Source: a bacterium
Lineage (GTDB): Bacteria; UBP18; UBA7526
Direction: 5' to 3'
NCBI GenBank assembly: GCA_030615855.1
Contig: JAUWYL010000001.1
Coordinates: 139,008 to 203,007 of the forward strand
Length of the DNA: 64,000 bases
In this document: positions 1 through 64,000 of the stretch, in pieces
Layout of the letters: each line of letters opens with the position of its first letter
How positions within the stretch are numbered: the first letter of the stretch is position 1
Notes under the pieces: model-generated
Seen by the model: the letters and a program-made list of their open reading frames with translations, nothing else
Told to the model about the DNA's origin: nothing
Databases searched by the model: none
Program-made: the position numbers and the translations under genes

Positions 1-149
1 GAAATTTGTTGCATTCATTGTCCGATCGGACACAAGTTGCAACATTTCTTTTAATTCCCTCTGTTCGTACTTAAATTTATCCGCAACAATCTGCGTTCAT
101 TATGCCCGGGCAGTATGCAATAAGAAAAAATCCGCGTCTAAAATTTTTC

Positions 150-178
150 TTGACATTACTAATTTTTAGTGCTTTAAT
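150..178 (+). promoter_or_regulatory. sigma70-like promoter (TTGACA-17-TTTAAT) upstream of the pdaD leader
   Basis: TTGACA at 150-155, 17-nt spacer, TTTAAT at 173-178. It is followed by a ~160-nt leader with nested inverted repeats. Confidence 0.45.
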
Positions 179-345
179 TATTCTGTAAAATTGATTCTTT
201 GACTTTTTTACTTTCCTACTTTCCTACTTTTTACCCCGTTAGAGATGATAGGCAGTTTAAACAGAGGTAACAGAAATGCTTTTAATAGGATAATCAGAAA
301 GAAGCATTTCCTATCTCTAACGGGGTTTACTTCTACTGGAGGTGG

Positions 346-984
346 GTGATGTATGTTCCAACCAAAGTATGCCTGACCAAGGGAGTGGGGAAGCATAAGG
401 AGAAACTGACCAGTTTCGAGCTTGCCCTGCGTAACGCTCAAATTGCAAAGTATAATATAGTAAATGTCTCGAGCATCATTCCTCCTGCCTGCCAGCTCAT
501 TCCCTTAGCAGAAGGACTGAAATATCTTGCTCCCGGACAGATCATCCACTGCGTAATGAGTAAGAACGCTACCAATGAGCCCCACCGTCTCATCGCTGCC
601 TCCATTGGGGTGGCCGTCCCCAAAGACCCTAACCAGTATGGCTATCTCTCAGAGCACCACTCTTGTGGAGAGACGGAACAGAAAGCCGGGGATTATGCCG
701 AAGATCTGGCGGCCTATATGCTGGCTACCATCTTAGGGGTAGAGTTTGAGATTGGGACGAGTTACGATGAGGAGAAGGAACTCTGGAAGATTAGTGGTCA
801 GACAGTGAAGACTACTAACATTACCCAGTCTGCTATTGGAGACAAGGATGGGCTCTGGACTACGGTCTTAACCGCTGCCATCCTCATTCCTCTGATGAAG
901 ATACCCGAGATAAAACCAGCAGAAGCAAAGGAGGAAGCCAAGATAGAAGTACCAGAGGTAAAGAAGGAGCCGGTAAAAGTTTGA
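346..984 (+). CDS. pdaD: pyruvoyl-dependent arginine decarboxylase with C-terminal hydrophobic/KE-rich extension
   Basis: N-terminal TKGVGKHKEKLTSFELAL and the NIVNVSSIIPP segment match the PdaD self-cleavage Ser-Ser region. It is translationally coupled to the agmatinase. Confidence 0.65.
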   Translation: MMYVPTKVCLTKGVGKHKEKLTSFELALRNAQIAKYNIVNVSSIIPPACQLIPLAEGLKYLAPGQIIHCVMSKNATNEPHRLIAASIGVAVPKDPNQYGYLSEHHSCGETEQKAGDYAEDLAAYMLATILGVEFEIGTSYDEEKELWKISGQTVKTTNITQSAIGDKDGLWTTVLTAAILIPLMKIPEIKPAEAKEEAKIEVPEVKKEPVKV

Positions 985-1871
985 CTTCTAATAACTTCGG
1001 AGATATCGAGAAGGAATTCTCTGATTTTGAAAAATCCAGAGTAATCATCCTTCCTGTTCCCTATGAAGCGACGACTACTTATCGGAAGGGGACAAAAAGA
1101 GGACCAAAAGCAATCATTAAAGCTTCTCAGAATATGGAACTCTATGATGAGGAGACAGATTCTGAACCCTATAAGATAGGTATTCATACCCTAAAAGAAT
1201 TTAAAGAAGGTTTTGATAATCCCCAAAAGATGATCAAGGCCCTGGCAGATAGAGTCCAGGGCCTTTTTTCTTCGGAGAAATTGGTCATCGCTTTAGGTGG
1301 AGAGCACACTATTGCCTTGGGAATGGTAGCGGGCTTAAGGAGAGAAGAAAGGAATTTCTCTCTCCTTATCTTAGATGCCCATGCTGACTTAAGGGATTCC
1401 TATGAGGAAACGAAGTATTCCCATGCCTGTGTGGCGCGGAGGCTAATAGAAGAAAACAGAATTTTTCAGGTGGGAATAAGAAGCCTCTGCCAGGAAGAAG
1501 CGGACTTTATCAAAAAGAAGAATTTGAAACTCTTCTATGCCAAGAATATTGTGGGCAGGGAAGACTGGATGAAAAAAGTCATCTCCCGCCTTTCGAACAA
1601 GATATATCTTTCTATTGATTTAGACTTCTTAGACCCTTCCATTATGCCTGCTGTAGGGACCCCGGAACCTGGCGGCCTAGGATGGTATGAAACCCTAAAG
1701 TTCCTGCGCTTATTAACAAAAGAGAAGGAAATCCTAGGCATTGATGTCGTAGAACTCTGCCCTACCCCTCTTGACATATCCGTGCCCATCCGTGTTTCTA
1801 ATTCGTGCCCATCCGTGTTTACTGCTGCAAAACTCATCTACAAACTCATCGCCTACCTCACCACTATCTAA
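981..1871 (+). CDS. speB: agmatinase (arginase/ureohydrolase family)
   Basis: Motifs GGEHTIALG, LDAHADLRDSYE and SIDLDFLDPSIMPAVGTPEPGGL are typical Mn-binding ureohydrolase signatures. The C-terminus reads into a short tandem repeat. Confidence 0.8.
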   Translation: MTSNNFGDIEKEFSDFEKSRVIILPVPYEATTTYRKGTKRGPKAIIKASQNMELYDEETDSEPYKIGIHTLKEFKEGFDNPQKMIKALADRVQGLFSSEKLVIALGGEHTIALGMVAGLRREERNFSLLILDAHADLRDSYEETKYSHACVARRLIEENRIFQVGIRSLCQEEADFIKKKNLKLFYAKNIVGREDWMKKVISRLSNKIYLSIDLDFLDPSIMPAVGTPEPGGLGWYETLKFLRLLTKEKEILGIDVVELCPTPLDISVPIRVSNSCPSVFTAAKLIYKLIAYLTTI

Positions 1872-1984
1872 CCTCAGCACATCTAAAACATTCCAAGAAA
1901 ATTCCGTTTTTATAACATTCCTCCTCGATTGGACCTTTCGCGCGAATGGGCGAACAGTTAAAGTAATACTTAACCCTGACTGTC

Positions 1985-2115
1985 TTCGTATCTTCGAAGA
2001 TTGGAAGACGAAAGTAAAAGGTTCGAGGCGCAACTCTTTCTTTGCCCCGGTTTATTTAGAACCTCCTTTCTTTATTTTTTTCTCTTTCTATTTTCAAATT
2101 CTTAAGAATTTGGAA
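1985..2115. repeat. dispersed ~125-nt intergenic repeat, copy 1 (second copy at 7291-7410)
   Basis: cttcgaagattggaagaYgaaagtaaaaggttcgagNcgcaac...aaattcttaag is shared between the two loci. Confidence 0.7.
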
Positions 2116-2365
2116 ATATACAACAAAGTGTCTATTAAACCTATAGTAGGCATTCGCTCGGCTAAAGACCCGCAAAGGTCTTTAGTAGATGAGCAGAGCG
2201 AAGCGCTCATCGCCATGCGAAAGTGAAAAGTCGGAAGAAATTGGCAACGATTTTTTGTTTGCATCCTGATGAAATCAAAATTTGTTTGTTTTTCGGCTCT
2301 GAATGTGGTAAAATTACTTGTGGAGGTGCGGGAATGAACCCCGCACCTTTAGACAGGGGTAAGAA

Positions 2366-3862
2366 ATGAATATAAAAAGGTGCGGGATAAAGAAGGCTTT
2401 GATTTTGGCCACACTTTCCATAACTCTTTTGGGTTCAGTTCTTCATGCTCGAGTTCAAAAGACCCAGGATACACCAAAGAAAGAGATCAGAAGACCAGCG
2501 GTAGCTGGAGCCTTCTATCCCGGGAATAGACTCTTTCTTCAGAGACAGGTGGATGGATTCTTGGCAAAGGCAAAGAAGGTAGAGTTAGCAGGGGAGTTAA
2601 TTGCTTTAATCTCTCCTCACGCTGGCTACATCTATTCCGGACCGGTAGCCGCCTATTCCTATAAACAGTTAAAAAGAGAAGATTTTGATACCGTGATCTT
2701 GATTGGTCCCAGCCATCGTGTTGGTTTTGCTGGGGCTTCTATTTATAATCAGGGCCCTTATCAAACGCCCTTGGGCTTGGTAGAAGTTGATTCTGATTTA
2801 GCAAATAAAATTATTGCTCAAGATAAGAACATTAGGTATATCCCTCAAGCGCATATCAGGGAACACTCCTTAGAGGTTCAACTGCCCTTTTTGCAGAGGA
2901 CATTGAAGGATTTTAAAATCATTCCCATTCTCGTTTCTGATTCCTCTTTAAAGAACTGTCAGACTTTGGCAGACGCTATTTTTAAGAGTATAGAAGGAAA
3001 GAAGGTCTTAATCATTGCCAGTACCGACCTATCCCATTACCATCCTTATAAGGAAGCCTGCCGGCTGGATAAGATAACCTTAGATGCTATCATGACCTTG
3101 AATCCAGAGGAGGTGGCTAAGAAGGGCGATATGTGTGGCAAGGCAGCGGTCTTAACCACCATCATGCTTGCTAAGAAATTGGAAGCAGATAAAGTAATTA
3201 TTTTAAAGTATGCCAATAGCGGAGATACCGCTGGGCCAAAGGATGGAGTGGTGGGTTATGGCGCGGTTGCCATTGTAAAGAAAGGAGAAAAAAAGATGAA
3301 GGGAGTCTATTTTAAAGAAGAGAGAGAAGAGTTATTAAAGATTGCCCGGGATTCTATTAAAAGTTTTCTTACTACCAGAAAGCCGCCCAGGATAGAGACC
3401 GAGAACCCGAAACTAAAGCAGAAGCGTGGAGCCTTCGTTACCCTGAGAAGGGGAGAGGTCTTGAGGGGCTGCATCGGTTTCATCGAACCCCTCTTCCCCC
3501 TTTATCACGCGATAAGCGAGTGCGCCATATCTGCGGCCACTAAGGATATCAGATTCCCGCCAGTAACTGTAGGGGAATTACCCAAGATCACTATTGAAAT
3601 CTCCGTTTTATCTCCAACAAAGAGAGTGGCCACTGTCGATGAGATTAAGATGGGGGTTCATGGGGTAGTGGTAAAGAAGGGATTAAATCAAGGGATATTC
3701 TTGCCTCAGGTGGCAACTGAGACTGGCTGGAGCAGGGAAGAATTCTTAAGCCACTTATGCAGCGGGAAGGCCGGGCTTCCTCCCGATGCTTGGAAAAATG
3801 AGGATATTGAAATCTATATCTTTACTGTAGAGAAATTTGAAGACGCGAATATCCGCGAATAA
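2366..3862 (+). CDS. AmmeMemoRadiSam system protein B (Memo-like) fused to an AMMECR1 domain, with N-terminal signal-peptide-like segment
   Basis: N-terminal half AGAFYPG...ISPHAGYIYSG...STDLSHYH is Memo-like. C-terminal half RGAFVTLRRGEVLRGCIGF is AMMECR1-like. A hydrophobic N-terminus precedes both. Confidence 0.65.
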   Translation: MNIKRCGIKKALILATLSITLLGSVLHARVQKTQDTPKKEIRRPAVAGAFYPGNRLFLQRQVDGFLAKAKKVELAGELIALISPHAGYIYSGPVAAYSYKQLKREDFDTVILIGPSHRVGFAGASIYNQGPYQTPLGLVEVDSDLANKIIAQDKNIRYIPQAHIREHSLEVQLPFLQRTLKDFKIIPILVSDSSLKNCQTLADAIFKSIEGKKVLIIASTDLSHYHPYKEACRLDKITLDAIMTLNPEEVAKKGDMCGKAAVLTTIMLAKKLEADKVIILKYANSGDTAGPKDGVVGYGAVAIVKKGEKKMKGVYFKEEREELLKIARDSIKSFLTTRKPPRIETENPKLKQKRGAFVTLRRGEVLRGCIGFIEPLFPLYHAISECAISAATKDIRFPPVTVGELPKITIEISVLSPTKRVATVDEIKMGVHGVVVKKGLNQGIFLPQVATETGWSREEFLSHLCSGKAGLPPDAWKNEDIEIYIFTVEKFEDANIRE

Positions 3863-3938
3863 TAATTGCATTTTTAATCTGTGATCTGTGAGGATCTGTA
3901 GTAAATCTGTGATTATCTGTGTATAAAAGGAGGCGGAG

Positions 3939-4268
3939 ATGGCTGAAGAGGAGAAGAAGGAAGAATTGAATTATCAGTTTGTGAGCCTCATCTTTTCCCT
4001 CCAACAAGCGGCCATGGCCCAAATGGGCAAGATAGCCAATCCGGCTACGGGCAAGATGGAGAAGAATCTCGTCCAGGCAAAGGCCACCATAGACATGCTT
4101 GAGATGCTGAAAGAGAAGAGTGAAAGCAACCTCACTGATACTGAGCAGAAAATAATATTAAATACCCTGGACAATCTCTATCTTAACTATGCCGATGAAG
4201 TGGAGAAGGAGGGCAAGAAAGAAGAGAAGCCCAAGGAAGAAAAGGAGAAAGGAGGTGAGAAGAAATGA
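3939..4268 (+). CDS. small acidic protein, DUF1844-like
   Basis: FVSLIFSLQQAAMAQMG core resembles DUF1844. The C-terminus is KE-rich. Confidence 0.4.
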   Translation: MAEEEKKEELNYQFVSLIFSLQQAAMAQMGKIANPATGKMEKNLVQAKATIDMLEMLKEKSESNLTDTEQKIILNTLDNLYLNYADEVEKEGKKEEKPKEEKEKGGEKK

Positions 4269-5038
4269 GACTAAGAATAGTCACTGCCTTGGTTTTGATT
4301 TCAGCCCTGGCTTTTATTCCCACCATAGCGAAGGCCCAGACCTCTGAGAGTAATGAAGAGGAACAGACTATCTCTGTAACCAGTGAAGGAAAGGTCAAGG
4401 TGACTCCAGACGTTGCCTATCTCCTGTTAGGGGTAAAAACCCAGGCCCTCTCTGTTCAAGAAGCCTTAAAAGAAAACAACCGCGTCATGACCTTGGTAAC
4501 AAAGGAGTTAAAAGCGAAAGGGATTAAGAATGAGAACATAAGAGTAATCGGACCAGTAATGAGCCGAGCAGGAAGGATTTATTTCCAAAGGGAGGCCCCT
4601 ACTGGATTTGAAGTATCTAAGAAGATCATCGTTACCTTGGATAAGATTGGCTCTGATCCGGATAAGATGGGAGAGAGGGTAGCGGAGATCATCGATGGAG
4701 CAACCAAAGCCGGAGCCAATATCTGGGGGAAAGAAAAAGGATATGATCCCAGGGAAAGGCCCTGTGTTCTCTTCTCTGTCAAGGAAGTAGAGAAATATAG
4801 GGAGCAGGCTTTAGAAAAGGCCCTTGCCGAAGCCCGACCTCAAGCAGAGAAGATTGCAGCCACCAAGGGATTGAAAATTAAGAAGATAAAGTCCATATCC
4901 AAGTGGAAACATGCCTCAGGACCTGATAGCTGGTGGGAAAGAGGATATGGAAAGGACTTACCTGAGGGACCGAAGGTTAATGCTCTGAAAGATATTGAGA
5001 TCTCTGTCTCCATCAGGGTGAGTTATACTGTGGAGTGA
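4265..5038 (+). CDS. SIMPL/DUF541 family secreted protein
   Basis: Signal peptide plus ISVTSEGKVKVTPDVAYLLLGV, the hallmark of SIMPL/BP26-like proteins. Confidence 0.65.
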   Translation: MRLRIVTALVLISALAFIPTIAKAQTSESNEEEQTISVTSEGKVKVTPDVAYLLLGVKTQALSVQEALKENNRVMTLVTKELKAKGIKNENIRVIGPVMSRAGRIYFQREAPTGFEVSKKIIVTLDKIGSDPDKMGERVAEIIDGATKAGANIWGKEKGYDPRERPCVLFSVKEVEKYREQALEKALAEARPQAEKIAATKGLKIKKIKSISKWKHASGPDSWWERGYGKDLPEGPKVNALKDIEISVSIRVSYTVE

Positions 5039-5084
5039 GCGATAGGGGGCCAGGGAATTTCCTGGCCCCTTCCAAAGTAAGAAG

Positions 5085-5819
5085 ATGAAAATAAAGATCG
5101 GTTTCGCATTTTTATTACTAATGGTGTCTTCTTTATCCCTTCTTGCTCAGGAGAAAACCATCTCCGTCATTGGTGAAGGAAGCATTAAAGTAAAGCCAGA
5201 TGTTGCCTATCTTCTCTTGGGAGTGGAGAATCAGAACTCCTCTGCCCAAGATGCTTTAAGAGAGAATAGGGCTATAGTTGAGAGGGTAATAAGGAGATTG
5301 GGCGAAGCTGGAGTTCGGCAGGAGTCTATTGTTATCCATAATCACACCCTTTCTCCCTTCTTCAAGTTCCAGTATTTTCCGCCCAAGATATCCTTAGCCG
5401 GTTTCCAAACCTTTAGAAGAATAGTGATAACCTTAGATGGGTTCGAAGGGACAGAGAGATATATTGACATTGCTACTAAAGCCGGTGCCAATGTCTGGGG
5501 AAGGAAAGGGCTCTCCAGTTTCATCTTGGAAGGAGAGAATACCTGCATCCTCTATTCTGTAAAGGATTACAAGAGATACGAATCCCAAGCATTGAAAAAG
5601 GCCCTAAAAGAGGCAAGGAAGAAGGCAGAAGAAATTGCAGTTAGTTCAGGGAAGAAGATAAAAGGAATGAAATCCTTCTCTGAAGAGACCTATGAATGGA
5701 GATCCGTTGACCTCTGGCTAAAGAAGTTCGAAGAAGGACTTCCTTCCGGGCCGAAGGTGGCAAACCTGAGAGATATTGAAATCTTAGTCACTGTAAGAGC
5801 CACCTATACTCTCGAGTAA
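5085..5819 (+). CDS. SIMPL/DUF541 family secreted protein (paralog)
   Basis: Signal peptide plus ISVIGEGSIKVKPDVAYLLLGV. It is a tandem paralog of the preceding gene. Confidence 0.65.
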   Translation: MKIKIGFAFLLLMVSSLSLLAQEKTISVIGEGSIKVKPDVAYLLLGVENQNSSAQDALRENRAIVERVIRRLGEAGVRQESIVIHNHTLSPFFKFQYFPPKISLAGFQTFRRIVITLDGFEGTERYIDIATKAGANVWGRKGLSSFILEGENTCILYSVKDYKRYESQALKKALKEARKKAEEIAVSSGKKIKGMKSFSEETYEWRSVDLWLKKFEEGLPSGPKVANLRDIEILVTVRATYTLE

Positions 5820-5826
5820 ATTAATT

Positions 5827-6975
5827 ATGAGATTGGATAGAAGAATAGCAAGGACCTTGGGAGCAACCCTCCTCCTTGCTTTTTTTATCATTATAGGAGC
5901 ACTTATCATGAATACTAGAAAACCACACAACCCCAGAACTGGTGCTACGCCCAAGAAAGGGGAGGTTAGACTCCATCCTGCGATGTACTGGGAGAAGTTA
6001 CCAGGGAAGAGAGTCAGGTGTAACCTATGTTTCAGGAAGTGCGTAACCAGGGATGGGGAGATCGGCTTCTGTAGGAACAAGATAAATAAGAATGGAGAAT
6101 ACTATACCCTGGTCTATGCCATCCCCTGTGCCGTCCAGATAGACCCCATTGAGAAGGAACCCCAGCATCATATGCTTGCCGGAAGCAGGATATTATGTAT
6201 TGGAACCGCCAGCTGTAACTTCAGATGTAAGTTCTGCCACAACTGGCATATGTCCCAGAGGAATATCTACCAAACATTAAACTATGACCTTCCACCAGAG
6301 AAAATTGTGGAACTGGCCATTGAGAATAAATGTCCCACCATCTCCTTTACCTATAACGAGCCCACCGTATTCTATGAGTATATGCTCGACATCGCAAAAC
6401 TTGCTCAGAAGAAAGGAATAAAGATACTCTTCCACTCCAATGGCTCCATGTCTCCCGGACCATTAAGAGAACTTCTGAAATATAGCGATGCGGTGACCAT
6501 CGACCTCAAGGGATTTACCAATAAATTTTATAGCGAGGCCTCATCAGCTAAACTGGAGCCGGTTCTTGAGACCCTAAAAATTATTAAGGAAGAGGGGAAG
6601 TGGCTTGAGGTCGTGAATCTCATCATTCCTACTCTGAATGATAATCCCAGAGATATCAGAAGGATGTGTGAATGGATAAAAGAGAACCTAGGGGATGGGG
6701 TTCCCATCCACTTCAACAGGTTCTCCCCTTCCTATAAACTGCAGAACCTTCCCCCCACGCCAATAAAGACCTTAGAAGGAGCAAGAGATATTGCTAAAGA
6801 GGTGGGCATAAAGTATATCTATATCGGGAACGTCCCGGGACACGAAGGGAACTCCACCTACTGCCCAAAATGCAAGAAGAGATTGGTGAGAAGGATCCAC
6901 TTCGCCATCTTAGAGAATAAGATAAAAGAGGGAAGATGCTCCTTCTGCGGAGAAAAGATCCCTGGCCTTTGGTAA
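5827..6975 (+). CDS. AmmeMemoRadiSam system radical SAM enzyme (PFL-activase-like); start possibly at internal Met
   Basis: CNFRCKFCHNW CxxxCxxC cluster and the upstream CNLCFRKC...GFC motif. The longest ORF adds a hydrophobic N-terminal segment. An internal AGGAG-ATG at MNTRKPH is an alternative start. Confidence 0.7.
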   Translation: MRLDRRIARTLGATLLLAFFIIIGALIMNTRKPHNPRTGATPKKGEVRLHPAMYWEKLPGKRVRCNLCFRKCVTRDGEIGFCRNKINKNGEYYTLVYAIPCAVQIDPIEKEPQHHMLAGSRILCIGTASCNFRCKFCHNWHMSQRNIYQTLNYDLPPEKIVELAIENKCPTISFTYNEPTVFYEYMLDIAKLAQKKGIKILFHSNGSMSPGPLRELLKYSDAVTIDLKGFTNKFYSEASSAKLEPVLETLKIIKEEGKWLEVVNLIIPTLNDNPRDIRRMCEWIKENLGDGVPIHFNRFSPSYKLQNLPPTPIKTLEGARDIAKEVGIKYIYIGNVPGHEGNSTYCPKCKKRLVRRIHFAILENKIKEGRCSFCGEKIPGLW

Positions 6976-7290
6976 AACGCAGATACTCAACGTATTTCAT
7001 TTGCCTTGAGGAATAGTCGCAGATATTGACGCAGACTGCCGCAGATATTTGAGACAGACGGGCACTAGTCAGTTTGGCGAAAATCTACATAGTTTTCCCT
7101 TCTCTTTCGTTTTTAAATTCCCGCCTTTTTGTCTAATTCCTTTGTTTCCCATTAAACCATTCGCGCGCCATGCCAGAGGCAGGTCCGCCAAACTAACGGC
7201 GGACAGGCGCCTTTTGAGCCAGAGGCTCATCCGCCTCAGGCGGAGGCGGAAATGGGCAAGTGTTCGAAGTAACGCTTAACTCTAACTATC

Positions 7291-7410
7291 TTTGAATCTT
7301 CGAAGATTGGAAGATGAAAGTAAAAGGTTCGAGTCGCAACTTCTTTTCTCACCAACCTGTTTAGAACCTTCTTTCTTTATTTCCCCCATATTTTTAAATT
7401 CTTAAGCCCC
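7291..7410. repeat. dispersed ~125-nt intergenic repeat, copy 2
   Basis: Near-identical to 1985-2115. Confidence 0.7.
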
Positions 7411-7463
7411 GAAGGAGAACAGAGTTCCCTTCGGGGTAAAAATTTGGAAACATCAAAAATCAC

Positions 7464-7492
7464 TTGACAGATTCCAAAATATAGGATATAAT
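7464..7492 (+). promoter_or_regulatory. sigma70-like promoter TTGACA-17-TATAAT
   Basis: TTGACA at 7464-7469 and TATAAT at 7487-7492. It sits ~40 nt upstream of the AbiEii-like gene. Confidence 0.55.
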
Positions 7493-7532
7493 CTATATTG
7501 ACTATAGTTTTTAAACTATAAAGGGGTAAAAG

Positions 7533-8243
7533 ATGGATGTGAAAATTCGTGAGGCACAGTTAAAAATATTAAAGATATTTTCTCATCTTTCTAAAAGTTT
7601 TGCCTTATCGGGCGGCTCAGCATTAGAACTCTACTATTTGAAGCACAGATTTTCCCGCGACCTGGACTTTTTTTCACCAAGATACGATTTGGAAGAAATA
7701 AAAAACCTGATTTCGGCATTCAGTAAAGGTATTGGAAAATCCATAGAATTGGAGAATGAATTTATTGCCAACAATCGGGCAAGAGTCCAATTCTACGTTG
7801 CACCAATTAAAGGCTCTAGATTCCCATTAAAAATTGATTTTATTGAAGATGTATTTTTCACCAAGCCAACTATTAGAAAATTTAAGAGCATTCCGGTATA
7901 TGATGTAAAGCATATCTATTTCCAAAAGATAGTTACTATTACTGGAACGCAACTTATAAAAGATAGCACTGGCCGGGAAGTGACTACTGGGAGAAGGGAA
8001 GTGCGGGATATGGTTGATATTTATTATCTTTCCCAAAAGGTAAAACCGCTGCATAGATTTTTGAGGACGCTTTCTAAGGAGCAACAGAGAGGGATGGTTC
8101 AGTGGTACCGCAGTTTTTCCCGGCAGGAATTCAAATTAGGATTTTTAGACCTGGATATTTATGATAAAAAATTGGATGCTTCAAAGGCAATTATCTATCT
8201 GGAAGACGAGATAAAGAAATTCGTAAGCGAGGTAGTGAAGTGA
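7533..8243 (+). CDS. AbiEii/AbiGii-type nucleotidyltransferase (type IV toxin-like)
   Basis: ALSGGSALELYYLKHRFSRDLDFFSP matches the GGTAL...HR.S.DLDF signature of the AbiEii NTase family. Confidence 0.55.
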   Translation: MDVKIREAQLKILKIFSHLSKSFALSGGSALELYYLKHRFSRDLDFFSPRYDLEEIKNLISAFSKGIGKSIELENEFIANNRARVQFYVAPIKGSRFPLKIDFIEDVFFTKPTIRKFKSIPVYDVKHIYFQKIVTITGTQLIKDSTGREVTTGRREVRDMVDIYYLSQKVKPLHRFLRTLSKEQQRGMVQWYRSFSRQEFKLGFLDLDIYDKKLDASKAIIYLEDEIKKFVSEVVK

Positions 8244-8746
8244 ACCTAAAAAAATATTACTGGGGATTAAGCGAGAAAGCCATTAAAGAGACCGAAGAAA
8301 TAATCAGAAATCCCCAACATCCCAAATTTCTCTCACGGATTTTTACCTTACTTTCCAGGTGCGACAAGCCGGAGGAATTATTTTCCCTGATAAGCAGAAA
8401 ACAATTTATAGAGGTATGGCCTAAAGTGCGGCGATACTGGATAAAAAGGTCTCAGGCAAAGGATTTTCGTTCCTGGTGGGAAACCATTTATGAGCAGCTT
8501 CTGGAAGAAGTTAAAGGGAGAAAGAGACCGAAAGGCGAACCAATGAAGATTTTTAAACATACTGGGGAAGTAATCAAAAAAGCAAGGATTGAAAAAGGTT
8601 GGAGTCAATCCGACTTTGCCCGAAGGGTGGGCATGAAACAGCCGGATATTTCAGCAATAGAGAAGGGTAAGAAAAATATTACTTTGGAAACCCTGGCTCG
8701 ATTATGTAAGATATTGGACATCAAAAATATACCAGTAAAGGAATAA
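8240..8746 (+). CDS. protein with C-terminal XRE-type HTH (putative partner of the NTase)
   Basis: 4-nt overlap with the upstream gene. C-terminal KGWSQSDFARRVGMKQPDISAIEKGKKNITLETLARLCKIL is a Cro/C1-type HTH. Confidence 0.5.
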   Translation: MNLKKYYWGLSEKAIKETEEIIRNPQHPKFLSRIFTLLSRCDKPEELFSLISRKQFIEVWPKVRRYWIKRSQAKDFRSWWETIYEQLLEEVKGRKRPKGEPMKIFKHTGEVIKKARIEKGWSQSDFARRVGMKQPDISAIEKGKKNITLETLARLCKILDIKNIPVKE

Positions 8747-8818
8747 AACTTTACCCGCCTGCCCTTATTTTTGAGCGTTAGCGAAAAAAGAGACAACTTG
8801 CTTGGCTCATTTTTAAAT

Positions 8819-8841
8819 GCCCGCCTCTTCGGCGGGTTTTT
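8819..8841 (+). terminator. intrinsic terminator (GCCCGCC-loop-GGCGGG-TTTTT) within a dispersed repeat
   Basis: GC hairpin followed by a T-run. The same module occurs at 22688-22730. Confidence 0.6.
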
Positions 8842-8949
8842 GCTTACAGCAAAAAACATAAGAATTTGGAAACAGTGGTAATGGGCTTGTTATACCTATA
8901 ATAAGCATTCGCGCGAATGCGAAAGTGAAAAGTTGGAAGAAATTGAGGG

Positions 8950-11256
8950 TTATCTCGTTTTGGGGGTGGAGGAAAGGAGGAAGAAGGTGGAGAGGTTGAA
9001 GAGGGAGACGATGAGGCAGGTTTGAATGATGCCCAGGATGGGGATTAAGAGGATGCTGGCCAGCAAGGCCCCCAGACAGGAGCCGAATAAATCCACGCCA
9101 TAGAGAAGTCCGGCGGTCTTTCCCACTTTCTGACCCTTTAGATAAATCTTGTTTGCTAAAGGGAATTCCAGGCCGACCAGAAGGCCGGTAAGGGCTACTA
9201 AAATAGGGAAGACTATCTGAGATAGGGGATAGAGGTAGACCCCTTTTACTTTAGAAAGAGCGATTAAGGAAAGGGGGAGAAGGAGAGCATAGATTGCTAC
9301 CGCTCCCTCCAATCGAGAAAGGACCAATAAATCTCTTTTTATTTTGGGCAGTTGCTTGATCATGAAGAGGGCACCAGCGGTCAGGCCCACCATGAATAAA
9401 GCCACGATCAATCCAATCCGGGAGTAAAGATAGCCATATAATACCTGAAAGGCAAGGATTAAGACTACCTCTAAGGTGATCCCGGCAAAACCAGTAGTAG
9501 CAATGGCTAAGGGAGTAAAGCTCCTTCTCATCCTGGGAGATCTTCTACTTAAGAAGATGAGAATAAAGACGAGCACTGCCAGAATGGTGGCGAAGTGCCA
9601 GACATTTAGTTTAGTAAATGAAGCAAATAGTTTTCTGGAGGCGGGATAGAAATAACTTGCCCAGAGAACGATATCGTAGTAGTAAGAGATGGGCTGGAAG
9701 TCGAAGTTCTTCTTTGTTCCTTTTGCCTCATCTAAGGCGCCAAGGAGATAGGAGATTTTTCTAGGCGTGAACTGATAGGAGATGTGATAGGGGGTCAGGA
9801 AGTCGGTCTTTATCTTTCTTTCAGAGAACCTTTTATTCAAGATTTGGTCATCATAGGTGAGAATTTTTTCGCTGGGTGAGGCAAATAAGAGGAGATACTC
9901 TCCCGGAACGGCCACTATATTGGGGAAAATATCTTTCAGGGTATAGTAGATAGAGGCGTTGAAATCCCCCATCTCTTCCCCTAAGTAGGCCTCCTTGGAG
10001 GAGATTCCCAGAGAGATTATACCTTCGGGTTTTAAAATATCTCTTACTTCTTTAAAAAACTCTCTAGTATAGCATCTATTGAGCTGTGCGGTACAGGGGT
10101 CGGGAAGGTTGACCATGACCAGGTCATACTTCTCTTTTACCCTCTTTACGAAGAGGCGGCCATCGAGATAATGGACCTTTACCCTTTCATCCACTAAGGC
10201 CTTTCGATCACTTGGAGGAAGATACTTCTTTGCTAATCGGATGAGCTCAGGATCGAGTTCTACATAGTCCACAGAATCCGGGTTATGCTTTAGAATCTCC
10301 TGTAAGCCCCCACTCACCCCGCCTCCGATGAGAAGAATCTTTTTTGGCTTGGGATGCTCCAGCATAGTGAGATGAGTGACATACTCATTGAACTCCCTAT
10401 CAGAGGTGGTGAAGGATAGGAGGCCGTTCTCATAGAAACTATATTGATCAGTCCTCTTTGTGGTTACCAGATTTCCGTAGATGGAGTTTTTTTCTTCAAC
10501 TAATTGATAACCCCTCCAACGCCACCTAGTAGATTGGTCCTGAAGATTATCTATCTTAGAGGAGCCGAAGAGATAGATACTTAAAGCAAGAAGAAGAGTT
10601 AGGATGGCAAGGGGCTTACGTGATGTGGGATGCCTGCCTGCTGGCGAGGCAGGTGGGATGTGGGATGTGGAACGTATTGTGGCAAGGAGGAAGGCGGCGA
10701 AGAGATTGAGGGAGCCGATTAAAAGGGCACAGTGGAAGGAATGGAGGAGATAGACCAAGAGGAAGGTGAAGATAATCCCCCCTGCCATATCCCCCAAGGC
10801 ATCGTAGATATAGACCCTTCCAATGGCCTTGGGCGCCTCTCTGATTATCTGATTGTAGACCCGGCAGCCCAGGGCAAACTGGAAGCCGATTACCAGACAT
10901 AAGGGAGCAAGGACCAGAAAGGAGAAGTAGAGCATGGGGAAAGGTCCAATGATCTCTCCCAGACCAACACCGATAATACTCTTGCTCGTCCTTACCAATA
11001 ATATCTCTAAGGGCAAGAAAAGCCAGATCAGGAATTGGGTGAGAATGAAGACCTCTATCCCTCTTTTTATCCTATCCGCCCTTCTTCCTAAGAACCAGCT
11101 TCCCATCCCCACCCAGAAGAGCCAGGAAGCAAGGATGAATCCGATGGAGAGCTCATTCCCATAGAAGGTAATGAGTAACTCCCTGACCAGAACTACCTGG
11201 CTGACCACGCTGCTGAAGCCTACCAGGATTAGGGCAAAGATTAGAATCTTCTTCAT
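8950..11256 (-). CDS. spermidine synthase-like aminopropyltransferase fused to a polytopic N-terminal membrane domain
   Basis: C-terminal LLIGGGVSGGLQEILKH...VDYVELDPELI...KYDLVMVNLPDP resembles SpeE. The N-terminal ~200 aa are multi-TM. Confidence 0.6.
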   Translation of the reverse strand: MKKILIFALILVGFSSVVSQVVLVRELLITFYGNELSIGFILASWLFWVGMGSWFLGRRADRIKRGIEVFILTQFLIWLFLPLEILLVRTSKSIIGVGLGEIIGPFPMLYFSFLVLAPLCLVIGFQFALGCRVYNQIIREAPKAIGRVYIYDALGDMAGGIIFTFLLVYLLHSFHCALLIGSLNLFAAFLLATIRSTSHIPPASPAGRHPTSRKPLAILTLLLALSIYLFGSSKIDNLQDQSTRWRWRGYQLVEEKNSIYGNLVTTKRTDQYSFYENGLLSFTTSDREFNEYVTHLTMLEHPKPKKILLIGGGVSGGLQEILKHNPDSVDYVELDPELIRLAKKYLPPSDRKALVDERVKVHYLDGRLFVKRVKEKYDLVMVNLPDPCTAQLNRCYTREFFKEVRDILKPEGIISLGISSKEAYLGEEMGDFNASIYYTLKDIFPNIVAVPGEYLLLFASPSEKILTYDDQILNKRFSERKIKTDFLTPYHISYQFTPRKISYLLGALDEAKGTKKNFDFQPISYYYDIVLWASYFYPASRKLFASFTKLNVWHFATILAVLVFILIFLSRRSPRMRRSFTPLAIATTGFAGITLEVVLILAFQVLYGYLYSRIGLIVALFMVGLTAGALFMIKQLPKIKRDLLVLSRLEGAVAIYALLLPLSLIALSKVKGVYLYPLSQIVFPILVALTGLLVGLEFPLANKIYLKGQKVGKTAGLLYGVDLFGSCLGALLASILLIPILGIIQTCLIVSLFNLSTFFLLSSTPKTR

Positions 11257-11475
11257 TCCTCCTCCTCACTTTCATCCTATCATACTAAGCCCAAGACTTC
11301 AACCCCGCACCTTTTATCCATTCAAAGTATTAAGATAAAAAATGAACCCCGCCCCTTCCTTGTCTGTGGTCGGGATTTGGGGAGAAGAAGGAGCGGGGTG
11401 AATATTGAGAAGGTGCGGGGTTAATTTGTTTCTAAGTAAAAGATGTGATACAATTGAAATGAAAGAGAGGTAGAG

Positions 11476-12165
11476 ATGGAAGAGGAAAAAAAGGTCCTGG
11501 AAGATTTTGGGGAGGTTCTTTCTCTGACGAAGAAGTATATTAAGCAGGAGAAGGAGAAGGGACTAAGAGAAATTAGCTACAAGCCACAGGCTACAAGCCA
11601 CAAGCTACAAAAAGAAACTTTAGAAAAATTGAGGAAGGAAGTGGGGGGATGTAAGAAGTGTCCTTTATGGAGGGAGAGGAATAACGTTGTCTTTGGTGAA
11701 GGAAGCCCCAATGCCAAGCTAATTCTGGTGGGAGAGGCACCGGGAAGGAATGAGGACCTGCAGGGAAAGCCCTTTGTGGGAGCCGCCGGGCAGTTACTAA
11801 CCAAGATATTAGCATCCATCGGTCTTAAAAGAGAGGATGTTTTTATCGGAAATATTTTGAAGTGCCGCCCACCGATGAATAGGAATCCCAAGCCAGAGGA
11901 GATTAAGGCCTGTTGGGGCTATCTGGATAGGCAGTTAAGAATAATAAGACCCAGGATCATTCTCGCTATGGGAACTTTTGCTGCCCAGACCCTGTTAAGA
12001 ACAGATGAGAGGATAGGTAGATTGAGAGGAGAGTTCCATCCTTTCGCTAAGGGTGTAAAACTGCTCGCTACCTATCATCCAGCAGCCCTACTGCGTAACC
12101 CAGGCTACAAAAGAGCGGTCTGGGAAGACATGAAACTCCTCAAAAAAGAATACGAAAAATTATAG
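11476..12165 (+). CDS. udg: uracil-DNA glycosylase, family 4
   Basis: GEGSPNAKLILVGEAPGRNED...GNILKCRPP.NRNP are family-4 UDG motifs. It contains an in-frame 7-nt-unit repeat (11581-11612). Confidence 0.8.
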   Translation: MEEEKKVLEDFGEVLSLTKKYIKQEKEKGLREISYKPQATSHKLQKETLEKLRKEVGGCKKCPLWRERNNVVFGEGSPNAKLILVGEAPGRNEDLQGKPFVGAAGQLLTKILASIGLKREDVFIGNILKCRPPMNRNPKPEEIKACWGYLDRQLRIIRPRIILAMGTFAAQTLLRTDERIGRLRGEFHPFAKGVKLLATYHPAALLRNPGYKRAVWEDMKLLKKEYEKL

Positions 12166-12190
12166 TAAGTTCAGTTATCCGTGATTATCC

Positions 12191-14722
12191 GTGAATAATC
12201 TGTGCCTATCCGTGTTTCAGGAGAGAGAAGTGAGTAAATATATTGAGGTGGCGGTGGGATTGCCCATAGATAGACTCTTCCACTATGCCGTTCCCCCCCG
12301 TCTGGGAGAAGAGGCGGCCCTGGGGAAGAGGGTCCTCATCCCCTTTGGCTCTCGCCAGATAACAGGATACATTGTGGGATCTATCGAAGAATCCCCTATG
12401 GATAGAATAAGAGAGATCATAGACGTCATTGATCGCGAACCGGTTCTCTCTTTCAAGATGTTAAAACTTACTAAATGGATTTCAGACTATTATCTTGCTC
12501 CCTGGGGACAGATGATTGAGGCCGCTCTGCCCATTGGGATGAAGATGGAGAGTAAGAGAGTCATCAAATTGAAAGAAATTGATTTAACTAAGGTTATTCC
12601 TGAGATAGAAAAGAGATCTCCTGACCAGGCACAGGTCTTGAGAATTCTGGAAGGGAAGAAGGAGATGAGCCTGGAAGGGATCATGCGCAAGATGAAGAAG
12701 AAAGGGGTCTACTCTGCGGTGAATGCCCTGGAGAAGAAAGGTCTGGTAGAGAGCAGGCTGGTATTAAAGGAGAGACTGGTCAAGCCCAAGACAATCCAAA
12801 TTGTGAAGGCCGTGCCTGCCTTGTCGGCAGACAGGCCTACCGGCAGGCAGGCAAAAGAAATCTCAGAGGAAGTGCTTAAGAAATTAACGAAAGGGGCTCC
12901 TAAACAGGCCCAGGCTTTGAAGATATTAAGAGAAACCAGAGAAGAAATGACCCCCCTTCAATTGGCAAAGAAGGTCAGAACATCAACTTCTACCATTAAG
13001 AGTCTAAAAGAAAAGGGGCTCTTGAATTATGTTCTTAGGGAAGTGAGGCGCAGGGTAAAAGAGATCAAAGAGTTAGAGAAAGAGATTGGGAAATTAAAGT
13101 TGACTGAGGAGCAGAGGAAGGCCTTGGGAGCAATAGAGAGAAGCATTGACCAAAAGAAAGGTGAGGTCATTCTATTACAGGGGCCCAGAGAGAGCGGAAA
13201 GGAGAGAATCTACTTAGAGGCCGTTACCCACTCTCTTTCACAAGGCAAAGGAGCCATCTTGCTCTATCCTGAGATCATATTCGCCTCAAGGGCCTTTGCC
13301 TGTTTCACATCCTATTTTGGCGACCGGGTAGCCATACTCCATAGCGAGTTATCGCCCGGGGTGCGCTATGATGAATGGCGGAGGATAAAGGAGGGGATGG
13401 CGGATGTAGTTATTGGCACCCGCCTGGCTATCTTTGCCCCCTTAAAAAACTTGGGTCTGATCATTATTGATGGTGAAGAAGAAACTTCTTATAAACAGGA
13501 AGAGGTTCCCAGATATCATACTCGGGAAGTAGCCTTGAGAAGAGCAAAAGAGTCTGGGGCCACAGTAATCTTAGCAAGCGGTTCTCCTACCTTAGAGTCC
13601 TATTATGAGGTTAAGAATGAAGATTATGGATTAGTGAGGTTATCTCAAACACTCGATAAGAAGGGACTTCCCGAGGTAAGACTAATCGATATGCGCCTGG
13701 AGCTGGTTCAGAAGAAGAACCGCTCCATCTTCTCCTTAGAGCTTCAGGAGGCCATGAGAAGGAGATTGGAGAGAAAGGGTCAGATCATTCTATTTCTGAA
13801 TAAAAGGGGATTTGCCTCCTTCATCCTTTGCCGGGAGTGTGGACATGTTCTACGCTGCCCCAACTGTAACCTGACTCTGACCTATCACTTTCCGGATCGC
13901 ATTCTGCGCTGCCATCACTGCAATTATTCTATAAGAACACCCAATATCTGCCCCAGATGTCGGGGATACTATATGAGGCCCTTCGGCATCGGGACCCAGA
14001 GAGTGGAAGAGGCGGCGAGGAAATTATTTCCCAAAGCAAGAGTGATGCGCATGGATATCGATACTACTAAAAAGAAAGGCTCCTATGAGAGAATAACCAA
14101 GGCTTTTGAAGAAGGAAGGGTGGATATTTTGGTGGGAACCCAGATGGTGCTTAAGGGAATAGAGTTTAAGGGCCGGGTTTTATTGGGAATGGTCTCTGCA
14201 GATACCGCCCTGAACCTTCCTGACTTCCGGGCAACGGAGAGGACCTTTGCCCTTCTTTCTCAGGTCGTGGGAAAGGCGGGAAGGGGGAGTCTCCCGGATG
14301 AGGTGATCATCCAGACCTATACCCCAGAACACTATGGCATAAGGGAGGTCTGTTTTGGAGACTACGACTCCTTCTATAACCGGGAGATAGAATATAGAAA
14401 GGAACTCTCCTATCCTCCCTTCAGCCATTTAATCAACATCTTGATAAGGAGCAATATAGAAAGCCAGGCCCAGAGGGTGGCCTCCAGCCTGGCGAGTGCT
14501 TTGATCAGAGCGAAGAAGAAAAAGCCCCTTCAGATACTTGGCCCCTCCCCTGCTCCTTTGACCCGGGTTAAGGGACAATACCGTTGGCAAGTGGCCCTGA
14601 AGGGGAAGGATATTGAAAACTTGAGGAGGGTCTTGCGCCCCATACTAAAGAGAGAAAAAACCCTCACACGCTATAGCAATGTCTTTATTAGCGTAGATGT
14701 CGATCCGGTAGCCTTACTTTAA
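12191..14722 (+). CDS. priA: primosomal protein N' (PriA helicase) with inserted winged-helix-like region
   Basis: Helicase motifs and a Cys-rich zinc-binding region CRECGH...CPNC...CHHC...CPRC. Confidence 0.85.
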   Translation: MNNLCLSVFQEREVSKYIEVAVGLPIDRLFHYAVPPRLGEEAALGKRVLIPFGSRQITGYIVGSIEESPMDRIREIIDVIDREPVLSFKMLKLTKWISDYYLAPWGQMIEAALPIGMKMESKRVIKLKEIDLTKVIPEIEKRSPDQAQVLRILEGKKEMSLEGIMRKMKKKGVYSAVNALEKKGLVESRLVLKERLVKPKTIQIVKAVPALSADRPTGRQAKEISEEVLKKLTKGAPKQAQALKILRETREEMTPLQLAKKVRTSTSTIKSLKEKGLLNYVLREVRRRVKEIKELEKEIGKLKLTEEQRKALGAIERSIDQKKGEVILLQGPRESGKERIYLEAVTHSLSQGKGAILLYPEIIFASRAFACFTSYFGDRVAILHSELSPGVRYDEWRRIKEGMADVVIGTRLAIFAPLKNLGLIIIDGEEETSYKQEEVPRYHTREVALRRAKESGATVILASGSPTLESYYEVKNEDYGLVRLSQTLDKKGLPEVRLIDMRLELVQKKNRSIFSLELQEAMRRRLERKGQIILFLNKRGFASFILCRECGHVLRCPNCNLTLTYHFPDRILRCHHCNYSIRTPNICPRCRGYYMRPFGIGTQRVEEAARKLFPKARVMRMDIDTTKKKGSYERITKAFEEGRVDILVGTQMVLKGIEFKGRVLLGMVSADTALNLPDFRATERTFALLSQVVGKAGRGSLPDEVIIQTYTPEHYGIREVCFGDYDSFYNREIEYRKELSYPPFSHLINILIRSNIESQAQRVASSLASALIRAKKKKPLQILGPSPAPLTRVKGQYRWQVALKGKDIENLRRVLRPILKREKTLTRYSNVFISVDVDPVALL

Positions 14723-15507
14723 TCCCTGATTAAAGGTGGTAAAGGCGACAGTTTCTTTCTTTTCCTCTTTTCCCGTACCCTTTTTTTTAAATACTTCTGG
14801 CACCTTTCTAAAAGATTATCCGGATATTTTTCAAAGGCTTCCCTTTCTATAATGTCTTTAAGTTCCTCAATCCAAGGGGTCCACTCTGTCTTCTTCGCTT
14901 CTTCATACATCTCTTCTGTAAATCCAAGGATCTCTCCCTTCCTGAAATCCATTACCTTGAAATGCTTAATGTCCAAGAGAGTGAAGACCGCCATCCTCAA
15001 CATATCCCCCCAATCCAACTCCCTCTTTGCCTTATACTTCTGATAAGGTGATGCTATTTTTCCTTTATAGACCGGGATTCTTTTATCCCACTTACTACAG
15101 GTTCTTAGGGTGGTATATCCCTGTCTTTCCACAATCATGGGGTAACCCGGCTCTTCTTCAATGCTCTTTACAATTTTAAGCATCTTATTAAAGGGAAACC
15201 AGTCGTAGAAGAACTTAACATGGAAGGAATCGGGAACAGAAGAAAAAAGGTGGGCATCCCCTAATTTGTGCTTCTTTTGCAATTCCTTTACCTCTCTTTT
15301 TACTTGCTTGATATACATCCTGTCATAATCAATGAACAAGGGATGAAGGTTAGTTCCCGGAACCTTTGAGATGATTCCGCCAGTGAGCATCTGCTCATGG
15401 ATGGGTCTGGTAGGATCCCTTCTTGCCCAGTAGAACTTCATCTGGATGGCGATTCCATCCCTCATATTTAGGGGTGGCAACTTGGCATGATAGATTTTCT
15501 TCTTCAT
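14719..15507 (-). CDS. hypothetical protein, basic C-terminus
   Basis: Long ORF convergent with priA. No recognisable motifs. It is flanked upstream by a 135-nt ACGGAT-type tandem repeat block. Confidence 0.35.
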   Translation of the reverse strand: MKKKIYHAKLPPLNMRDGIAIQMKFYWARRDPTRPIHEQMLTGGIISKVPGTNLHPLFIDYDRMYIKQVKREVKELQKKHKLGDAHLFSSVPDSFHVKFFYDWFPFNKMLKIVKSIEEEPGYPMIVERQGYTTLRTCSKWDKRIPVYKGKIASPYQKYKAKRELDWGDMLRMAVFTLLDIKHFKVMDFRKGEILGFTEEMYEEAKKTEWTPWIEELKDIIEREAFEKYPDNLLERCQKYLKKRVREKRKRKKLSPLPPLIRD

Positions 15508-15520
15508 TTTTCCCCTCCTG

Positions 15521-15655
15521 TGACACGGATTTCTTCTACTGCTTACTGCGTTAGCTTAAAAACACGGATAATCACGGATAAAATCTTGGACACGGATTTC
15601 TTTTTGCTGCTTACTATTTGGGCCCAATAACACGGATGAGCACGGATAAAGCAAC
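15521..15655. repeat. degenerate short tandem repeats (CACGGAT-type units; ~30-nt direct repeat)
   Basis: gacacggatttctt...gcttact occurs twice, with multiple cacggat units. Confidence 0.7.
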
Positions 15656-15853
15656 CATCTAAAGTATAGCAAAAGGTGAAAGAAAAGTCAACGATAATTT
15701 GATTTTTTTGAAGAAATGTGCTAATTTAATAACCCTAGGAGATACGGATGAACCCCGCCCCTCATAGAATTGGTAATCTTGAGTCTGAAAAACTTAGAGT
15801 GATGGAGTCTTTTTTATGAAAGTTATTTACTTAAATATGAAAGGAGGGGTGGG

Positions 15854-16804
15854 GTGAAAATAATCTTTATGGGGACTCCAGAGTTTGCCTGCCTCCCTCT
15901 TTTAGCTTTAATTAAGAGTAAACATGATATCATAGGAGTAGTCACTCAGCCGGATCGGAAGAAGGGAAGAGGGATGAAGATTTCTTTCTCTCCAGTTAAG
16001 GAGTTGGCCTTAAGGAATAATCTGAATATCTATCAACCATCAAATATAAATAACCCAGAGTTTATTAGAACCTTAAAAGAAATCTCTCCCGACCTAATTA
16101 CCATTGTGGCCTTTGGCCAGATTTTATCTAAAGAGATTCTAAGATTACCAAAGTATGAATGTATCAACCTTCACCCTTCTTTACTTCCCAAATATAGAGG
16201 CGCCTCACCCATTCCTGCTGCTATTCTCACTGGGGAAGGGAAGACCGGGGTGACCACCTTCTATCTGAGCGAGGAGGTGGATAGCGGAGATATCATATTG
16301 CAGAAAGAAGAAGGAATTAGGAAAGATGATACCACCGTCACATTAAGTAAGAGATTAGCCGAGACGGGAGCAAATTTATTGATAGAAACCATCGATAAGA
16401 TTGAGAGGAAAGAGGTACCGAGGATTCTTCAGGATAAAGAAAAAGCTACCTCTGCCCCGAGATTGAGGAAAGAAAACGGGCTCATAGATTGGAAGAAGTC
16501 CGCCCCTCAGATAGAAAGGCTCGTTCGGGCTATGGACCCCTGGCCCGGAGCCTATACTCATTTTGCAGGAAAATTATTGAAGATTTGGAAGGCAGAAATC
16601 GCATATCGCATATCGCATATCGCATATCGCAAATTACAACCAGGAGAAGTGGCAGATATTACAAAGGAGGGAATGGTCGTGGCCTGCGGAGAAGGGTTCT
16701 TATTAGTTAAGGAGGTTCAGCCTCCAGGCAAGAAGAGGATGAGTGCCTCTTCTTTTGCTTCAGGATATAGAATAAAGACAGGCAGTATCCTAGGAGGTGA
16801 ATGA
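15854..16804 (+). CDS. fmt: methionyl-tRNA formyltransferase
   Basis: Formyltransferase N-domain IIGVVTQPD...HPSLLPKYRG. It contains an in-frame heptamer tandem repeat (16598-16633). Confidence 0.85.
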   Translation: MKIIFMGTPEFACLPLLALIKSKHDIIGVVTQPDRKKGRGMKISFSPVKELALRNNLNIYQPSNINNPEFIRTLKEISPDLITIVAFGQILSKEILRLPKYECINLHPSLLPKYRGASPIPAAILTGEGKTGVTTFYLSEEVDSGDIILQKEEGIRKDDTTVTLSKRLAETGANLLIETIDKIERKEVPRILQDKEKATSAPRLRKENGLIDWKKSAPQIERLVRAMDPWPGAYTHFAGKLLKIWKAEIAYRISHIAYRKLQPGEVADITKEGMVVACGEGFLLVKEVQPPGKKRMSASSFASGYRIKTGSILGGE

Positions 16805-17478
16805 TGGGTTTCTATAGTTCTTATCTCATTCTCCTTCCTGCTCTTATTTTAGCTCTCTATGCCCAGAATAAGGTGAGAAGCACCTATCAGAAGTATTCTA
16901 AAGTCGCTTCCCGAAGAGGATTGACCGGAGCCCAGACGGCAAGAAGTCTTTTGGATGAGAACGGATTGAACAACATCAAGATTGAAAAAATTCCAGGAAA
17001 GTTGACCGACCATTATGACCCAAGAAGTAAGGTTTTACGCCTTTCTGCTCCCATCCACGATAGTGCTTCTCTATCTGCCTTGGGAATTGCGGCCCATGAG
17101 ACGGGCCATGCCATTCAGGATTCAAGGGATTATCTTCCTCTCAGGATTCGCCATGCCATCTTTCCTGCTACTGCCCTGGGAACAAATCTTGCCTTTCCTC
17201 TATTTTTCATCGGCTTCTTATTCGGTGGCCGTCTTTTGATGAACCTCGGTATTCTATTCTTTGCTGCTGCGGTTATCTTTCAGATTATCACCCTGCCCGT
17301 AGAGTTCAATGCCTCAAAGAGAGCATTAGTCTTGCTTGAAGAAGGGAACTATTTAGAAAAAGAGGAGATTTCTGGGGCGGACAAGGTCCTCTCTGCTGCT
17401 GCCTTAACTTACTTAGCTGCCACGGCTATGGCGGTAATGCAGCTCCTTCGCCTCTTGATTCTACGACAAAGCAGATGA
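16801..17478 (+). CDS. YugP-like membrane zinc metallopeptidase
   Basis: HETGHAIQ zinc motif in a membrane protein with the YugP-like N-terminus. Confidence 0.6.
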   Translation: MMGFYSSYLILLPALILALYAQNKVRSTYQKYSKVASRRGLTGAQTARSLLDENGLNNIKIEKIPGKLTDHYDPRSKVLRLSAPIHDSASLSALGIAAHETGHAIQDSRDYLPLRIRHAIFPATALGTNLAFPLFFIGFLFGGRLLMNLGILFFAAAVIFQIITLPVEFNASKRALVLLEEGNYLEKEEISGADKVLSAAALTYLAATAMAVMQLLRLLILRQSR

Positions 17479-18419
17479 AAATAAAGAAGATGCTCTTAAG
17501 GATAGCAGGAATAACCCTGGGGATTATACTATTTGTCTTCCTCCTCATGAGACTAATTACTGGGGGAAGGGAAGTTGCGGTACCGGATATCAGGGGAAAA
17601 GAAGTAACCTTTGCCCTGGAGGACTTGAGTAAAGCGGGATTGAATCTGAAACTCTTGGAGAGGCGCTTCGATGACTATATCCCAGAGGACCATATCATCT
17701 CTCAGGATCCCCGGCCGGGAATCGGGGTCAAGAAGGGGAAGGAGATCAAGGTCATCATCTCCAAGGGTTCTCAAAAAGTATTTGTTCCTGAGGTAAAAAG
17801 GAGAAGTCTTCGCTCTGCAGGGATCACCCTGCGCCAGAGAGGCCTAAAGATAGGGAAGGTTGCCAGAGCCCACTCTGATCTGATTGAAGAGGACACCATT
17901 ATGGCCCAGAGTCTGGAGTCGGAAGTGGAGGTGAGCAGGAACTCTGAGATAAACTTGCTGGTAAGCCTTGGCCCCTATCCTATCTATTTCTATATGCCAG
18001 ATCTGATTGGAAAATCCTTAGAGAGAGCATCGAGAATCATGGAATCTCTAAGACTCCAAACAGGCAGTATTACTTATGAGGTGGATCCGGAGTTGAGGGA
18101 GGGGGTGGTCCTCAATCAGGCACCGAGCTTTGGTTTCTCAGTAAAGGAGAAATCCCTGGTTAACCTGGTGATAAGTGTCAAGAGCCAAACCCGACCCACA
18201 GGTCTATTAAGATACTATATGCTCCATTACGTGGTCCCTTCCGGCCTATTTCCTAAGAGGATAAAGATTGTGGTCAGCGATGCTCAGGGTGAAAGAGAAG
18301 TCTATAACGCCCTCCTCTCCCCAGGCAAGGAGATCGATGAGGTCATCGCCATTATGGGAAGAGCGCGGGCCAAGATATATATTGATAGCGAATTAGAAAG
18401 GGAGATGACCCTTAGATAG
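17475..18419 (+). CDS. membrane-anchored PASTA-repeat protein
   Basis: N-terminal TM followed by repeated ~65-aa PASTA-like modules (PDIRGK..., VPEVKRRSLRSAG..., MPDLIGKSLERAS...). Confidence 0.5.
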   Translation: MKIKKMLLRIAGITLGIILFVFLLMRLITGGREVAVPDIRGKEVTFALEDLSKAGLNLKLLERRFDDYIPEDHIISQDPRPGIGVKKGKEIKVIISKGSQKVFVPEVKRRSLRSAGITLRQRGLKIGKVARAHSDLIEEDTIMAQSLESEVEVSRNSEINLLVSLGPYPIYFYMPDLIGKSLERASRIMESLRLQTGSITYEVDPELREGVVLNQAPSFGFSVKEKSLVNLVISVKSQTRPTGLLRYYMLHYVVPSGLFPKRIKIVVSDAQGEREVYNALLSPGKEIDEVIAIMGRARAKIYIDSELEREMTLR

Positions 18420-18482
18420 TAAATTGCAAAGTGCCTGCCTGTCGGCAGACAGGCAAAATTAGCAATGCAAAACGGGATAGTA

Positions 18483-18572
18483 AAATCAAAAATCAAAAAT
18501 GAAAATGTAAAATGACAAACCATAAAAAATCAAAGTGTAAAAATCAAAATGACAATGCAAAAATTAAAATCT
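18483..18572. repeat. degenerate 7-nt tandem repeat block (AATCAAA/AATGAAA units)
   Basis: Direct reading of the sequence. Confidence 0.7.
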
Positions 18573-18677
18573 TTGAATTTTGATACGTCGTTTTCATATT
18601 TAATATTTAATCTTTGATATTTTATTTTAGTATGATGTGTAATTTTAATATTTAATTTTTAATATTTGATTTTATAA

Positions 18678-19340
18678 GTGGAGGTTATTAATATGGTAAA
18701 GATAGCGCCTTCTATATTAGCAGCGAACCTCACTTCTTTGAGAGAAGAGATAAGGAGAGTAGAAGAGGCAGGAGCAGATCTGGTTCATATCGATATTATG
18801 GATGGGGCTTTTGCCCCCAACATTACCTTTGGACCGGAGATGGTTCGGGCAATAAGAAAAATAACAGAACTTCCCCTGGATGTCCATCTCATGATTAATA
18901 ATCCCCAGAAGTTCATAAAGCCCTTTCTCCAGGCAGGAAGCGATCTATTGACAGTACATATCGAAGCCAGTGGTAATATAGAAGAGGCGATAGGGTTGAT
19001 TAAAGAAGGAAAGAAGAAAGCCGGCATAGCTATCAATCCCAAAACCCCTCTTCTTGCCATCGAAGAGTTTCTGGAGAAGGTAGATATGATTACTGTGATG
19101 AGCGTCCATCCTGGCTTTGCTGGTCAGATATTCATCCCGGCAGTAATCCCCAAGATAAAAGAGTTGAAGGATCTAATAATTAAAAGGAATCTGAAGATAG
19201 ATATCGAGGTGGATGGAGGGATAAATACTACCACTGCCCCAGAAGTGATTAAAGCCGGGGCAGATATCTTAGCAAGCGGATTAGGAATCTTTGGTTCTAA
19301 AGATATCAAAAAGACGATTGAGAAATTGAAGGGAGGTTAA
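18678..19340 (+). CDS. rpe: ribulose-phosphate 3-epimerase
   Basis: IAPSILAA...HIDIMDG...VMSVHPGF.GQ.F are typical RPE motifs. Confidence 0.85.
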   Translation: MEVINMVKIAPSILAANLTSLREEIRRVEEAGADLVHIDIMDGAFAPNITFGPEMVRAIRKITELPLDVHLMINNPQKFIKPFLQAGSDLLTVHIEASGNIEEAIGLIKEGKKKAGIAINPKTPLLAIEEFLEKVDMITVMSVHPGFAGQIFIPAVIPKIKELKDLIIKRNLKIDIEVDGGINTTTAPEVIKAGADILASGLGIFGSKDIKKTIEKLKGG

Positions 19341-19455
19341 AAAGCTCTAACTGAGAGAATCGAAATATGAGAATCTCATAAATTAGATGGGGCAGTGTTG
19401 ATGGAACCTTTCGCGCGAAAGGTAGAATAGTTATGGGAGAAAGGAGGAAAGTGAG

Positions 19456-20001
19456 ATGAAGAGAAGAGTTAAGATTACTTTGGTATCTGTTGTCTGTATT
19501 TACCTTGTTACCTTTACCTCGGTAAATATCGCTGATTTAAAGGTGGGCTTTGACTATGACGATACCCTGATCTTCTCCACCCCAGCCTTCCGGGCAGGGG
19601 AGGGGAGCGGGAATCCTTACTATTCCCCGGAATACTGGAGAGTAGTCAACAATAGCTTTAACTTAGAAAAAGTAAAACTGGTACCCATGACCACTGCCTT
19701 ACTTTATAAGGCTCTGGGCTTCGATGTGGTAATTATTACCGCTCGTCAAGGGTATGGGGAAGAGGAGCTTCAAGAACACTGGAAGTGGCTGGCCAAGGAG
19801 TTCTACTTTGAAAGAAATAAATCGTCTATCTTAGAAAAGGGAAGATTCGTCGCCTTCTTCGGGGATAGCGATTCAGACATCACCGAGGCCTTGGAAGCCG
19901 GGGTCAAGCCAATAAGGGTGAAGAGAAGCAAAGAGAGTGATTATAAAGGAAAATACCATCCCGGCCAGTATAAGGAATGCATCCTCCCCTTCTCCGATTA
20001 A
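19456..20001 (+). CDS. secreted HAD-superfamily phosphatase-like protein
   Basis: Signal peptide plus the DYDDTL (DxDxT) motif. Confidence 0.4.
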   Translation: MKRRVKITLVSVVCIYLVTFTSVNIADLKVGFDYDDTLIFSTPAFRAGEGSGNPYYSPEYWRVVNNSFNLEKVKLVPMTTALLYKALGFDVVIITARQGYGEEELQEHWKWLAKEFYFERNKSSILEKGRFVAFFGDSDSDITEALEAGVKPIRVKRSKESDYKGKYHPGQYKECILPFSD

Positions 20002-20110
20002 AAATCTATTGCCAAAAATGCTTGCCCCGTTGATAGTGTAGCTTATCTACGGGGCTTGCCATTTTTCCCAGAATGTGCTAAGATTTTAAGTAGAAACTAG
20101 AGGAAAAAGC

Positions 20111-21559
20111 ATGACAATAAGAAATAATCCTGGTTTTAAAGGGTTTCTTATCAGGCTTGGGGCCACGGTGGTGGCGGTAGTTTTGGTGATGTACCTGGCT
20201 AAGGTCTGGTTCATTGACCCGCGACTTGCTGTTTTAACTGCACAGAGGCCGGTGAGCGAACAAGTAGCCACGACCGTTAAGGCAGAGGAAAAAGCACTTA
20301 AGTCCGTTGTTAAAGTAGAAAAGAAAGAGATTAAACCCGTTTCCAAACCTCAACCACCGGCAGGCAAGGTAATCTCCTGGAAGGATGCTGCGAAGCACTA
20401 TGGGAAGTATGCAACAGTAGAAGGCAAGATTGTCCAGGCCTCTATTTCGAAAACAGGAAAGGTATGCTTCCTTAATTTTGATCCAGATTGGAAGCATACC
20501 TTCACAGCCATTATCTTCTCTAAACATTTCAATAAATTTCCAGCGAATCTAACGGATTACTACCAGGGAAAAAAAGTTCGTGTGACCGGTTACATTAAAG
20601 AGTACCGGGGGAAGGGAGGAAAGTACCCACCAAAACCGGAGATTATTTTAGAGGATCCGAGTCAAATAGAAATCGTGAAAGGCAAAGCCACCGGTCCCCC
20701 GGTTACCTTCGCTCCCACTGCCCAGGCACCAACTGTTGCGGCTCCGGCTGCCGGAGTGGCTCCCATATCGAGCATCACCCAGGCCTCAGTTGGCCAGAAG
20801 GCGACCTTAAAAGGAACCATAACCCTTGTCCGGGTTTTCAAGGAGGCGAAGGGCCGCACCTTAAAGATTAGCGATGGGACGGGAACCATAGATGTCTTAA
20901 TCTGGAAGAAACTCTACGAACAAATCCCGCAGAGAGCGAGTCTTAATCCCGGAACGTCCCTCCAGGTGAGTGGGAAGATCAAAAGTTACCAGGATAAGTT
21001 CCAGATAGAACCAGGGAATTCCTCAGATATCCAGATCGCGGCAAAACCAGTTTACAAAAAGATAGATACTGACGGGGATGGAGTCCCGGATACTTTTATT
21101 CTCAAAGGAGAAGCTAAAGAGAGTTCCGTTTCTCCATCTACTCCAGAACCCAAGATACCATCCAATCTTCTTAAGGCCACCTGTACTCGTATAGCTGATG
21201 GCGATACTATCACAGTAGCACTCAGTGATGGCTCAATAAAGAAAGTGCGGCTGGTGGGAATAGATACCCCAGAATGTTGGAGGAAAGAAGGTGGGCGTTG
21301 GGTCTCCGATCCTGAACCAGGAGGAAAAGAGGCCAGTGATTTTACAGAAAAAGAAGTGCTGGGTAAGACAGTATATCTTGATGTGGATGATGAAGAACCC
21401 GCGGATCACTATGGGCGCACGCTGGCTTTAGTTTATACTAACCTGTCCGATGCAAAGAAAGGTCCTCGTTACTCACTGAACGCAAAACTTCTCCAGAAGG
21501 GCCTTGCCAAGGTACTGTTTATACCACCCTCGGAATTTGACCCCTATTCGTGGGAATAG
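20111..21559 (+). CDS. membrane-anchored extracellular nuclease: two OB-fold-like modules plus C-terminal SNase (thermonuclease) domain
   Basis: C-terminal TRIADGDTITV...VRLVGIDTPE is a staphylococcal-nuclease signature. It shares the IDTDGDGVPDTFILKGE linker motif with the next gene. Confidence 0.6.
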   Translation: MTIRNNPGFKGFLIRLGATVVAVVLVMYLAKVWFIDPRLAVLTAQRPVSEQVATTVKAEEKALKSVVKVEKKEIKPVSKPQPPAGKVISWKDAAKHYGKYATVEGKIVQASISKTGKVCFLNFDPDWKHTFTAIIFSKHFNKFPANLTDYYQGKKVRVTGYIKEYRGKGGKYPPKPEIILEDPSQIEIVKGKATGPPVTFAPTAQAPTVAAPAAGVAPISSITQASVGQKATLKGTITLVRVFKEAKGRTLKISDGTGTIDVLIWKKLYEQIPQRASLNPGTSLQVSGKIKSYQDKFQIEPGNSSDIQIAAKPVYKKIDTDGDGVPDTFILKGEAKESSVSPSTPEPKIPSNLLKATCTRIADGDTITVALSDGSIKKVRLVGIDTPECWRKEGGRWVSDPEPGGKEASDFTEKEVLGKTVYLDVDDEEPADHYGRTLALVYTNLSDAKKGPRYSLNAKLLQKGLAKVLFIPPSEFDPYSWE

Positions 21560-21682
21560 CATGATAAGGTTGAAAGAGTGGAATATCGAGTAAAGGCTAC
21601 GTTATTATGAGTTCGGAGTTAACAGTTCGGGGTTCGGAGTTGTTGGGAGAGAAAAATAAATAACAAAAGCTACAATTCTTAT

Positions 21683-21716
21683 CGCAGGAGTCTTAAAAAG
21701 CTCTTGTTTTTATTTT
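21683..21716 (+). terminator. intrinsic terminator, degenerate member of the island-associated terminator repeat
   Basis: cgcaggagtcttaaaaagctcttgtttttatttt, preceded by agctacaattctt. Compare with 34931, 36298 and 40989. Confidence 0.5.
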
Positions 21717-21755
21717 AGGGCAGGATAGAAGAGAGTAATAAGACTTTTTTGGAGT

Positions 21756-22541
21756 TTGACGATGCAATTCTTACGTGATCGATTCTTAATATTAGCCGTG
21801 GTAGTTACGGCAACTGTCATTTCGGGAATGTTTATACTCCATAGACAGGTAAACAGGGGAATACAGCCCGATACAACTTCGGAAAGTGCTCCACCAGTGG
21901 CTCAGGTCCCTGCCCCTTCCCAAGAGCCGGTTCCCGTAAAATCTCCAGTAGTAGAAGAAAAATCGGTAGAGGTCGAGGTAGAGGAGATTGCTCCACCGTC
22001 CAAGACCCCCTCTTTGGTGATGGAGAAGATAGATACCGATGGGGATGGCATTCCCGATACCTTTGTTATTAAGGGAGAACCCAGAAAGAAACCTGTTTCT
22101 TTGACAAAGACTAAAACCAAAAAGCCCGATCTGCCTTCCAATCTGATAGAAGCCACCTGCATCAGGGTATCTGATGGGGATACCATTAAGGTGCGATTAG
22201 ATGACGACTCAGTGGAGAGTGTAAGGCTCTATGGAGTAGACTGCCCTGAGAAGCGACAGCCTTTCGGAAGAAGGGCAACGCAATTTACTAAAGATATGAT
22301 CTTGGGAGAAACAGTTAATATTAGCCCGGTCACTACTGACAAATACGGTAGGACTATTGCCTGGGTTTATGTTGATGGAGAATGCCTGGACAAAGAACTT
22401 CTTAAAGCCGGTTTAGCCTGGCACTACAAGAAGTATTCCCAGGAGAAAGAATTGGCCATACTTGAAGAGGAAGCGAGAGCGAAAAAGATTGGGTTATGGC
22501 AAGAACCCAATCCAACTCCACCCTGGGAATGGAGACATTAA
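21756..22541 (+). CDS. thermonuclease (SNase-like) secreted nuclease, paralog of upstream gene
   Basis: IRVSDGDTIKVRL...VRLYGVDCPE...YGRTIAWVYVDG. Confidence 0.7.
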   Translation: MTMQFLRDRFLILAVVVTATVISGMFILHRQVNRGIQPDTTSESAPPVAQVPAPSQEPVPVKSPVVEEKSVEVEVEEIAPPSKTPSLVMEKIDTDGDGIPDTFVIKGEPRKKPVSLTKTKTKKPDLPSNLIEATCIRVSDGDTIKVRLDDDSVESVRLYGVDCPEKRQPFGRRATQFTKDMILGETVNISPVTTDKYGRTIAWVYVDGECLDKELLKAGLAWHYKKYSQEKELAILEEEARAKKIGLWQEPNPTPPWEWRH

Positions 22542-22687
22542 AGATAAAGAAGATAAAAGGCTCTTTCTTTGCCCCCTAAAATTTCTGAACCGACTTATTT
22601 TCATTCTTCTTTTTATTACGTCCTAACCAAAGTTTTGCCCACAGAGTAACAAGGTTCTGCCCGTAGGGCAGGTTCTTATTTTTAAAT

Positions 22688-22730
22688 GCCCGCCTCTTCG
22701 CCTGCCTGTCGGCAGACAGGGCGGGTTTTT
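22688..22730 (+). terminator. intrinsic terminator containing the GCCTGCCTGTCGGCAGACAGGC palindrome
   Basis: gcccgcc...ggcgggttttt. This is a repeat module shared with 8810-8880. Confidence 0.6.
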
Positions 22731-22874
22731 GCTATAAGCAAAAAACATAAGAATTTGGAAATATGATGTTGAAATTTGCTATAAGGAAATAAAAGGAATC
22801 AAACGTAATTTTCCTTGACTTTTAGAGAGAAGTAGATTATACTGTAAAGTGAATTAACTTGACAGGGGAAAGAA

Positions 22875-23108
22875 ATGGAACTTTCTCAAAGGGTGAGGAC
22901 AAATCTTTTATTCGATTTCTATGGATCGCTATTGACTGAGAGACAGAAGAAGTTTGTCAAATTATACTTCTGTGAAGACCTTTCTTTGGGTGAGATCGCC
23001 CAGAGGTTTAGGATCTCTCGTCAGGCGGTCTATGATACCCTAAAGAAGGCCAGAGAGTCTTTAGAGAAGTATGAGAAGAAGTTGCACTTAACCCAGGAGG
23101 TAAGATAA
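22875..23108 (+). CDS. ylxM: YlxM/UPF0122 family putative DNA-binding protein
   Basis: [13 protein letters not shown]...[19 protein letters not shown] is sigma70-region4-like. ffh is absent between this gene and rpsP. Confidence 0.6.
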
Positions 23109-23416
23109 TGGCAACGGTAATTAGATTGAAGAGGATGGGAACCAAGAAGAAGCCCTTCTATAGATTGGTGGTCACCGATTCCCGGAAGGCGGTGGTTGGA
23201 AAGTACATCGAGGCCCTGGGATACTATGACCCCAGGAAAGAGCCGGCAATAGTCAATATCAATGAAGAGAAGGCATTGGAGTGGTTGAAGAAGGGAGCAA
23301 AACCCTCGGATACTGTGAGGAGTCTCTTTCAAAGAGAGGGGATCTTGCCACGGAGAAGAGGGGAAAGTGGGAAAGTGAGAAAGTGGGAAAAAGAGATCAA
23401 TGCAAATGCAAAATAA
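23108..23416 (+). CDS. rpsP: 30S ribosomal protein S16
   Basis: [22 protein letters not shown]...EALGYYDP. Confidence 0.85.
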
Positions 23417-23553
23417 AAAGAGTATCAGATTACCAGAATACCAGATGGAGAGGGTCAGTTATCAGAGGGTCAGATTGAATCTGAAATCTGATTTCTGAAT
23501 TCTCATTCTGATACTCTGATGTTCTGATAATCTATGATTGAAGGAGGAGCGGG

Positions 23554-23787
23554 ATGAAGGAATTGATTGAGTATATTGCCAAGTCTTTGGTTGATGAAAA
23601 GGATAAGGTAGAGGTGAGTGAGATAGAAGAGGAAGGGGGGGTAACTGTCTTAGAGCTGCGCACTGCGCCTGAGGAACTGGGGAAGGTGATTGGAAAAAGG
23701 GGAAAGATAGCAAATGCCCTGCGCATCCTCCTGAATGCTGCAGCAGCCAAAGCGGACAAGAGGGCCATTCTGAAGATTACAGAATGA
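23554..23787 (+). CDS. KH-domain RNA-binding protein (YlqC-like)
   Basis: GKVIGKRGKIANALR is a KH GxxG motif. Its position between rpsP and rimM is conserved. Confidence 0.75.
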   Translation: MKELIEYIAKSLVDEKDKVEVSEIEEEGGVTVLELRTAPEELGKVIGKRGKIANALRILLNAAAAKADKRAILKITE

Positions 23788-23878
23788 AAGCCTAAATCTC
23801 ACGGGATTTAATTTCCAATACCCAATTTCTAATTTCCAATAAAAACTCAAATGTCAAATTAACAACCAGTGGGAAGGG

Positions 23879-24397
23879 ATGGTACAAAAAGAAAGTTTAG
23901 TAAATATTGGAAGGGTGGTTGCCACTCAGGGGAACAGGGGCGAGGTGAGGGTTATTTCCTTAACCGATTTTCCAGGTAGATTCCAAAATCTGAAGAAGGT
24001 CTATTTGATTCAAGAGGGGAAAGAACCCATTACCACAGAGGTAGAGAGGACCTGGCATCATAAGGGATTTATCATTTTAAAGATCAAAGGTTATGATAGT
24101 ATCAGCCTGGCAAAGGAACTAAAAGGTTCCTTCATTGCCATTCCCAAAGAAGAGAGAATAAAGCTAAAGAGGGACGAGTACTATATCGATGATCTTATCG
24201 GCCTGGAGGTAGAGAGTGATAAGGGGAAGAGATTGGGAAAGATTATTGATGTCATAAAAAATCCAGGCAACGACATCTACGTTGTGAGGAATGATAAGGA
24301 GCTATGGATTCCAGCAACAAAGGAAGTAATCAAAAGGATCGATTTAGAGAATAAGAAGATGACTATTCACATGATGGAGGGATTGGAGAGCCTGTGA
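23879..24397 (+). CDS. rimM: 16S rRNA processing protein RimM
   Basis: [17 protein letters not shown]-terminus and a PRC barrel at the C-terminus. Confidence 0.8.
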
Positions 24398-25164
24398 GAA
24401 TCGACATCTTAACCCTCTTTCCCAACATGGTAAAAGGGCCTCTGAAAGAGAGCATATTGAAGAGGGCCCAGGAAAAGGGTTTGGTGAAGATAAACGTTTT
24501 AGATATTCGCTCCTTTACTCATGATAGACATAGGACAGCAGACGATGCTCCCTATGGTGGGGGAGCGGGAATGGTTTTGAAGCCAGAGCCCATATTTGAG
24601 GCCATGGAATCCATTAAATCAAAAATCAAAAATCAAAAATCAAAAATCAAAGTGATACTGATGACTCCTCAGGGGAAGAGGTTTGATCAGGGGATGGCAA
24701 AGGGATTAGCAAGAGAGAAACATCTGGTCTTTATCTGCGGCCACTATGAGGGAATAGACGAGAGAATAAAGAGAATGGTAACGGATGAGATATCCATCGG
24801 CGATTATGTCCTCACTGGCGGGGAATTAGCCGCCTTAGTAGTCATCGATGCCTTGGTTCGTCTCATTCCCGGGGTCTTGGGGAAGGAAGAGTCTATAATC
24901 TGTGACTCTTTCTATTCTGGTCTCCTGGACTATCCCCACTATACTAGGCCAGGGAAGTATCGGGGAATGAGAGTTCCCAAGGTACTTTTGAGCGGGGATC
25001 ATAAAAGAATCGCCAGATGGAGGAGAAAGGAAGCCCTGAGAAGGACACTAGAGAGGAGGCCGGACCTGTTAAAAGAAATCAAATTATCTAATGAGGATAA
25101 GAGGTTACTAAGAGAGATTAAAGGTCTCCGACCCAGAGGGGTCTCTGACCTGGAGGGAGAATAG
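24394..25164 (+). CDS. trmD: tRNA (guanine37-N1)-methyltransferase
   Basis: RIDILTLFP...YGGGAGMV...GDYVLTGGE. It contains an in-frame AAATCAA heptamer repeat (24616-24651). Confidence 0.85.
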
Positions 25165-25168
25165 ATCT

Positions 25169-25432
25169 ATGGAGAAAGATTTCAGGCCTGGGGATAAGAT
25201 CAGGGTATATGTTAAGATTAAAGAGAAGGATAAAGAAAGGATCTCAGCCTTTGAGGGAGTAGTGATCAGGAAGAAGAGAGGGCTCCAGGGCTCTTTCACT
25301 GTGAGGAAGGTTTCCTACGGGATAGGGGTGGAGAGGACCTTTCCCCTCAATTCTCCGAGAATAGATAGGATCGAAGTTAAGAAAGAGGGCAAGGGGAGAA
25401 GGGCCCGGCTCTATTACCTGCGTAAAAAATAA
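25169..25432 (+). CDS. rplS: 50S ribosomal protein L19 (start may lie further upstream)
   Basis: [29 protein letters not shown]...YLRKK. Confidence 0.75.
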
Positions 25433-25435
25433 AAA

Positions 25436-26071
25436 ATGAGAAGAAAAAAATCTGTTTTAAAAGAATGGATAGAGGTAATCCTCACTGCCGTCTTCTTCTA
25501 TCTGGTTATTGTGACCTTTGTCATTCAGAGTTTTCATATCCCTTCTTCCAGCATGGAGCCTACCCTGAAGATAAAGGACAGGCTATTTGCCTGTAAATTC
25601 AGTTATGGGCTCTCCCTTCCCCTTACGGATAAGAAGGTCTTCCAGCGCCATCCCAAAAGGGGAGATGTCATCGTCTTTCGCTTTCCTGGGGATTCCTACC
25701 GCAGGCTCTCTATCAGGCTGATTGCTCCCGCCATTCGCATTCTGACCTTCAAGAGAATAAGCCCCGATCCTCACAAGGACTATATTAAAAGGGTCATCGG
25801 ACTTCCTGGGGAAATACTTGAGATTCGGGAAGGAAAGGTCTATATTGACGATAGACCCTTGAACGAGCCCTATGCCTTCCATACGGTAGAAGACCTCTCC
25901 TTAAATCATTATGGACCAGTAACAGTTCCTTTCGATTCCTACTTTATGATGGGAGATAATCGGGAACATTCAAGCGATTCTCGGGTCTGGGGATCCTTGG
26001 AAAGAAAATATATCAAGGGAAAGGCCCTATTCATCTACTGGCCACCCAATAGGATGGGGATAATTAGATGA
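25436..26071 (+). CDS. lepB: signal peptidase I
   Basis: SSMEPTL catalytic Ser region, GDVIVF, and the GDNREHSSDSR box. Confidence 0.8.
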   Translation: MRRKKSVLKEWIEVILTAVFFYLVIVTFVIQSFHIPSSSMEPTLKIKDRLFACKFSYGLSLPLTDKKVFQRHPKRGDVIVFRFPGDSYRRLSIRLIAPAIRILTFKRISPDPHKDYIKRVIGLPGEILEIREGKVYIDDRPLNEPYAFHTVEDLSLNHYGPVTVPFDSYFMMGDNREHSSDSRVWGSLERKYIKGKALFIYWPPNRMGIIR

Positions 26072-26667
26072 GAGACATGAGAAGATATGAGAGGAGGATG
26101 GGGAAGAAGGGCTATCGATTGATCGCTGGGGTGGATGAGGTAGGTCGGGGACCATTGGCTGGGCCAGTGGTGGCCTGTGTCCTCATTTTTCCTCCAGGAT
26201 GCCAGATCAGGGGTCTGGATAGTTCGAAGAGATTGAGCCCCAAGAAGAGGGAGGAGCTCTATCCCATAATTAGAGAGAAGGCCCTGGCCATCGGATTAGG
26301 CAGGGTGGGGGAGAGAAAGGTAGACGGAATAAATATCCTGAAAGCAACCCATCTTGCCATGAAGAGGGCCATCTCCCATCTGGGAGTCAAGCCGGACCTA
26401 TTACTGGTGGATGGGTTTGAAATTCCAGGAGTAAAGATTCCTCAAAAGGCAATAGTAAGAGGGGACGAGAAGAGCGCCTCCATCGCTGCTGCTTCAATTA
26501 TTGCCAAAGTCACCAGAGATAAATTGCTGCTAAAATACCATGAGAGGCATCCAGAGTATGGCTTCCACCGTCACAAAGGCTATGGAACCAAAAGACACCT
26601 AAAAGCCCTGAAGGAGCATGGTCCTTCTCGAATCCATAGAAAGACCTTCGCAAGGGTAAAAGCGTGA
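26068..26667 (+). CDS. rnhB: ribonuclease HII
   Basis: AGVDEVGRGPLAGPVV...DSK. Confidence 0.85.
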   Translation: MRDMRRYERRMGKKGYRLIAGVDEVGRGPLAGPVVACVLIFPPGCQIRGLDSSKRLSPKKREELYPIIREKALAIGLGRVGERKVDGINILKATHLAMKRAISHLGVKPDLLLVDGFEIPGVKIPQKAIVRGDEKSASIAAASIIAKVTRDKLLLKYHERHPEYGFHRHKGYGTKRHLKALKEHGPSRIHRKTFARVKA

Positions 26668-27047
26668 CCAGAGAGAGACAAATACTTGGTGAGTTAGGGG
26701 AAGAGGCAGCCTTCGAGTTCTTAAGGAAGAAAGGATACCGTATATTAGAGAGAAATTACAAGACCCCTTTGGGTGAGATAGATATCATTGCCCAAGACAG
26801 GGAACAGTTGGTCTTTGTTGAGGTGAAGTCTCTATCCGACACCAGTTACATCCTTCCCCAGGAGATGGTGAATAAAAAAAAGCAGGAGCAGATAATAAGA
26901 GTTGCCCTATCCTATCTCAAGGCAAAGGGCCTCAAGAGTGCCGACTGCCGGTTTGACTGCGTGGCGGTCGTCTTCTCATTAGGCAATGAGCCAGAGATAG
27001 AACTCATCAAGGATGCCTTTCAATCAGACGATAGATACCTCTATTGA
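26664..27047 (+). CDS. yraN: YraN/UPF0102 family endonuclease
   Basis: GEIDIIAQDREQLVFVEVK motif. The rnhB-yraN-comM synteny is conserved. Confidence 0.7.
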   Translation: MTRERQILGELGEEAAFEFLRKKGYRILERNYKTPLGEIDIIAQDREQLVFVEVKSLSDTSYILPQEMVNKKKQEQIIRVALSYLKAKGLKSADCRFDCVAVVFSLGNEPEIELIKDAFQSDDRYLY

Positions 27048-27075
27048 GAATAGTAACCAGTATTCTGTGATAATT

Positions 27076-27117
27076 GGTTTACGGTTAACGGTGTACGGTG
27101 TACGGTAAACGGTCAAC
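27076..27117. repeat. 6 x 7-nt tandem repeat GGTNNAC
   Basis: ggtttac ggttaac ggtgtac ggtgtac ggtaaac ggtcaac. Confidence 0.85.
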
Positions 27118-27134
27118 AACCGAAGGGAGGATAG

Positions 27135-27998
27135 ATGATGGGATTAGCCAAGGTCTATAGTAGTGCAGTACTGGGAATAGATGCCTATTCCGTAGAGGTG
27201 GAGGTAGATATTGCCAAAGGACTTCCCTCATTCAATACCGTGGGTCTCCCCGATGTGGCAGTGAAGGAGTCCAAAGACAGGGTGAAGGCAGCAATAAAGA
27301 ACTCAGACTTTAAATTCCCGACAAAGAGAATCACTGTCAACCTTGCTCCGGCGGATGTTAAGAAAGAAGGCTCTTTATTCGATCTACCCATTGCTTTGGG
27401 AATCTTAGCGGCCACTGGGCAGATTGAGAAGGCGGAATTCAAAAAATATGTTATCTTGGGAGAATTATCCCTGGATGGAGGGATACGCTCCATCCCTGGT
27501 GCCCTGCCCATTGCTCTGGCCGGTCAAAAAGAAGGGAGAGAGGGAATTATTCTTCCTCTGGATAATAGGGCAGAGGCAGCGGTAGTAAAGGGTCTAAATG
27601 TCTATCCTGTGGAGAACCTCTCCCAGACAGTAGATTTCTTAGCGGGAAAGACAGAGATTGAACCCTTCTCCTTAGATTTAGAAGGAGTCTTTGAGAGAGG
27701 GAGAGAATATAAGGTGGATTTTACAGATGTCAAGGGACAGGAACATGCCAAGCGGGCCCTGGAGGTGGCGGCAGCCGGAGGGCACAATGTAATCATGATC
27801 GGTCCTCCGGGCTCAGGGAAGACCATGCTTGCCCGGAGATTTCCTACCATTCTTCCTGATATGACTCTGGAAGAAGCCCTGGAGACAACAAAGATTCATT
27901 CCATCGCTGGCCTTGTGCCTCCTCAGACAGCACTCATCGCCACCCGCCCCTTCAGGAGCCCCCATCATACGGCATCAGATATTGCACTGTTACAATAG
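27135..27998 (+). pseudogene. comM: comM/yifB (Mg-chelatase-like competence ATPase), 5' portion truncated by element insertion
   Basis: N-terminus LAKVYSSAVLGIDAY.VEVEVD...GLPDVAVKESKDRV and the GPPGSGKT Walker A box are present. The ORF ends at ...RSPHHTASDIALLQ-stop, where intact ComM continues LIGGG...IPRPGE. Confidence 0.8.
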
Positions 27999-28002
27999 GG
28001 GG
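27994..28002. repeat. left junction copy of AATAGGGGG (candidate att core / flanking direct repeat)
   Basis: Identical 9-mer at 46477-46485. Splicing the flanks restores the comM reading frame D-I-A-L-I-G-G-G. Confidence 0.5.
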
Positions 28003-28055
28003 TAAGGTAGAAAAGGTAGAATATCGCATAGAAGCTACATTCTGATGGCGCTTAT
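27998..28055. repeat. island repeat unit copy 1 (GGGGTAAGGTAGAAAAGGTAGAATATCGCATAGAAGCTACATT), abutting the left junction
   Basis: Related copies at 34872-34966, 36246-36336 and 40932-41024. Confidence 0.6.
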
Positions 28056-28246
28056 TGTTACTATATGGTTAGTCAGCACAAAAACTTGACAAAATAGCAA
28101 AAGTGTATTATAATATAAATAACAAATAAAACTTGACAAAGTGTAAAAACCGTGATATGTTATAGGCCACGGGAGTAATTTCCAATAAAACAAGGATTGA
28201 AACTAGGAAAATCTACATTAATAATTATGGTAAGTAGAGGAAAAAC

Positions 28247-29104
28247 ATGAGGCGAGATATACTCTATTTTGGTGCCCCTGATAGTTTCACGCATATAGCT
28301 GCACTGAAAAGATTTGGTCCAAAGTATGACTATAAATCTTACTGGGCTATAGAAAAACTATTTGATGTTATTTTGGCAAATCCTACTAATATAATGGTAG
28401 TGCCTATTGAAAATAGTACTGGTGGAACAGTTCAACGTACTGCTGACGAATTAGTAAGTGATAAATTCGGAAATAGTGATTTGCGTATTCATGAACAACT
28501 GGAATCAAACATAGTTTTGAATTTAATAGGCCGCGAAAAGAATTTATCAAGTCTTAGAAAGATATACTCACATTCATATGCACTTAGATATTGTGAAGAC
28601 TGGTTAAAGGAGACTTTGCCAAACGCAGAAATGATTTTAGTAAATAGTACTTCGGAAGCGGCTATACGTGCAAAAAATAACCGAAAATCTGGTGCAATTA
28701 GTAGCACAAAAGCAGCAAAAACGTATAATTTGAAAATAATAAAAAGGAATATTAGCAAAAACAAAGCAGTTAATGTTACAAAGTTTTATGTTATAAAGAA
28801 AACAGGTAAGAATATTCTAAAACAAAGCAACAGGACTTCCGTTGCTTTTTCCTTGAAAGATAGAATTGGTGCCCTATGCGATGTCCTTGGGATATTGGCC
28901 AATAAAAAAATTAATTTAACTCGAATCATATCTTGTCTCAAATATGACAGTTCAAATAGGAATAAAAAATTAGATAAATATGCATTTCTTATAGAACTCG
29001 AAGGTAATATAGCCCAACAGAAAGTAAAAATAGCTCTTGATGAGTTACAAAGAGCTACCTTGGCTATGCATATTTTAGGTTCCTACCCCACAAGAAAACT
29101 TTAA
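28247..29104 (+). CDS. prephenate dehydratase-like protein (PDT domain + ACT domain), divergent
   Basis: YFGAPDSFTHIAALKRFG...VVPIENSTGGTV and IYSHSYALRYC are PDT-like. VAFSLKDRIGALCDVLGILANKKINLTRI is ACT-like. The TRF motif reads TKF and ESRP is not conserved. Very AT-rich. Confidence 0.55.
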   Translation: MRRDILYFGAPDSFTHIAALKRFGPKYDYKSYWAIEKLFDVILANPTNIMVVPIENSTGGTVQRTADELVSDKFGNSDLRIHEQLESNIVLNLIGREKNLSSLRKIYSHSYALRYCEDWLKETLPNAEMILVNSTSEAAIRAKNNRKSGAISSTKAAKTYNLKIIKRNISKNKAVNVTKFYVIKKTGKNILKQSNRTSVAFSLKDRIGALCDVLGILANKKINLTRIISCLKYDSSNRNKKLDKYAFLIELEGNIAQQKVKIALDELQRATLAMHILGSYPTRKL

Positions 29105-29325
29105 CTGAAAAACAATAATGTAGATGTGGTTACATCTTGACAGCTTTGGCAAGAATATAAATTTTCTTAAAGATATACCTCTCCAAAAATCAGAAGCCCC
29201 TACTCTTCAGAGGGTTCTTTTTATGCCAAAAATCTTTAATAATCCCCGCCAACTCAGGTGGGTTATTTTTTTGTTGAAATGAAATCTTTTTCAATTTACC
29301 GACGAAGAAGGCACAGAAAAAAGTC

Positions 29326-29354
29326 TTGACAAATCAAATATCGTAGTTTATACT
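29326..29354 (+). promoter_or_regulatory. sigma70-like promoter TTGACA-17-TATACT for the 204-aa orphan gene
   Basis: TTGACA at 29326-29331 and TATACT at 29349-29354, followed by SD AAGGAGG and ATG at 29376. Confidence 0.55.
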
Positions 29355-29375
29355 ATAATCAAAAGGAGGCAAAAG

Positions 29376-29990
29376 ATGGCTAAGTTGCCGTTTCCACAAT
29401 TTCTAAGTCGTTATGGAATCAAACTTCTCTTTACTGCTACTCCGGACGTGGTGCCGGGTACGATCATAGACAAGAGAAAGAAAGGGTTCTTCGGCATTGG
29501 AACCCTTAAACAAGTTCTGGGAGGAGGCCCGGCAAAGTGGGCGACCAAACTTCAACCGGGAAATTTGGTCTATGGCACAATAGAACGGGCTCTTAGTCTT
29601 AAAGGCAAAGCGAGCCTAAACGAGTTCGGTGTGGCAATCAGCGGTGGTCTCAGACGCGCACGGTCTGTTACTTTTGAAATCACGGGCGTCAAAGTTCGAA
29701 CATTCAAAACGCAGAGTATGATTACGATATCACCTGCACTCCACAAGCTTCGCAAGTCGAACAAGCAACTTTGGAAAATGGTAAATAATAATTGGATTGC
29801 GGATTATGTTTATTATGCCAGCGAAGCAACGGTGAAGTTCTTCGTTAACGGGGGAGTGAACCTCAAAGCGGATATCCAGAATCGTTTGAAAGTGTCGGGA
29901 GAGGCAGGGGTTCAATGGAAATCCAATCGCAGCTTCACGATAACAAATAACCAAGAAGTACCTTTCGGTTTTAGCGGCTGGAAAGTTTAA
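29376..29990 (+). CDS. hypothetical beta-rich protein, compositionally distinct (GC ~47%, CGN Arg codons)
   Basis: Own promoter and own terminator. Segments with alternating hydrophobic/polar residues (SVTFEITGVKVRTFK, ATVKFFVNGGVNLKAD) suggest amphipathic beta-hairpins. No family recognised. Confidence 0.4.
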   Translation: MAKLPFPQFLSRYGIKLLFTATPDVVPGTIIDKRKKGFFGIGTLKQVLGGGPAKWATKLQPGNLVYGTIERALSLKGKASLNEFGVAISGGLRRARSVTFEITGVKVRTFKTQSMITISPALHKLRKSNKQLWKMVNNNWIADYVYYASEATVKFFVNGGVNLKADIQNRLKVSGEAGVQWKSNRSFTITNNQEVPFGFSGWKV

Positions 29991-30100
29991 GGTTGGTTGC
30001 ACACCTTATCGTCATTCGTTTGTCGGTTACGGTTTTTGACGAACTACGTAACCCCTAAACGAAACGGGCGTCCTGACCGTATTGCGTATAACGAGCAATG

Positions 30101-30133
30101 CAGGAGCCTTTAATGGCTCCTCTTTTTTTGTTT
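30101..30133 (+). terminator. intrinsic terminator GGAGCC-TTTAAT-GGCTCC + T-run
   Basis: Perfect 6-bp stem followed by T9. Confidence 0.7.
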
Positions 30134-30237
30134 TAGAAGCAGGGCGAAGGAGAGATAAAAGGCTTGTTACACTTCCCTGAGTATGCTACAATGTAATTAA
30201 CATCACGAACGAAAATCCACCTGAGAACGGAGGACTA

Positions 30238-30918
30238 ATGACTCGAGTAATGAACAAGCAAAAAAAGATCGATGCATATAATTTTCCTTATACTTTTAAT
30301 CCTTATACTGGATGCCCCTATTGCTGTCACTACTGCTACACCATTAAATCTGCTCTCTGGAGTGCACGATTGAAAAACTGGGGAATAAAACCTAATATAG
30401 CAAAACCGAAACTTGGTGTAGTTCAGAAACTGCAGCGTGATTTACAGGACCTAAAGAATATACAAACCAGATATAAAGAAGTCCAGATAGGAAATTTCTT
30501 TGATCCCTATCCTCCAATAGAACCTAAATTAAAAATTACCAGACAATGTTTGGATGTATTTCGACAATATCCAGACTGGAAAGTCCATCTAGAAACCAAG
30601 TCTCCTCTCATCTTGAATGATATGGACATCATTAAGCAGATGCCGCGTTTTGAAGCGGAAATTACAATCACCACGCTCACACACGATAAGCAATTTGAGC
30701 CGAATGCTCCATCTACAAAAGAACGATTCAACTTAATCAAAGAGCTAAATAATAATGGAATATTTACAAGGGTTATGATTATGCCTATCCTGGAAGGATA
30801 TACCGATGTAAGGGCGATAATACAAAAAGCCACTAGATATGGAGCTAAATCATGGAAATCCAAAGAATTACATTACTTTACTATTAAAGATTTAAAAACT
30901 AGATATAATATTAAGTGA
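30238..30918 (+). CDS. small radical SAM protein, SplB/COG1533-like (DNA photolyase-like radical SAM family)
   Basis: N-terminal NPYTGCPYCCHYCY provides a CxxxCxxC cluster in the context typical of COG1533 proteins. At 226 aa it is short for the family. Confidence 0.5.
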   Translation: MTRVMNKQKKIDAYNFPYTFNPYTGCPYCCHYCYTIKSALWSARLKNWGIKPNIAKPKLGVVQKLQRDLQDLKNIQTRYKEVQIGNFFDPYPPIEPKLKITRQCLDVFRQYPDWKVHLETKSPLILNDMDIIKQMPRFEAEITITTLTHDKQFEPNAPSTKERFNLIKELNNNGIFTRVMIMPILEGYTDVRAIIQKATRYGAKSWKSKELHYFTIKDLKTRYNIK

Positions 30919-31017
30919 TAAGAGTGACGAAGAAAAAAAGCTAAAGGAAATTACACCTGAAATAAATAAAAAAAGCAGGAGCTATTTTGCCCCTGCTTTT
31001 TTATTGCCTGGATAAAT

Positions 31018-31326
31018 CTATTTGAAAATGATAGATACGATTTTAGAAAGCTTCTCTATATCTTTGGTTGATTTGTTCTTAAGAAGTTTGACTATTTCAT
31101 TTCTCGCTTGCTCTTTTTTATTCGTAAAAAGTTCACTGATATCAACCTTTAGACCTTTGGCTATTTTCTCAATATTCTTAAGAGAGGGATTACACTGCCC
31201 TCTTTCTATTAATCCAATATGAGTATAGTGTAAATTAGCCCTTTCCCCGAGTTCCTCCTGTGATAACTTTCGCTCCTTCCTTAAATCCCTTACCCTATTC
31301 CCGAAAATACGATATAGATTACTCAT
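31018..31326 (-). CDS. XRE-family HTH transcriptional regulator
   Basis: LSQEELGERANLHYTHIGLIERGQCNPSLKNIEKIAKGL. It is divergent from the lipoprotein operon. Confidence 0.7.
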   Translation of the reverse strand: MSNLYRIFGNRVRDLRKERKLSQEELGERANLHYTHIGLIERGQCNPSLKNIEKIAKGLKVDISELFTNKKEQARNEIVKLLKNKSTKDIEKLSKIVSIIFK

Positions 31327-31459
31327 TTTTCACCTTCCTTCAACATTATTTTAAAGGTAAAAGGCGAGAATAACCACAGAATAAATTATTTATTTTTCTT
31401 GATTTTAATGAAGATACATAGTATAATAAAAGTAATTGTATTATATGAGGAGGGACACA

Positions 31460-32998
31460 ATGAAAAAGACTATTCTTTTAATAACAGCGTTGATTCTAAT
31501 CTTCTCGTTATGCAGAACTGGCGACTCCTACGCAGTCAGCGATAAAAAATTGGCAAAACTTGCCAAGAAAGCAGGAGGGACAATTACTGAAGCACAAGAA
31601 TCTCTTACCCGATGGAAGACCGCTGACCTTATTGTACCTCCCGAAGCTGAGAAAATCCTGGAAAAAGCTCGTAAGGCCCATAAGGCGGGTAGCTACAAAG
31701 AGGCTCGTAAGCTGGCCGAAGAGTCTCTTAAAACTAGTAGCGATAAAGGAGCATGGAAACTTGCCCAGAAGACGAAAGAAATAATCACTCAGGCACAGGG
31801 CTACATTAACCTCTGGGAAAAGGAAGACCTTACTCCTCCACCCCAAGCCAAGGAAATTTTGAAGAAAGCCAAAGCAGCTTACCAGTCATACAATAATGAA
31901 GAGGCTTGCCAGCTCGCCAGCCAATCCCTTAAAATAACCACCGATGAAGGACTGAAAAAAGAGGCCCGGAAAGCAAGGGGGGCAATTACTGAAGCAGAAG
32001 CCAGTATCACCAGATGTGAATCTGCAGGATACACTGTTCCTCAAGCCAAAGAGATCCTGAGAAAAGCTCGCCAAGCAAATGAAGCGTGTAATTATAAAGA
32101 AGCACGTAAGTTAGCTAAAAACTCTCTCGAAGTAAGTAGCAAAAAAAAGATAGCCGGGCCCGCTGAAATTAAACCTAAAAAGGTAGAGAAAACAATTAAA
32201 AAGGTAGAAAAAAAGATCTCCAAGTGGGAATCTGAAATACAAATTCCTATTCCCCAAGCAAAAAAATTTATAGAAGAAGCTAACACGTTCTACCAGTCAG
32301 GTAATTATAAAGAGGCGCGCAATCTGGCCGGAAAAGCATATAATTCCTGGCAGCATGCGGTGATGGCAGAAAGGTATATCAAAGGAATGGAAGCCCACGC
32401 TACCAAATGGGAGTCTGCGGGCTACGATGTTCCCCTCACGAAGAAAATTCTTCGTGAGGCTCGCCAAGCACAAAAAGATGGAGAACAAGAAAAAGCCCAC
32501 CATTTAGGTGCAACAGCTGTCATTGTACTAAAACGAGAAGTAGCAGGAAGCTTTGAACCAAAAATAGAATTTCAGATTAATCCCCAGCATGGCTTGACCA
32601 AGTACAAAAAAATCGTTGTTTTAAAGATTGGTGATGCACCTCAAACCTTAGGTTCCGGGGAAATAGTGACAAACCTCGTATCCCATACTCTGGCAAAAAG
32701 AAAATATCAGATAGTGCAAAATAAAGAAGAGGCTGATGCCATCATCTCTGGATCCCTAACCCGGTATGAGGCCCAAGAATCTAGTTATCGCCTGCATTCA
32801 AAAGCCTTCATTTACAAATCCCGCGTAGAATCCTACTTCCTCGCCACCGTAGAGTTAACACTTAATATGAAAGATGCTAAAACGAACACTACTGTTTGGC
32901 AAGTTAAGGGTAAACAAGAGATGGCTTCTAAAGAAATAAAACCCGTAGCCCAATCAGTCATTAACGCCATCTTAGACCAGGTTCCGCAGAGTAAGTAA
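31460..32998 (+). CDS. lipoprotein with five tandem ~45-aa helical repeats and C-terminal LpoB/CsgG/TolB-N-like alpha/beta domain
   Basis: Signal peptide with lipobox FSLC. Repeats of the form ...TRWKTADLIVPPEAEKILEKARKAHKAGSYKEARKLAEESL. C-terminal YKKIVVLKIGDAPQ...IISGSLTRY. The longest ORF starts with TTG at 31436; SD plus ATG are at 31460. Confidence 0.5.
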   Translation: MKKTILLITALILIFSLCRTGDSYAVSDKKLAKLAKKAGGTITEAQESLTRWKTADLIVPPEAEKILEKARKAHKAGSYKEARKLAEESLKTSSDKGAWKLAQKTKEIITQAQGYINLWEKEDLTPPPQAKEILKKAKAAYQSYNNEEACQLASQSLKITTDEGLKKEARKARGAITEAEASITRCESAGYTVPQAKEILRKARQANEACNYKEARKLAKNSLEVSSKKKIAGPAEIKPKKVEKTIKKVEKKISKWESEIQIPIPQAKKFIEEANTFYQSGNYKEARNLAGKAYNSWQHAVMAERYIKGMEAHATKWESAGYDVPLTKKILREARQAQKDGEQEKAHHLGATAVIVLKREVAGSFEPKIEFQINPQHGLTKYKKIVVLKIGDAPQTLGSGEIVTNLVSHTLAKRKYQIVQNKEEADAIISGSLTRYEAQESSYRLHSKAFIYKSRVESYFLATVELTLNMKDAKTNTTVWQVKGKQEMASKEIKPVAQSVINAILDQVPQSK

Positions 32999-33014
32999 TA
33001 AGGAGGTAAGGGCA

Positions 33015-34034
33015 ATGAAAAAGGTTTCTTTTGTAATAGTAACGGGGCTAATGCTACTATTCTTGTTATATGGAACTAGCGAGTCCTGCACAGCTAACGC
33101 CCAGCAAGCATATCTAGAAATTACCGGAGCTCGGATGATGATTGCCAAGAAAGAATCTCAAGGGTATGCTGTTCCTGGAGCAAAGAAGATCCTGGAAAAA
33201 GCCCGACGGGCTTATCAAGACGGTAAATATAAAAAAACCCGAAAACTGGTAGAGAAAGCCCTTGACATACTACGCAAAGAAACAGCGCCTAAAAAATCTC
33301 TGGGCCGAAAGATAGCAGAAAAGACTATCACTGGCGATACTCACATAGGAATACTAACTCGAACACTTACTACCGGTTCTAAACATACTACGATAAAAGA
33401 CAAAATAGACGAGGTGAGAGTGAGGCATGAACCCTTAGTAGAAGTTCGCCAAGAAAAACCAGGGGTCAATCTGGCTGAATACCAAAAGATAGCTGTCTTA
33501 AAATTTAAGGACGCTCCTGGAACCCCGGGTTCGGGAAGCATAGTGGCTGATCTGGTAGCAAAAGAGTTAGCAGAAAGAAAGCATAATGTCGTTGGCCCAG
33601 AAGAGCTAGAGAGGGCAGCCAGGGAAGAGAAGGACAAAGAACCAGAAATAGGCAAAGAGGTCCCAGCCTTTACTATTAGCCGGTCCGATGTCGTTGTTTC
33701 GGGGAATTTACCGGATGAAATGGTTGATTCAATATTGGCCGAGATACAAGAAGACGCTAAGCGAAAAAAAGAACGGGTTGAGGACCTAAGCTACTCCCAG
33801 ATAAAGGAAGTGTTTGGCGCTGATGTTGTTATTACGGGAATTGTTTACAAGTATGCGTCTGCAGATACAGGAGGCGTAGTCAATGTAACGATTAAAATAA
33901 TTGACATTAAAGCTGACGACATTATCTGGGAGGGCAATGGAGTATACACTCCTTCGGAGAAAGATGCTTCTTCTATAACCCAGGCGGTTGTCAAGGCCAT
34001 TCTGGATGCAGTTTCACAGGAGGAGACTCAATAA
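33015..34034 (+). CDS. lipoprotein paralog (one helical repeat + LpoB/CsgG-like C-terminal domain)
   Basis: Signal peptide, ESQGYAVPGAKKILEKARRAYQDGKYKKTRKLVEKAL, and YQKIAVLKFKDAPGTPGSGSIVADLVA...ITGIVYKY. Confidence 0.5.
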   Translation: MKKVSFVIVTGLMLLFLLYGTSESCTANAQQAYLEITGARMMIAKKESQGYAVPGAKKILEKARRAYQDGKYKKTRKLVEKALDILRKETAPKKSLGRKIAEKTITGDTHIGILTRTLTTGSKHTTIKDKIDEVRVRHEPLVEVRQEKPGVNLAEYQKIAVLKFKDAPGTPGSGSIVADLVAKELAERKHNVVGPEELERAAREEKDKEPEIGKEVPAFTISRSDVVVSGNLPDEMVDSILAEIQEDAKRKKERVEDLSYSQIKEVFGADVVITGIVYKYASADTGGVVNVTIKIIDIKADDIIWEGNGVYTPSEKDASSITQAVVKAILDAVSQEETQ

Positions 34035-34146
34035 TAGAAACTCCCCTATAGTTTATCCCACCATCACGAACAAAGGTTCGGATAAAAAGAATTCAGGTCG
34101 CCTAAAAGAAAACGGCTAAATAAACTTTTGGAAGGAAGGAGGCAGT

Positions 34147-34863
34147 ATGAGAAAGATTCTTTTGTTAGTGGTTTGTTCGCTGGCTATCTTTTTAGTGGGA
34201 TGCCAAACTTTCGACCGCTGGTTAGCTCCTTCAAAACCAGTGGTGAAAATAGTAAAAATTACTAGTAATCCTAGTGGGGCTACAATTTATATAGACAAAA
34301 AGTACAACGGAACTATGAAATGTGGAGTTACCCCATTAACATTTTATCTAAAGTTCGTTGGGGAACTTCGTGGGGGAGAATTTACAAAACCTGGCGTTTG
34401 GCTCAAAGACCAAGGAGACCAAAAGAACTTTGGATGGCTCAAAAGAACACATCCTCAGGGGTATGAGTTTGAGGTTACGGTAAAAAAAATAAGATACAAA
34501 GAGGGGAAAATAAGAATAGACCTCGAACCACGCGACAAGACAGACTACCATATTGACCTAGAAGAAATAGAGACTATTTCTGTAGATGAGGTAGGTAAAC
34601 ATATAGGAGAGACGAAGATCGTAAGATGCCGGATAGTCTATACCGATAATGTAAGGGGGCGAGTATTTCTATTTACGGGCAAAGATTATAGGAAAGACTT
34701 TGCGGTAGAGATCTACTATCTGAGTAACTTTTCTTTCAACCCCGCTGCTTACTATCTGGGAAAGGAAATCGAGGTTCTGGGGCTTATACAAGGGGGCTGG
34801 CGCGAGGGCTTGCCCCCGTTTATCAGTGTTACCAGTCCCGACGAAATAAGAGTGATAGAGTAG
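34147..34863 (+). CDS. lipoprotein (lipobox LVGC), unknown function
   Basis: The MRKILLLVVCSLAIFLVGCQ signal is a lipoprotein signal. Confidence 0.45.
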   Translation: MRKILLLVVCSLAIFLVGCQTFDRWLAPSKPVVKIVKITSNPSGATIYIDKKYNGTMKCGVTPLTFYLKFVGELRGGEFTKPGVWLKDQGDQKNFGWLKRTHPQGYEFEVTVKKIRYKEGKIRIDLEPRDKTDYHIDLEEIETISVDEVGKHIGETKIVRCRIVYTDNVRGRVFLFTGKDYRKDFAVEIYYLSNFSFNPAAYYLGKEIEVLGLIQGGWREGLPPFISVTSPDEIRVIE

Positions 34864-34871
34864 AAAAGAAA

Positions 34872-34966
34872 AAGGGGGATTTTAGGAAAGAATAGAATAT
34901 CGGGTAGAAGTTATGTTATAATGTTCACCGCAGGAGTCTTAAAAGGCTCCTCTTTTTTTGTTTTAG
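34872..34966. repeat. island repeat unit copy 2 (includes terminator)
   Basis: aaagggggattttaggaaagaatagaatatcgggtagaagttatgttataatg...cgcaggagtcttaaaaggctcctcttttttt. Confidence 0.7.
34931..34962 (+). terminator. intrinsic terminator (AGGAGT-loop-GCTCCT + T-run)
   Basis: Hairpin plus T9. Identical module at 40989. Confidence 0.65.
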
Positions 34967-36245
34967 AAGAGGGGAAGAGATATCTAAAAACCGATTCAGA
35001 ATCAATCAAGGAGAAGCCAGGCCGTGCTCAATCTTTAAGTGCAAGTTTAATTCCTGCTCAACAATATCCATTTTGGAACCAATCCGAAAACCCCTCATGA
35101 ATTTATTCAGGAAATGTGGGTTGCCTCATTCCCAGAATAAAAATCTAAAGTTCATCAGCGGTTTTCTCTTCCAAAATGAATTGACCAGGAATTAAACCCC
35201 CTTCTCTTCAAGATGACCGAGCTGAGAATTAGAACCAAGATATCTTAGTTCATTCCAGTCCAGAGATGTAGGGATGCCTCATCTCTTCCCTTCCACTCAT
35301 AAGATAATACCCTTCTATCTTCCAGCGAGCCTGTTAGGGTCTTGGACCTAATTCTCACATTTTAAAGAGAAGGGTCATCATCTACCCCAGCGAGATAGAT
35401 GATGTTTCCACTCAAAGATTACTGGCTTCTCCTCCTGAATCTATTATGGATGACCCCCAAATTCTGCCAGGCAAGAAAGATTGTGTGGGTGGTGGTGGAC
35501 AGGCTCACTCCTCCTGGGGTGGTGGCAACCTTTCCCCTCGCATAGCATCGAAGCTGGGCGGGAAAGCCACGCCCTTCCCCTTTAGCGGGGAATTGGGCAG
35601 ATAATGCGCATTATCTGCCCTTGCTCACTATGGATGTTGGGTCGTCTTTTCGGGCTAAAACCTCAACATAAAATTTATTTTATGTTAACCTGCCACCACG
35701 CAAGAGGGATATGTCATTTGGCCCACCATCCCTTTCTGAGGGACGACCAATAAAGATGTTTCACCCTTAAGGTCGCCCTCATACTCCCACCCGTTATCCC
35801 ACCAACAGGTTCTCATACCATTAACCACTACAGGAGAGGGCATCAGGCTTCATAAAAGGAGCATCTATCCTTTGGGGAGGGGCTATCAGCAGGAAGCATA
35901 TATCTGGGGGAGCACCTATGGAATGGACAGAGAAGCTTCGAAGCAAAGCAGGAAGAAAGTAGCAGGCAGGAACGAACCGGGGGAGTCCGGGTAGATGTAT
36001 CCTCCCAGCGGCTCTTTGCTCCCGTAGCAGACTATTCCGCATGTCCGGAACAGGCAAGAAGAATCTCTGAATTTTATGGAAAAAGTCTGTAAGCCCCCGT
36101 CGCTATTGAACTTAGGGGAATTTCGGGTATTCCGTCTGAACGGAACAGCCTTTAAGAAGCAGGGATCTATCACCCCACACTTTAAAAATGCGATATAGGA
36201 CGGATACGGAGCTCCCAGGGGCATTCCAGGGAAGTATCTAATGGC
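34967..36245. other. ORF-free ~1.3 kb block, GC ~50%, rich in perfect palindromes (candidate cis-acting ori/oriT/att region or large ncRNA)
   Basis: No ORF longer than 102 aa on either strand. Loop-less palindromes GGGCAGATAATGCGCATTATCTGCCC (35595-35620) and AACATAAAATTTATTTTATGTT (35666-35687), plus a 9-bp-stem hairpin at 35376-35404. Bounded by repeat copies 2 and 3. Confidence 0.35.
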
Positions 36246-36336
36246 AAAAGGGTGAAAGGATAAAATATCGGGGGGAAGCTACATTATAATGCTTACCGCA
36301 GGAGTCATAAAGTGAATCCTGTCTTTTTGTTTTAAA
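36246..36336. repeat. island repeat unit copy 3 (diverged; includes terminator 36298-36334)
   Basis: aaagggtgaaaggataaaatatcggggggaagctacattataatg...cgcaggagtcataaagtgaatcctgtcttttt. Confidence 0.6.
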
Positions 36337-36424
36337 ACAGAGTAAAGGAGAGTAAAAAAATGCTTGCAATTTCCACCGAAATATGATAAGATTTTAAGTA
36401 GAAATTGAGGTAGAGAGAAAAATA

Positions 36425-37567
36425 ATGAAGAATGGCTACGTAAAGAAGGCAAGAACCAAAGCTCAGGTATGGATCAAGGAAAATCTTTCTGATTATTTAG
36501 ATGTAGTGTCCATCGGTCTACCAGAATATGATGACAGATACAATATTTGGAGAGTACCGTTAAATCTCGAAAATGGTAAGGATAGATTAGTCGGTGAAAT
36601 CAAATACGATAAATCTATTGAAAAAATGGTAGGTCGTACAAAAACCAAGATTATAACAGAAAGAATTGAAAAGTATCGTAACGAAAAGCCAAAAAAAGCG
36701 AAACAGAAAAGTGGATTATTCTATCCTGCTCCTATCCCAAACAAAGTTATACTAGGAGATGCAATTAAAGTTCTTGAGGATTTTCCACCCGATACAGCAC
36801 AACTTATGATTACATCCCCACCATATTTTAATGCCAAACCAGAATACTCTGAATATGTTGACTATCAAGAATATCTGGACTTTTTAAGGAAGGCTATTGC
36901 CAGAGTTCATAATGTCTTATCGGATGGGAGATTCTTGGTTATGAATGTCTCCCCCGTATTGATTAGGAGAACATCCCGTAAAACATCAAGTAAGCGCATA
37001 CCAATACCGTTTGATGTACATAAAGTAATAGAGAGTGTTGGTTTTGAGTTTATGGATGACATAATATGGGTTAAACCGGAAGGAGCTGGATGGAATTTGG
37101 GTAGAGGTAGAAGATTTAGAGCGGATCGGCAACCTTTGCAGTACAAGCCAGTTCCAGTAACGGAACATGTTTTGGTCTATCGGAAGAAAACTGATAAGCT
37201 GATTGACTGGAATATCCGAAGGCATTATGACCAAAAACTTGTAAAGAGATCAAAAATACGCGGAAAATATGAAGTTACAAATGTGTGGCACATTCATCCG
37301 GCATTTAGCAAACACCACCCAGCAGTATTCCCGAGAGAACTTGTTCGCAGGATAATAAGATACTATTCATTCAAGGATGATCTCGTTTTAGACCCATTTG
37401 CTGGTTCGGGTACAGTGGGTCATGTGGCTTATGAGATGGGCAGACGCTTTCTACTCATCGACAACGACCCCAAGTATTTCAAACTAATGAAGAGAGCGCT
37501 GAATGAGAGAATTAAAAATAAAATAAGAATCGATTACGAAATTCATGAAACATTTAAGGGGGTGTAA
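36425..37567 (+). CDS. DNA methyltransferase, beta-class, SPPY motif (probable N4-cytosine; N6-adenine not excluded)
   Basis: Motif IV ITSPPYFN precedes motif I DPFAGSGTVGHVA. S-P-P-Y/F is characteristic of m4C methyltransferases. Confidence 0.75.
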   Translation: MKNGYVKKARTKAQVWIKENLSDYLDVVSIGLPEYDDRYNIWRVPLNLENGKDRLVGEIKYDKSIEKMVGRTKTKIITERIEKYRNEKPKKAKQKSGLFYPAPIPNKVILGDAIKVLEDFPPDTAQLMITSPPYFNAKPEYSEYVDYQEYLDFLRKAIARVHNVLSDGRFLVMNVSPVLIRRTSRKTSSKRIPIPFDVHKVIESVGFEFMDDIIWVKPEGAGWNLGRGRRFRADRQPLQYKPVPVTEHVLVYRKKTDKLIDWNIRRHYDQKLVKRSKIRGKYEVTNVWHIHPAFSKHHPAVFPRELVRRIIRYYSFKDDLVLDPFAGSGTVGHVAYEMGRRFLLIDNDPKYFKLMKRALNERIKNKIRIDYEIHETFKGV

Positions 37568-38519
37568 GATAAATATTCAATTTGATGTAGATAAATATAG
37601 AGGGTGGCTGAGAAAGAACGTAACATTAAGTGATCCATTATCTCCTGAATCACTAAAGACTCTTGTTTATCATCTTCTTTTGGGTAAAAATTATCGTCTT
37701 CTGACGGAGAGAAACACCAAAGAAAAACTGTTTGCTACCTATATATGGTTGACAGATGTATACAACAAAGCAAAAGAAGAATACGGCAATGACTGGCGAG
37801 AAAAAATGCTTGGTGAACTTTTAGGTGAAGAAAGACCAAAAAAAGAGCAGAAGGATTTAACGTTTTGGTTGTTGGGACTTACACAAAAAGGAGCGGTAAA
37901 TCTTGGCATAGCCAAAAATGACTATCCTACGGTACTAAATGAGGTGATTGGATATTGTAGAAAACTATTCTCAGAGATGGGTGTTGATGGAAGGGAGGAT
38001 AATACTTGGCTCCTAATGATGGCTGGATCGGCCACTCTAAATATACGTGGTTCACAAAAAGCAAAGATAGGTAAAACCCTTGAGAAAGTTTTTTTGAGAG
38101 CTATGCTTACTATACTTGGTCTAGAAGAAAATGAAACCTTCTGGATGAATATTGGAAGAGACATAGAAGTTGAGAGAGAAGCTGATGCGGAAGTAAGAAC
38201 GAGGAGGGGGAGGATTAGAATCGAAGTTGGGTTGATTGCCCCAGGGAACCAAGAAGTAATAGAGGATAAAATCTCAAGAGTAGGAAGGAATGGAATTGTT
38301 ATATTTGATAAACTTGGTCCCCGTTCCAGAGTGTACGAAACAGCAGAACGCAATCATGTAAAATTAATCCAGATAAGAAACAATCAGCCTCTAATCGAGA
38401 TATATCGACATCTAAAACCATTAGTAGATATAGAACTAAGGAAGCCATCACAAACCGAAAAAGAACTCAAAAAATTAATAAACAAATTATCAGATGAAAC
38501 ACTACGACCAGCCACTTAA
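37545..38519 (+). CDS. hypothetical protein overlapping the MTase stop (candidate cognate restriction endonuclease or specificity partner)
   Basis: 23-nt overlap implies co-translation. Acidic cluster IGRDIEVEREADAEV...IRIEVGLI is a possible PD-(D/E)xK-like motif. No confident family assignment. Confidence 0.35.
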   Translation: MKHLRGCKINIQFDVDKYRGWLRKNVTLSDPLSPESLKTLVYHLLLGKNYRLLTERNTKEKLFATYIWLTDVYNKAKEEYGNDWREKMLGELLGEERPKKEQKDLTFWLLGLTQKGAVNLGIAKNDYPTVLNEVIGYCRKLFSEMGVDGREDNTWLLMMAGSATLNIRGSQKAKIGKTLEKVFLRAMLTILGLEENETFWMNIGRDIEVEREADAEVRTRRGRIRIEVGLIAPGNQEVIEDKISRVGRNGIVIFDKLGPRSRVYETAERNHVKLIQIRNNQPLIEIYRHLKPLVDIELRKPSQTEKELKKLINKLSDETLRPAT

Positions 38520-38541
38520 CGAAAAATTCTGTACGATTTGT

Positions 38542-38673
38542 ATGCTACCGCTTTTGATTATGCTGGTAGTTGTGGAACACCCTGATATTGGGCTTTTCAA
38601 GACTATCCTCTGGGTGGTCTTTTTGGAGGCGGTTTGTTATGCTGGGCTGAAGTGGGGGTATAGAAAAAACTAA
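38542..38673 (+). CDS. 43-aa hydrophobic peptide (below ORF-track threshold)
   Basis: ATG at 38542. Single TM segment. Stop overlaps the next start (TAATG). Confidence 0.25.
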   Translation: MLPLLIMLVVVEHPDIGLFKTILWVVFLEAVCYAGLKWGYRKN

Positions 38674-38852
38674 TGACCAAAACCTACCTTGAAAAAATAT
38701 TAGCCCACTTGCGGATATGCCCAAATTGTCGCAAGGGCGTTATGTGGTATGATGTTATAGGAAACATTGAGAAGACAATGTTCCTTTTAGGTCTACTTCT
38801 TGGCGCAATATTATTTGTGCTGTATTTGATTGGGGCTTTTCAGAATATTTAG
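38673..38852 (+). CDS. 59-aa zinc-ribbon plus TM peptide starting MTKTYLEKI
   Basis: CPNCRKG motif and a C-terminal TM. The N-terminus MTKTYLEKI parallels MTKTYFEEI of the ORF at 40636. Confidence 0.3.
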   Translation: MTKTYLEKILAHLRICPNCRKGVMWYDVIGNIEKTMFLLGLLLGAILFVLYLIGAFQNI

Positions 38853-38891
38853 GCCGTATAAGACATGTTAGGGTAAAAGAATAAATTAAAA

Positions 38892-40511
38892 ATGACAAAA
38901 CACAAGAAGAAACGTTCACAGAAAAAAAGAAAAAATCAATTTACCCCCATCAACAAACACAAAAGAGATGGTTCAAAGCTGGCCTCAAAATTGTCTAGTC
39001 TGAATCTTCAAATGATAGATTGGGAAAGAGATTTAATTCCTGAGCATCTTTGGATAGATTTATTAGCTGAGGAATATAAAGATGTTCTTTGGTTTAAAAT
39101 TTATAACGAATTTCTAGATAAGTTAGAAGAATGCTTGACAGAACAACCCAAAACTCCACTGTTTGGCTTTATTTCAGATTTTGCCATTCCTTCAGATGAA
39201 GAAAAAGAAAAATTTATAAATAACAATAAAGATTTAATCTTTAATGCTTTTTTTAAACCTATTGGTAAAATTTTATCTTTATATCCAGAAAGTCCAGCAA
39301 GTTGGTTGGTATTAAAAGAGTGGCTAGATAGCGAAAAGGTTGATTTTGAAGAAGAATTAAATAAACTTTCTCAATCTGTATCTCGCCTGATGAAAGCAAA
39401 AGATCTATATGCAGGGCACATACGCGCCTTGCCTTTAAATAGGCTATTTAAGCACAATAAAATCTTTTTAGCACAGGGAAAAATGGATGAATTAGCTGAG
39501 CTACTTCCAAAATATCCTGAAAAATGTACTAAAGAAGAAAAATATCATGTTCAATCATTTGCCAGAACAACAATAAATCAGAATTTTATGACAGAAGAAA
39601 GATATAAGGATATGGTTTGGTCAAAATATTTTTGGCGACACAATTATGATTTAGTACCATGCGCTCCCCTTAATGAATCTCTTGAAGATGGCGACATTGA
39701 AATGCATGATGAAAAAGTAAAAGAAATACAAAAAAAGACCTGGGAAAATTCTATCAAGTTAATGAAATATCTTGATAAAATTGCAATGCAATATAAATAC
39801 GATTTATACAATCCTATGATAGATCAGATAAAACTAGGACTATTCTCAAGGATTGTTAGATTATATATTTCATTTGTATCAAATCCATTTTTATGGACTA
39901 GGGATCTTTCCTGCATAATGCTAAGATGCTTAGGTGAAACGACTATTATATTTCACTATTTAATACTTCATGGAACAAATGAAGATTTTAAAAACTTCCA
40001 TGACTATGCGGTTGGGAAGGAAAAATTATTAATGTTGCACATCCAGGACACCTACCAAGAGTTTCTTTCTTTAGAAGGTAAAGACACAGAAAAGATTGCC
40101 AAAGATATTGGTGGTGATTTTCACGCAGAAATAACAGCTGTAGAATTAAAGGGCTGGATAAAAAAAGATATCCGCACAATGGCTGATAACACAGGATTAC
40201 AGAAAATTTATAAAATCATAGTTGATCCGTCTAATGCAGATATTCATGGATCATGGTCCAGTATTCGTAAGTCAAATTTAGTAATTTGCCGTCAGATTCT
40301 ACATAGATTCCATAGAATACCGAAATTTTATGAGCCTCCTGTTTATTTAGGAGCTTTGGTAGCAGCAGATTCAATTTATTTAACGGCAAAAGAAATAGCC
40401 GTTCAAAAGTTAGGATTTCCTGAACCTGATGAAACTTTATCAGAAATATCAGAGGTGAAAAAGGCAATTCAAGAAAGATCGAAAGAAATAATTAAGAAAT
40501 TTAAACCCTAA
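38892..40511 (+). CDS. hypothetical 539-aa protein, AT-rich, basic N-terminus
   Basis: No recognisable motif. It follows the MTase pair. Confidence 0.4.
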   Translation: MTKHKKKRSQKKRKNQFTPINKHKRDGSKLASKLSSLNLQMIDWERDLIPEHLWIDLLAEEYKDVLWFKIYNEFLDKLEECLTEQPKTPLFGFISDFAIPSDEEKEKFINNNKDLIFNAFFKPIGKILSLYPESPASWLVLKEWLDSEKVDFEEELNKLSQSVSRLMKAKDLYAGHIRALPLNRLFKHNKIFLAQGKMDELAELLPKYPEKCTKEEKYHVQSFARTTINQNFMTEERYKDMVWSKYFWRHNYDLVPCAPLNESLEDGDIEMHDEKVKEIQKKTWENSIKLMKYLDKIAMQYKYDLYNPMIDQIKLGLFSRIVRLYISFVSNPFLWTRDLSCIMLRCLGETTIIFHYLILHGTNEDFKNFHDYAVGKEKLLMLHIQDTYQEFLSLEGKDTEKIAKDIGGDFHAEITAVELKGWIKKDIRTMADNTGLQKIYKIIVDPSNADIHGSWSSIRKSNLVICRQILHRFHRIPKFYEPPVYLGALVAADSIYLTAKEIAVQKLGFPEPDETLSEISEVKKAIQERSKEIIKKFKP

Positions 40512-40635
40512 CAAGGCATTGCAGCGGACAAAAAACGCAGTTTTTTGCCGCTGAATTTCAATGTTATGTAGAGCCTTCAGAAGAAGCAGAAAATCTTGGT
40601 TTTCGTCGTGCTTGGAGATGGCACGGGGAGAAATA

Positions 40636-40953
40636 ATGACTAAAACCTACTTTGAAGAAATCTCAACTCAAACTATGGAGCATATCAAGAAGGCCATATT
40701 AGAATACCGACAAGGCAAATATAGCGACCCTATGGTACTGCCTAACGCTATTGCCGCAATTCTGGAGACAGAGATAGAGGATCCGGAATATCAGAAATTT
40801 GCGGTAGAAAATTATAGTCAAATTGTCGGAATTGTCATTAATAAAAATCCAAAGTATTTAGCCATTAAGAGTAATATTGAAAGAGATTTTTACTTTCAGG
40901 TCGATGACGAAATAGTAGAGGCTTATCAAAAAGGAGTAAGGTTAAAAGGATAG
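40636..40953 (+). CDS. hypothetical small protein (start at SD-ATG MTKTYFEE; longest ORF from 40561)
   Basis: SD GGGGAG precedes the ATG at 40636. The C-terminus reads into repeat copy 4. Confidence 0.35.
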   Translation: MTKTYFEEISTQTMEHIKKAILEYRQGKYSDPMVLPNAIAAILETEIEDPEYQKFAVENYSQIVGIVINKNPKYLAIKSNIERDFYFQVDDEIVEAYQKGVRLKG

Positions 40954-41024
40954 AATATCGGGTAGAAGTTATGTTATAGCGCTTCTCGCAGGAGTCTTAA
41001 AAGGCTCCTCTTTTTTTGTTTTGG
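40932..41024. repeat. island repeat unit copy 4, closest to the attL-adjacent copy (includes terminator 40989-41022)
   Basis: aaaaaggagtaaggttaaaaggatagaatatcgggtagaagttatgttatagcg...cgcaggagtcttaaaaggctcctcttttttt. Confidence 0.7.
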
Positions 41025-41049
41025 AGCAAAATAAAGAAGGATAAAAGAG

Positions 41050-41172
41050 GCGATAAAAAATATTTTTCGGGAGCAAACCAAAAAAGGACTTGACTTTTTC
41101 TATAAAATATGGTATATTATAAGTAGTAGTGGTTGAGGGGTTAACTTTAATTTTCAGGAGGGAATAGACGGG
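41050..41172 (+). repeat. duplicated promoter/leader block, copy A (promoter TTGACT 41090-41095, TATATT 41113-41118)
   Basis: ~85% identical to 41489-41612 and includes a diverged copy of the first codons of the MerR-like gene. Confidence 0.7.
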
Positions 41173-41222
41173 GGGCAACTTCTTTAAAATCTGATGGGGC
41201 TGGATGAGATGGGAGATGAGAA

Positions 41223-41438
41223 ATGAAGAATCATGATCCTTGCCTGCGTTCTCTCTTCCAGTGCTTCCTTGAAAAACTGGGGAATATGGAAAAGGAAGAT
41301 TTCTTTGCCGTTGTTCGGGAACATTACCCCGGCGAGGAGGCCTTTGAAGAATTCATTAGCTACTTCAAAAGCGAAGAGGGAATTGACAGGTTTACAACCA
41401 TTCTGTCCGAAGAAGCAAGAAAAATAAGAATTGACTGA
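41223..41438 (+). CDS. small acidic protein (71 aa), likely born from partial duplication
   Basis: Driven by promoter copy A. Confidence 0.3.
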   Translation: MKNHDPCLRSLFQCFLEKLGNMEKEDFFAVVREHYPGEEAFEEFISYFKSEEGIDRFTTILSEEARKIRID

Positions 41439-41488
41439 AAAGAAAGTAGGGATGGGGAGGAAACCGGCCAAGAAGAGGAGAAGGGGGG

Positions 41489-41612
41489 CAATAAAAAATA
41501 TTTTTCGGGAGCAAACCAAAAAAGTACTTGACTTTTTCAGTAAGATATGGTATAATATAAAGTAAGGTGGTAGAAAGACTAACTTTAATCTTTCAGGAGG
41601 GAACAGATGGAG
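41489..41612 (+). promoter_or_regulatory. duplicated promoter/leader block, copy B (TTGACT 41528-41533, TATAAT 41551-41556) driving the MerR-like gene
   Basis: Consensus -35/-10 with 17-nt spacer. SD CAGGAGGGAACAG followed by ATG at 41607. Confidence 0.6.
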
Positions 41613-42401
41613 AATAACTTCTTTAAGATCGGTGAAGCTGTCCGTATCCTTAAAAAGGAGTATGAAAACTTGACAGCGAGCATGCTGAGATACTGGGACC
41701 AGAAAGGAGTCGTCGAGGCTTCAGAGAAGACAGAAGGGGGGCAGAGAGTATATAGAGTCGAGGATCTGGACTTAATCAGATATGCCAGGGAATTGTCAAT
41801 ATCCGGTTGTTCGCTCGGTATAATCAGAAAGGCAATCAAGGAAACTAAACTCGTTGCGAAAACTCCCAAATACTCTGCCGAATCATTCAGAAAGGCCCTT
41901 ATCAAACTAATCCGGGCTCTGCGAGCATTTAATAAACTCGAAAGACGACTAGAGGTACACAATCAGCAATCTCTTGGGGAACGATTTGAACCGATATACG
42001 ACAGAGAGGCACTGGTAAAATTATCAGGGGATCCGGCCTCTGAAAAGATTATAGATAAAGCAGAGAAATATAACTTAATATTTCCTGGAAAATCGGGTAA
42101 AAAGAAGAGATACAGCCGGGCTGACGAAGTGATCTTAAGATATTTGTTACTGATGGGAATATCTGAAATCAAAAAATTCAAAAACCTTTATGATATTATT
42201 AAGTACTTAGAAGAAGAGGTGGGCGTTACTGTAACAGTTAAGCCAGGAAAGAACTTTGCATATTTTCTGCTCCCTGGAGTTCGTTCACAATCCTTTACAG
42301 AGCGCATTGCGACACCTCAAGATCGTCTATTTCAGTTGCTGCACGATCATTACGATTATATTTACGGAGCTGTGAAGATGCTGGCGGAGCCCCATGTCTA
42401 A
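41607..42401 (+). CDS. MerR-family HTH regulator with long C-terminal domain (possible excision/regulatory factor of the element)
   Basis: N-terminal FKIGEAVRIL...SMLRYWDQKGVV...GQRVYRVEDLDLIRYAREL is a MerR-type HTH. Confidence 0.55.
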   Translation: MENNFFKIGEAVRILKKEYENLTASMLRYWDQKGVVEASEKTEGGQRVYRVEDLDLIRYARELSISGCSLGIIRKAIKETKLVAKTPKYSAESFRKALIKLIRALRAFNKLERRLEVHNQQSLGERFEPIYDREALVKLSGDPASEKIIDKAEKYNLIFPGKSGKKKRYSRADEVILRYLLLMGISEIKKFKNLYDIIKYLEEEVGVTVTVKPGKNFAYFLLPGVRSQSFTERIATPQDRLFQLLHDHYDYIYGAVKMLAEPHV

Positions 42402-42647
42402 AATAAGGCAACAAAAATACCGTGATTATGGGAGTAAATTTTTTCCCAATAACTCAATATCAATACTTCAGCCACTTTCACTATTTTTCTTAAGAAAAGT
42501 GGAAGGCCCGGTGAATGATGTCTGACATCCGGATTACCTCCGTTAAGTGCGTACCGACTCCTGATGCCAAGGAGCGTTTCAAAAAAATCGTCGTGATGCT
42601 GTTTTCGAAAGCAAAATATCAACAGGGCCGGAAGGAGGTGAGGAAAA

Positions 42648-42857
42648 ATGAAGGAAAAAGAACTAACTGATAAGGAGATAAGGAAGATACTTGAATATAA
42701 CCGAAGATTACTTAAAGAAATGCGTAAGGAGTTTTTAAGAAATCAAGAGGAGTATAGAGAAATAGCGATTCTGTTTAGTGAAGAAACGGAAATGATAGAA
42801 GCAAAGAAAAAAACTATAGAATCAATCAAAAAACTTATAAGTATGCTTCCCAAATAG
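42648..42857 (+). CDS. small coiled-coil protein (69 aa)
   Basis: KE-rich heptad-like sequence. Weak support. Confidence 0.25.
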   Translation: MKEKELTDKEIRKILEYNRRLLKEMRKEFLRNQEEYREIAILFSEETEMIEAKKKTIESIKKLISMLPK

Positions 42858-42993
42858 ATAAAAAAATAGAGAGGAAACTAGAGAAACCGGGAAAGAAGGA
42901 GGAAAAAAGACACCGTCCGAAAGTTTAAGGACCATTAAAAAACAGGGAATCAAAACTGAAACTCCGATTCCTAACCTGTCAAGGAGGCGAAAT

Positions 42994-43980
42994 ATGGAGA
43001 GGTGTAAGATGAAACGTTTACCCAGTGTATCAGTCAAGCTCGCTAGTATAATCTGTATAGCAGGTTTCATCCTTCTGTGGTATGTTTTAATTGCGGCCCA
43101 CACTACAGGACTTGTTAAGAGTTGTTTTATCATCTATAGCATAGGTTTGATGGTGGTTACTTCTTATTGGAGCTATAGAATTGCAGAATGGGTCCGAATA
43201 AGGAATACGCAATCTGTAAAAAACATATTTGCTTTTTTCTTCGGCAAATTATTTAGCCCTCGCGCACTTAAAATATTCGAGAAGATAAGGACTGAGCACC
43301 AGGATACCATCGACAAAATCCGGGGTTCTCTATTCCGTGAAGCTTCTCCGGAAGACGAACTTGTTATATCCTTGATAAATCGTCTCTTATCTGCTCTTTT
43401 TGATTTACCCGATTTTAAATACGGACAGAAGAGTCTTTTTTCCTACTCTTTACTGGTAGCCGTTCACTCCTTAGAAGATTTTGAAACGAGAGTCTGGCGG
43501 ATGGAGACCCCGGAAGGAACGCGCGACGGCGTTAAAACAATTATGATGAGGGATAAATGGAAGTTAGGAGTTTGTATCTCTGCCCTGGCGAGTAACCTAG
43601 GCAGGGTTTACGAAGCGGAAGTATCTAGCCGTAAAGCATCTGCAGAAGTTTGGAACCCAGGGCGTGAAGAACTTTATACCTTCGCCCTTCGCCATAAGGA
43701 GTATGGTATTAAGTTGAAACCTACTCAAGAAAATTTCCACAAAATCCCCACCAATTATCTCCTTCATTATATTGTGAATAGCGATGTGGCTGAAGAATTG
43801 GGAGAAGAAGTGTTCTTTGAGGTGCTGGATTCCCTGTCTCCTGCTCCTAATTCCAAGAATCGTATCTTCCCTGTGGTGGAAGAAGGAAACAAGCTAACTG
43901 TTGAAGAAATCTCTAAATCCAAAGAGGCAGTGAGAGGAGGTCGGTATTGTCCACCAGAGAAGAAAACAAAAGAAAACTAA
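42994..43980 (+). CDS. membrane protein (two N-terminal TM helices) with a cytoplasmic domain
   Basis: Hydrophobic segments SIICIAGFILLWYVLIAA and IIYSIGLMVVTSYW. Confidence 0.4.
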   Translation: MERCKMKRLPSVSVKLASIICIAGFILLWYVLIAAHTTGLVKSCFIIYSIGLMVVTSYWSYRIAEWVRIRNTQSVKNIFAFFFGKLFSPRALKIFEKIRTEHQDTIDKIRGSLFREASPEDELVISLINRLLSALFDLPDFKYGQKSLFSYSLLVAVHSLEDFETRVWRMETPEGTRDGVKTIMMRDKWKLGVCISALASNLGRVYEAEVSSRKASAEVWNPGREELYTFALRHKEYGIKLKPTQENFHKIPTNYLLHYIVNSDVAEELGEEVFFEVLDSLSPAPNSKNRIFPVVEEGNKLTVEEISKSKEAVRGGRYCPPEKKTKEN

Positions 43981-44879
43981 TTCAGGCAGTTGCAAAACGT
44001 GAATCTTTAATGCGTGTGCTTTTTGTTCTAGACTGGTTTGGTTGGGCTACCATCAGACAAGCAGCAGGATACCTGCATCTGTCAACGCGACGGGTGAACT
44101 GCATCTTAGACGAATTATTTGAATCCAGGATGGTGAAGTACAAACGGACACACGCTCTCTTCGGAAAAGGACGACGATATTGGTATCTGCTCCGTAAAGG
44201 AATATCTGTCCTTAGGGTTAGAGACCCTCATGTTTTTTCCTCGCCAATCCGCAGGGGCCAAATCCCGGATACCCCCTTTAGCCATCATCATGGTGTTGTA
44301 GATGCCATTATTGAATTACGGGAAAAAGGATTCAAATGCACTTCTTGCCGTCACTCTTTATGGCCTAGTTTAATGCAGCAATATGGCAAGCAATACCATA
44401 ATATACCCGATTTCTGGGTAAAGAAGGAAAAAGAAACCTTTATAGCCGCCGAGGTGGAGCGAACGGTCCGTGGTAAGAGGTATTATGCCCCTAAAATGAA
44501 TAACCAGCAAAAAAGATATTTTGAACGGTTTATCCCCACTCTCTACATTCCCATGACTAAAAAAGTAGAAAAAAATCTTCATAAGATAATCAAACAGATA
44601 AAACAAACTGGTGAATACACTATGAAGAAGGGAAAGCCGGATCACCTGAAGACTATGGCAGAATTTGACTATAGATACCGGAGTGGGGAAAAAGTAGGCG
44701 CCGTGGATGGCGGAATCGGATTTATGTTCAGCAATACAGAAATGACTAAATTTACTGCCCCGATTGCTTCAACCGGTGAGTGGATCGAGAGTCCTTTTAC
44801 AGAGTTGGCGGATAAGGCTAAAAAGATATCTGAGACGCTCTTCAAGAGAGAGGAGGGCGAAGTTCTGAAAAGATTTTGA
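43947..44879 (+). CDS. winged-helix protein, possibly replication-relaxation-like
   Basis: N-terminal wHTH-like LMRVLFVLDWFGWATIRQAAGYLHLSTRRVNCILDEL. Family assignment is tentative. Confidence 0.35.
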   Translation: MSTREENKRKLIQAVAKRESLMRVLFVLDWFGWATIRQAAGYLHLSTRRVNCILDELFESRMVKYKRTHALFGKGRRYWYLLRKGISVLRVRDPHVFSSPIRRGQIPDTPFSHHHGVVDAIIELREKGFKCTSCRHSLWPSLMQQYGKQYHNIPDFWVKKEKETFIAAEVERTVRGKRYYAPKMNNQQKRYFERFIPTLYIPMTKKVEKNLHKIIKQIKQTGEYTMKKGKPDHLKTMAEFDYRYRSGEKVGAVDGGIGFMFSNTEMTKFTAPIASTGEWIESPFTELADKAKKISETLFKREEGEVLKRF

Positions 44880-44943
44880 AAAGTCCTTGTCTTTTTCGTA
44901 GAGAGGGTTTATAATTAATAAAACTAGAAGTCAGGAGGTCAAA

Positions 44944-46548
44944 ATGAAGTGTGCTATTTATATCCGGGTATCAACTACTGAACAGGCAGAAAAAGGAACG
45001 AGTTTAAAAACCCAAGAAGAAGCCTTGAAGAAGTATTGCCAAGAGAACAATTATCAGATTTATAACATCTACAAAGATGATGGTTATAGTGGTGGCACTC
45101 TTGACAGGCCAGGGATTCAAAGGCTGTTAGAAGATATTAAGGAAGGCAAATTTCAGGCTGTTATAGTTTATAAGACAGACCGCTTGAGCAGATCTATTAG
45201 AAACATAGTTAATCTCGTGCTTGGTGATTTTGAAAAATATGGCATAATCTTTAAGTCTATTACTGAGCCTTATGATACTTCTATGCCTGCCGGCAGGATG
45301 TTCTTTGTTCAATTAAGTAGTTTCGCAGAATTTGAAAGAGAGACGATCAAAGAAAGAAGTAAAGAAGGCAAGTTAAGAAGGACCTTAGAAGGCAAATATA
45401 TGCTGAGCGTTCCACCTTTTGGCTATAGAAAAGATAAAAACAAAAGGCTAATTATAGACCGAGAAGAAAAGAAAGTTTATCTCCAAATAGTAAGATGGTG
45501 TTTAGATGGTGTAGGTAGTAATACTATTGCCCGGAGGCTCAATGAGCGAAACATCCCAACTAAAAAGGCTAAACTCTATAATAAACCATATAGATGGAAG
45601 CAGGGAACAGTCCTTGATTTTTTAAAACACCCTCGTTATAAAGGAGAGTTTATCTATAAAGGACATAAAGTAAAGATTCCAGCTCTGATTACAGAGGGGC
45701 GGTGGGAGCAAGTCCAGAGGCAATTAGAGAGCAACTATAACAATGCTTTAAGACATACAAGGCGGTTTTATCTTTTGAGGAATCTCTTATACTGCAAGAA
45801 ATGTGGAAGAAGGCTCTTTGGTTTGATAAAGCCCAAGAAGGGGATGAGACTCTATTGTTGTCTCAGTAAAAGGCCAGACCCAGAACCCAGATTTTGTGGC
45901 CTCAAAAATGTTAATATAGATAAAACGAATATTATTGTCTGGAATAAAATCAAAGAGATAGTCAAGAACTCTCAAAAATTAAAAGAGGCCATAGAGGAGC
46001 AAAAGGGTAGCCATTATGTTAAAGGTTACATATCCGAAATAGAGGTAAAGAATATTAACCAAATTATTCAAAGCAAAGAGAGGGAAATTGATAGGATTTT
46101 AGAACTTTATAGTCGGTCAAAAGCATTATCTATCGCAGAGTTAGATAGAAAAGTAGATGGCATTAAAAAACAAAAAGATAACTTAGTGCAGGAAAGAGAG
46201 AAAATATCAGAGGAAATAAATCGGGCCAGACAGGCAAAAGAGACTTTAAAACATCTTGAAAACTATATGGCAAAGATAAGCAAAAGAATAGATAATTTTA
46301 CTAATGAAGAAAAGTATGAATTTATCCATTTGATTGTAAGTAAGATTATAGTTGATTATGACAGAGATTTAAGGTATCATAGTATAGAGATAGAGGGAGC
46401 AATACCAATATTTAGAGAGGAAGACAGGATTCCTAAATATACCCCCCTATTACAACAAGACAATAGATATTTCCCTAATAGGGGGAGGGAGAATCCCCCG
46501 TCCAGGCGAGGTGAGCCTCTCTCACCATGGGGTTTTATTCTTAGATGA
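44944..46548 (+). CDS. large serine recombinase (integrase) of the element
   Basis: The YIRVSTTEQ catalytic Ser motif and VYKTDRLSR resolvase motifs, a recombinase domain, and a Cys-rich zinc ribbon CKKCGRRL...CC. The 3' end reads through the right junction into host sequence. Confidence 0.85.
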
Positions 46549-47164
46549 ACTACCAGAGTTTAAGAGGAACGTCTTAGAAGTCCTGCGCCAGCCTTTAGAG
46601 GATGGGGGGGTCACCATATCAAGGGCGGTCACTTCTTTATCCTATCCCGCACGGTTCATGCTCACTGCGGCCATGAACCCCTGTCCCTGTGGCTTCTTCG
46701 GTGATCCAGTAAATGAGTGCACCTGTACTCCTCCCAAGATCCAGAAGTATAGATCGAGGATATCCGGACCTTTGCTTGACAGGATCGATCTCCACTTAGA
46801 GGTTCCCCGGGTGAAGTATAAGGAGCTCGCCTCTCAGGAGACGGGAGAGAGATCAGAGGTGATAAGGAAGAGGGTGAACAAGGCAAGGATCATTCAGCAG
46901 AAGAGGTTCCAAGGCCGGAAGGGAATCTTCTGCAATGCCCATATGGAGGCCAAAGAGATTAAGGAATTCTGTAAGATTGGTGAAGAGTCTCAGGATCTCA
47001 TTAAGTTGGCCATTACCCAGTTAGGTCTATCTGCCCGGGCTTACGATAGGATACTGAAAGTCTCCCGAACCATCGCAGATTTAGAGGAAAAACCTGATAT
47101 CGAACCGGCCCATGTCTCAGAGGCCATTGGCTATCGGAGCCTGGACCGCACTCTCTGGATGTGA
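46460..47164 (+). pseudogene. comM: comM/yifB 3' portion (resumes at [32 protein letters not shown])
   Basis: The in-frame translation upstream of the GTG at 46511 continues the ComM consensus [23 protein letters not shown]. The C-terminus reads [15 protein letters not shown]. Confidence 0.8.
46477..46485. repeat. right junction copy of AATAGGGGG
   Basis: See 27994-28002. Confidence 0.5.
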
Positions 47165-47261
47165 ATACACGGATGAGCACAGATTTTAATAACGGATTAC
47201 AGGATGCGCTTCGCTGGCATCCTAGAGAGCATAAATAATTAAGCATTGGCACGGATAAAAC

Positions 47262-47915
47262 ATGGTAAGAAAAGGTTTAGTTACATCTTTTTTAGTAGTA
47301 CTGGTTACTGGTTACTGGTTACTGGTTACCATTGGTAATGCTTGGGCAGGAATCTATGTCTATACAGATGAGAAGGGACAGATCTATGCTATCTACCAAG
47401 AGGAGGGATTGGCGATTGAGACTAAGGAGGATGGCTTTGACTTATTTATAAAAAGATTAGCTGAGAAACATAACCTTGATCCCTTACTGGTTAAGGCGGT
47501 CATCAAGGTGGAGAGTGACTTTGAAGTTGAAGCTCTTTCCCGAAAGGGAGCACAAGGCTTAATGCAACTTATGCCCCAGACCGCAGCCCACTTAGGAGTA
47601 AAGGATGTCTGGGACCCCCATCACAACATTGAGGGGGGAGTGAAGTATCTACGCAAAATGCTCAATAAGTTTAACAACAATTTGTCTTTGGCTTTGGCAG
47701 CCTACAATGCTGGCCCCAATAAGGTTAAGCAGTATGGAAGGATGCCACCCTATCCTGAAACACAACGATTTGTCTGGAAGGTAATAAAGTATTATCAATA
47801 CTATAAGGCTCAAAGTAATGCCCTCTATGTTTATACTGATGAAGGTGGGGATCGCTGTTATACCAATATCTTTTCTAATATCCCCAAAGGAGTATCCTGG
47901 AAAAGAATTGATTGA
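47262..47915 (+). CDS. lytic transglycosylase (Slt domain) with signal peptide
   Basis: ESDFEVEALSRKGAQGLMQLMPQTA...AYNAG. The N-terminus contains a 4 x CTGGTTA repeat. Confidence 0.7.
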   Translation: MVRKGLVTSFLVVLVTGYWLLVTIGNAWAGIYVYTDEKGQIYAIYQEEGLAIETKEDGFDLFIKRLAEKHNLDPLLVKAVIKVESDFEVEALSRKGAQGLMQLMPQTAAHLGVKDVWDPHHNIEGGVKYLRKMLNKFNNNLSLALAAYNAGPNKVKQYGRMPPYPETQRFVWKVIKYYQYYKAQSNALYVYTDEGGDRCYTNIFSNIPKGVSWKRID

Positions 47916-48457
47916 GGAGGGGCGGGGTGAATATCGGTATATGTGGAAAAGCCGGGACGGGAAAGACAGCGGTCGCTGACCATTTAGTCAACAAGTATGG
48001 CTATAAGAGGTATTCCATTGCGGACGAGGTAAAAAGGATTGCCGTAAGGCTTTTCAAAATGAAGGAAAAGGATAGGAAACTTTTACAAGATATTGGGTTT
48101 AAGATGAGGGAAATCAGGCCCAGCGTCTGGATCGATTTTCTTATTGCCCAGATAAAAGGAAAGGACAAGGTCGTGGTAGATGATATACGCTATCCCAATG
48201 AATATGAAGCACTAAAGAAGGAGGATCTTAAGATAATAAAGGTGGTTGCTAATAGGGAAATCTGCATCAAGAGACTAACTGAAAGGGATGGGACGGCCGC
48301 CATTGAGAGATTGGATGACGAGAGCGAGACGGCCATGGATGATGTTAAGATAGAGAATATCCTGGATGGCAATCTTCCCTTAGAAAAGATGCTTAATCAG
48401 CTCGATAAGCTCCTGAAATCTCTAAACGCAGATGACCGCAGATCAAAACGCAGATGA
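47912..48457 (+). CDS. P-loop NTPase/kinase-like protein
   Basis: GICGKAGTGKT is a Walker A motif. Confidence 0.45.
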   Translation: MRRGGVNIGICGKAGTGKTAVADHLVNKYGYKRYSIADEVKRIAVRLFKMKEKDRKLLQDIGFKMREIRPSVWIDFLIAQIKGKDKVVVDDIRYPNEYEALKKEDLKIIKVVANREICIKRLTERDGTAAIERLDDESETAMDDVKIENILDGNLPLEKMLNQLDKLLKSLNADDRRSKRR

Positions 48458-48554
48458 CCGCAGATCATCAGCGATAATCGGCGTAATATATCAGCGGCTA
48501 ACGCCTCAAGGTAAACGAAGTGCGTTGAGTGCCAGCGTTTAAAGGAGGAATGAG

Positions 48555-48908
48555 ATGGCTTTGACCAGTGAAGAGAAGGAGAGAATCTTAGAGGAGGAGA
48601 GGATAAGGCGCTCCCTCAAGGACCCGGGACTGGCCGGTATTTACTCTTTTCTATGGACCGGACTGGGTCAGATTTATAATGGCCAGATAAATAAAGGGCT
48701 AATCCAGATGACTCTCTCCGCTTTGGGAATGATCCTGGTCATCCTGGGTGCTATCCTCATTTACTTTAGCTGCCTGGAGGCAAGGGTCTCTATTCCAGGG
48801 ATTATCCTATTAGTGGTGGGCATCCTGGGGATTGCTCTTCTAGGAATTCATTCCATCAGGGATGCCAAGGAGAATGCTCAGAGAATCAATGTTAAAAGAA
48901 TAGAGTGA
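48555..48908 (+). CDS. small membrane protein (TM2-like)
   Basis: Two hydrophobic helices and a GLGQIYNGQ motif. Confidence 0.35.
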   Translation: MALTSEEKERILEEERIRRSLKDPGLAGIYSFLWTGLGQIYNGQINKGLIQMTLSALGMILVILGAILIYFSCLEARVSIPGIILLVVGILGIALLGIHSIRDAKENAQRINVKRIE

Positions 48909-48988
48909 GATTGGCTCCGCCCCTTTCAAGAAGGAACGGGGTTGACTTCTTTCGGGGGATGTGGTATAAAAGGAAAAGGGGATTTAAG

Positions 48989-49585
48989 ATGAGAGAGACG
49001 TTATTGATTCTATTGGCTGGGATATTAGTTGCCGGCTGTGCCCAAGGAGGTGAGAAGTTGGAAAGAATCGAAGGGAAGAAGGTCTTAATGATTATCGCCT
49101 CGAGTAATTTCAGGGATGAGGAGTACAAACATCCCAGGGAGATCCTGGAGGCTCAGGGCGCGAAGGTGACCGTTGCCTCTTCTACCTTGAAGGGTTGTCG
49201 GGGGATGCTGGGCCTCTTCGCTCAACCCGATGTCCTTCTCAGTCAAGTTAAGGTAGAGGATTATGACGCTATTCTCTTCATCGGTGGCTCGGGAGCAAGC
49301 GAATACTGGGATAGCAAGATAGCCCATGGCGTTGCTCAAGAAGCAGTGAAGCAGGATAAGGTCCTGGGCGCCATATGCATCGCTCCCGTTGCCCTGGCTA
49401 ACGCGGGAGTATTGAAGGGGAAGAAAGCAACCGTCTGGCCCTCAGAGGGGATAAAGATACGCAACCTGGGAGTGCAATACATCCCCTCCAGTGTTCAGGT
49501 CGATGGGAAGATTATTACTGCCGATGGTCCGAAATCAGCAAAAGCATTTGGGGAGGCGGTAGTAAAGGCCCTCTCCGCTGAATAA
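48989..49585 (+). CDS. DJ-1/PfpI family lipoprotein (class I glutamine amidotransferase-like)
   Basis: Lipobox LVAGC, then KKVLMIIASSNFRDEE...GAICIAP with a nucleophile-elbow Cys. The longest ORF starts at 48905; RBS plus ATG are at 48989. Confidence 0.6.
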   Translation: MRETLLILLAGILVAGCAQGGEKLERIEGKKVLMIIASSNFRDEEYKHPREILEAQGAKVTVASSTLKGCRGMLGLFAQPDVLLSQVKVEDYDAILFIGGSGASEYWDSKIAHGVAQEAVKQDKVLGAICIAPVALANAGVLKGKKATVWPSEGIKIRNLGVQYIPSSVQVDGKIITADGPKSAKAFGEAVVKALSAE

Positions 49586-49624
49586 AAAGATTGAAGATGG
49601 AAGGAGCCCATCCTATCAAACAGG

Positions 49625-50101
49625 ATGGGCTTTTTCTATTGGGGAAAGAGTATGAAAGAATTCCTTAAGATTCTTCTGATCTTGATTTTAATTGTAGCTG
49701 CCTACCGAGCCTTTAATTACTTTACCTCAGAAGAGAGAAGATTAAAGATTATTATTAATCGGGGGCAAGAGGCCATTGAAAGAGAAGACTTAGAGGAATG
49801 CATGAGATATATTTCACAAGACTATTCTGATGAATATGACCAGACCTATCAATCGATAGAAGAGGATGCTAAGAAGGCATTCGAAAAATATGATGAGATT
49901 AACATCTGGATAAGAAAGAGAGAGATTGTTCTAAGGGATTCAGAGGCGGAGGTAAACTTAGGAATCATTATTTCTCTCTCCAGCAAGGAGACCGGCCTCA
50001 TCAAAGGCCAGGAGAAACTCACCTTATACTTTAGAAAAGAGAATGGCTACTGGAGAATCATAAAAGCCTCTCCCCTGAAAATTTTTGTTGACATCCCCTA
50101 A
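49625..50101 (+). CDS. hypothetical membrane-anchored protein (NTF2/SnoaL-like fold guess)
   Basis: N-terminal TM. No firm motif. Confidence 0.3.
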   Translation: MGFFYWGKSMKEFLKILLILILIVAAYRAFNYFTSEERRLKIIINRGQEAIEREDLEECMRYISQDYSDEYDQTYQSIEEDAKKAFEKYDEINIWIRKREIVLRDSEAEVNLGIIISLSSKETGLIKGQEKLTLYFRKENGYWRIIKASPLKIFVDIP

Positions 50102-50149
50102 AGAGATATGATAAAGTAAAACATCAAGCAATAAGCTCAGGAGATATAG

Positions 50150-50521
50150 ATGGTTCTTCATGCTACATTCATTAAAGCGGTTAAGGAGGCCCTGAAGAAG
50201 AAGGGCTGGAGCATGAGAAGGGCAGCCCGGGAGGCGGGTCTTGACTCCAGTTTCCTTTCCAAGGTATTGAGCGGAAAGCGCAACCCCCCCTCAGATGAGA
50301 GAGTAATTATCAGGTTAGCCCAGAAGTTGGACATCGATCCGGATAGTCTGGTTATCTATGCGGGAAGGATTCCCGCAAAGTATCAGAAGGATTTAGAGAA
50401 ACCGGGAGCAATAAGACTGTTAAGCAGAGTTCGTGCCATGCCCGAGGTAGAGGCAGCGCGCGAGAGAGTGAGGAAGGTTAAGAAGGTAGTTAAAGAAGAG
50501 ATGCCGGATGAGCTCCTTTGA
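50150..50521 (+). CDS. small HTH protein
   Basis: GWSMRRAAREAGLDSSFLSKVLSGKRNP is an XRE-like HTH. Confidence 0.45.
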   Translation: MVLHATFIKAVKEALKKKGWSMRRAAREAGLDSSFLSKVLSGKRNPPSDERVIIRLAQKLDIDPDSLVIYAGRIPAKYQKDLEKPGAIRLLSRVRAMPEVEAARERVRKVKKVVKEEMPDELL

Positions 50522-50617
50522 ACACGGATGAGCACGGATAACGATACGGATAGACACAGATAAAGCAAAATGGATGGGTGCCCTGAGGGGCATTTTTTAT
50601 TAGAGGAGGAATGAAAG

Positions 50618-50902
50618 ATGATTAGGTATACTTGTGATATGTGTGGGAGGGAGATAAAGCCTCATACCCTGAGATATAAGGTGAATATTGATGTTATTGC
50701 CGCCTATGATACCTTAGTTATCACTAAGGAGGATTTGAAGAGGGATTTTCAGAAAGAGATTAAGAGACTTCTGGAGAGAATGAAGGATATGGATGAAGAG
50801 GAACTAATGGAAGATATCTGGAAGAACTTCTCCTTTGATCTCTGCAAGAAGTGTCGGGACATCTATCTTAGAAGCCCCTTGGGTCTGGTAAACCCCGTTT
50901 AG
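50618..50902 (+). CDS. small zinc-ribbon protein (CxxC...CxxC)
   Basis: CDMCGRE...CKKCRD. Confidence 0.35.
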   Translation: MIRYTCDMCGREIKPHTLRYKVNIDVIAAYDTLVITKEDLKRDFQKEIKRLLERMKDMDEEELMEDIWKNFSFDLCKKCRDIYLRSPLGLVNPV

Positions 50903-51506
50903 ACTTTTCAACGAAATTATTGTCAATTCATAGGGTTTGATGGAGTAGATAATAATTGTATAACCGACTAAAAAAGTTTTTGCTCGAAAGTCTAACGGGG
51001 TAAGCACTGAGGAACTTTGACTTTCCTTCTTATATATGATATTATATTGTAATTACAAGCGTAAGAGTCCCCTAAAGCGGGTCCTACCTCGGCATTTTCT
51101 CTTCGCGGGCCCCTCCGCCCGGTGTAGATCCTCCCACTCATAGAAATCTGCCGAGTCACCCGCATCTTTTAACCAGCATAAAAGTATCACCATGATTATC
51201 TGGGTAATCCGTTGTTTTATCCGTGTAATCTGTGTACCAGGAGGAATAAATGATTAAGAAAAGACCCAAGAGTCCGGAAGAAGAGTATATGAAGGAAGTC
51301 CACGATGAAGAGATAAAAGCAGAGCATGAAGAGTGGCGGGAAGAAGGGGAGATAGAGAAGGAGAAAGAGAAAGAGAAGTTTAAGGATTATCAGAAGGAGA
51401 GAATAAAGAAGGACTATCTTATTAAGAGGCACAGAAAGGAGAAATTTCTGGGTGGAGTGAGGGGGAAGCCCACCCGGGGACCGAGGGGAACCCATAAGTA
51501 AACAGT

Positions 51507-51558
51507 GCAAAATGCAAAATGAAAAATGCAAAATGCAAAATGAAAAATTGAAAAATTT
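51507..51558. repeat. 7-nt tandem repeat GCAAAAT/GAAAAAT, forming the 5' end of the annotated dprA ORF
   Basis: Direct reading of the sequence. Confidence 0.8.
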
Positions 51559-52648
51559 AGAGATAAAAGATTGGCTCACACTAAAAGCGATACCTGACAT
51601 CACCGATAATCTATATAAGAGGTTGATTGAGGAGTTCGATTCACCAAAAAGGGTCTTAAAAGCAGAAGAGAAGGATTTAGCTAAAGTTCCCGAGATAAAG
51701 AGGAATGTTGTCCGGGCCATTGTAGGGAAAAGGGCTGATGTCACCGACGAATGGGAACTGATTAAAAGGCATAAGATAGACATTATTACCTTAAATGATG
51801 AATCCTATCCGAAAAGTCTAAAAGAAATCTATGACCCTCCACCTTTATTATATGTTAAAGGAGAGATAAAGAGAGAAGATAAGAACGCCATTGCCATCGT
51901 GGGTTCCAGGAGGGCCACCACCTACGGCAAATTGACCGCCCAGAGGCTCGCGGCCCAACTGGCGGCCCAGGGAATAACCATAGTAAGCGGTATGGCCCGG
52001 GGGATTGACTCTGAGGCCCACAAGGGCGCCTTAGCCGTGGGAGGGAGGACCATTGCTGTTTTGGGATGTGGAATAGACGTTGTCTATCCTCCAGAGAATA
52101 GGGCGCTCGAGGACAGAATTGCCTCATCTGGAGCAGTGATTACTGAATTCCCTTTCGGCACCAGACCTTTTGCGGGAAACTTTCCTAAGAGGAATAGGAT
52201 AATAAGCGGCCTCTCCTTAGGAGTAATAATCGTTGAGGCCGCCCAGAAGAGTGGGGCACTCATCACCGCTCGTCTAGCATTAGAGCAGGGAAGGGAGGTC
52301 TTTGCTGTTCCCGGTTCCACCACCTCTCCCTATAGCAGGGGAACCCATAACCTGATAAAAGAAGGGGCAAAGTTAGTAGAGAATACCGAAGATATCTTGG
52401 AGGAACTGGAACCTTTAATTGAGATTCGCAAGAAAAAAAAGAAAGGAACTAAAGGATTCCCCAGGCCTGTCTTATCAAAGGAGGAGGAGATTATTTATAA
52501 TCTAATTACTCAGGAGCCGAAGTATATCGATCTCCTTATTCAGGAGAGTAGGCTACCCGCCCAGAAGGCAATGGTCGTCTTAACCAATCTTCAGATAAAG
52601 AGCCTCATTAAGGAACTCGCCGGAAAAAATTTTATCAGAAAGGAATAG
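51512..52648 (+). CDS. dprA: DNA processing protein A (true start probably downstream of the repeat-encoded N-terminus)
   Basis: IAIVGSRRATTYG...VSGMARGIDSEAHKGAL...VLGCGIDVVYPPEN is the Rossmann-like DprA core. Confidence 0.8.
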   Translation: MQNEKCKMQNEKLKNLEIKDWLTLKAIPDITDNLYKRLIEEFDSPKRVLKAEEKDLAKVPEIKRNVVRAIVGKRADVTDEWELIKRHKIDIITLNDESYPKSLKEIYDPPPLLYVKGEIKREDKNAIAIVGSRRATTYGKLTAQRLAAQLAAQGITIVSGMARGIDSEAHKGALAVGGRTIAVLGCGIDVVYPPENRALEDRIASSGAVITEFPFGTRPFAGNFPKRNRIISGLSLGVIIVEAAQKSGALITARLALEQGREVFAVPGSTTSPYSRGTHNLIKEGAKLVENTEDILEELEPLIEIRKKKKKGTKGFPRPVLSKEEEIIYNLITQEPKYIDLLIQESRLPAQKAMVVLTNLQIKSLIKELAGKNFIRKE

Positions 52649-52651
52649 GCC

Positions 52652-53080
52652 ATGCGCAGCCGAATAATGGATATCATAAGTTTCATCATTAAAGAGGTCT
52701 TGGATGGAAAGGACCTCTTGGAGACCGAGACTGAGATCGTGGAGAGTCTAATGGATCAGGGATACAGTCTGGAGGAGATTAACTCTGCCTTTGATTGGTT
52801 ATTCTCTTTGATTACTAAGGGAATGGTCAAGAAGGGGATTAAGCCCACTACCTCCAAGAGGATTCTCCATCATTTGGAGAGGCTGAAGTTATCCTCCCAG
52901 GCCTATGGACTCCTTATCAAGATGCAGGAATCAGGGCTCATCACCTTCGCCCAGCAAGAAGAGATCATAGAGCAGGCCTTAACTTCTGGCGAGGAGGTGG
53001 GCCCAGAGGAGATAAAGAGGATCGCTGGCCAGGTGGTCTTTGGGAACTCCTATCATAAGTGGGAAGGAGACTTGGATTGA
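52652..53080 (+). CDS. smg: Smg/DUF494-like protein
   Basis: Conserved position between dprA and topA. Acidic ~140-aa protein. Confidence 0.5.
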   Translation: MRSRIMDIISFIIKEVLDGKDLLETETEIVESLMDQGYSLEEINSAFDWLFSLITKGMVKKGIKPTTSKRILHHLERLKLSSQAYGLLIKMQESGLITFAQQEEIIEQALTSGEEVGPEEIKRIAGQVVFGNSYHKWEGDLD

Positions 53081-55161
53081 TGGTCAAGGCCTTAGTCATC
53101 GTTGAATCACCAGCCAAGGCAAGGACTATAAATAAATTTCTGGGGAAGGAATACCTGGTTAAATCCTCTATGGGGCATATTAAAGACCTGCCCAGGAAGG
53201 GGCTGGGAGTAGATGTCTATAAGAACTTTCAGCCTCACTACCATATCATTCCCAAGAAAGCAAAGACCTTAGAGAAGTTGAAAGAGGTAGCGGATAATAT
53301 GCAGAGGATCTACCTCGCCCCTGACCCGGATAGGGAGGGAGAGGCCATCTCCTGGCACCTCTATAGTGAATTGAAAAAAACCACTAACGACGTAAAAAGG
53401 ATCATCTTTCACGAGATTACCAAAGAAGCTATAGATAAGGCCCTCACCCATCCCAGGGAGATCGATCTAAAATTGGTGAATGCCCAGCAGGCGAGAAGGA
53501 TCTTAGATAGGATCGTGGGCTATAAGATAAGCCCCCTGCTCTGGAGGAAGGTGAGAGGAGGGCTTAGCGCCGGGAGGGTGCAGTCTGTAGCCTTGAGGCT
53601 CATCTGCGAGAGGGAGAAGAAGATTAACTCCTTCAAGCCAGAGGAGTACTGGTCAATTCATACAAAACTTCAGGGGAAGAGTAAAGAAATCTTTGGAGCC
53701 GACTTAGAAAAAATTGAGGATAAAAGGATAAAGATTTTTGATAGACTAAAGGCCCAGGAGATCTCTTCCCAATTAGAGAGGGAGGAATTCTTTCTGAAGA
53801 AGATCGCTAAGAGAGAGAAGAAGAGATTTCCCCTCCCCCCCTTTATCACTGCTACCCTTCAACAGGTGGCAGCAAGGAGGTTTCATTTTTCGGCGAAGAG
53901 GACCATGAGGATTGCCCAACAACTCTACGAAGGCTTAGATATCGGGGGCGGGGAGATGATAGGCCTTATTACCTATATGAGAACTGACTCCTTTAGAGTG
54001 GCTCAGAGTGCTATCCAAGAGGCAAGAGGGTATATCAGGAAGGAGTTTAGTCAGGAGTGCCTTCCTTCCAAGCCGAGGTATTATAGGAGTAGGAAAGGGG
54101 CCCAGGAGGCGCATGAGGCCATCCGTCCCACATCTCTTTATCGCACTCCAGAAAGATTGAAAGAGCACCTGACTATTGAACAGCAGAGGCTCTATAGTCT
54201 AATCTGGAATAGGTTTCTTGCCTCCCAGATGAGAGAGGCCCTATTGGAGAAGAGGACCTTCAATATTAGAGCAGGAGAGTTTTCTCTATCCTCTTCTGAT
54301 TCCCAGGTGAGATTTAAAGGATTCCTTTCTCTCTATCCAGAAGATAGGATTTTTAAGGAAAAGCTCCTGCCCGCCCTGGAAGAGAAGGAGACCTTAAAAT
54401 TATTAGAGGTTCTTCCTAGCCAGCACTTCACTCAGCCTCCTCCCCGCTACTCAGAGGCCAGCCTCATCAAGGCCCTGGAGGAGGAAGGGATCGGTCGCCC
54501 CTCAACCTATGCCTCAATCATGGAGACCATCAGGAGCCGGGACTATGTTGAGAGCCATAAGGGAAACTTCCATCCCACTTCCTTAGGGGAGACGGTTATT
54601 GAACTACTGGTCAAGAGCTTTCCCGATATCTTAAATGTCCGGTTCACCTCCCAGATGGAGGATAGGTTAGATAAAGTAGAGGAAGGAAGGGAGAACTGGA
54701 TAGACCTCTTGCACTCCTTCTATGGCCCCTTCGCCTCTGACCTCTCCCGAGCCCAGAGGGAGATGAGATATGTAAAGAAGGAACTTGAAGAGAAGACAGA
54801 TAAGATCTGTGAGAAATGTGGCTCGCCCATGGTCATAAAACATGGCCGTTTTGGAAAATTCTTAGCCTGTTCCAACTTCCCTAAATGCAAGAATTCCCGA
54901 CCACTCACTCTGGAAATAAGATGTCCTGGGAAGGATTGTAATGGAGAAATAGTCCAGAGAAGGACCAAGAAGAGAAGGACCTTCTATGGCTGCAGTAACT
55001 ATCCAGAGTGCGACTTCTTTTCCTGGGATAGACCAGCAGGTAAAGGTTGCCCGGAATGCGGCTCTTTTTTAGTTGAAAAATATAGTAAGAGTAAAGGAAG
55101 ATATCTTAAGTGTGCCAATAAAGAATGTTCTTACAGTGAACAAGTAACAGTGAACAAGTAA
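53059..55161 (+). CDS. topA: DNA topoisomerase I with C-terminal zinc ribbons
   Basis: TOPRIM LVIVESPAKA, an active-site Tyr region, and C4 zinc ribbons CEKCGSP...C, CPGKDC, CPECGS. Confidence 0.9.
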   Translation: MGRRLGLMVKALVIVESPAKARTINKFLGKEYLVKSSMGHIKDLPRKGLGVDVYKNFQPHYHIIPKKAKTLEKLKEVADNMQRIYLAPDPDREGEAISWHLYSELKKTTNDVKRIIFHEITKEAIDKALTHPREIDLKLVNAQQARRILDRIVGYKISPLLWRKVRGGLSAGRVQSVALRLICEREKKINSFKPEEYWSIHTKLQGKSKEIFGADLEKIEDKRIKIFDRLKAQEISSQLEREEFFLKKIAKREKKRFPLPPFITATLQQVAARRFHFSAKRTMRIAQQLYEGLDIGGGEMIGLITYMRTDSFRVAQSAIQEARGYIRKEFSQECLPSKPRYYRSRKGAQEAHEAIRPTSLYRTPERLKEHLTIEQQRLYSLIWNRFLASQMREALLEKRTFNIRAGEFSLSSSDSQVRFKGFLSLYPEDRIFKEKLLPALEEKETLKLLEVLPSQHFTQPPPRYSEASLIKALEEEGIGRPSTYASIMETIRSRDYVESHKGNFHPTSLGETVIELLVKSFPDILNVRFTSQMEDRLDKVEEGRENWIDLLHSFYGPFASDLSRAQREMRYVKKELEEKTDKICEKCGSPMVIKHGRFGKFLACSNFPKCKNSRPLTLEIRCPGKDCNGEIVQRRTKKRRTFYGCSNYPECDFFSWDRPAGKGCPECGSFLVEKYSKSKGRYLKCANKECSYSEQVTVNK

Positions 55162-55217
55162 CAATTGTTCAATGTTCATTGTTCAATGCTACTTAATATC
55201 ACCTTACAGGAGATTAA

Positions 55218-56105
55218 ATGGAAGAGGAGATTGCAAAGTTTAATCAATATCTAAAAGGAGAGAAGAACGTCTCTCCCCATACCCTGAAGAGTTACTCTGC
55301 TGACCTCAATGACTTCTTGAATTTTTTGAAGAAAGAAAAAATACCTCTTAAGGTGAAATATATCGACCACTTGACTATCAGGCGCTTCTTAGCTTCCTTG
55401 CAGAGGAGGGAGCTCTCCCATACCACCATGGCCAGAAAGCTGGCTACCTTGCGCTCCTTCTTTAGATTCCTCTGTAGGGAGGAGTATCTGGAGATCAACC
55501 CTGTCCTGGGAACGAGGACCCCCAAAATCGCCAAAAAACTTCCCAAATTCCTGGCACTTTCGGAGGTATTTAGCCTTCTTGAAACTCCAGATGAGAAGCG
55601 CATCCTGGGCCTGCGCGACCGGGCCATCTTAGAGCTCTTGTATGCTACCGGAATGAGGGTGAGTGAACTGGTGGGCCTGAATGTGAATGATGTCGATCTC
55701 TTGGGAGGGGTGACCAAGGTATGGGGTAAGGGAGGGAAGGAACGTCTGGCCCCCTTTGGCACAGAGGCTACCCGAGCCCTCCATAATTATTTAAGGAGAA
55801 GAGAGACCCTTCATCCAGGAGAAGGGGAGAGAGGACTCTTTTTAAATAAATCCGGCGCTCGAATATCGGCAAGGAGTATCAGGAGGCTTCTAGATAAGTA
55901 TATCAAGAAAGCCTCCCTCTCCCAGAAGATAAGCCCCCATACCCTGAGGCACTCCTTCGCCACCCACCTACTCGATGCTGGGGCGGATTTGCGAAGTATT
56001 CAGGAATTACTGGGCCATGCCTCTCTATCTACTACCCAGGTCTATACCCATCTCACAACTGAGAGACTGAAGAGGGTATATGATAAAACTCATCCCAGAG
56101 CCTAA
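55218..56105 (+). CDS. xerC: tyrosine recombinase XerC/XerD
   Basis: HTLRHSFATHLLDAGADLRSIQELLGHASLSTTQVYTHL. Confidence 0.8.
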   Translation: MEEEIAKFNQYLKGEKNVSPHTLKSYSADLNDFLNFLKKEKIPLKVKYIDHLTIRRFLASLQRRELSHTTMARKLATLRSFFRFLCREEYLEINPVLGTRTPKIAKKLPKFLALSEVFSLLETPDEKRILGLRDRAILELLYATGMRVSELVGLNVNDVDLLGGVTKVWGKGGKERLAPFGTEATRALHNYLRRRETLHPGEGERGLFLNKSGARISARSIRRLLDKYIKKASLSQKISPHTLRHSFATHLLDAGADLRSIQELLGHASLSTTQVYTHLTTERLKRVYDKTHPRA

Positions 56106-56313
56106 AGAGAGTAAGAGAGTAAAAAAGTAAGAAAGTAAAAAAGTAGTTGCAGAAAAGTAAAGAAGGATGATATACTATCGTAAATAGAAATGGATAAGGA
56201 CTACGTCAATCGGTTGCGGTTGCGCTACTCGTATCGTTTTACGTGATACGGCTACGTCTTGTTACGAACAACGATAGACAATAGCCGAAACGAGCTGCGT
56301 AACCTTTCAACGT

Positions 56314-57204
56314 ATGACGATTAAAAGGGGGTGTAACTTGACAGTTGTCTCTATGAAAGATCTCTTGGAGGCTGGGATGCACTTTGGCCATCAGACCAAG
56401 AGGTGGAATCCCAGGATGAAGGAATATATCTTTGGGGCGAGGAATGGCATTCATATCATCGATCTTCAAAAGACTCTGAGGAAGTTAGAAGAGGCCTATA
56501 AGTTCGTTAAGGAATTAGCAAAGGAAGGAGGAACCTGCCTCTTTGTGGGGACCAAAAGGCAGGCTAAGGATGCCATCCTTAGCCAGACAAAGCGCTGCGG
56601 GATGCCCTATGTCACGGAAAGATGGCTGGGGGGAACACTCACCAATTTTCAGACCATAAAGAAGAATATCGAATACCTGAAGAGATTAGAGGCTCAAGAG
56701 AAGGAAGGAGGGTTCTCTTCCCTGACCAAGAAGGAAACCCTTAAGAAATTAAGAGAGAAGGAGAAGTTAGGGCGTGCTCTGGGAGGAATAAAGGGGATGG
56801 ATGGTCTGCCCAGCGCTCTAATCCTGATCGATGTCTATAAGGAGAGAATCGCTCTTAAGGAAGCCAACAAGTTAAAGATACCGGTCGTTGCCTTAGTAGA
56901 TACTAATTGTGATCCTACGGGGGTGGATTACATCATCCCGGGGAATGATGACGCCATTCGGGCCATTACCCTGGTGTGCATCAAGATGGCAGATGCTATC
57001 CTGGAGGGAAGGCCTGAAGTTTTGAAAGAAGCAGAGGAGGAGGAAGTCGAAGAAAAGGTGGAAGAGATACCCAAACCTGAGGAGAAAGTTGCTAAACCTG
57101 CGAAAAAGGCGAAGCCCAAAGAGGCGAAGCCAAAGAAGATAACGAAGAAAAGGATTAAGGAAAGTGAACCCCGCCCCTTTAAGCAAGGAGAAGGCATTGA
57201 ATAG
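56314..57204 (+). CDS. rpsB: 30S ribosomal protein S2 (probable true start TTG at 56338) with KE-rich C-terminal extension
   Basis: [25 protein letters not shown]. Confidence 0.85.
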
Positions 57205-57217
57205 CAAAAGGGGCGGG

Positions 57218-57811
57218 GTGAAGATTAATGCTGCCCAAGTTAAGAAGCTAAGAGAGGCCACCTTGGCTCCCATCATGGATTGTAAGGCGGCCTTACAGGA
57301 GACAAGGGGAAATTTAGAAAAGGCGAAGGAGCTATTGCGCAAGAAGGGCCTGGCCCACGCCAAAGGATTGGCGGGTAAGGAAACGAAGGAGGGCCTCATC
57401 TACTCCTACATCCATGCTGGAGGCAAGATCGGCGTCTTATTAGAGATAAACTCTCAGACAGATTTCGTGGCCCGGATGGATGAGTTCAAAGATCTGGCCA
57501 AGGATATCGCCATGCAGATCGCTGCTATGAGCCCGGCTTATATTACCCGAGAAGAAGTGCCCCAAGAGGCAACCAAGAAGGAGGAAGAGATCTATAGGGA
57601 AGGGGTAAAGGGGAAACCGAAAGGAGTAATAGACAAGATTGTTAAGGGAAAGATGGAGAAGTTTTACAGAGAGGTCTGTCTCTTAGAACAGCCCTTCATA
57701 AGGAATGAGAAGATAACGGTTGAGGAATACCTGGATTCCGTCATGGCCAAGTTCAAGGAGAATATTGTAATAAGAAAATTTGTAAGATACCGACTAGGAG
57801 AAGAGTTATGA
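57218..57811 (+). CDS. tsf: elongation factor Ts (GTG start; ORF track begins at 57164)
   Basis: KINAAQVKKLREATLAPIMDCKAAL. Confidence 0.8.
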   Translation: MKINAAQVKKLREATLAPIMDCKAALQETRGNLEKAKELLRKKGLAHAKGLAGKETKEGLIYSYIHAGGKIGVLLEINSQTDFVARMDEFKDLAKDIAMQIAAMSPAYITREEVPQEATKKEEEIYREGVKGKPKGVIDKIVKGKMEKFYREVCLLEQPFIRNEKITVEEYLDSVMAKFKENIVIRKFVRYRLGEEL

Positions 57812-58365
57812 TGGAGGAGATCTATCGTCAAACGGAAGAGAGGATGGAGAGATCGATTGAGGCCCTCAAAGGAGATTTGGCGACCATGCGCACCGGCCGG
57901 GCCTCAACCAGTATTCTGGAGGGAATCAAAGTGGACTATTATGGAACCCTCACCCCCCTGAATCATCTGGCCACCATCTCTACTCCCCAGCCCACCCTCA
58001 TCGTCATCCAGCCCTGGGATAAATCGATTCTCCCCGCAGTTAATAAGGCCATTCTGGCCTCAGATCTCGGTCTCACTCCCCAGGTTTCAGAAGGAATAAT
58101 TCGCATCGCTCTCCCACCCCTTACTCAGGAGAGGAGGGAAGAACTGGTCAAGATAGTTAAGAAGAGGGCAGAAGGGGGGAGGGTATCCATTAGGGAAGCA
58201 AGAAGGGGAGCGAATGAGGAATTAAAGAACAAAGAGAAGAAGAAAGAGATCCCAGAGGACGATTATCATAAAGGATTGAAAAAAATCCAAGAACTTACTG
58301 ATAAGTATATTAAAAAGATCGATCAGATTCTGAAGGAGAAGGAGAAGGAAATCCTATCATTTTAA
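57808..58365 (+). CDS. frr: ribosome recycling factor
   Basis: Typical RRF sequence. It follows tsf directly, with no pyrH in between. Confidence 0.85.
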   Translation: MMEEIYRQTEERMERSIEALKGDLATMRTGRASTSILEGIKVDYYGTLTPLNHLATISTPQPTLIVIQPWDKSILPAVNKAILASDLGLTPQVSEGIIRIALPPLTQERREELVKIVKKRAEGGRVSIREARRGANEELKNKEKKKEIPEDDYHKGLKKIQELTDKYIKKIDQILKEKEKEILSF

Positions 58366-58539
58366 ACCACAGTGACCAGTGAACGGTGAACTGTGTTACT
58401 TAAGGTTAACGGTTTACCCGTCCCTCATTTTATTCGGGACTGTCTACCATTTACCGTTTTTCACCGTACACCGTAAACCGTAAACTAATTATTGCTAATT
58501 ACTGATCACCGATTACTCCGACTGAAAGGAGGGACAAAG

Positions 58540-58710
58540 ATGGCTTTTAAAATCACTGAGGATTGTGTGGGCTGTGGCACATGTGTCGATGAATGCCCAG
58601 TGGGAGCCATTAAGGAAGTAGATGGAAAGTATACTATCGATCAGGAGACCTGTACCCAGTGTGGGGCCTGTAAGGAGAGCTGCCCGGTAGAGGCCATTGT
58701 AGAAGAATAA
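58540..58710 (+). CDS. 2x[4Fe-4S] ferredoxin (56 aa)
   Basis: CVGCGTCVDECP and CTQCGACKESCP. Confidence 0.65.
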   Translation: MAFKITEDCVGCGTCVDECPVGAIKEVDGKYTIDQETCTQCGACKESCPVEAIVEE

Positions 58711-58713
58711 AGT

Positions 58714-58820
58714 CATCCGTCAGTCTGTCTCTCCGTCAGCCCGTCCATTTAGCGACGGAATATACGGATTCGGTGGAATAGACGGAATAGACGGAATAGA
58801 CGGATGCGACGGATTAGCGG
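58714..58820. repeat. degenerate tandem repeats (CCGTCAG / GGAATAGAC units)
   Basis: Direct reading of the sequence. Confidence 0.7.
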
Positions 58821-58826
58821 AGTAGG

Positions 58827-59555
58827 ATGACCAGAAGAGAGAAAAAATTACTATCAAAGTTAGATAAGAGCAGGATACCGGAGCATGTGGCCATCATCAT
58901 GGATGGTAATGGCCGCTGGGCAAAGCGGAGGGGTCTTCCTCGGATGGCCGGCCATCGTAGAGGAATAGCGAGGTTAAGAAAAATTGTTCCAGCGGCTAAG
59001 GATTATGGAATAAAAATCCTTTCCCTTTTTGCTTTTTCTACCGAGAACTGGAACCGGCCAAAGAGAGAGATCAGGGGTCTTTTCAAAACACTGGAGAGAT
59101 ACCTTAAAGATGAGGTAGAGGAATTAATGAGAAATGATACCTACTTACATCCCATCGGCAGATTGGAGAGGCTCCCTTCTTCTTTACAGAAAGAGCTATC
59201 CCGGGTGGAAAGAATCACCAGAAATAACAAAGGAATCATCCTCAACCTGGCCCTCAATTATGGAGGAAGAAGCGATATTGTGAATGCAGTAAAGAAAATA
59301 ATTGCCAATCGGCCAAAGAAAATAGATGAGGAAACTTTCTCAAAATATCTCTACACCTCTGGTCAATCGGACCCCGATCTTCTAATCAGAACAAGTGGGG
59401 AGATGAGAATCTCCAACTTCCTCCTCTGGCAATTGGCTTATACTGAAATTTATGTAACTCCTATTCTCTGGCCGGATTTCAAAAGGGAAGATCTTCTTCA
59501 GGCTGTTCTAGACTACCAGAAGAGGGAGAGGAGGTTCGGAAGGATTGAGGAATGA
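58827..59555 (+). CDS. uppS: undecaprenyl-diphosphate synthase
   Basis: HVAIIMDGNGRWA... Confidence 0.85.
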   Translation: MTRREKKLLSKLDKSRIPEHVAIIMDGNGRWAKRRGLPRMAGHRRGIARLRKIVPAAKDYGIKILSLFAFSTENWNRPKREIRGLFKTLERYLKDEVEELMRNDTYLHPIGRLERLPSSLQKELSRVERITRNNKGIILNLALNYGGRSDIVNAVKKIIANRPKKIDEETFSKYLYTSGQSDPDLLIRTSGEMRISNFLLWQLAYTEIYVTPILWPDFKREDLLQAVLDYQKRERRFGRIEE

Positions 59556-60399
59556 TATGTTAAGGACAAGGATCTTAAGCACCTTAGTTGCTGCACCCAT
59601 CCTGGCCTGGCTTATCTGGTATGGCTCCTGGCCCTTTTTAATTTTAATCATCGCTGCAATCCTCCTGGGCCTCTTCGAGTTCTACAATATGCCCAAGGTC
59701 AAGGGATTGAGGATCCTGCGCATTACAGGTATGGTCTGCAGCGTTCTTCTAGCCCTCTGTGCCTACTGGGGGAATGTCTACTATCTTGGTATACTCTTAA
59801 CCGCTTCTATTCTCTTACTCTTGATCATGCAGTTATTTGGGAAGAGGCCCTTAGAGACTATCACCAACCTCTCCTATACCATCCTGGGCCTCATCTATGT
59901 GGGCTGGCTCCTCTCCCATCAGTTACTCTTAAGGAGGGCCGTCTTTGGGGGGGAATATATTCTGCTTTTATTCTGGATTACCTGGTCCGGTGATATTGGA
60001 GCCTACACCTTTGGTACTACCTTAGGGAAGCATAAGCTCATTCCCAGGATAAGCCCGAAGAAGAGCATAGAGGGGGCGATAGGTGGTCTTCTCTTTAGCA
60101 TAGCGAGTGGCCTCTTGGCCTATTTCCTTCTTGAAGCAAGTCCTTTTCTTGGGAAATGGCTCTCAAGCCCTGGTCTCTCCCTGGTTCATTACTTCATTCT
60201 GGGATTAATTTTGGGGATTGTCGGGCAGTTCGGTGACCTCTGCGAATCCTTATTGAAACGGGGAGCGGAGATTAAGGATGCCGGTGGAATCATTCCCGGG
60301 CACGGGGGCCTCCTGGATGTTATGGATAGCCTCCTATTTACCTCTCCCGTGATGTACTATTACGTGATTCATGTGGTGGGAAGACTGAGGTTCTTTTGA
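59545..60399 (+). CDS. cdsA: phosphatidate cytidylyltransferase
   Basis: Polytopic membrane protein. C-terminal signature region. Confidence 0.8.
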   Translation: MRNDMLRTRILSTLVAAPILAWLIWYGSWPFLILIIAAILLGLFEFYNMPKVKGLRILRITGMVCSVLLALCAYWGNVYYLGILLTASILLLLIMQLFGKRPLETITNLSYTILGLIYVGWLLSHQLLLRRAVFGGEYILLLFWITWSGDIGAYTFGTTLGKHKLIPRISPKKSIEGAIGGLLFSIASGLLAYFLLEASPFLGKWLSSPGLSLVHYFILGLILGIVGQFGDLCESLLKRGAEIKDAGGIIPGHGGLLDVMDSLLFTSPVMYYYVIHVVGRLRFF

Positions 60400-60651
60400 A
60401 GGCGCGAATTAACGCGAACTGTAAAGCAAAAATGGAAGCAATTAAGACACGAATAGACACGAATAATGCAACCGCAAAAACGCCTGTCCGCCGTAATAGT
60501 ATTACTATGGAAGGCGGGCAAAATTTTCCGCCGAAGGCGGATCAGCCTCAGGCTGAAACTGAAAAAACGCAAAAAGAAAAGACGCGCCTGTCCCGTAGGA
60601 GCCCCGCTTTTCGCGGGATAAACTCCGCGACTTTACGGGGAATGGTCGCGA

Positions 60652-61794
60652 ATGATTAAGAGAAAAATTGTTGTGCTGGGCTCCACCGGCTCAGTGGGAA
60701 TAAATACCCTAAGGGTCGTTGAGAGTTTAGGGGATAGGTTTCAAGTCATTGGCCTGACAGCAAGGAAGAATATCAATCTCTTAGAGAAGCAGATAAGGAA
60801 GTTTCATCCTAAGATAGTGGCCTTAGTAGATAAAAAAAGCGCCCGAGAATTAAGAGGGCGCTTTAAAAGTATGAGGGTCATGAGCGGCCAAGAGGGAGTA
60901 ATCGAAGTCGCCCGATTAAAGGAAGCGGACCTGGTCGTCTCGGCCATTGTTGGCACCAGCGGTTTAATGCCCACCTTAGAAGCCATTAACGCAATAAAGA
61001 AAATCGCCTTGGCCAATAAGGAAGCCCTGGTCATGGCTGGGGAGATCGTGATGCAAGAGGCCCATAAGAGGGGAGTAGAAATTCTTCCCGTGGACAGCGA
61101 ACACTCGGCCATCTTCCAGTGTCTGAAGAAAGAAGGAAGGGGAAAGGTTTCGCGCATCATCCTCACCGCCTCTGGTGGACCATTCCTGGACTGGAGCCTC
61201 TCGAGATTAAAGTCGGTTACCCCCCAGGAAGCTCTCAAGCATCCCACCTGGGAGATGGGAAAGAAAATTACTATTGACTCTGCTACATTGATGAATAAGG
61301 GTTTGGAGGTGATCGAGGCCTATCATCTGTTTGGAATCGATATCGATAGGATAGAGGTAGTTATTCATCAGGAAGCGATTATCCATTCCCTGGTAGAATT
61401 CGTTGATGGAACGATGCTTGCCCATTTAGGAACCCCGGATATGCGTCTCCCCATTCAGTACGCTTTGACCTATCCAGAGAGGCTTCCCACCCCCCTAAAG
61501 AAACTGGATCTTACTAAAATTAGAAGACTCACCTTTCAGAAGCCAGATACCAAGAGATTTCCTTGTCTAAAATTGGCCTATGAATCAGCCAGAATAGGGG
61601 GAACGGCACCAGCGGTTCTGAATGCTACCAATGAGATTGCCGTCTCCCTATTCCTGAAGAAAAAGATCGGGTTCATGGAGATTCCGAGAATGATTAAGAA
61701 GGTATTGAATAGGCATAAGCCCATCAAGAACCCCACCCTAAGTAAAATTCTGAAGGCAGATGCCTGGGCAAGAGAGGAAGCCTTAAGATGTTAA
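60652..61794 (+). CDS. dxr: 1-deoxy-D-xylulose 5-phosphate reductoisomerase
   Basis: IVVLGSTGSVG... Confidence 0.9.
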   Translation: MIKRKIVVLGSTGSVGINTLRVVESLGDRFQVIGLTARKNINLLEKQIRKFHPKIVALVDKKSARELRGRFKSMRVMSGQEGVIEVARLKEADLVVSAIVGTSGLMPTLEAINAIKKIALANKEALVMAGEIVMQEAHKRGVEILPVDSEHSAIFQCLKKEGRGKVSRIILTASGGPFLDWSLSRLKSVTPQEALKHPTWEMGKKITIDSATLMNKGLEVIEAYHLFGIDIDRIEVVIHQEAIIHSLVEFVDGTMLAHLGTPDMRLPIQYALTYPERLPTPLKKLDLTKIRRLTFQKPDTKRFPCLKLAYESARIGGTAPAVLNATNEIAVSLFLKKKIGFMEIPRMIKKVLNRHKPIKNPTLSKILKADAWAREEALRC

Positions 61795-62906
61795 CTACAA
61801 TTATTGCCACCCTTATTCTTCTCGGCCCTACCATATTCTTCCATGAATTGGGCCATTTTCTTCTGGCCAAGAAGGCCGGCATTCGAGTAGAAACCTTTGC
61901 CTTGGGCTATGGCCGCAAGCTCTTTGGTTTTAAAAAGGGAGAAACGGAGTATATCATTCCCTGGTTCCCATTAATAGGGGGATATGTTAAATTAGCGGGC
62001 ATGGATCCTGGTGAAATAACCGGTGCTCTCTGGGAGTTCAACTCCAAATCTATTCTTCAGAGACTATCTGTCTTAGTATCTGGCCCTCTGATGCATTGGC
62101 TTTTGGCTTTCCTGGTTTTTACCACTATGTTTCTCTCCGGGGTTCCAGAATATCTTATTTCTCTTGAAGTAAGAGAAGTCTTAAAGGCTTCTCCTGCCCA
62201 AGAGATAGGGCTACAACCAGGCGATAGAATCTTCAAGATAAATGGAGTGGTAAAAAAAGATTTCTCCGAATTACGCACTCTCATTACTGAGCATCCAAGA
62301 GAAAAGATAATATTATCCATTATTCATGAAGGGAAAGAAATAACTAAAGAAGTTATACCCAGGCTCAATCCCAAGACAGGCAAAGGAGAAATTGGGATAG
62401 CCATAACACCCTTCCCAGAAAAAGAGATAGGAGTTAAAAAATACAATATTTTTCAGGCAATAGAAAGAGGGGTAAGACAGACAATCAATGTAACTCTTTT
62501 AATCCTCATCACCTTCTGGAAACTTATCACTCTTAAGATATCGGTTAGAAATCTAGCCGGCCCCCTATGGATCCCCCATATGGCAGGAGAGGCTGCCCGC
62601 CTGGGCCCATCATCCTTCCTTCTCTTCTTCGCCTTCTTAAATATTAATGTGGGAATAATCAACCTTCTTCCCATTCCCCTTCTGGATGGCGGTCATGTCC
62701 TCCTTTTAGGCATTGAGAAGATCAAGGGTTCCCCCTTAAATGACAGGGGAAGAGAGATTGCTCAGAAAATAGGAATATTCATTGTCGCTATGCTGGCAGC
62801 CCTTGTTTTCTCTAACGATATCAACAGATGGGTTCAGTTAAAGAAAATAGAAAAAGAAAAGTCTATTATAGAGAGAGTTCTTCCTCATGAAGAGAAGGCG
62901 AAGTAG
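61788..62906 (+). CDS. rseP: RIP zinc metalloprotease RseP-like (site-2 protease)
   Basis: HELGHFLLAKK HExxH motif, PDZ, and the LDGG motif. Confidence 0.8.
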   Translation: MLTTIIATLILLGPTIFFHELGHFLLAKKAGIRVETFALGYGRKLFGFKKGETEYIIPWFPLIGGYVKLAGMDPGEITGALWEFNSKSILQRLSVLVSGPLMHWLLAFLVFTTMFLSGVPEYLISLEVREVLKASPAQEIGLQPGDRIFKINGVVKKDFSELRTLITEHPREKIILSIIHEGKEITKEVIPRLNPKTGKGEIGIAITPFPEKEIGVKKYNIFQAIERGVRQTINVTLLILITFWKLITLKISVRNLAGPLWIPHMAGEAARLGPSSFLLFFAFLNINVGIINLLPIPLLDGGHVLLLGIEKIKGSPLNDRGREIAQKIGIFIVAMLAALVFSNDINRWVQLKKIEKEKSIIERVLPHEEKAK

Positions 62907-63945
62907 AAGAGTCAAGATAGGCAAAGTAGCTGTTGGTGGTGGGGCACCAGTCTCTGTCCAGTCCATGACCAAGACGGATACCAGCGATATAAAAGCAACG
63001 GTCAAACAGATTAAAGAGTTGGAAAGAGAGGGCTGTGAGATCATAAGGGTTGCCATTCCAGATAAAGAGGCAGCAAAAGCGATCCCCAAGATAAAGAAGA
63101 GAATAAAGATTCCCTTAATTGCCGATATTCACTTCGATTATCGGTTGGCCCTGGAAGCCCTGGAAAATGGAGCGGATGGCATAAGGATAAACCCCGGGAA
63201 TATCAGAGACAAAAAGAGAATTATCCAGATTGTAAGGAAAGCAAAAAAGAAGAGAATTCCCATAAGGATCGGAGTAAACTCCGGCTCTCTAGATAGAAAG
63301 AGATATAAAGGACCCTTAGCCCAAGCCATGGTGAGGAGCGCACAAGACTCTATAAAGATATTTGAGAAGCAAAAATTCTACGATATTATTATCTCTTTGA
63401 AAGCATCAGATGTTCTAACTACAATAAAAGCCTATAAATTAATGGCTAAGAGATGTAACTACCCCTTTCATCTGGGAATAACGGCCACCGGCCTTCCTCC
63501 CTTAGGAATAATTAAATCTGCTCTGGGCATTGGAAGCCTATTGCTTGAGGGAATTGGGGATACTATCAGGGTCTCCCTCACTGGCCCACCCCAAGAAGAG
63601 GTGAGGGTAGGCTATGAGATATTAAGAACTTTAGAGTTACGAAAAGGGATGGAGATACTTGCCTGCCCCACCTGTGGTCGCTGCGAAATAGACCTGATCA
63701 AGATAGCAAAAGAAGTTGCAAAAAAGGTTTACGGTGAACGGTTTACGGTTAACGGTAAACGGCCACTGAAAGTGGCCATCATGGGCTGTGTAGTGAATGG
63801 CCCGGGAGAGGCCAGGGAAGCAGATATCGGCATAGCAGGAGGAGAGAAGATAGGAGTAATCTTCAGAAAAGGCAGAGTAATAAAGAAGGTAAAAGAGAAA
63901 GATTTAGTCTCTACACTCTTGGCTGAGATAGAAAATATGATGTAA
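62887..63945 (+). CDS. ispG: 4-hydroxy-3-methylbut-2-enyl diphosphate synthase with in-frame heptamer-repeat insertion
   Basis: GcpE motifs, including C-terminal CPTCGRC. The repeat ggtttac ggtgaac ggtttac ggttaac ggtaaac lies at 63726-63762. Confidence 0.85.
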   Translation: MKRRRSRRVKIGKVAVGGGAPVSVQSMTKTDTSDIKATVKQIKELEREGCEIIRVAIPDKEAAKAIPKIKKRIKIPLIADIHFDYRLALEALENGADGIRINPGNIRDKKRIIQIVRKAKKKRIPIRIGVNSGSLDRKRYKGPLAQAMVRSAQDSIKIFEKQKFYDIIISLKASDVLTTIKAYKLMAKRCNYPFHLGITATGLPPLGIIKSALGIGSLLLEGIGDTIRVSLTGPPQEEVRVGYEILRTLELRKGMEILACPTCGRCEIDLIKIAKEVAKKVYGERFTVNGKRPLKVAIMGCVVNGPGEAREADIGIAGGEKIGVIFRKGRVIKKVKEKDLVSTLLAEIENMM

Positions 63946-64000
63946 ATTACATTATGTGTGACGCATTACTCTCGTCAGTCCGTCCATCCGTCAGTCCGTC

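Follow-up and report, generated by a model that had tools for sequence, protein, structure and literature searches.

A Widespread AmmeMemoRadiSam Variant with Predicted Envelope Targeting and a Conserved Membrane Partner

Gene Content of the Locus

The window is the whole analyzed stretch of 64,000 nucleotides, taken from contig JAUWYL010000001.1 (GCA_030615855.1) of a bacterium of the UBP18 lineage. Five open reading frames occupy positions 2366-6975, all on the forward strand and at the coordinates given in the preliminary description. They and their neighbors are listed in Table 1. The locus is a genuine AmmeMemoRadiSam system. Its three families are present with intact catalytic motifs, and the Memo-AMMECR1 fusion (B/A) and the radical SAM enzyme (rSAM) lie on the same strand within 4.6 kb, in a cluster that is kept in relatives.

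Table 1. Features of the AmmeMemoRadiSam locus and its surroundings in the window.
Feature	Position	Strand	Length	Family or remark
Pyruvoyl ArgDC (arginine decarboxylase)	346-984			Directly upstream of the system in the window and relatives
Agmatinase	981-1871			Directly upstream of the system in the window and relatives
Memo-AMMECR1 fusion (protein B + protein A)	2366-3862	+	498 aa	TIGR04336, TIGR04335
DUF1844 protein	3939-4268	+	109 aa	PF08899
SIMPL/DUF541 paralog 1	4265-5038	+	257 aa	PF04402
SIMPL/DUF541 paralog 2	5085-5819	+	244 aa	PF04402
AmmeMemoRadiSam radical SAM enzyme (rSAM)	5827-6975	+	382 aa	TIGR04337
AbiEii-like and HTH gene pair	7533-8746	+		Pfam labels on the identical contig L001
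Fused MFS/spermidine synthase-like membrane protein (partner)	8950-11256	-	768 aa	PF01564, NF037959

The preliminary description had assigned all five genes to their families, and each product passes the cutoff of the respective curated HMM. In the B/A fusion, TIGR04336 (Memo, protein B) matches aa 42-302 with 290.9 bits against a cutoff of 26, and TIGR04335 (AMMECR1, protein A) matches aa 322-491 with 181.7 bits against 99. The Pfam models PF01875 and PF01871 score 226 and 190 bits. The rSAM matches TIGR04337 over aa 53-381 with 349.4 bits against 220. The placement in the three AmmeMemoRadiSam families is thus confirmed.

The invariant Memo residues H85, H117, H167, D221, H224, and C257 are found in the fusion. 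The AMMECR1 motifs RGCxG and DxRF, as defined in PMC2034487, correspond to R367-G-C369-I-G371 and D394-x-R396-F397 and are invariant across 27 sequences. An alignment of 30 rSAM sequences showed an invariant CX3CX2C motif (C130, C134, and C137), flanked by an N-terminal four-Cys cluster (C65, C68, C72, and C82) and a C-terminal one (C346, C349, C371, and C374).

The membrane partner lies just beyond the region covered by the preliminary description and was missed there. The AbiEii-like/HTH pair has its own promoter at 7464-7492 (12/12 sigma-70 match). The gap between rSAM and partner in relatives is 188 bp (L012) or 615 bp (L002). The pair is an insertion that splits the rSAM from the partner, and is no part of the system.

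Lineage-Specific Genes

As first described, a DUF1844-like gene and two paralogous SIMPL genes lie between the fusion and the rSAM. The DUF1844 protein scores 82.6 bits with PF08899 (cutoff 27), with no match in NCBIfam and no sequence match in PDB. It has no signal peptide but a Lys/Glu-rich tail, and its stop codon overlaps the next start (ATGA). The SIMPL proteins score 100.4 and 87.8 bits with PF04402 (cutoff 25.2) and are 42% identical to each other (E = 4e-55). Their predicted signals are MRLRIVTALVLISALAFIPTIAKA/Q and MKIKIGFAFLLLMVSSLSLLA/Q, where the slash marks the cleavage site; AKA/Q and LLA/Q are canonical sites by inspection.

The expectation that these genes are conserved neighbors of the system was not supported beyond the clade of the window. 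DUF1844 is present in all close relatives (L002, L005, L011, and L012), and relatives that are 85-93% identical have 0, 1, or 2 SIMPL copies. Among 86 B/A-centered loci of other lineages, DUF1844 was found in none and SIMPL in one, which is weak. ArgDC and agmatinase were likewise found in 0/86 B/A-centered loci, and only in the window clade in the rSAM-centered survey. DUF1844, SIMPL, and the upstream arginine decarboxylase and agmatinase are lineage-specific additions outside the core. In other lineages, redox accessories abut the core: a Tat-nitroreductase, a Tat-DUF362 protein, a CcdA-like protein, and a NapH-like protein, two of them with RR motifs.

Translation Starts

The ATG and the frame of the rSAM are conserved in five orthologs, with zero indels over 27 codons. 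Similarity begins exactly at the ATG, the DNA upstream shows no relationship, and the differences concentrate at third positions. The long rSAM ORF begins 7 nt past the preceding stop; this gap is 1-11 nt in relatives. The five orthologs also share an internal ATG/GTG at codon 28 with GGAG in front of it, and one gene caller took this codon as the start (355 aa, contig L001). "Short" rSAM calls elsewhere are miscalls, as anchors were found in frame upstream.

One database copy of B/A (P0001) was called 13 aa shorter (485 aa), from TTG at codon 14. Despite this call, the long start is real because close orthologs (P0002-P0016) keep the signal, with the pattern M(R/K)K..ILA.L.I..L...LYAQ. Because of this conservation in orthologs, both hydrophobic N-termini must be translated. 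True starts further downstream, which the preliminary description had named as grounds for doubt, are contradicted by the conserved ATG, frame, and hydrophobicity.

Export Signals

By inspection, the N-terminus of B/A consists of an n-region MNIKRCGIKK, an h-region ALILATLSITLLGSVL, and a c-region HA/R, indicating a predicted Sec-type signal peptide at aa 1 to ~29. The criteria were a positively charged n-region, an h-region of 10-16 residues, and small residues at -1 and -3. The putative cleavage site LHA/R is acceptable, and orthologs have LYA/Q. Both SIMPL proteins show the same n-h-c layout. Signal peptides or lipoboxes are present on 105 of the 117 closest B/A homologs (~90%). The fusion itself is widespread (>8000 matches), and the JGI annotation already uses the names "protein B/protein A" for B/A fusions.

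The N-terminal sequence of the rSAM is MRLDRRIARTLGATLLLAFFIIIGALIM. Its aa 1-27 form an RR-containing hydrophobic anchor followed by an ATPK linker, and an N-terminal signal (Tat or TM anchor) is seen on 109/120 rSAM homologs. The strict Tat consensus, defined as S/T-R-R-x-F-L-K before a moderately hydrophobic h-region, occurs in 27 of the 120 N-termini, against 0.17 in shuffles and 0 in the remainder of the same proteins. It is present in 53 of 122 surveyed rSAM loci, followed by a lipobox in 14 and an AxA-like site in 30. Chloroflexota homologs carry Pro/Thr-rich tethers after the lipobox Cys. With curated Tat-signal HMMs, tested homologs fell just under the cutoffs (15.7/16.7 for TIGR01409 and 21.4/22.7 for PF10518), and the homolog P0234 weakly matches the Rieske Tat-signal model. 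Around half of the rSAM homologs have non-RR anchors; if these are outward, the Sec pathway would have to translocate a domain that contains three Fe-S/Cys clusters. In 59/84 anchors, the N-flank bears more positive charge than the C-flank.

The RR of the window rSAM is conserved in the five orthologs. Its motif RRIART is off consensus, its h-region is very hydrophobic, and it has no match to the curated Tat-signal HMMs. The flank charges in the window clade are balanced (+3/+4 vs. +4/+5). Because of these balanced charges and the non-consensus RRIART, the case for an outward orientation of the window rSAM is purely one from homology. In five loci, an exported B/A is paired with a cytoplasmic-type rSAM without N-terminal extension; therefore, B/A and rSAM need not share a compartment.

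The 498-aa fusion of proteins B and A with a hydrophobic N-terminus, the suspected N-terminal TM extension of the rSAM, and the predicted membrane or periplasm association of the system all stand, with HMM matches and conservation in orthologs. The arrangement is, however, not atypical: across thousands of homologs a fused B/A is the usual state, export signals are the majority state, and an N-terminal anchor or Tat signal is near-universal in this rSAM subfamily.

The Membrane Partner

The rSAM-centered survey covered 80 genome loci, 59 of them informative for the partner. The partner adjoins the rSAM (<=300 bp) in 44 of these 59 (44/80 of all loci) and lies within 10 kb in 50/59. Such loci span >10 phyla plus a Bathyarchaeota genome. 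The partner was found in 29/86 B/A-centered loci, usually in the order rSAM-B/A-partner(-). Signal-bearing rSAM loci number 74 with the partner and 36 without it, many of the 36 being truncated. The partner is absent from all eight loci in which the first Cys cluster forms the start of the rSAM (Fisher p = 2e-4, uncorrected for phylogeny), and the correlation depends on these eight cytoplasmic-type loci. The partner is a truly conserved neighbor of the exported-type rSAM, and the envelope-targeted form is common across many anaerobic phyla, including at least one archaeon.

The partner consists of six TM helices, TM7, a spermidine synthase-like Rossmann domain (aa ~250-520), TM8, and another six TM helices. 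The AF2 model shows 7 + 7 helices (pLDDT 88.4, pTM 0.88), and TM1-6 are homologous to TM9-14 (hhalign 99.4%, E = 4.5e-20). The alternation of K/R in loops predicts that the soluble domain is extracytoplasmic. The membrane domain has no Pfam MFS match, and no transporter was found among the top 50 Foldseek PDB matches; a transport function is therefore conjectural. Public annotations label the protein a spermidine synthase.

PF01564 scores 107.4 bits (cutoff 22.9) and NF037959 ("fused MFS/spermidine synthase") 69.3 bits (cutoff 40). All SpeE equivalog cutoffs are missed (TIGR00417, 108.9 vs. 249.55; NF002956, 235 vs. 472). Among solved structures, the Thermus agmatine/triamine aminopropyltransferase 1UIR comes closest (profile E = 2.6e-37; Foldseek TM-score ~0.75 on the target). 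The dcSAM motif GGGDGG is replaced by GGGVSGG in the window and SGGAGG in the family, and the catalytic D-x-x-D-P by NLPDP and G-L-x-x-P-S, respectively; the acidic residue of GGGD/EGG is missing, as is the first catalytic Asp. Still present are the Gly-rich loop, the Glu that binds ribose (YxELDP), and the Asp-Gly that binds adenine. Judged by these residues, the domain retains its nucleotide-binding positions, but the acidic residues for aminopropyltransferase catalysis and dcSAM discrimination are gone.

Proposed Function and Alternatives

We give roughly even odds (about 0.5) that these loci represent a widespread envelope-targeted AmmeMemoRadiSam variant whose partner supports the exported rSAM. 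All localizations are predictions from sequence. The rSAM, with its Fe-S clusters pre-loaded, would sit at the outer side of the cytoplasmic membrane. Together with the secreted Memo-AMMECR1 protein, it may modify a lipid/isoprenoid or a protein of the envelope. The partner would most plausibly pass or present S-adenosylmethionine (SAM) across the membrane, or handle adenosyl by-products. It would be very unusual for radical SAM chemistry to take place outside the cytoplasm, where neither Fe-S assembly, nor a SAM pool, nor a low-potential reductant is known. The lineage-specific accessories, which are the redox proteins in other lineages and the two SIMPL proteins and DUF1844 here, may provide electrons or redox protection.

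A fuller version is rather doubtful. It holds that the rSAMs are extracytoplasmic clade-wide (Tat-exported as soluble, lipid-anchored, or signal-anchored proteins) and fed SAM by the outward, disabled SpeE-like domain of the partner, with Memo-AMMECR1 as the extracytoplasmic partner that targets a lipid or protein of the envelope. If true, no radical SAM pathway outside the cytoplasm and no dedicated device for exporting and presenting SAM would have preceded it, and the enigmatic Memo and AMMECR1 families would gain a cellular address.

A possible, though on balance unlikely, alternative is that the rSAM is membrane-tethered but cytoplasmic, N-out/C-in at the inner face in the window and other non-Tat homologs. 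Cytoplasmic SAM and reductant would be used, so that no supply of SAM, Fe-S, or reductant outside the cell needs explaining. The enzyme would modify the Memo-AMMECR1 pre-protein before Sec export, as a maturase like anaerobic sulfatase-maturing enzymes and HxsB/C, or a lipid-linked substrate later flipped and finished outside by B/A, with the partner as a flippase or pathway enzyme. The balanced flanks of the window clade fit this, and the five loci with an extension-less rSAM show that cross-compartment operation exists. The closest relatives of TIGR04337 are the protein-activating PFL-AE, NrdG, and YjjW activase, and the HXS system is an experimental precedent of cytoplasmic rSAMs maturing a periplasmic protein (PMC13128918). 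However, canonical Tat motifs, combined with a lipobox or AxA site and with Pro/Thr tethers, are found on orthologs that are 55-65% identical. Tat motifs, lipoboxes, and AxA sites signal export, and it is unlikely that orthologs lie on opposite membrane sides, which argues against a cytoplasmic tether. The N-flank is also the more positive one family-wide, a four-Arg N-terminus is poorly suited to translocation, and an outside location is predicted for the SpeE-like domain and for every other signal-bearing component.

It is improbable that the partner is a plain polyamine aminopropyltransferase of the ArgDC/agmatinase operon, close to the rSAM without a functional link. The position of that operon directly upstream, the similarity to 1UIR, and the public name favor it, but ArgDC and agmatinase are missing from all 86 surveyed B/A-centered loci, whereas the rSAM-partner adjacency spans >10 phyla. 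The scores below the SpeE equivalog cutoffs, the replaced motifs, and a domain predicted outside the cytoplasm, away from dcSAM, also speak against it. An ordinary cytoplasmic system with mis-set starts is hardly credible. In its favor, automated callers picked shorter starts for this genome, TTG codon 14 of B/A and ATG codon 28 of the rSAM after its conserved GGAG. Against it, such extensions occur in nearly every distant homolog, orthologs starting at the equivalent position keep the n-region (K/R-K) and h-region of B/A, and the conserved upstream rSAM ATG stands about as close to the preceding stop as in relatives.

Comparison with Known Systems

The AmmeMemoRadiSam system is computationally defined (NCBIfam/TIGRFAMs TIGR04335, TIGR04336, and TIGR04337). 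The present locus agrees with it in three models passed well above cutoff, co-oriented genes, and intact CX3CX2C, RGCxG, DxRF, and Memo His/Cys sites. It differs in the fusion of B with A behind a predicted signal peptide, in an anchor or Tat signal of the rSAM that lies outside the 349-position TIGR04337 HMM (matched from aa 53), in a fourth conserved component that accompanies the rSAM, and in three intercalated lineage-specific genes.

Anaerobic sulfatase-maturing enzymes are cytoplasmic rSAM maturases of exported proteins; they have no signal peptide and act before export. HxsB/HxsC of the HXS anti-phage system (PMC13128918) similarly tie rSAM chemistry to a protein that ends in the periplasm, and resemble the minority loci with a signal-less rSAM and exported B/A. 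The HXS rSAMs, however, have no signal peptide and act before export, whereas nearly all homologs here have an rSAM signal.

Like Tat-dependent Fe-S proteins such as Rieske proteins, the rSAM is a cofactor-containing Fe-S protein with RR before a hydrophobic segment, although RRIART in the window deviates from the Tat consensus. No radical SAM enzyme was found among Tat substrates in the literature that could be searched. Tail- and signal-anchored Tat substrates are described in PMC10924467.

The soluble domain of the partner has the SpeE fold (PF01564; 1UIR, 3ANX, 1INL, and 3O4F), and the whole protein passes the "fused MFS/spermidine synthase" model. Unlike SpeE, this domain is part of a 14-TM protein, in which it separates TM7 from TM8, has a predicted outward orientation, and is followed by a second 6-TM half.

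Core Genes and Family Assignment

The five genes named in the preliminary description were all recovered with exact coordinates on the plus strand. The longest encodes protein B (Memo) fused to protein A (AMMECR1), hereafter B/A, and the last encodes the AmmeMemoRadiSam radical SAM enzyme, hereafter rSAM. Curated HMMs place both proteins in the AmmeMemoRadiSam families as proposed, all three above cutoff. The intervening genes, one for DUF1844 and two for SIMPL paralogs (42% identity, E = 4e-55), were also confirmed. A comparison of the DUF1844 protein with PDB sequences gave no match. The rSAM contains the CX3CX2C motif and two more four-Cys clusters. The AMMECR1 part of B/A has both RGCIG and DxRF, the AMMECR1 motifs as defined in PMC2034487, and the conserved His, Asp and Cys residues of the Memo part are all there. 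Judged from these residues, the catalytic signatures of rSAM, AMMECR1 and Memo are intact.

Features of the AmmeMemoRadiSam region (window positions)
Feature	Position	Strand	Assignment
Pyruvoyl-dependent arginine decarboxylase	346-984	+	
Agmatinase	981-1871	+	
GC-rich hairpin ggtgcgggaatgaaccccgcacc	~2326-2348		
Memo-AMMECR1 (B/A) fusion, 498 aa	2366-3862	+	TIGR04336 (protein B), 290.9 bits, cutoff 26, aa 42-302; TIGR04335 (protein A), 181.7 bits, cutoff 99, aa 322-491
Heptamer cluster	3877-3921	+	ATCTG(Y)G
DUF1844 protein, 109 aa	3939-4268	+	DUF1844 HMM, 82.6 bits
SIMPL/DUF541 protein, 257 aa	4265-5038	+	SIMPL HMM, 100.4 bits
GC-rich hairpin ggggccagggaatttcctggcccc	5044-5070		
SIMPL/DUF541 protein, 244 aa	5085-5819	+	SIMPL HMM, 87.8 bits
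rSAM, 382 aa	5827-6975	+	TIGR04337, 349.4 bits, cutoff 220, aa 53-381
Heptamer cluster	6978-7046	-	ATCTG(Y)G
Sigma-70 promoter	7464-7492		perfect, 12/12
AbiEii-like nucleotidyltransferase	7533-8243	+	
HTH/Xre-type gene	8240-8746	+	
Terminator-like hairpin	8819-8837		
Membrane partner, 768 aa	8950-11256	-	Spermine_synth-like membrane protein
Uracil-DNA glycosylase family gene	11476-12165	+	PF03167 in relatives
Heptamer	12198		ATCTG(Y)G
Heptamer cluster	48427-48465	-	ATCTG(Y)G

Start Sites and Predicted Export Signals

The hydrophobic N-termini proposed for B/A and rSAM are upheld against downstream starts by the conservation of start, frame and n- and h-regions among orthologs. The ATG of B/A is preceded by aGGGG. 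B/A orthologs with 77-86% identity start at the position equivalent to K9-K10 of the window protein, and they keep the M(R/K)K n-region, the hydrophobic h-region and the LYA|Q site. The start of P0001, the database copy of the window protein, is called 13 aa later, from TTG. The rSAM ATG has no Shine-Dalgarno sequence and lies 7 nt past the preceding stop. This ATG and its frame are conserved in five orthologs, with 27 codons free of indels. Nucleotide similarity among the five sets in exactly at the ATG, with unrelated DNA 5' of it, and third positions hold more than their share of the differences. An internal ATG/GTG at codon 28, with GGAG ahead, is likewise conserved and was chosen by one gene caller. 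The long start is settled despite this caveat, because hydrophobic N-terminal extensions occur in nearly all rSAM homologs and both candidate "short", cytoplasmic controls (P0164 and P0138) are start miscalls with in-frame anchors upstream. Gene callers often truncate the N-termini of these proteins, in the window's genome too, and thus the export feature is hidden in many annotations.

The arrangement, previously regarded as atypical, is widespread. The B/A fusion has at least 8000 database matches, many named "protein B/protein A" by JGI. N-terminal signals are present in 105 of 117 full-length close B/A homologs (65 Sec-like, 19 with lipobox and 21 with RR), and hydrophobic N-termini in 109 of the 120 closest rSAM homologs. 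Of these 120 rSAM N-termini, 27 match the strict Tat consensus, RR-x-F-[LFIV]-[KRQSTNE], while 0.17 are expected from shuffled N-termini, and the other ~320 residues of these homologs never match it. Among the rSAMs of the surveyed loci, 53 of 122 have the strict motif, with a lipobox after it in 14 and an AxA-like site after it in 30. For example, Chloroflexota rSAMs combine the Tat motif, a lipobox and a Pro/Thr-rich tether, a layout that reads as that of a surface lipoprotein. All Tat-type examples tested pass TIGR04337 (315-354 bits). The Tat assignment is purely motif-based, because curated Tat-signal HMMs scored just below cutoff, and none above, on the rSAMs tested.

Some B/A proteins may be Tat-exported lipoproteins, not Sec substrates, because homologs such as P0026-P0045 (Elusimicrobiota-like group) have an N-terminus like MCFRRTFLSFVFLFFCISS, with an RR-x-F-L motif and a lipobox. 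In many exported-type B/A genes (the homologs P0069, P0077, P0097, P0108 and others; the loci L098 and L099), an internal Met is conserved right before the Memo domain (...KMNKQKFKKEEIRPPAV; ...GMKEIREPAV), where the annotated start of some homologs lies. It is conceivable that alternative initiation yields exported and cytoplasmic isoforms. In rSAM, a linker (V/I)T-x-A-(T/S)-P-K stands between the TM anchor and the domain, 10-20 aa ahead of the domain start (aa 39-44, RTGATPKK, in the window). This linker occurs in 39 of 73 TM-type versus only 5 of 36 Tat-type homologs and may serve for processing or docking.

Lineage-Specific Neighbours

The DUF1844 and SIMPL genes had been described as conserved neighbours, which does not hold outside the close relatives of the window (the window clade). 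Relatives with 85-93% identity retain the order B/A-DUF1844-SIMPL-rSAM, with 0, 1 or 2 copies of SIMPL. Of 86 B/A-centred loci outside this clade (36-52% identity), none has DUF1844 and one has SIMPL (weak), and among 80 rSAM-centred genome loci both are confined to the window clade. They are lineage-specific inserts, and so are the upstream genes for pyruvoyl arginine decarboxylase and agmatinase. These two genes, whose stop and start codons overlap, make up a putrescine pathway directly upstream of the system, with synteny in the window clade only. A general polyamine link, based on these genes and the spermidine-synthase-like gene downstream, was rejected: none of the 86 B/A-centred loci has the decarboxylase and agmatinase genes, and the rSAM-centred loci that have them all belong to the window clade. 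The uracil-DNA glycosylase family gene downstream of the membrane partner shows synteny in the window clade only.

Membrane Partner of rSAM

The conserved neighbour of rSAM is an MFS-like/SpeE-like membrane protein, hereafter the partner, which the preliminary description overlooked. The 80 rSAM-centred loci came from named genomes of Desulfobacterota, Chloroflexota, Cloacimonadota, Omnitrophota, WOR-3, Stahlbacteria, Spirochaetota, Planctomycetota, Sumerlaeota, Latescibacterota, Bacteroidales, Elusimicrobia, Atribacterota and Eiseniibacteriota, and one Bathyarchaeota genome. In 44 of the 80 loci, a Spermine_synth-like membrane protein of ~770 aa is encoded at most 300 bp from rSAM, and the two genes often overlap at the stop and start; 6 further loci have it within 10 kb. 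It is absent in 9 loci with adequate flanks, and 21 loci are truncated and not assessable. The partner is also found in 29 of the 86 B/A-centred loci, where the usual order is rSAM-B/A-partner(-). In the window, an AbiEii/HTH pair with its own perfect sigma-70 promoter stands between rSAM and the partner; the gap in relatives is 188 bp (L012) and 615 bp (L002).

The partner goes with a signal-bearing rSAM in 74 loci and is lacking in 36, many of them truncated. The 8 loci in which rSAM starts directly at the first Cys cluster all lack it, although 5 of these 8 still have an exported B/A next door. The partner therefore tracks the export of rSAM, not that of B/A (Fisher p = 2e-4 for partner versus rSAM signal, with small n and kinship ignored). 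Two loci with no partner nearby have other neighbours: genes for LpxB, BamA/Omp85, TamB and a DedA/VTT protein adjoin rSAM in L178 (JGI Ga0326297_100161), and a type II secretion/pilus cluster adjoins B/A in L091. These envelope-biogenesis neighbours agree with an envelope role.

The window partner passes NF037959, "fused MFS/spermidine synthase" (69.3 bits, cutoff 40), and PF01564 (107 bits), and is below every true SpeE equivalog cutoff. In its confident AF2 model (pLDDT 88.4, pTM 0.88), a SpeE fold at aa ~250-520 separates two sets of 7 TM helices. The best PDB match in Foldseek and profile searches is Thermus aminopropyltransferase 1UIR, to the soluble domain; Foldseek with the full-length model against the PDB matched only SpeE domains and nothing for the membrane part. 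TM1-6 are homologous to TM9-14 in the same orientation (hhalign 99.4%, E = 4.5e-20), and thus the membrane part is a 6+6 MFS-like duplication with TM7-domain-TM8 inserted centrally. The K+R density of the loops in 45 homologs is 2.0/1.0/4.1/2.0/3.0/0/3.1/[domain]/3.2/0.1/4.1/0.9/2.5, and by the positive-inside rule the SpeE-like domain is predicted to face outward. This domain keeps the nucleotide-binding residues (Gly-rich loop, YxELDP and invariant D-G). Unlike real aminopropyltransferases, it has lost the dcSAM-selecting acidic residue of GGGD/EGG and the first catalytic Asp of D-x-x-D-P.

Other Accessory Genes

To find accessory genes, the flanking ORFs were clustered without bias, and the candidates were then verified with Pfam and tested for being shadow ORFs. 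Among the lineage-specific genes abutting the core, that for DUF362 with an RR motif is found in 12 loci, arranged as DUF362-rSAM-B/A-partner. Genes for nitroreductase, which also has an RR motif, are adjacent in about 7 cases, those for DsbD_2/CcdA-like proteins in about 8 and those for NapH-type polyferredoxin in 4, and an RsmE gene adjoins B/A. None of them lies within the window. What unites them is the delivery of electrons to the membrane's outer side, or redox activity there. A "DinB_2/rubredoxin" neighbour in 32 loci was an artefact: that of locus L086 is the one real case, and nearly all the others are antisense shadows within the gene for the membrane protein.

Intergenic Elements and Insertions

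The overlapping AbiEii-like and HTH/Xre-type genes look like a toxin-antitoxin or abortive-infection pair, and a terminator-like hairpin lies past them. The related locus L005 carries a different MazE/AbiEii set at the equivalent place, which suggests a hotspot for mobile modules between rSAM and the partner. Promoter and terminator scans did not exceed shuffled expectation, with the one exception of the perfect promoter ahead of AbiEii. The Rfam scan of 1-12500 (E ≤ 1) found no RNA family, and thus no riboswitch in the gap of 495 bp upstream. Two strong GC-rich hairpins, one between the SIMPL paralogs and the other about 20 nt ahead of the B/A start, have neither a following T-run nor an Rfam match. 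The heptamer ATCTG(Y)G forms intergenic clusters of 3-5 copies. It has 23 matches against 8.9 expected, a number reached in 0 of 100 shuffles. Two clusters flank the operon in opposite orientation, one after B/A and the other after rSAM. Candidate identities for the heptamer are a dispersed repeat of the REP-like kind and the operator array of a regulator.

Discussion

Beside the observed components, motifs, signals, architecture and co-occurrence, we propose that rSAM would act on the outer face of the cytoplasmic membrane, where Tat would place it in many lineages. Together with the secreted Memo-AMMECR1 protein, it would modify an envelope substrate. The partner would support the exported rSAM, and the most plausible way would be to pass SAM on to it or present SAM.

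To our knowledge, there is no extracytoplasmic source of SAM, Fe-S clusters or reductant, and this leaves room for the main rival explanation, in which a cytoplasmic, membrane-tethered rSAM works before export. The charges flanking the rSAM anchor are balanced in the window clade, and some loci pair a cytoplasmic-type rSAM with an exported B/A; both points agree with this alternative. HxsB/C are a precedent for a cytoplasmic rSAM acting before export (PMC13128918). If rSAM instead acts outside the cytoplasm, this would challenge the view that radical SAM chemistry must stay in places that offer SAM, low-potential reductants and the assembly of Fe-S clusters.

Memo and AMMECR1, both linked to disease, have been conserved all the way from archaea to humans, and the system of three bacterial genes offers the best way into their function. 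The predicted envelope address of a large multi-phylum branch directs the search for a substrate to lipids or proteins of the envelope, not RNA bases. Together with the new link between rSAM and a membrane protein with a predicted outward adenosyl-binding domain, it provides concrete, testable components.

The full-text literature covered contains no account of exported rSAM enzymes, bacterial Memo/AMMECR1 signal peptides or the partner; the most pertinent comparative study, by Burroughs et al. 2019 (J Biol Chem 294:10211), lies outside it and may mention them. The AmmeMemoRadiSam system itself is already known and computationally defined; its export-addressed form with a fourth conserved partner appears to be new.

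Follow-up and report, generated by a model that had tools for sequence, protein, structure and literature searches.

Seven-base tandem arrays in the spacers and essential genes of an uncultured UBP18 bacterium and its relatives

How do tandem arrays of seven-base units come to lie in both the spacers and the essential genes of one bacterial genome, and how do the host genes stay in frame? The question is raised by a 64,000-nucleotide stretch of contig JAUWYL010000001.1 (the window), in which a first-pass annotation had described pervasive degenerate heptamers. The observation is real: in the window and its close relatives, 7-base tandem arrays occupy many spacers and roughly one gene in five, including the loops of essential enzymes. 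The annotation had seen no sign of a cyanobacterium in spite of the likeness to STRR elements, and the nearest genomes are indeed "bacterium UBP18_UBA7526" and unclassified cold-seep MAGs; the host is non-cyanobacterial, and what is new is the lineage that carries the repeats, a phenomenon known from other bacteria, rather than the kind of element. It is an uncultured sediment bacterium of candidate phylum UBP18, and the UBP18-related lineage is known from MAGs only.

Period-7 arrays in the window and its clade

Perfect period-7 runs number six in the window, compared with 0.0 in 20 dinucleotide shuffles, and other periods give 0 to 1. At a threshold of 17/21 matches there are 13 degenerate arrays of period 7 and 8 of period 14 (double of 7), with 0.0 in shuffles and at most three at any other period from 4 to 18, which bears out the enrichment of period 7 on which the annotation had staked its claim. 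Intergenic autocorrelation peaks at lag 7 (0.324 versus about 0.28), and a residue persists with the arrays masked. The window is thus rich in long simple-sequence repeats (5- to 11-nt units beyond composition expectation), with the heptanucleotide as the dominant unit length here and in the relatives. At least 15 different 7-nt units are present within the window, which speaks against a single sequence-specific element. TRF recovered the arrays that had been named, at the coordinates given for them, and their sequences were also read directly. The intergenic and gene-end arrays are:

18482-18673, plus strand: AAAATCA/AAAATGA array (TRF range 18482-18569), then TTTAATA/TTTGATT arrays, in the spacer between a PASTA-domain protein gene and rpe; the nest folds as one long hairpin (z = -2.1)
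21605-21641, plus strand: degenerate GAGTTCG x4.7, intergenic (TRF, 69% matches; below the 17/21-scan threshold)
23345-23555, plus strand: nest of 7- to 8-nt arrays (GGGAAAGT, TACCAGAN, NNTCTGA) at the rpsP 3' end and in the rpsP-KH spacer
23810-23840, plus strand: AATTTCC x4.4, intergenic, upstream of rimM (TRF)
27076-27117, plus strand: GGTNNAC x6, just upstream of the comM ribosome-binding site (TRF)
51506-51556, plus strand: TGCAAAA/TGAAAAA x6 (TGCAAAA x6.1 by TRF), overlapping the dprA start region
55133-55188, plus strand: short ACAGTGA/ACAAGTA and TGTTCAA arrays at the topA 3' end and in the spacer before an xerC-like gene (TRF)
58458-58487, minus strand: GGTNNAC-family array (ACCGTAA on the plus strand), in the frr-ferredoxin spacer

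The rpsP nest lengthens the S16 reading frame and folds as a long hairpin (z = -3.4); the site is about 206 nt long in the window, about 45 in L003, and about 20 in L001, L002, L042, and L045. Each unit of the dprA-start array contains an ATG, and the orthologous array of L001 has decayed. The GGTNNAC pattern, with five fixed and two free positions, is found at three loci.

The window comes from a short-read MAG, and the repeats could in principle be an assembly or sequencing artefact, but the arrays are shorter than a read, and all host genes are in frame. A separate Logan assembly, made from run SRR14872660, agrees with the window at 100% identity from 61450 to 64000, a stretch that takes in the ispG array; the trmD array and its copy number are matched in strain L041 (98% identical, from another record), and the transglycosylase array is common to the window and its relatives. 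For the arrays checked, an artefact is refuted by these independent records, and its overall probability is negligible.

The annotation had also listed ATCCGTG/CACGGAT clusters (3876-3923, 12174-12216, 15521-15655, 50521-50570, and 58714-58820) as heptamer arrays. These clusters do exist, and their motif is more frequent than expected (18 versus 3.3), but neighboring copies are most often 10 nt apart (13 of 29 distances) and only 3 of the 29 distances are 7 nt. These clusters are rejected as heptamer arrays and represent a separate dispersed motif with 10-nt phasing, one of them having period 9:

1778-1817, minus strand: CACGGAT cluster
3876-3923, minus strand: CACGGAT cluster
12175-12214, minus strand: CACGGAT cluster
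15522-15650, plus strand: largest CACGGAT cluster, mostly pairs 10 nt apart, not a period-7 array
47166-47256: CACGGAT cluster
50519-50570: CACGGAT cluster
51219-51236, minus strand: CACGGAT cluster
58751-58825: CACGGAT cluster of period 9

The excess of period-7 arrays is restricted to this lineage. Arrays number 39 per 160 kb in eight clade sequences and 9 per 567 kb in a control of 37 trmD loci from other phyla, a clade excess of about 15-fold, and two deeper relatives have none in 41.7 kb scanned. An 18.46-kb island inserted in comM also has none (3.8 expected; P about 0.012), which fits a process needing residence time in this host. Array density is 2.6-fold higher outside genes (0.49 per kb) than inside (0.19 per kb), and 25 of the 39 clade arrays lie inside genes.

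Arrays within genes

The coding arrays of the window are:

10648-10675, minus strand: CACATCC (GTGGGAT on the plus strand), in a spermine-synthase-like membrane protein gene (8950-11256, minus strand)
11575-11610, plus strand: AGCYACA x5.1, in the linker before the family-4 UDG domain (udg, 11476-12165; TRF)
16598-16631, plus strand: ATCGCAT x4.9, 100% matches, in fmt (15854-16804), encoding IAYRISHIAYR (TRF)
24616-24651, plus strand: AAATCAA x5.1, 100% matches, in trmD (24394-25164; TRF)
47299-47329, plus strand: TACTGGT x4.4, 100% matches, in the signal/transmembrane segment of a lytic transglycosylase (47262-47915; TRF)
63726-63762, plus strand: GGTNNAC x5.3, in ispG (62887-63945), encoding VYGERFTVNGKR (TRF)

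The gene names given earlier are right by NCBIfam, and the fmt, trmD, ispG, udg, and transglycosylase arrays keep the reading frame, as had been claimed. Every coding array read in the window and its relatives is in frame, in genes with housekeeping functions, and to judge by frame and host gene none of them is a phase-variable contingency locus of the neuO type. Of the 25 coding arrays, 24 have a unit consensus free of stop codons on the sense strand, compared with 8 of 14 outside genes; the exception is ispG, where stop codons are avoided at the two free positions of GGTNNAC. Coding arrays are located in indel-prone loops, linkers, or signal peptides, and three coincide exactly with indel positions against solved homologues (fmt with PDB 3tqq, trmD with 3ky7, and ispG with 3noy). 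On a TrmD structure model, the trmD array covers a helix end and the loop before a strand.

The description of these arrays as insertions fits only in part. A clear gain in length is seen only in trmD (+18 nt over a 72-nt base state); the fmt and ispG arrays occupy loops that are equally long in relatives with other sequence at that place. The fmt anchors are 102 nt apart in six genomes, with a variable segment of 42 nt (6 heptads, 14 codons) in 6/6; in ispG, a 42-nt variable segment fits the two close genomes, and the segment is 3 nt shorter in two others at greater distance. The suggestion that arrays are held to multiples of three units agrees with the fmt segments, with ispG in the two close genomes, and with the spermine-synthase-like gene, in which a three-unit step of 21 nt is seen directly between L089 (4 CACATCC units) and L087 (7 units); the window array has the 7-unit length, with its middle 21 nt replaced by a palindrome, CCTGCCTCGCCAGCAGGCAGG. 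It does not hold for trmD, in which lengths differ among genomes by 18, 51, 63, and 114 nt, nor for the visible arrays, which are 4.4 to 5.3 units long. The constraint is therefore on net codon length, which is reached through partial units and flanking bases.

Units turn over at orthologous sites in trmD, fmt, ispG, udg, the transglycosylase gene, and spacers. The fmt site contains GAACTCC in L087, AGGCYTC in L088 and L002, AATTACC in L089, and no array in L090, and the trmD site contains CAAGCTC, AAGTCCA, CAGGTCG, AAAAGTC, or no array. The ispG loop is filled with TTCAATG in L094, CCAGTTA in L093, and, in the Nitrospirota-labelled MAG L092, AATTTCC, the same unit as that upstream of rimM in the window. 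In the udg linker, L088 has CAAAATG and L089 has AAGTCCA, and L090 lacks a clear array. The transglycosylase array of the window keeps its unit and length in L001 and L002, with GTTCACT in L003, and the spacer upstream of comM has AACCAGT and 8-mer arrays in L001 and none in L002.

Origin of the arrays

The best explanation, to which we give a probability of about 60%, is a lineage-wide slippage or duplication bias toward 7-nt units, filtered by selection on frame, stop codons, and loop tolerance, and shuffled by recombination. The arrays would be long simple-sequence repeats produced by a bias to gain and lose tandem 7-nt units, and some of 8 to 10 nt. We infer both the generator, slipped-strand mispairing in replication or repair, and the reason for the number seven; loops of heptad size would be expected to escape mismatch repair. 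Polymerase slippage has likewise been proposed for genomes rich in long simple-sequence repeats, in which heptanucleotides are the commonest class (Mrázek 2007, as cited in PMC4679880). New arrays would arise everywhere and persist only in unconstrained DNA, such as spacers, protein loops, linkers, termini, and signal peptides. Selection in genes would pass arrays that are stop-free in all three heptad frames and add up, in net length, to complete codons, by three-unit steps, 42-nt segments, or partial units. Alleles would then be shuffled by homologous recombination between related populations and by occasional copying of array-bearing segments to new sites, such that sister genomes differ in the unit at one site.

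The genomes are recombination mosaics, with identity to CSMAG_2758 swinging from 0.64 to 1.00 per 200 nt, and one fmt allele replacement coincides with a recombination breakpoint (98.7% identity left of the loop, 78.9% right of it). Pure local slippage does not predict that the class of the fmt loop fails to follow relatedness (it is shared with the nearest neighbor in only 3 of 20 cases), that GGTNNAC keeps its pattern at three loci, or that identical units recur at unrelated sites. Such recurrence involves 6 pairs of non-orthologous sites versus 0.85 to 0.90 expected (P = 0.003 and 0.0004), and is at chance level when counted within the window alone. Gradual drift and slippage cannot easily account for perfect 5-unit arrays of equal length and unrelated units in genomes that are about 93% identical, and recombination explains one of these cases. 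Against slippage growth in essential genes, single-unit slips should be lethal.

The annotation's alternative, spread by another mechanism, gains some support from the recurring units, the dispersed array-bearing segments, and the fmt breakpoint. Arrays, or hairpin elements built of them, may be copied between loci in a MITE-like manner or by ectopic gene conversion or template switching, although we consider it rather unlikely that copying is their main source. A 356-nt insert at the lepB-rnhB junction of L041 shares 71 of 72 nt with window positions 18480-18552, a different locus, and positions 27053-27100 match 58462-58509 in inverted orientation (48 nt, 81%), including about 20 nt of non-array flank. 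Intergenic nests form long hairpins, and a perfect array in L092 is succeeded by its own inverted copy. But coding arrays lack shared flanks, inverted partners scoring at least 12/14 accompany 0 of 26 coding and 4 of 15 intergenic arrays (one of the four beating shuffled controls), and no transposase was seen. Of MITE-type traits, this small sample has two dispersed copies with shared non-array sequence, with no terminal repeats or target duplications identified. A dedicated or strongly biased process beyond slippage, overwriting unconstrained stretches with perfect heptads from a shared mobile unit repertoire, is distinctly improbable. It might act by template switching in a 7-nt register or by heptad-primed repair synthesis, would overwrite even 42-nt loops of essential enzymes, and would move units between loci and even lineages; if it is true, unit recurrence and loop-class independence are its signatures and not those of recombination.

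Two further readings have the arrays serve a function. Heptads could be binding sites for a protein with a 7-nt DNA or RNA footprint, kept for translational or transcriptional control of the downstream gene, as several intergenic arrays (27076-27117, 51506-51556, 23478-23540, and 18592-18667) end 5 to 40 nt before a ribosome-binding site or start codon, a placement also noted for TAACTGA repeats, for which cold-shock-type and S1-type proteins have been proposed, and for Nostoc heptamers. The five conserved positions of GGTNNAC point the same way. This is nonetheless quite unlikely, given the many unrelated units, the different unit or none in the same spacer of sister genomes, the preponderance of arrays inside genes, and a compact co-directional genome in which nearly any spacer is just upstream of a start codon. 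It is highly unlikely that periodic peptides are selected as variable or heptad-repeat segments, or written by a diversity-generating system: the loops do vary among close relatives in otherwise conserved proteins, but the repeats are perfect in DNA, including synonymous positions, like arrays fill non-coding spacers, the proteins are cytoplasmic housekeeping enzymes, and the window has no reverse transcriptase or template repeat.

Known heptanucleotide repeats and implications

Earlier work has described both genomes rich in heptanucleotides and heptads within genes (Mrázek 2007, STRR, TAACTGA, Geobacter, and neuO). As represented in PMC4679880 and PMC4692102, the class of Mrázek, Guo & Shah 2007 shares with the present arrays an excess of heptads as the dominant length, a patchy lineage distribution, and slippage as the proposed cause; the differences are that 25 of 39 arrays here are in genes, including fmt, trmD, and ispG, and that the host belongs to an uncultured candidate phylum. 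No tandem copy of STRR1-3, TAACTGA, GGGAATC, or other published units occurs in 195 kb of clade DNA. The STRR1, STRR2, and STRR3 units of Mazel et al. 1990 are reportedly CCCCAGT, TTGGTCA, and CAACAGT, respectively. The existence of STRR1-3 is cited in PMC4692102, and, like the Calothrix/Nostoc STRR, the present arrays consist of several scattered tandem families, often by gene starts, but STRR units are never tandem here, unit similarity is at chance level, and the host is different.

TAACTGA repeats are found in marine Beggiatoaceae, some cyanobacteria, and Bacteroidetes as arrays of 2 to 6 copies, mostly just upstream of start codons; the few that lie within genes are at protein termini or linkers, and horizontal spread is suspected, by a mechanism not known (MacGregor 2015, PMC4679880). 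In that system a single unit dominates and related heptamers are seldom repeated, whereas units are many here and coding arrays are common, in internal loops; TAACTGA occurs in the clade DNA as 32 single copies and 0 tandem ones. Geobacter metallireducens has families of four or five tandem heptanucleotides within and between genes (PMC2700814), of which the MTYCTGA class resembles the NNTCTGA units at 23478-23540, but it has 49 copies of one GC-rich unit, read as regulatory, and no orthologous-site turnover is described there. The in-gene array of neuO in E. coli K1 yields protein only if the unit number is divisible by three (PMC13001214), which is the frame arithmetic of the 4- versus 7-unit array and the 42-nt segments; neuO, however, is a phage-borne contingency gene with 3 to 53 units that switches on and off, whereas these arrays are short and in frame in essential genes. 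The G-quadruplex repeats GGGAATC/GGGGAYT of Xanthomonas/Nostoc (PMC4692102) are similarly abundant near gene ends, but the units here are mostly A/T-rich or mixed.

These findings add an uncultured candidate phylum of marine sediment to the lineages with genomes rich in heptanucleotide repeats, and the orthologues, compared with one another, show with unusual clarity how repeats live in essential genes: confined to indel-tolerant loops, obeying heptad-to-codon arithmetic, built of stop-free units, and turning over between sister species. The question of why seven is approachable by contrasting the array-rich clade with its array-free sister lineage. Alignments, gene calls (e.g., the dprA start), and the phylogenomic placement of these MAGs can also be disturbed by the lineage-specific indels that the arrays create in marker genes such as trmD, fmt, ispG, and rpsP.

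Period-7 arrays and their distribution

Tandem Repeats Finder returns 74 rows for the window, of which about 20 are of period 7 and several more of period 14; every heptamer array named in the first-pass annotation is among them and in place, and the sequences were also read directly. When perfect runs (12 or more matches at lag p, periods 3 to 21) are counted against 20 dinucleotide-preserving shuffles, there are six at p = 7, 0 to 1 at any other period and 0.0 in the shuffles. Degenerate arrays, defined by 17 matches in 21 positions at lag p and scanned for periods 4 to 18, number 13 at p = 7, 8 at p = 14 and at most 3 at other periods, again with 0.0 in shuffles, and period 7 is thus enriched over other periods in both scans. 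Autocorrelation of the backbone spacers (4,956 nt of the DNA outside the island inserted in comM) has maxima at lag 7 (0.324) and lag 8 (0.307) versus ∼0.28 at other lags, with residual values of 0.300 and 0.297 once the called arrays are masked; coding sequence has no residual lag-7/8 autocorrelation after masking, and in the island the signal is absent altogether. NCBIfam agrees on the names fmt, trmD, ispG, family-4 udg and lytic transglycosylase, and also identifies comM/yifB, dprA, priA, rpe and uppS. The window has no match to Rfam at gathering thresholds, and none in a tRNA scan.

The arrays recur in a separate assembly, a strain and other MAGs, which, for the arrays checked, rules out the assembly artefact considered at the outset. 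A Logan assembly of SRR14872660 is 100% identical to 61450-64000, ispG array included, the (AAATCAA)x5 array of trmD is also present in a 98%-identical strain from another record (L041), and the transglycosylase array is common to the window and two other MAGs. That the arrays are artefactual is vanishingly improbable.

Close homologues of TrmD, Fmt and IspG (75 to 98% identical) are found only among unnamed metagenome proteins. The closest species-representative genomes are bacterium UBP18_UBA7526, placed by NCBI in unclassified candidate phyla, and two cold-seep MAGs (TrmD 84 to 86% identical), and gene order is kept between these and the window; a metagenome scan adds few close relatives, all on short contigs. 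Eight clade sequences (160 kb, island left out) contain 39 period-7 arrays by the same degenerate-array scan, versus 9 in 37 trmD loci of other phyla (567 kb), 4 of them from one locus, a ∼15-fold difference in density. No array is present in the 41.7 kb from two deeper relatives (Fmt 69%, TrmD 73% identical), nor in the island (18.46 kb; 3.8 expected, P ∼0.012). The excess is therefore a property of the resident DNA of the sub-clade. It is not unique to this UBP18 sub-clade, and heptad-filled loops reach past it, since perfect arrays are also present in the ispG loop of a Nitrospirota-labelled MAG (L092) and of another metagenome bacterium (L093, 1396-1433). Between two genes of L092, a perfect array is followed by an inverted copy of itself; the L092 arrays are at 1243-1311 and 6195-6245.

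The island (28003-46465, 18.46 kb) is low in GC (0.34 to 0.44) and divides comM/yifB; in three relatives without it the sequence is continuous across the junction. Further genes in it code for a DUF5677 protein, a prephenate dehydratase and a radical-SAM protein, and a shorter (64 nt) relative of its ∼80-nt repeat lies in the backbone at 21671-21734.

Features of the island and its junctions (window positions)
27135-27998, N-terminal part of comM/yifB
30057-30137, 34887-34967, 36255-36335 and 40945-41025, four copies of a ∼80-nt repeat whose end is a terminator-like hairpin and T-run (CGCAGGAGTCTTAAAAGGCTCCTCTTTTTTTG)
36425-37567, N6/N4 DNA methylase
44944-46548, large serine recombinase, at the end of the island
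∼46466-47164, C-terminal part of comM/yifB

The ATCCGTG/CACGGAT clusters, which the first-pass annotation had pooled with the heptamers, are the exception to its otherwise confirmed observation. The clusters exist and CACGGAT is enriched (18 in the window versus 3.3 expected), but the phasing is 10 nt: 13 of 29 neighbor spacings are 10 nt and only 3 are 7 nt, and 58751-58825 has period 9. CACGGAT is a separate dispersed intergenic motif, and its one-helical-turn phasing suggests a putative DNA-binding-protein site or REP-like element. A reading as CsrA-type GGA sites is rejected because the motif faces either way with respect to transcription (7 minus, 11 plus). CACGGAT/CACAGAT density is 0.45/kb in L087, a sequence of the MAG GCA_030619985.1 (CSMAG_2758), versus 0.086/kb in control loci, and no other relative exceeds that control density.

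CACGGAT/CACAGAT clusters in spacers (both orientations, mostly direct pairs 10 nt apart)
1778-1817
3876-3923
12175-12214
15522-15650
47166-47256
50519-50570
51219-51236
58751-58825

Arrays within genes

Twenty-five of the 39 clade arrays lie within genes (0.19 per kb, or about one per five genes), and 14 are in or at the edges of spacers (0.49 per kb). Structure alignments place the array residues at homologue gaps in TrmD (versus 3ky7), Fmt (3tqq) and IspG (3noy), and in the AlphaFold model of TrmD the array spans the end of helix 64-76 and the loop preceding strand 86-91. The udg array lies in the linker ahead of the catalytic domain, and the transglycosylase array codes for an N-terminal hydrophobic segment. 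Separately, the 3' end of trmD (25120-25164) codes for an 11-residue C-terminal extension, common to L001 (also CSMAG_2758) and longer in one relative (P0022); it has very low model confidence (pLDDT 32) and no heptamer array.

The constraint on coding arrays is a whole number of codons, as array-site lengths in four genes indicate. Two conserved anchors in fmt are 102 nt apart in six genomes, and ∼42 nt between them (6 heptads, 14 codons) are filled differently in each, with (ATCGCAT)x5 in the window, (GAACTCC)x5 in CSMAG_2758, (AGGCYTC)x4 in two genomes and (AATTACC)x5 in one more; in a deeper relative the loop is non-repetitive. The ispG loop likewise has variable fillings, in segments of 105 to 108 nt. 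The arrays of fmt and ispG are thus not the insertions they were first taken for: loop length is unchanged relative to close relatives, and the array merely fills the loop. A spermine-synthase-like gene has four CACATCC units in one relative versus seven in another, so that the two arrays differ in length by exactly 21 nt, and the window has the seven-unit length with a palindrome in place of the central 21 nt. Length at the trmD site is free, being 72 nt without an array and 90, 123, 135 or 186 nt with five different units. The proposed restriction to multiples of three units often holds (the 42-nt segments, 4 versus 7 units), but partial units are also used and trmD is exempt.

Because a heptad runs through all three frames in turn, the unit consensus lacks sense-strand stops in 24 of 25 coding arrays, versus 8 of 14 non-genic arrays. 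The lone exception is the ispG array; GGTNNAC arrays have five fixed and two free positions, and in ispG the bases at the two variable positions are precisely those that keep TAA and TGA from arising. The S16 frame of rpsP (23108-23416) continues into a repeat nest, giving a predicted protein of 102 aa, and S16 of relatives is 88 to 92 aa with a spacer of ∼20 nt. Every TGCAAAA unit at 51506-51556 contains an ATG, so there are several candidate dprA starts in different frames.

Turnover, recombination and dispersed copies

At every site examined, sister genomes have different units or none; the sites are trmD, fmt, ispG, udg and the transglycosylase gene, the comM-upstream, rpsP-KH and PASTA-rpe spacers, and the lepB-rnhB junction. 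By their loops, 20 clade Fmt proteins divide into six classes, and these do not follow similarity in the remaining protein: identity is 0.828 within classes versus 0.823 between them (P = 0.24), and the nearest neighbor is of the same class for only 3 of 20. In fmt, the window and CSMAG_2758 share 98.7% identity over the 150 nt on the left-hand side of the loop but 78.9% over the same distance on the right, and this sharp break indicates an imported allele and weakens the case for in-place rewriting of the CSMAG_2758 array. Identity of the two genomes ranges from 0.64 to 1.00 per 200 nt along syntenic genes, a profile that is a recombination mosaic between related populations, and recombination is part of unit turnover. 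Relatives also have small inserted genes, coding for 23S rRNA intervening-sequence proteins (PF05635) and GIY-YIG nuclease-like proteins, at positions where the window has none.

Small inserted genes in relatives (positions in each sequence)
L088, 8445-8837 and 11841-12131
L089, 8465-8761
L094 (CSMAG_2758), 11163-11480
L090 (deeper relative), 5484-5756

Identical units occur at non-orthologous sites clade-wide (6 versus 0.85 to 0.90 expected; P = 0.003, 0.0004). The lepB-rnhB junction of L041 contains a 356-nt insert in which 71 of 72 nt match window spacer 18480-18552, and the GGTNNAC arrays at 27076 and 58463 have ∼20 nt of non-array flank in common, in inverted orientation. These are evidence that the arrays are not purely local products, and they lend some support to the earlier suggestion of spread by another mechanism. 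Copying between loci as the chief source of arrays is unlikely.

The fold of some intergenic nests is a long hairpin (z = -2.1, -3.4). Only some nests include an inverted partner array, which was rejected as the general intergenic form: 4 of 15 arrays reach 12/14 and one is clearly above shuffled controls. Two other repeat types are present. A ∼140-nt intergenic repeat with a palindromic core (TCTTCGAAGA) has two copies (1940-2077 and 7246-7382; 81 to 96% identical) and no Rfam match. A dispersed element with the hairpin GCCTGCCTGTCGGCAGACAGG is found at 8806-8875 and 22675-22764, and also at 18433-18453 and 12815-12835; part of it matches a spacer of the relative L002, and the CACATCC array of gene 8950-11256 contains a related palindrome.

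Mechanism and known heptad-rich genomes

The best-supported account, at a probability of roughly 60%, combines a slippage generator, a selective filter and shuffling by recombination. The generator would be a strong bias to 7-nt tandem duplication and loss via strand slippage. Since MutS deals with loops no larger than ∼4 nt, mismatch repair would miss the loops that heptads make. Mrázek and colleagues put slippage forward for genomes rich in heptanucleotides, as summarized in PMC4679880. The filter, evident in the arrays themselves, limits survival to unconstrained DNA and, in genes, to stop-free units of codon-neutral length. Shuffling, seen in part, consists of homologous recombination among related populations and occasional copying of array-bearing segments. 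The interpretation in the first-pass annotation is partly supported.

A dedicated process that writes heptads of a common repertoire over unconstrained DNA is improbable. A limited repertoire of units is significant clade-wide only, the window alone having 4 near-identical pairs versus 3.05 expected (not significant). It is similarly doubtful that the heptads are functional binding sites, and selection for the encoded peptides, or a diversity-generating system, is very improbable.

In some bacteria, heptanucleotides outnumber every other class of long simple-sequence repeat, according to the summary of Mrázek's work in PMC4679880, and among the cases on record are cyanobacterial STRRs and Nostoc heptamers (STRRs as cited in PMC4692102). 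TAACTGA repeats of Beggiatoaceae are mostly ahead of start codons and sometimes at protein termini (PMC4679880), Xanthomonas GGGAATC repeats are under-represented in genes (PMC4692102), and Geobacter metallireducens has two heptanucleotide element families within and between genes (PMC2700814). The in-frame heptad tract of neuO follows the same whole-codon arithmetic as the arrays here (PMC13001214). Clade DNA (195 kb) contains no tandem copies of published units (STRR, TAACTGA, GGGAATC and others), and similarity of its units to STRR, TAACTGA and other published units is at chance level; the one match, TTTTGAT, corresponds to the A-rich trmD unit on the opposite strand (reverse complement) and is taken as coincidence. 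Heptad-rich genomes are thus already known, and what is unusual here is the many different units, the high share in housekeeping genes and the turnover in orthologous loops.

Follow-up and report, generated by a model that had tools for sequence, protein, structure and literature searches.

What divided the comM gene of this uncultured bacterium into two parts, how did the intervening DNA enter it, and what kind of element is that DNA? The window, a stretch of 64,000 nucleotides, contains the 5′ part of comM (yifB) at 27135–27979 and its 3′ part at 46466–47164, both on the plus strand and separated by an island of 18,488 bp (27980–46467).

An island inside comM

The interrupted gene encodes a YifB/ComM-type Mg-chelatase-like AAA+ ATPase, the ChlI, Mg_chelatase and Mg_chelatase_C domains of which are divided between the flanks: the 5′ ORF holds ChlI (Pfam, 1.5e-50) and positions 1–91 of the 207 of Mg_chelatase, and the 3′ part holds Mg_chelatase positions 103–206 together with Mg_chelatase_C. 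The 5′ ORF (27135–27998), host-derived up to the central dinucleotide of the left attachment site, continues into element DNA and ends ...HHTASDIALLQ-stop at 27998; the 3′ ORF was called at 46511–47164, and its reading frame extends upstream in-frame to 46466. An initial annotation, made from the sequence by itself, had given both the stop and the upstream continuation of the ComM motif correctly. Its description of an AT-rich interior (38.9% GC in the island versus 45.1% in the flanks) and of a large serine recombinase (LSR) reading over the right junction (gene 44944–46548) also held, as did its central claim that a serine-recombinase element splits comM.

Two collinear relatives (loci L090 and L091; ComM identity 94–95% at the protein level) lack the island and carry an uninterrupted comM, in the gene order RNase HII–UPF0102–comM–SLT that they share with the window. 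Blastn alignments with these loci stop at 27985/27988 and restart at 46466, the point from which the 3′ part is collinear with both. Rejoining the two parts gave one continuous, gap-free ComM of 513 amino acids, which aligned without gaps over the junction with 16 orthologues and was 93–95% identical to six intact ComM proteins from relatives (NCBI name, YifB family). According to the annotation, its reading would fail if related genomes offered no empty site or if the halves did not assemble; because close relatives have empty sites and the halves join gap-free, neither is the case. A search for a same-strain empty site or a free attP found none; the available relatives are just 81–90% identical in DNA.

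Attachment sites and the position of strand exchange

The junctions are without target duplication and share only an imperfect core, and each can be laid out on the plus strand as a hybrid attachment site. attL (27959–28003) is composed of a B half-site (27959–27978), a central GA (27978–27979) and a P′ half-site (27979–28003), and attR (46442–46486) of a P half-site (46442–46466), a central GA (46466–46467) and a B′ half-site (46467–46486). The 9-mer AATAGGGGG lies at both junctions after GATATT, as had been annotated, with a spacer of 10 nt in attL (27994–28002, positions 16–24 of the P′ half-site) and of 5 nt in attR (46477–46485, positions 11–19 of the B′ half-site). Its reverse complement, CCCCCTATT, is found at 46443–46451 (positions 16–24 of the P half-site), and the B arm has a related motif, ATGATGGGG. 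The 9-mer is not rare: further copies in the window at 61593 and 61973 lie inside dxr (a 380-aa ORF) and an adjacent 372-aa membrane-protein ORF, where they encode I-G-G.

What stands above chance is the geometry of the att sites, not the 9-mer alone. The attP rebuilt from the junctions is a near-palindrome with 18 of 24 dyad matches, a score that nothing in the 64-kb window equals (maximum 17, mean 6.0, s.d. 2.2), and the rebuilt attB has its best symmetry axis at the same GA, within the shared AGATATT. When the half-sites are tabulated, each P-type arm is a B′-type arm lengthened by 5 nt and has AAT at positions 16–18, and this register held in the window and in all four sibling elements compared (L081, L085, L087 and L088). 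For the LI/A118 integrase, the zinc-ribbon-domain (ZD) motif occupies positions 16–24 in attP and is moved 5 bp, to 11–19, in attB (PMC3783163). The rebuilt sites likewise have the form expected of a serine integrase, namely a pseudo-palindromic attP of ~50 bp and a shorter attB in which the ZD motif stands 5 bp closer to the centre, the two sites sharing a central dinucleotide that is not palindromic. Judged by its register, AATAGGGGG occupies the ZD-motif positions and is not the crossover repeat or core for which it had been taken.

It is thus very probable, as judged from the sequence, that the island is an integrated element that entered comM by attP × attB recombination through its own LSR. 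The entry point would be the conserved HHT-x-S-D-x-x-L-I-G-G-G coding stretch of comM/yifB, where the LSR, binding two half-sites per partner site, would have recombined attP and attB conservatively. The 2-bp exchange most likely took place at the GA of the Asp codon in the shared AGATATT, and integration there would yield attL and attR as laid out above and cut ComM short inside its AAA+ domain. Such a truncation should reduce transformation-dependent recombination in the host, with a presumed loss of competence.

With exchange at the GA, the restored gene reads D-I-S-L, as against D-I-A-L in all six close relatives, and the residue following D-I is Gly or Ala, and never Ser, in all 119 homologues that have the motif. 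Either the B′ arm has mutated, the strain is polymorphic, the consensus of the metagenome-assembled genome is wrong, or the cut lay elsewhere. The last would apply if the same element and enzyme had exchanged strands 9 bp farther right than the GA, where the two junctions have the CT of the Leu codon in common. Before insertion the gene would in that case have read GAT ATT GCA CTA (D-I-A-L), differing from the GCC of the relatives only synonymously, and TCC would come from the element; the junctions are in register over AGATATTnCnCT, so length is conserved here too. However, both rebuilt sites keep their symmetry axis at the GA under either crossover, the dyad score at the alternative that we tested (one base off the CT) is 6/24 for attP and 4/24 for attB, and serine recombinases cleave a dimer-bound site at its centre (PMC3783163). 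Moreover, the same inner sequence, TATTGTCTTG, is present in the P arm, where host DNA cannot be its source, and the attP arms therefore mimic that comM stretch independently. We regard exchange at the CT as unlikely, though not far-fetched. Scarcely any probability attaches to the version of the initial annotation, in which AATAGGGGG is the common core of exchange or the flanks are joined as GCACTG-ATAGGGGG. AATAGGGGG is the longest identity between the two junctions, and the splice does restore D-I-A-L-I-G-G-G as in the relatives, but a crossover within AATAGGGGG would leave an attB reading GCACTGTTACAATAGGGGGAGGG, with an in-frame TAG and 5 nt more than the comM of the relatives, and the distance of the 9-mer from the axis differs between sites (16–24 versus 11–19), as expected of ZD motifs and not of a core. 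The splice, for its part, unites non-identical sequence and could not be the product of conservative site-specific recombination.

The recombinase, the cargo and the nature of the island

The LSR gene (534 aa, plus strand) is the last gene of the island, is intact and crosses attR, and its 3′ tail, which is not conserved, runs over the P half-site. The protein has Resolvase (2.8e-41), Recombinase (1.3e-16) and Zn_ribbon_recom (1.8e-6) domains in Pfam and matches a PHROG integrase family at 1.1e-116. Its catalytic domain aligns to the TP901-1 integrase (5.6e-31; RVSTTEQ versus RVSTTNQ), and in the family alignment R8 and S10 are nearly invariant, and D79/R80/R83 and the zinc ligands C284, C287, C306 and C318 invariant. 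A coiled-coil insertion in the zinc-ribbon domain is a class feature of serine integrases, and residues ~343–486 gave weak coiled-coil-type matches (JetC/MukB-like, E 5e-4). Serine integrases recombine attP with attB without host factors and require a directionality factor for excision; no recombination directionality factor was identified. The best NCBIfam match was to CcrB (1.1e-45), at 156 bits against a cutoff of 900, and the LSR was rejected as a Ccr orthologue. The LSR sequence itself was found on one contig only and is at most 55% identical to anything among 5.8 billion proteins. Its relatives, the nearest at 55%, occur in uncultured Elusimicrobia-type and other environmental bacteria.

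Five of the six contexts of LSR homologues (42–55% identity) adjoin comM fragments, which are broken at residues 279–292, within the same codons, in both orientations. The cargo of these elements is unrelated to that of the island, the LSR alone being in common. The annotation had taken the use of comM by a serine integrase to be new; this is contradicted by the report that 12.4% of predicted site-specific LSRs have Mg-chelatase/ComM homologues as their target (Durrant et al., 2022; PMC10083194) and by sr1WO of phage WO, which integrates in the Wolbachia Mg-chelatase gene (PMC9203015). Because no target of the LSR enzyme class is better documented than comM, the insertion is a further example of a known thing, and target, enzyme class and site geometry have all been described previously.

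A sigma-70 consensus promoter (TTGACA-N17-TATAAT, 28086–28114, plus strand) at the left end is directed into the island, in which the sole annotated minus-strand gene encodes an XRE-type HTH regulator (31018–31326; Pfam HTH_3 4e-15, PADLOC control protein 3.3e-20). The remaining cargo, on the plus strand, includes a low-GC prephenate dehydratase with an ACT domain (28247–29104; Pfam PDT 1.3e-42; NCBIfam 8.2e-57, under the curated cutoff); a gasdermin-fold protein of 204 aa (29376–29990; PADLOC bGSDM 5.7e-10), whose AF2 model (pLDDT 91.4) had the bacterial gasdermins 7N51, 7N52 and 7N50 as its best Foldseek matches (E 6e-8 to 2.6e-5); a radical SAM protein, PA0069- or mobile-pair-B-like by profile matches (30238–30918); and three secreted or lipoprotein genes (31436–34863; DUF4136/DUF4398 repeats, GNA1162-like, PEGA). 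Farther to the right are a type II restriction-modification pair (36425–38519) of an N4/N6 methyltransferase (Pfam N6_N4_Mtase 3.6e-44; PADLOC MTase_II 6.5e-117) and a CfrBI-like endonuclease (RE_CfrBI 7e-44; REase_II 9.1e-17), a DUF5677/DitA-like candidate defence protein (38892–40511; Pfam DUF5677 8.1e-14; PADLOC DitA 1e-31), and a MerR-family HTH protein (41607–42401; Pfam MerR_1 3.3e-10) that is possibly a regulator or a directionality factor.

Next to the LSR gene lies a putative mobilisation module (42994–44879, plus strand), formed by a divergent homologue of MobH-family relaxases (42994–43980; NCBIfam MobH 1.6e-12) and a MobC-like ORF (43947–44879; MobC_subf, replication-relaxation protein, 2e-6), both under the cutoff. 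At 47 bits, the MobH-like ORF (328 aa) falls short of the MobH cutoff of 200; its match spans only profile positions 61–222, with a hydrophobic N-terminus in place of the first ~60 positions, and it may lack the catalytic N-terminus. Among its homologues, scores rise by degrees as far as that cutoff (P0295, 213.5 bits versus 200). Mobilisation is uncertain, because both scores lie below the cutoff and the MobH-like ORF lacks the N-terminal part of the profile; it would proceed through a helper conjugative system, for which a 155-nt direct repeat at 41038–41630, upstream of the module, is a candidate oriT, and the element may still be active today. No transposase domain was found in any island ORF (Pfam, NCBIfam).

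The island is best read as non-phage, and is probably an integrative mobilisable element with anti-phage cargo. That it might instead be a decayed prophage or phage satellite is suggested by the PHROG integrase match of the LSR (about 1e-116), by the PHROG matches of the radical SAM, HTH and MerR-like ORFs, and by the LSR homologue P0006, whose contig is phage-like and encodes a tail tape-measure protein. This origin is nevertheless highly improbable: none of 10 ORFs matched capsid, terminase, portal, tail or lysis PHROGs, all matches being to integrase, regulator or unknown-function families, Pfam found no phage structural gene in all 16 ORFs, the MobH/MobC-like module is present, and a search of 2.9 million viral contigs returned no close relative of the LSR (best 36–40% identity over partial length). 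Somewhat less improbable, though still unlikely, is a composite that arose as modules were inserted or accreted one after another, with internal repeats of ~125 nt as relics of earlier left ends. Copies at 34871, 36238 and 40928 and partial copies at 30087 and 27997 divide the island into five blocks of 35.6–46.3% GC, the leftmost copy begins at the outer edge of the P′ half-site, and two internal copies open with a G-rich stretch like the ZD motif. Yet a further copy lies outside the island (21565–21738), so the repeat is not linked with the att system; the core and inner half-sites are absent from all internal copies, and the conserved part of the repeat is a rho-independent terminator hairpin. 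An assembly chimera might be suspected in a metagenome-assembled contig from an uncultured organism, with an LSR known from a single contig, but at the two junctions the halves of a canonical attP, and likewise those of comM, complement each other in base-exact register, as would not happen in a chimera, and we consider its probability negligible.

Significance and comparison with known systems

That the LSR represents a deep clade, hardly sampled so far, which reads the protein-constrained comM codons either way, and that the element acts as a reversible competence switch, is a speculation that we hold to be decidedly unlikely. If the clade were real, its att sites would be regular enough for half-site specificity to be taken straight from sequence; if the switch were real, excision would restore comM and insertion would not be a dead end. 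The island would be a cleanly resolved natural case of a mobile element disabling the transformation machinery of its host, which agrees with the intragenomic conflict over comM that is already known and opens no new biological question. Its divergent serine integrase, with a predicted 50-bp attP and 40-bp attB, is a candidate genome-engineering tool.

Compared at the level of gene families, the LSR elements of Durrant et al. (PMC10083194) have the same enzyme class and the same Mg-chelatase/ATP-dependent-protease (ComM/YifB) target family, and likewise a single conserved coding site has become the target of many diverged LSRs, with competence genes enriched among the targets; the island differs in an LSR at most 55% identical to known proteins and in its uncultured lineage. 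sr1WO (PMC9203015), compared at the level of the gene, is also an LSR that enters a host magnesium-chelatase gene and leaves the gene halves on its flanks, but WO has the structural modules of a tailed phage, of which the island has none, and the hosts are unrelated. The A118/LI integrase of Listeria, again a serine integrase interrupting a competence gene (PMC3783163; PMC3556126), has identical att geometry, with 25-bp attP half-sites and a 9-bp ZD motif at 16–24, or 11–19 in attB (PMC3783163), although its target is comK and not comM, its vehicle a phage and not an island, and its motif another sequence. The AbaR/AbGRI islands of Acinetobacter baumannii share the comM target and the Mg-chelatase domain region, carry defence or resistance cargo too, and reduce transformability (PMC11472951); AbaR, however, is Tn7-like (TniA/B/C) and makes a 5-bp target duplication, whereas the island has no transposition genes and has conservative LSR att junctions. 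The SCC elements of staphylococci (CcrAB/CcrC), finally, are likewise non-phage cargo islands moved by LSRs into the coding end of a conserved gene; they differ in their target (rlmH/orfX), in often having two recombinases, and in being without a relaxase-like module.

An insertion between two halves of comM

The initial annotation had described split comM halves, shared repeats and an outward-reading recombinase, all of which are present in the window. ORF 27135–27998 terminates in HHTASDIALLQ-stop and contains the Pfam ChlI domain together with positions 1–91 of the 207-position Mg_chelatase profile, ORF 46511–47164 contains positions 103–206 of that profile and the Mg_chelatase_C domain, and the missing profile positions are supplied by in-frame reading upstream of the second ORF, from 46466. 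The 18,488 bp that separate the comM halves (the island, 27980–46467) have a GC content of 38.9%, compared with 45.1% in the flanks.

Using the rejoined ComM as a query, we recovered six full-length proteins (512–513 amino acids, 93–95% identity), and for two of them we compared the loci with the window (L090, from NCBI assembly GCA_030616365.1, and L091, from a JGI metagenome). All three loci share the gene order RNase HII, UPF0102, comM, SLT transglycosylase, with 81–90% nucleotide identity of the relatives to the window. In both relatives comM is uninterrupted, and their alignment to the window ends at 27985 or 27988 and restarts at 46466, with an overlap of 8–11 bases. Moreover, in alignments with 16 orthologues, drawn from many phyla, the rejoined ComM crossed the junction without gaps. 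Because relatives have an empty site and the halves form one continuous ORF, the two points on which the initial annotation had staked its interpretation, insertion is favoured.

Neither an empty site from the same strain nor a circular form was found in our scans of JGI metagenome contigs and viral contigs: the rebuilt attB, required to match exactly except at 5 free positions, had no match in the JGI contigs, nor did its B arm (one comM half-site) alone, and attP had no match in the viral contigs. Judging from these searches, the source strain is evidently absent from the JGI contig collection. The window contains no tRNA, which makes targeting of tRNA genes irrelevant to the island. A second variable spot lies nearby, at 20011–21737, where collinearity with both L090 and L091 is lost; here the window encodes a 482-amino-acid SNase-domain protein (20111–21559), the gene for which is followed by a second SNase-like gene (21756–22541), and L090 has an acid-phosphatase-like gene at the SNase-gene position.

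Attachment-site geometry and the point of crossover

Both junctions contain AGATATT (27977–27983 and 46465–46471) and, to its right, AATAGGGGG (at 27994 and 46477), the reverse complement of which occurs at 46443. Joining the sequences on the element side of each junction at the GA of AGATATT gives CCCCCTATTACAACAAGACAATA-GA-TATTGCACTGTTACAATAGGGGG, such that the rebuilt attP reads ...TATTACAACAAGACAATA-GA-TATTGCACTGTTACAATAGGGGG... around its centre and the rebuilt attB reads ...CATACGGCATCA-GA-TATTTCCCTAATAGGGGG.... The attP dyad scored 18 of 24 symmetric positions per arm, which was unmatched at any position of the 64-kb window (maximum 17, mean 6.0, sd 2.2), and the best symmetry axis of attB fell on the same GA (11/24). 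With positions counted outward from the central dinucleotide, the attP half-sites are C-TATTGTCTTG-TTGT-AATAGGGGG (P) and A-TATTGCACTG-TTAC-AATAGGGGG (P'), and the attB half-sites are C-TGATGCCGT-ATGATGGGG (B) and A-TATTTCCCT-AATAGGGGG (B'). The 9-mer AATAGGGGG occupies positions 16–24 in P and P' and 11–19 in B'. In attP of the Listeria A118-type integrase, each 25-bp half-site has at positions 16–24 a 9-bp motif that is recognised by the zinc-ribbon domain, and in attB the same motif is 5 bp closer to the centre, at 11–19 (Rutherford et al., PMC3783163), which is exactly the arrangement of the island sites. Because the registers match, we read the AATAGGGGG repeat as most likely a distal protein-binding motif and not the crossover.

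The splice proposed in the initial annotation, GCACTG-ATAGGGGG, does not hold, as it would join non-identical DNA, an impossible product of conservative recombination; a crossover inside AATAGGGGG fails likewise, as the gene would gain five bases and a TAG in frame. Two additional copies of AATAGGGGG, at 61593 and 61973, were rejected as secondary att sites, as they are I-G-G codons of two housekeeping ORFs, dxr (380 amino acids, ARIGG) and an adjoining 372-amino-acid membrane-protein ORF (LIGGY); these copies reflect the use of ATA-GGG-GG for Ile-Gly-Gly in this genome.

A crossover at GA would leave the native gene reading D-I-S-L. The same stretch is D-I-A-L in each of the six close relatives, and at the residue concerned Gly or Ala is present in 119 of 119 homologues. 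The codon is GCC in the relatives, TCC in the attR copy and GCA in the attL copy, each copy being one change from GCC, and the attB variants among relatives are GCC and ATTGGAGG. The Ala would be restored if strands were instead exchanged nine bases further right, at a CT common to both junctions, but this CT lies well away from the symmetry axes of attP and attB, and we regard it as an improbable site. We therefore retain GA as the probable crossover, in which case the Ser could have arisen by mutation after insertion, be polymorphic or reflect an error in the consensus.

A recombinase clade at the same site

The large serine recombinase of the island (44944–46548, reading over the right junction) has 534 amino acids with Resolvase, Recombinase and Zn_ribbon_recom domains. 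Over its last ~40 codons the gene shares DNA with the P half-site, and this stretch differs between the integrated form and the predicted excised form, in which the protein would have 529 amino acids. Within the family alignment, in which conservation stops near residue 490, at least 90% of members retain R8 and S10, all retain D79, R80 and R83, and the zinc ligands C284, C287, C306 and C318 are invariant. The catalytic domain matched the TP901-1 integrase structure (5.6e-31), the Ser nucleophile being retained, and by these sequence features the recombinase looks functional.

No relative in a collection of 5.8 billion proteins exceeded 55% identity, and the neighbourhood of the recombinase consisted of about 35 proteins at 35–55%. 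We took the genomic contexts of six homologues, locating comM by tblastn with ComM, and in five of the six a comM fragment with its break at residues 279–292 lay immediately alongside the recombinase gene. The recombinase gene adjoins the 3' part of comM in two of these contexts (L081 and L087), oriented as in the window, and adjoins the 5' part convergently in the other three (L082/L083, L085/L086 and L088/L089), so these elements are in the opposite orientation. In every case the element-side arm had the P-type register (TG at 10–11, a 4–5-nt spacer and AAT at 16–18) and the comM-side arm had the B-type register. The recombinase is the only gene that the homologue elements share with the island. 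The sixth homologue lies in a phage-like contig (L084) beside another gene, where no convincing dyad for an intact attP was found, and its recombinase appears to use another target. A profile search of 2.9 million viral contigs for this clade returned only relatives of at most 40% identity, mostly partial, none of which adjoined comM.

Cargo, repeats and comparison with known elements

From its left end the island carries a consensus sigma-70 promoter, a low-GC prephenate dehydratase gene, genes for a 204-amino-acid gasdermin-fold protein, a radical SAM protein, an XRE regulator (minus strand) and three lipoprotein-like proteins, an ORF-free stretch of 1.25–1.4 kb, a CfrBI-like type II restriction-modification pair, and genes for a DUF5677/DitA-like protein, a MerR-like protein, a divergent MobH-family relaxase homologue, a MobC-like protein and, lastly, the recombinase. 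No phage structural or lysis family matched the island ORFs scanned. The MobH-like ORF (42994–43980) scored 47 bits against a cutoff of 200, lacking the first ~60 profile positions. Among 1.8 billion cluster representatives it has 16 detectable relatives, the scores of which rise by degrees to that of a full MobH, transitive evidence that would make the ORF a putative relaxase. Its lineage is very rare, with 17 proteins detectable in that collection, and its N-terminal ~95 residues are hydrophobic and membrane-like, replacing the usual relaxase N terminus. The island is probably an integrative mobilisable element with defence cargo; on its mobilisation we consider the case evenly balanced.

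The gasdermin-like ORF (29376–29990, plus strand) was modelled with a pLDDT of 91.4 (AF2), and Foldseek matched 7N51, 7N52 and 7N50 (E values 6e-8 to 2.6e-5), so the model assigns it the bacterial gasdermin fold. PDB sequence searches with the MobH-like, MobC-like and gasdermin-like ORFs found nothing significant. Members of the gasdermin-like family (homologue loci L092–L096) mostly have 204–206 amino acids, about 40–60 fewer than the bacterial gasdermins of solved structure; the ORF has no neighbouring protease gene in the window, and in two homologue contexts the gene is solitary amid housekeeping genes (by SusC/SusD or lipid-metabolism genes).

A ~125-nt repeat is enriched in the island (34871–34993, 36238–36362 and 40928–41051, with partial copies at 30087–30160 and 27997–28047) and has a chromosomal copy between the two SNase-like genes (21565–21738); none was found in L090 or L091. 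Placed after gene blocks and ending in a terminator hairpin, GCAGGAGTCTTAAAAGGCTCCTCTTTTTTTG, it splits the island into five segments of 35.6–46.3% GC. The repeat could represent a terminator module of the MITE type or be left over from the accretion of modules. Two copies bound the ORF-free stretch (34990–36240; 46% GC, higher than the island; no ORF above 102 amino acids), which is probably decayed coding DNA; it had no plasmid match, and a structured RNA was rejected (no Rfam match, fold z-score −0.18). Upstream of the mobilisation module lies a direct repeat of ~155 nt (41038–41191 and 41476–41630, 81–83% identity, 438 nt apart), the second copy of which extends into the MerR-like start codon at 41607. 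This repeat may represent duplication of a 5' region or have a regulatory or oriT-like role. Close to the left end and within the island, two promoter-like repeats (AAAACTTGACAAA..., 28081–28164) include, in the first, a perfect TTGACA-N17-TATAAT at 28086 directed towards the prephenate dehydratase gene; a CRISPR array immediately downstream, at 28167–28203, was rejected, the Rfam CRISPR-DR7 match being below the gathering score and the region being this repeat pair.

In Acinetobacter, comM is a hot spot of Tn7-like AbaR islands, which share the target of our island but are mechanistically unrelated to it, and of other defence-carrying elements (PMC11472951). The initial annotation knew of no serine integrase using this site, yet 12.4% of predicted site-specific large serine recombinases target Mg-chelatase/ComM homologues and competence genes are enriched among the targets of this enzyme class (Durrant et al., PMC10083194), and phage WO sr1WO integrates in the magnesium-chelatase gene of Wolbachia by means of a large serine recombinase (PMC9203015); such use is therefore already established in the field. 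The recombinase island in comM is real and well defined. It is an element of an already well-catalogued kind, and it displays the site geometry of serine integrases with unusual clarity.
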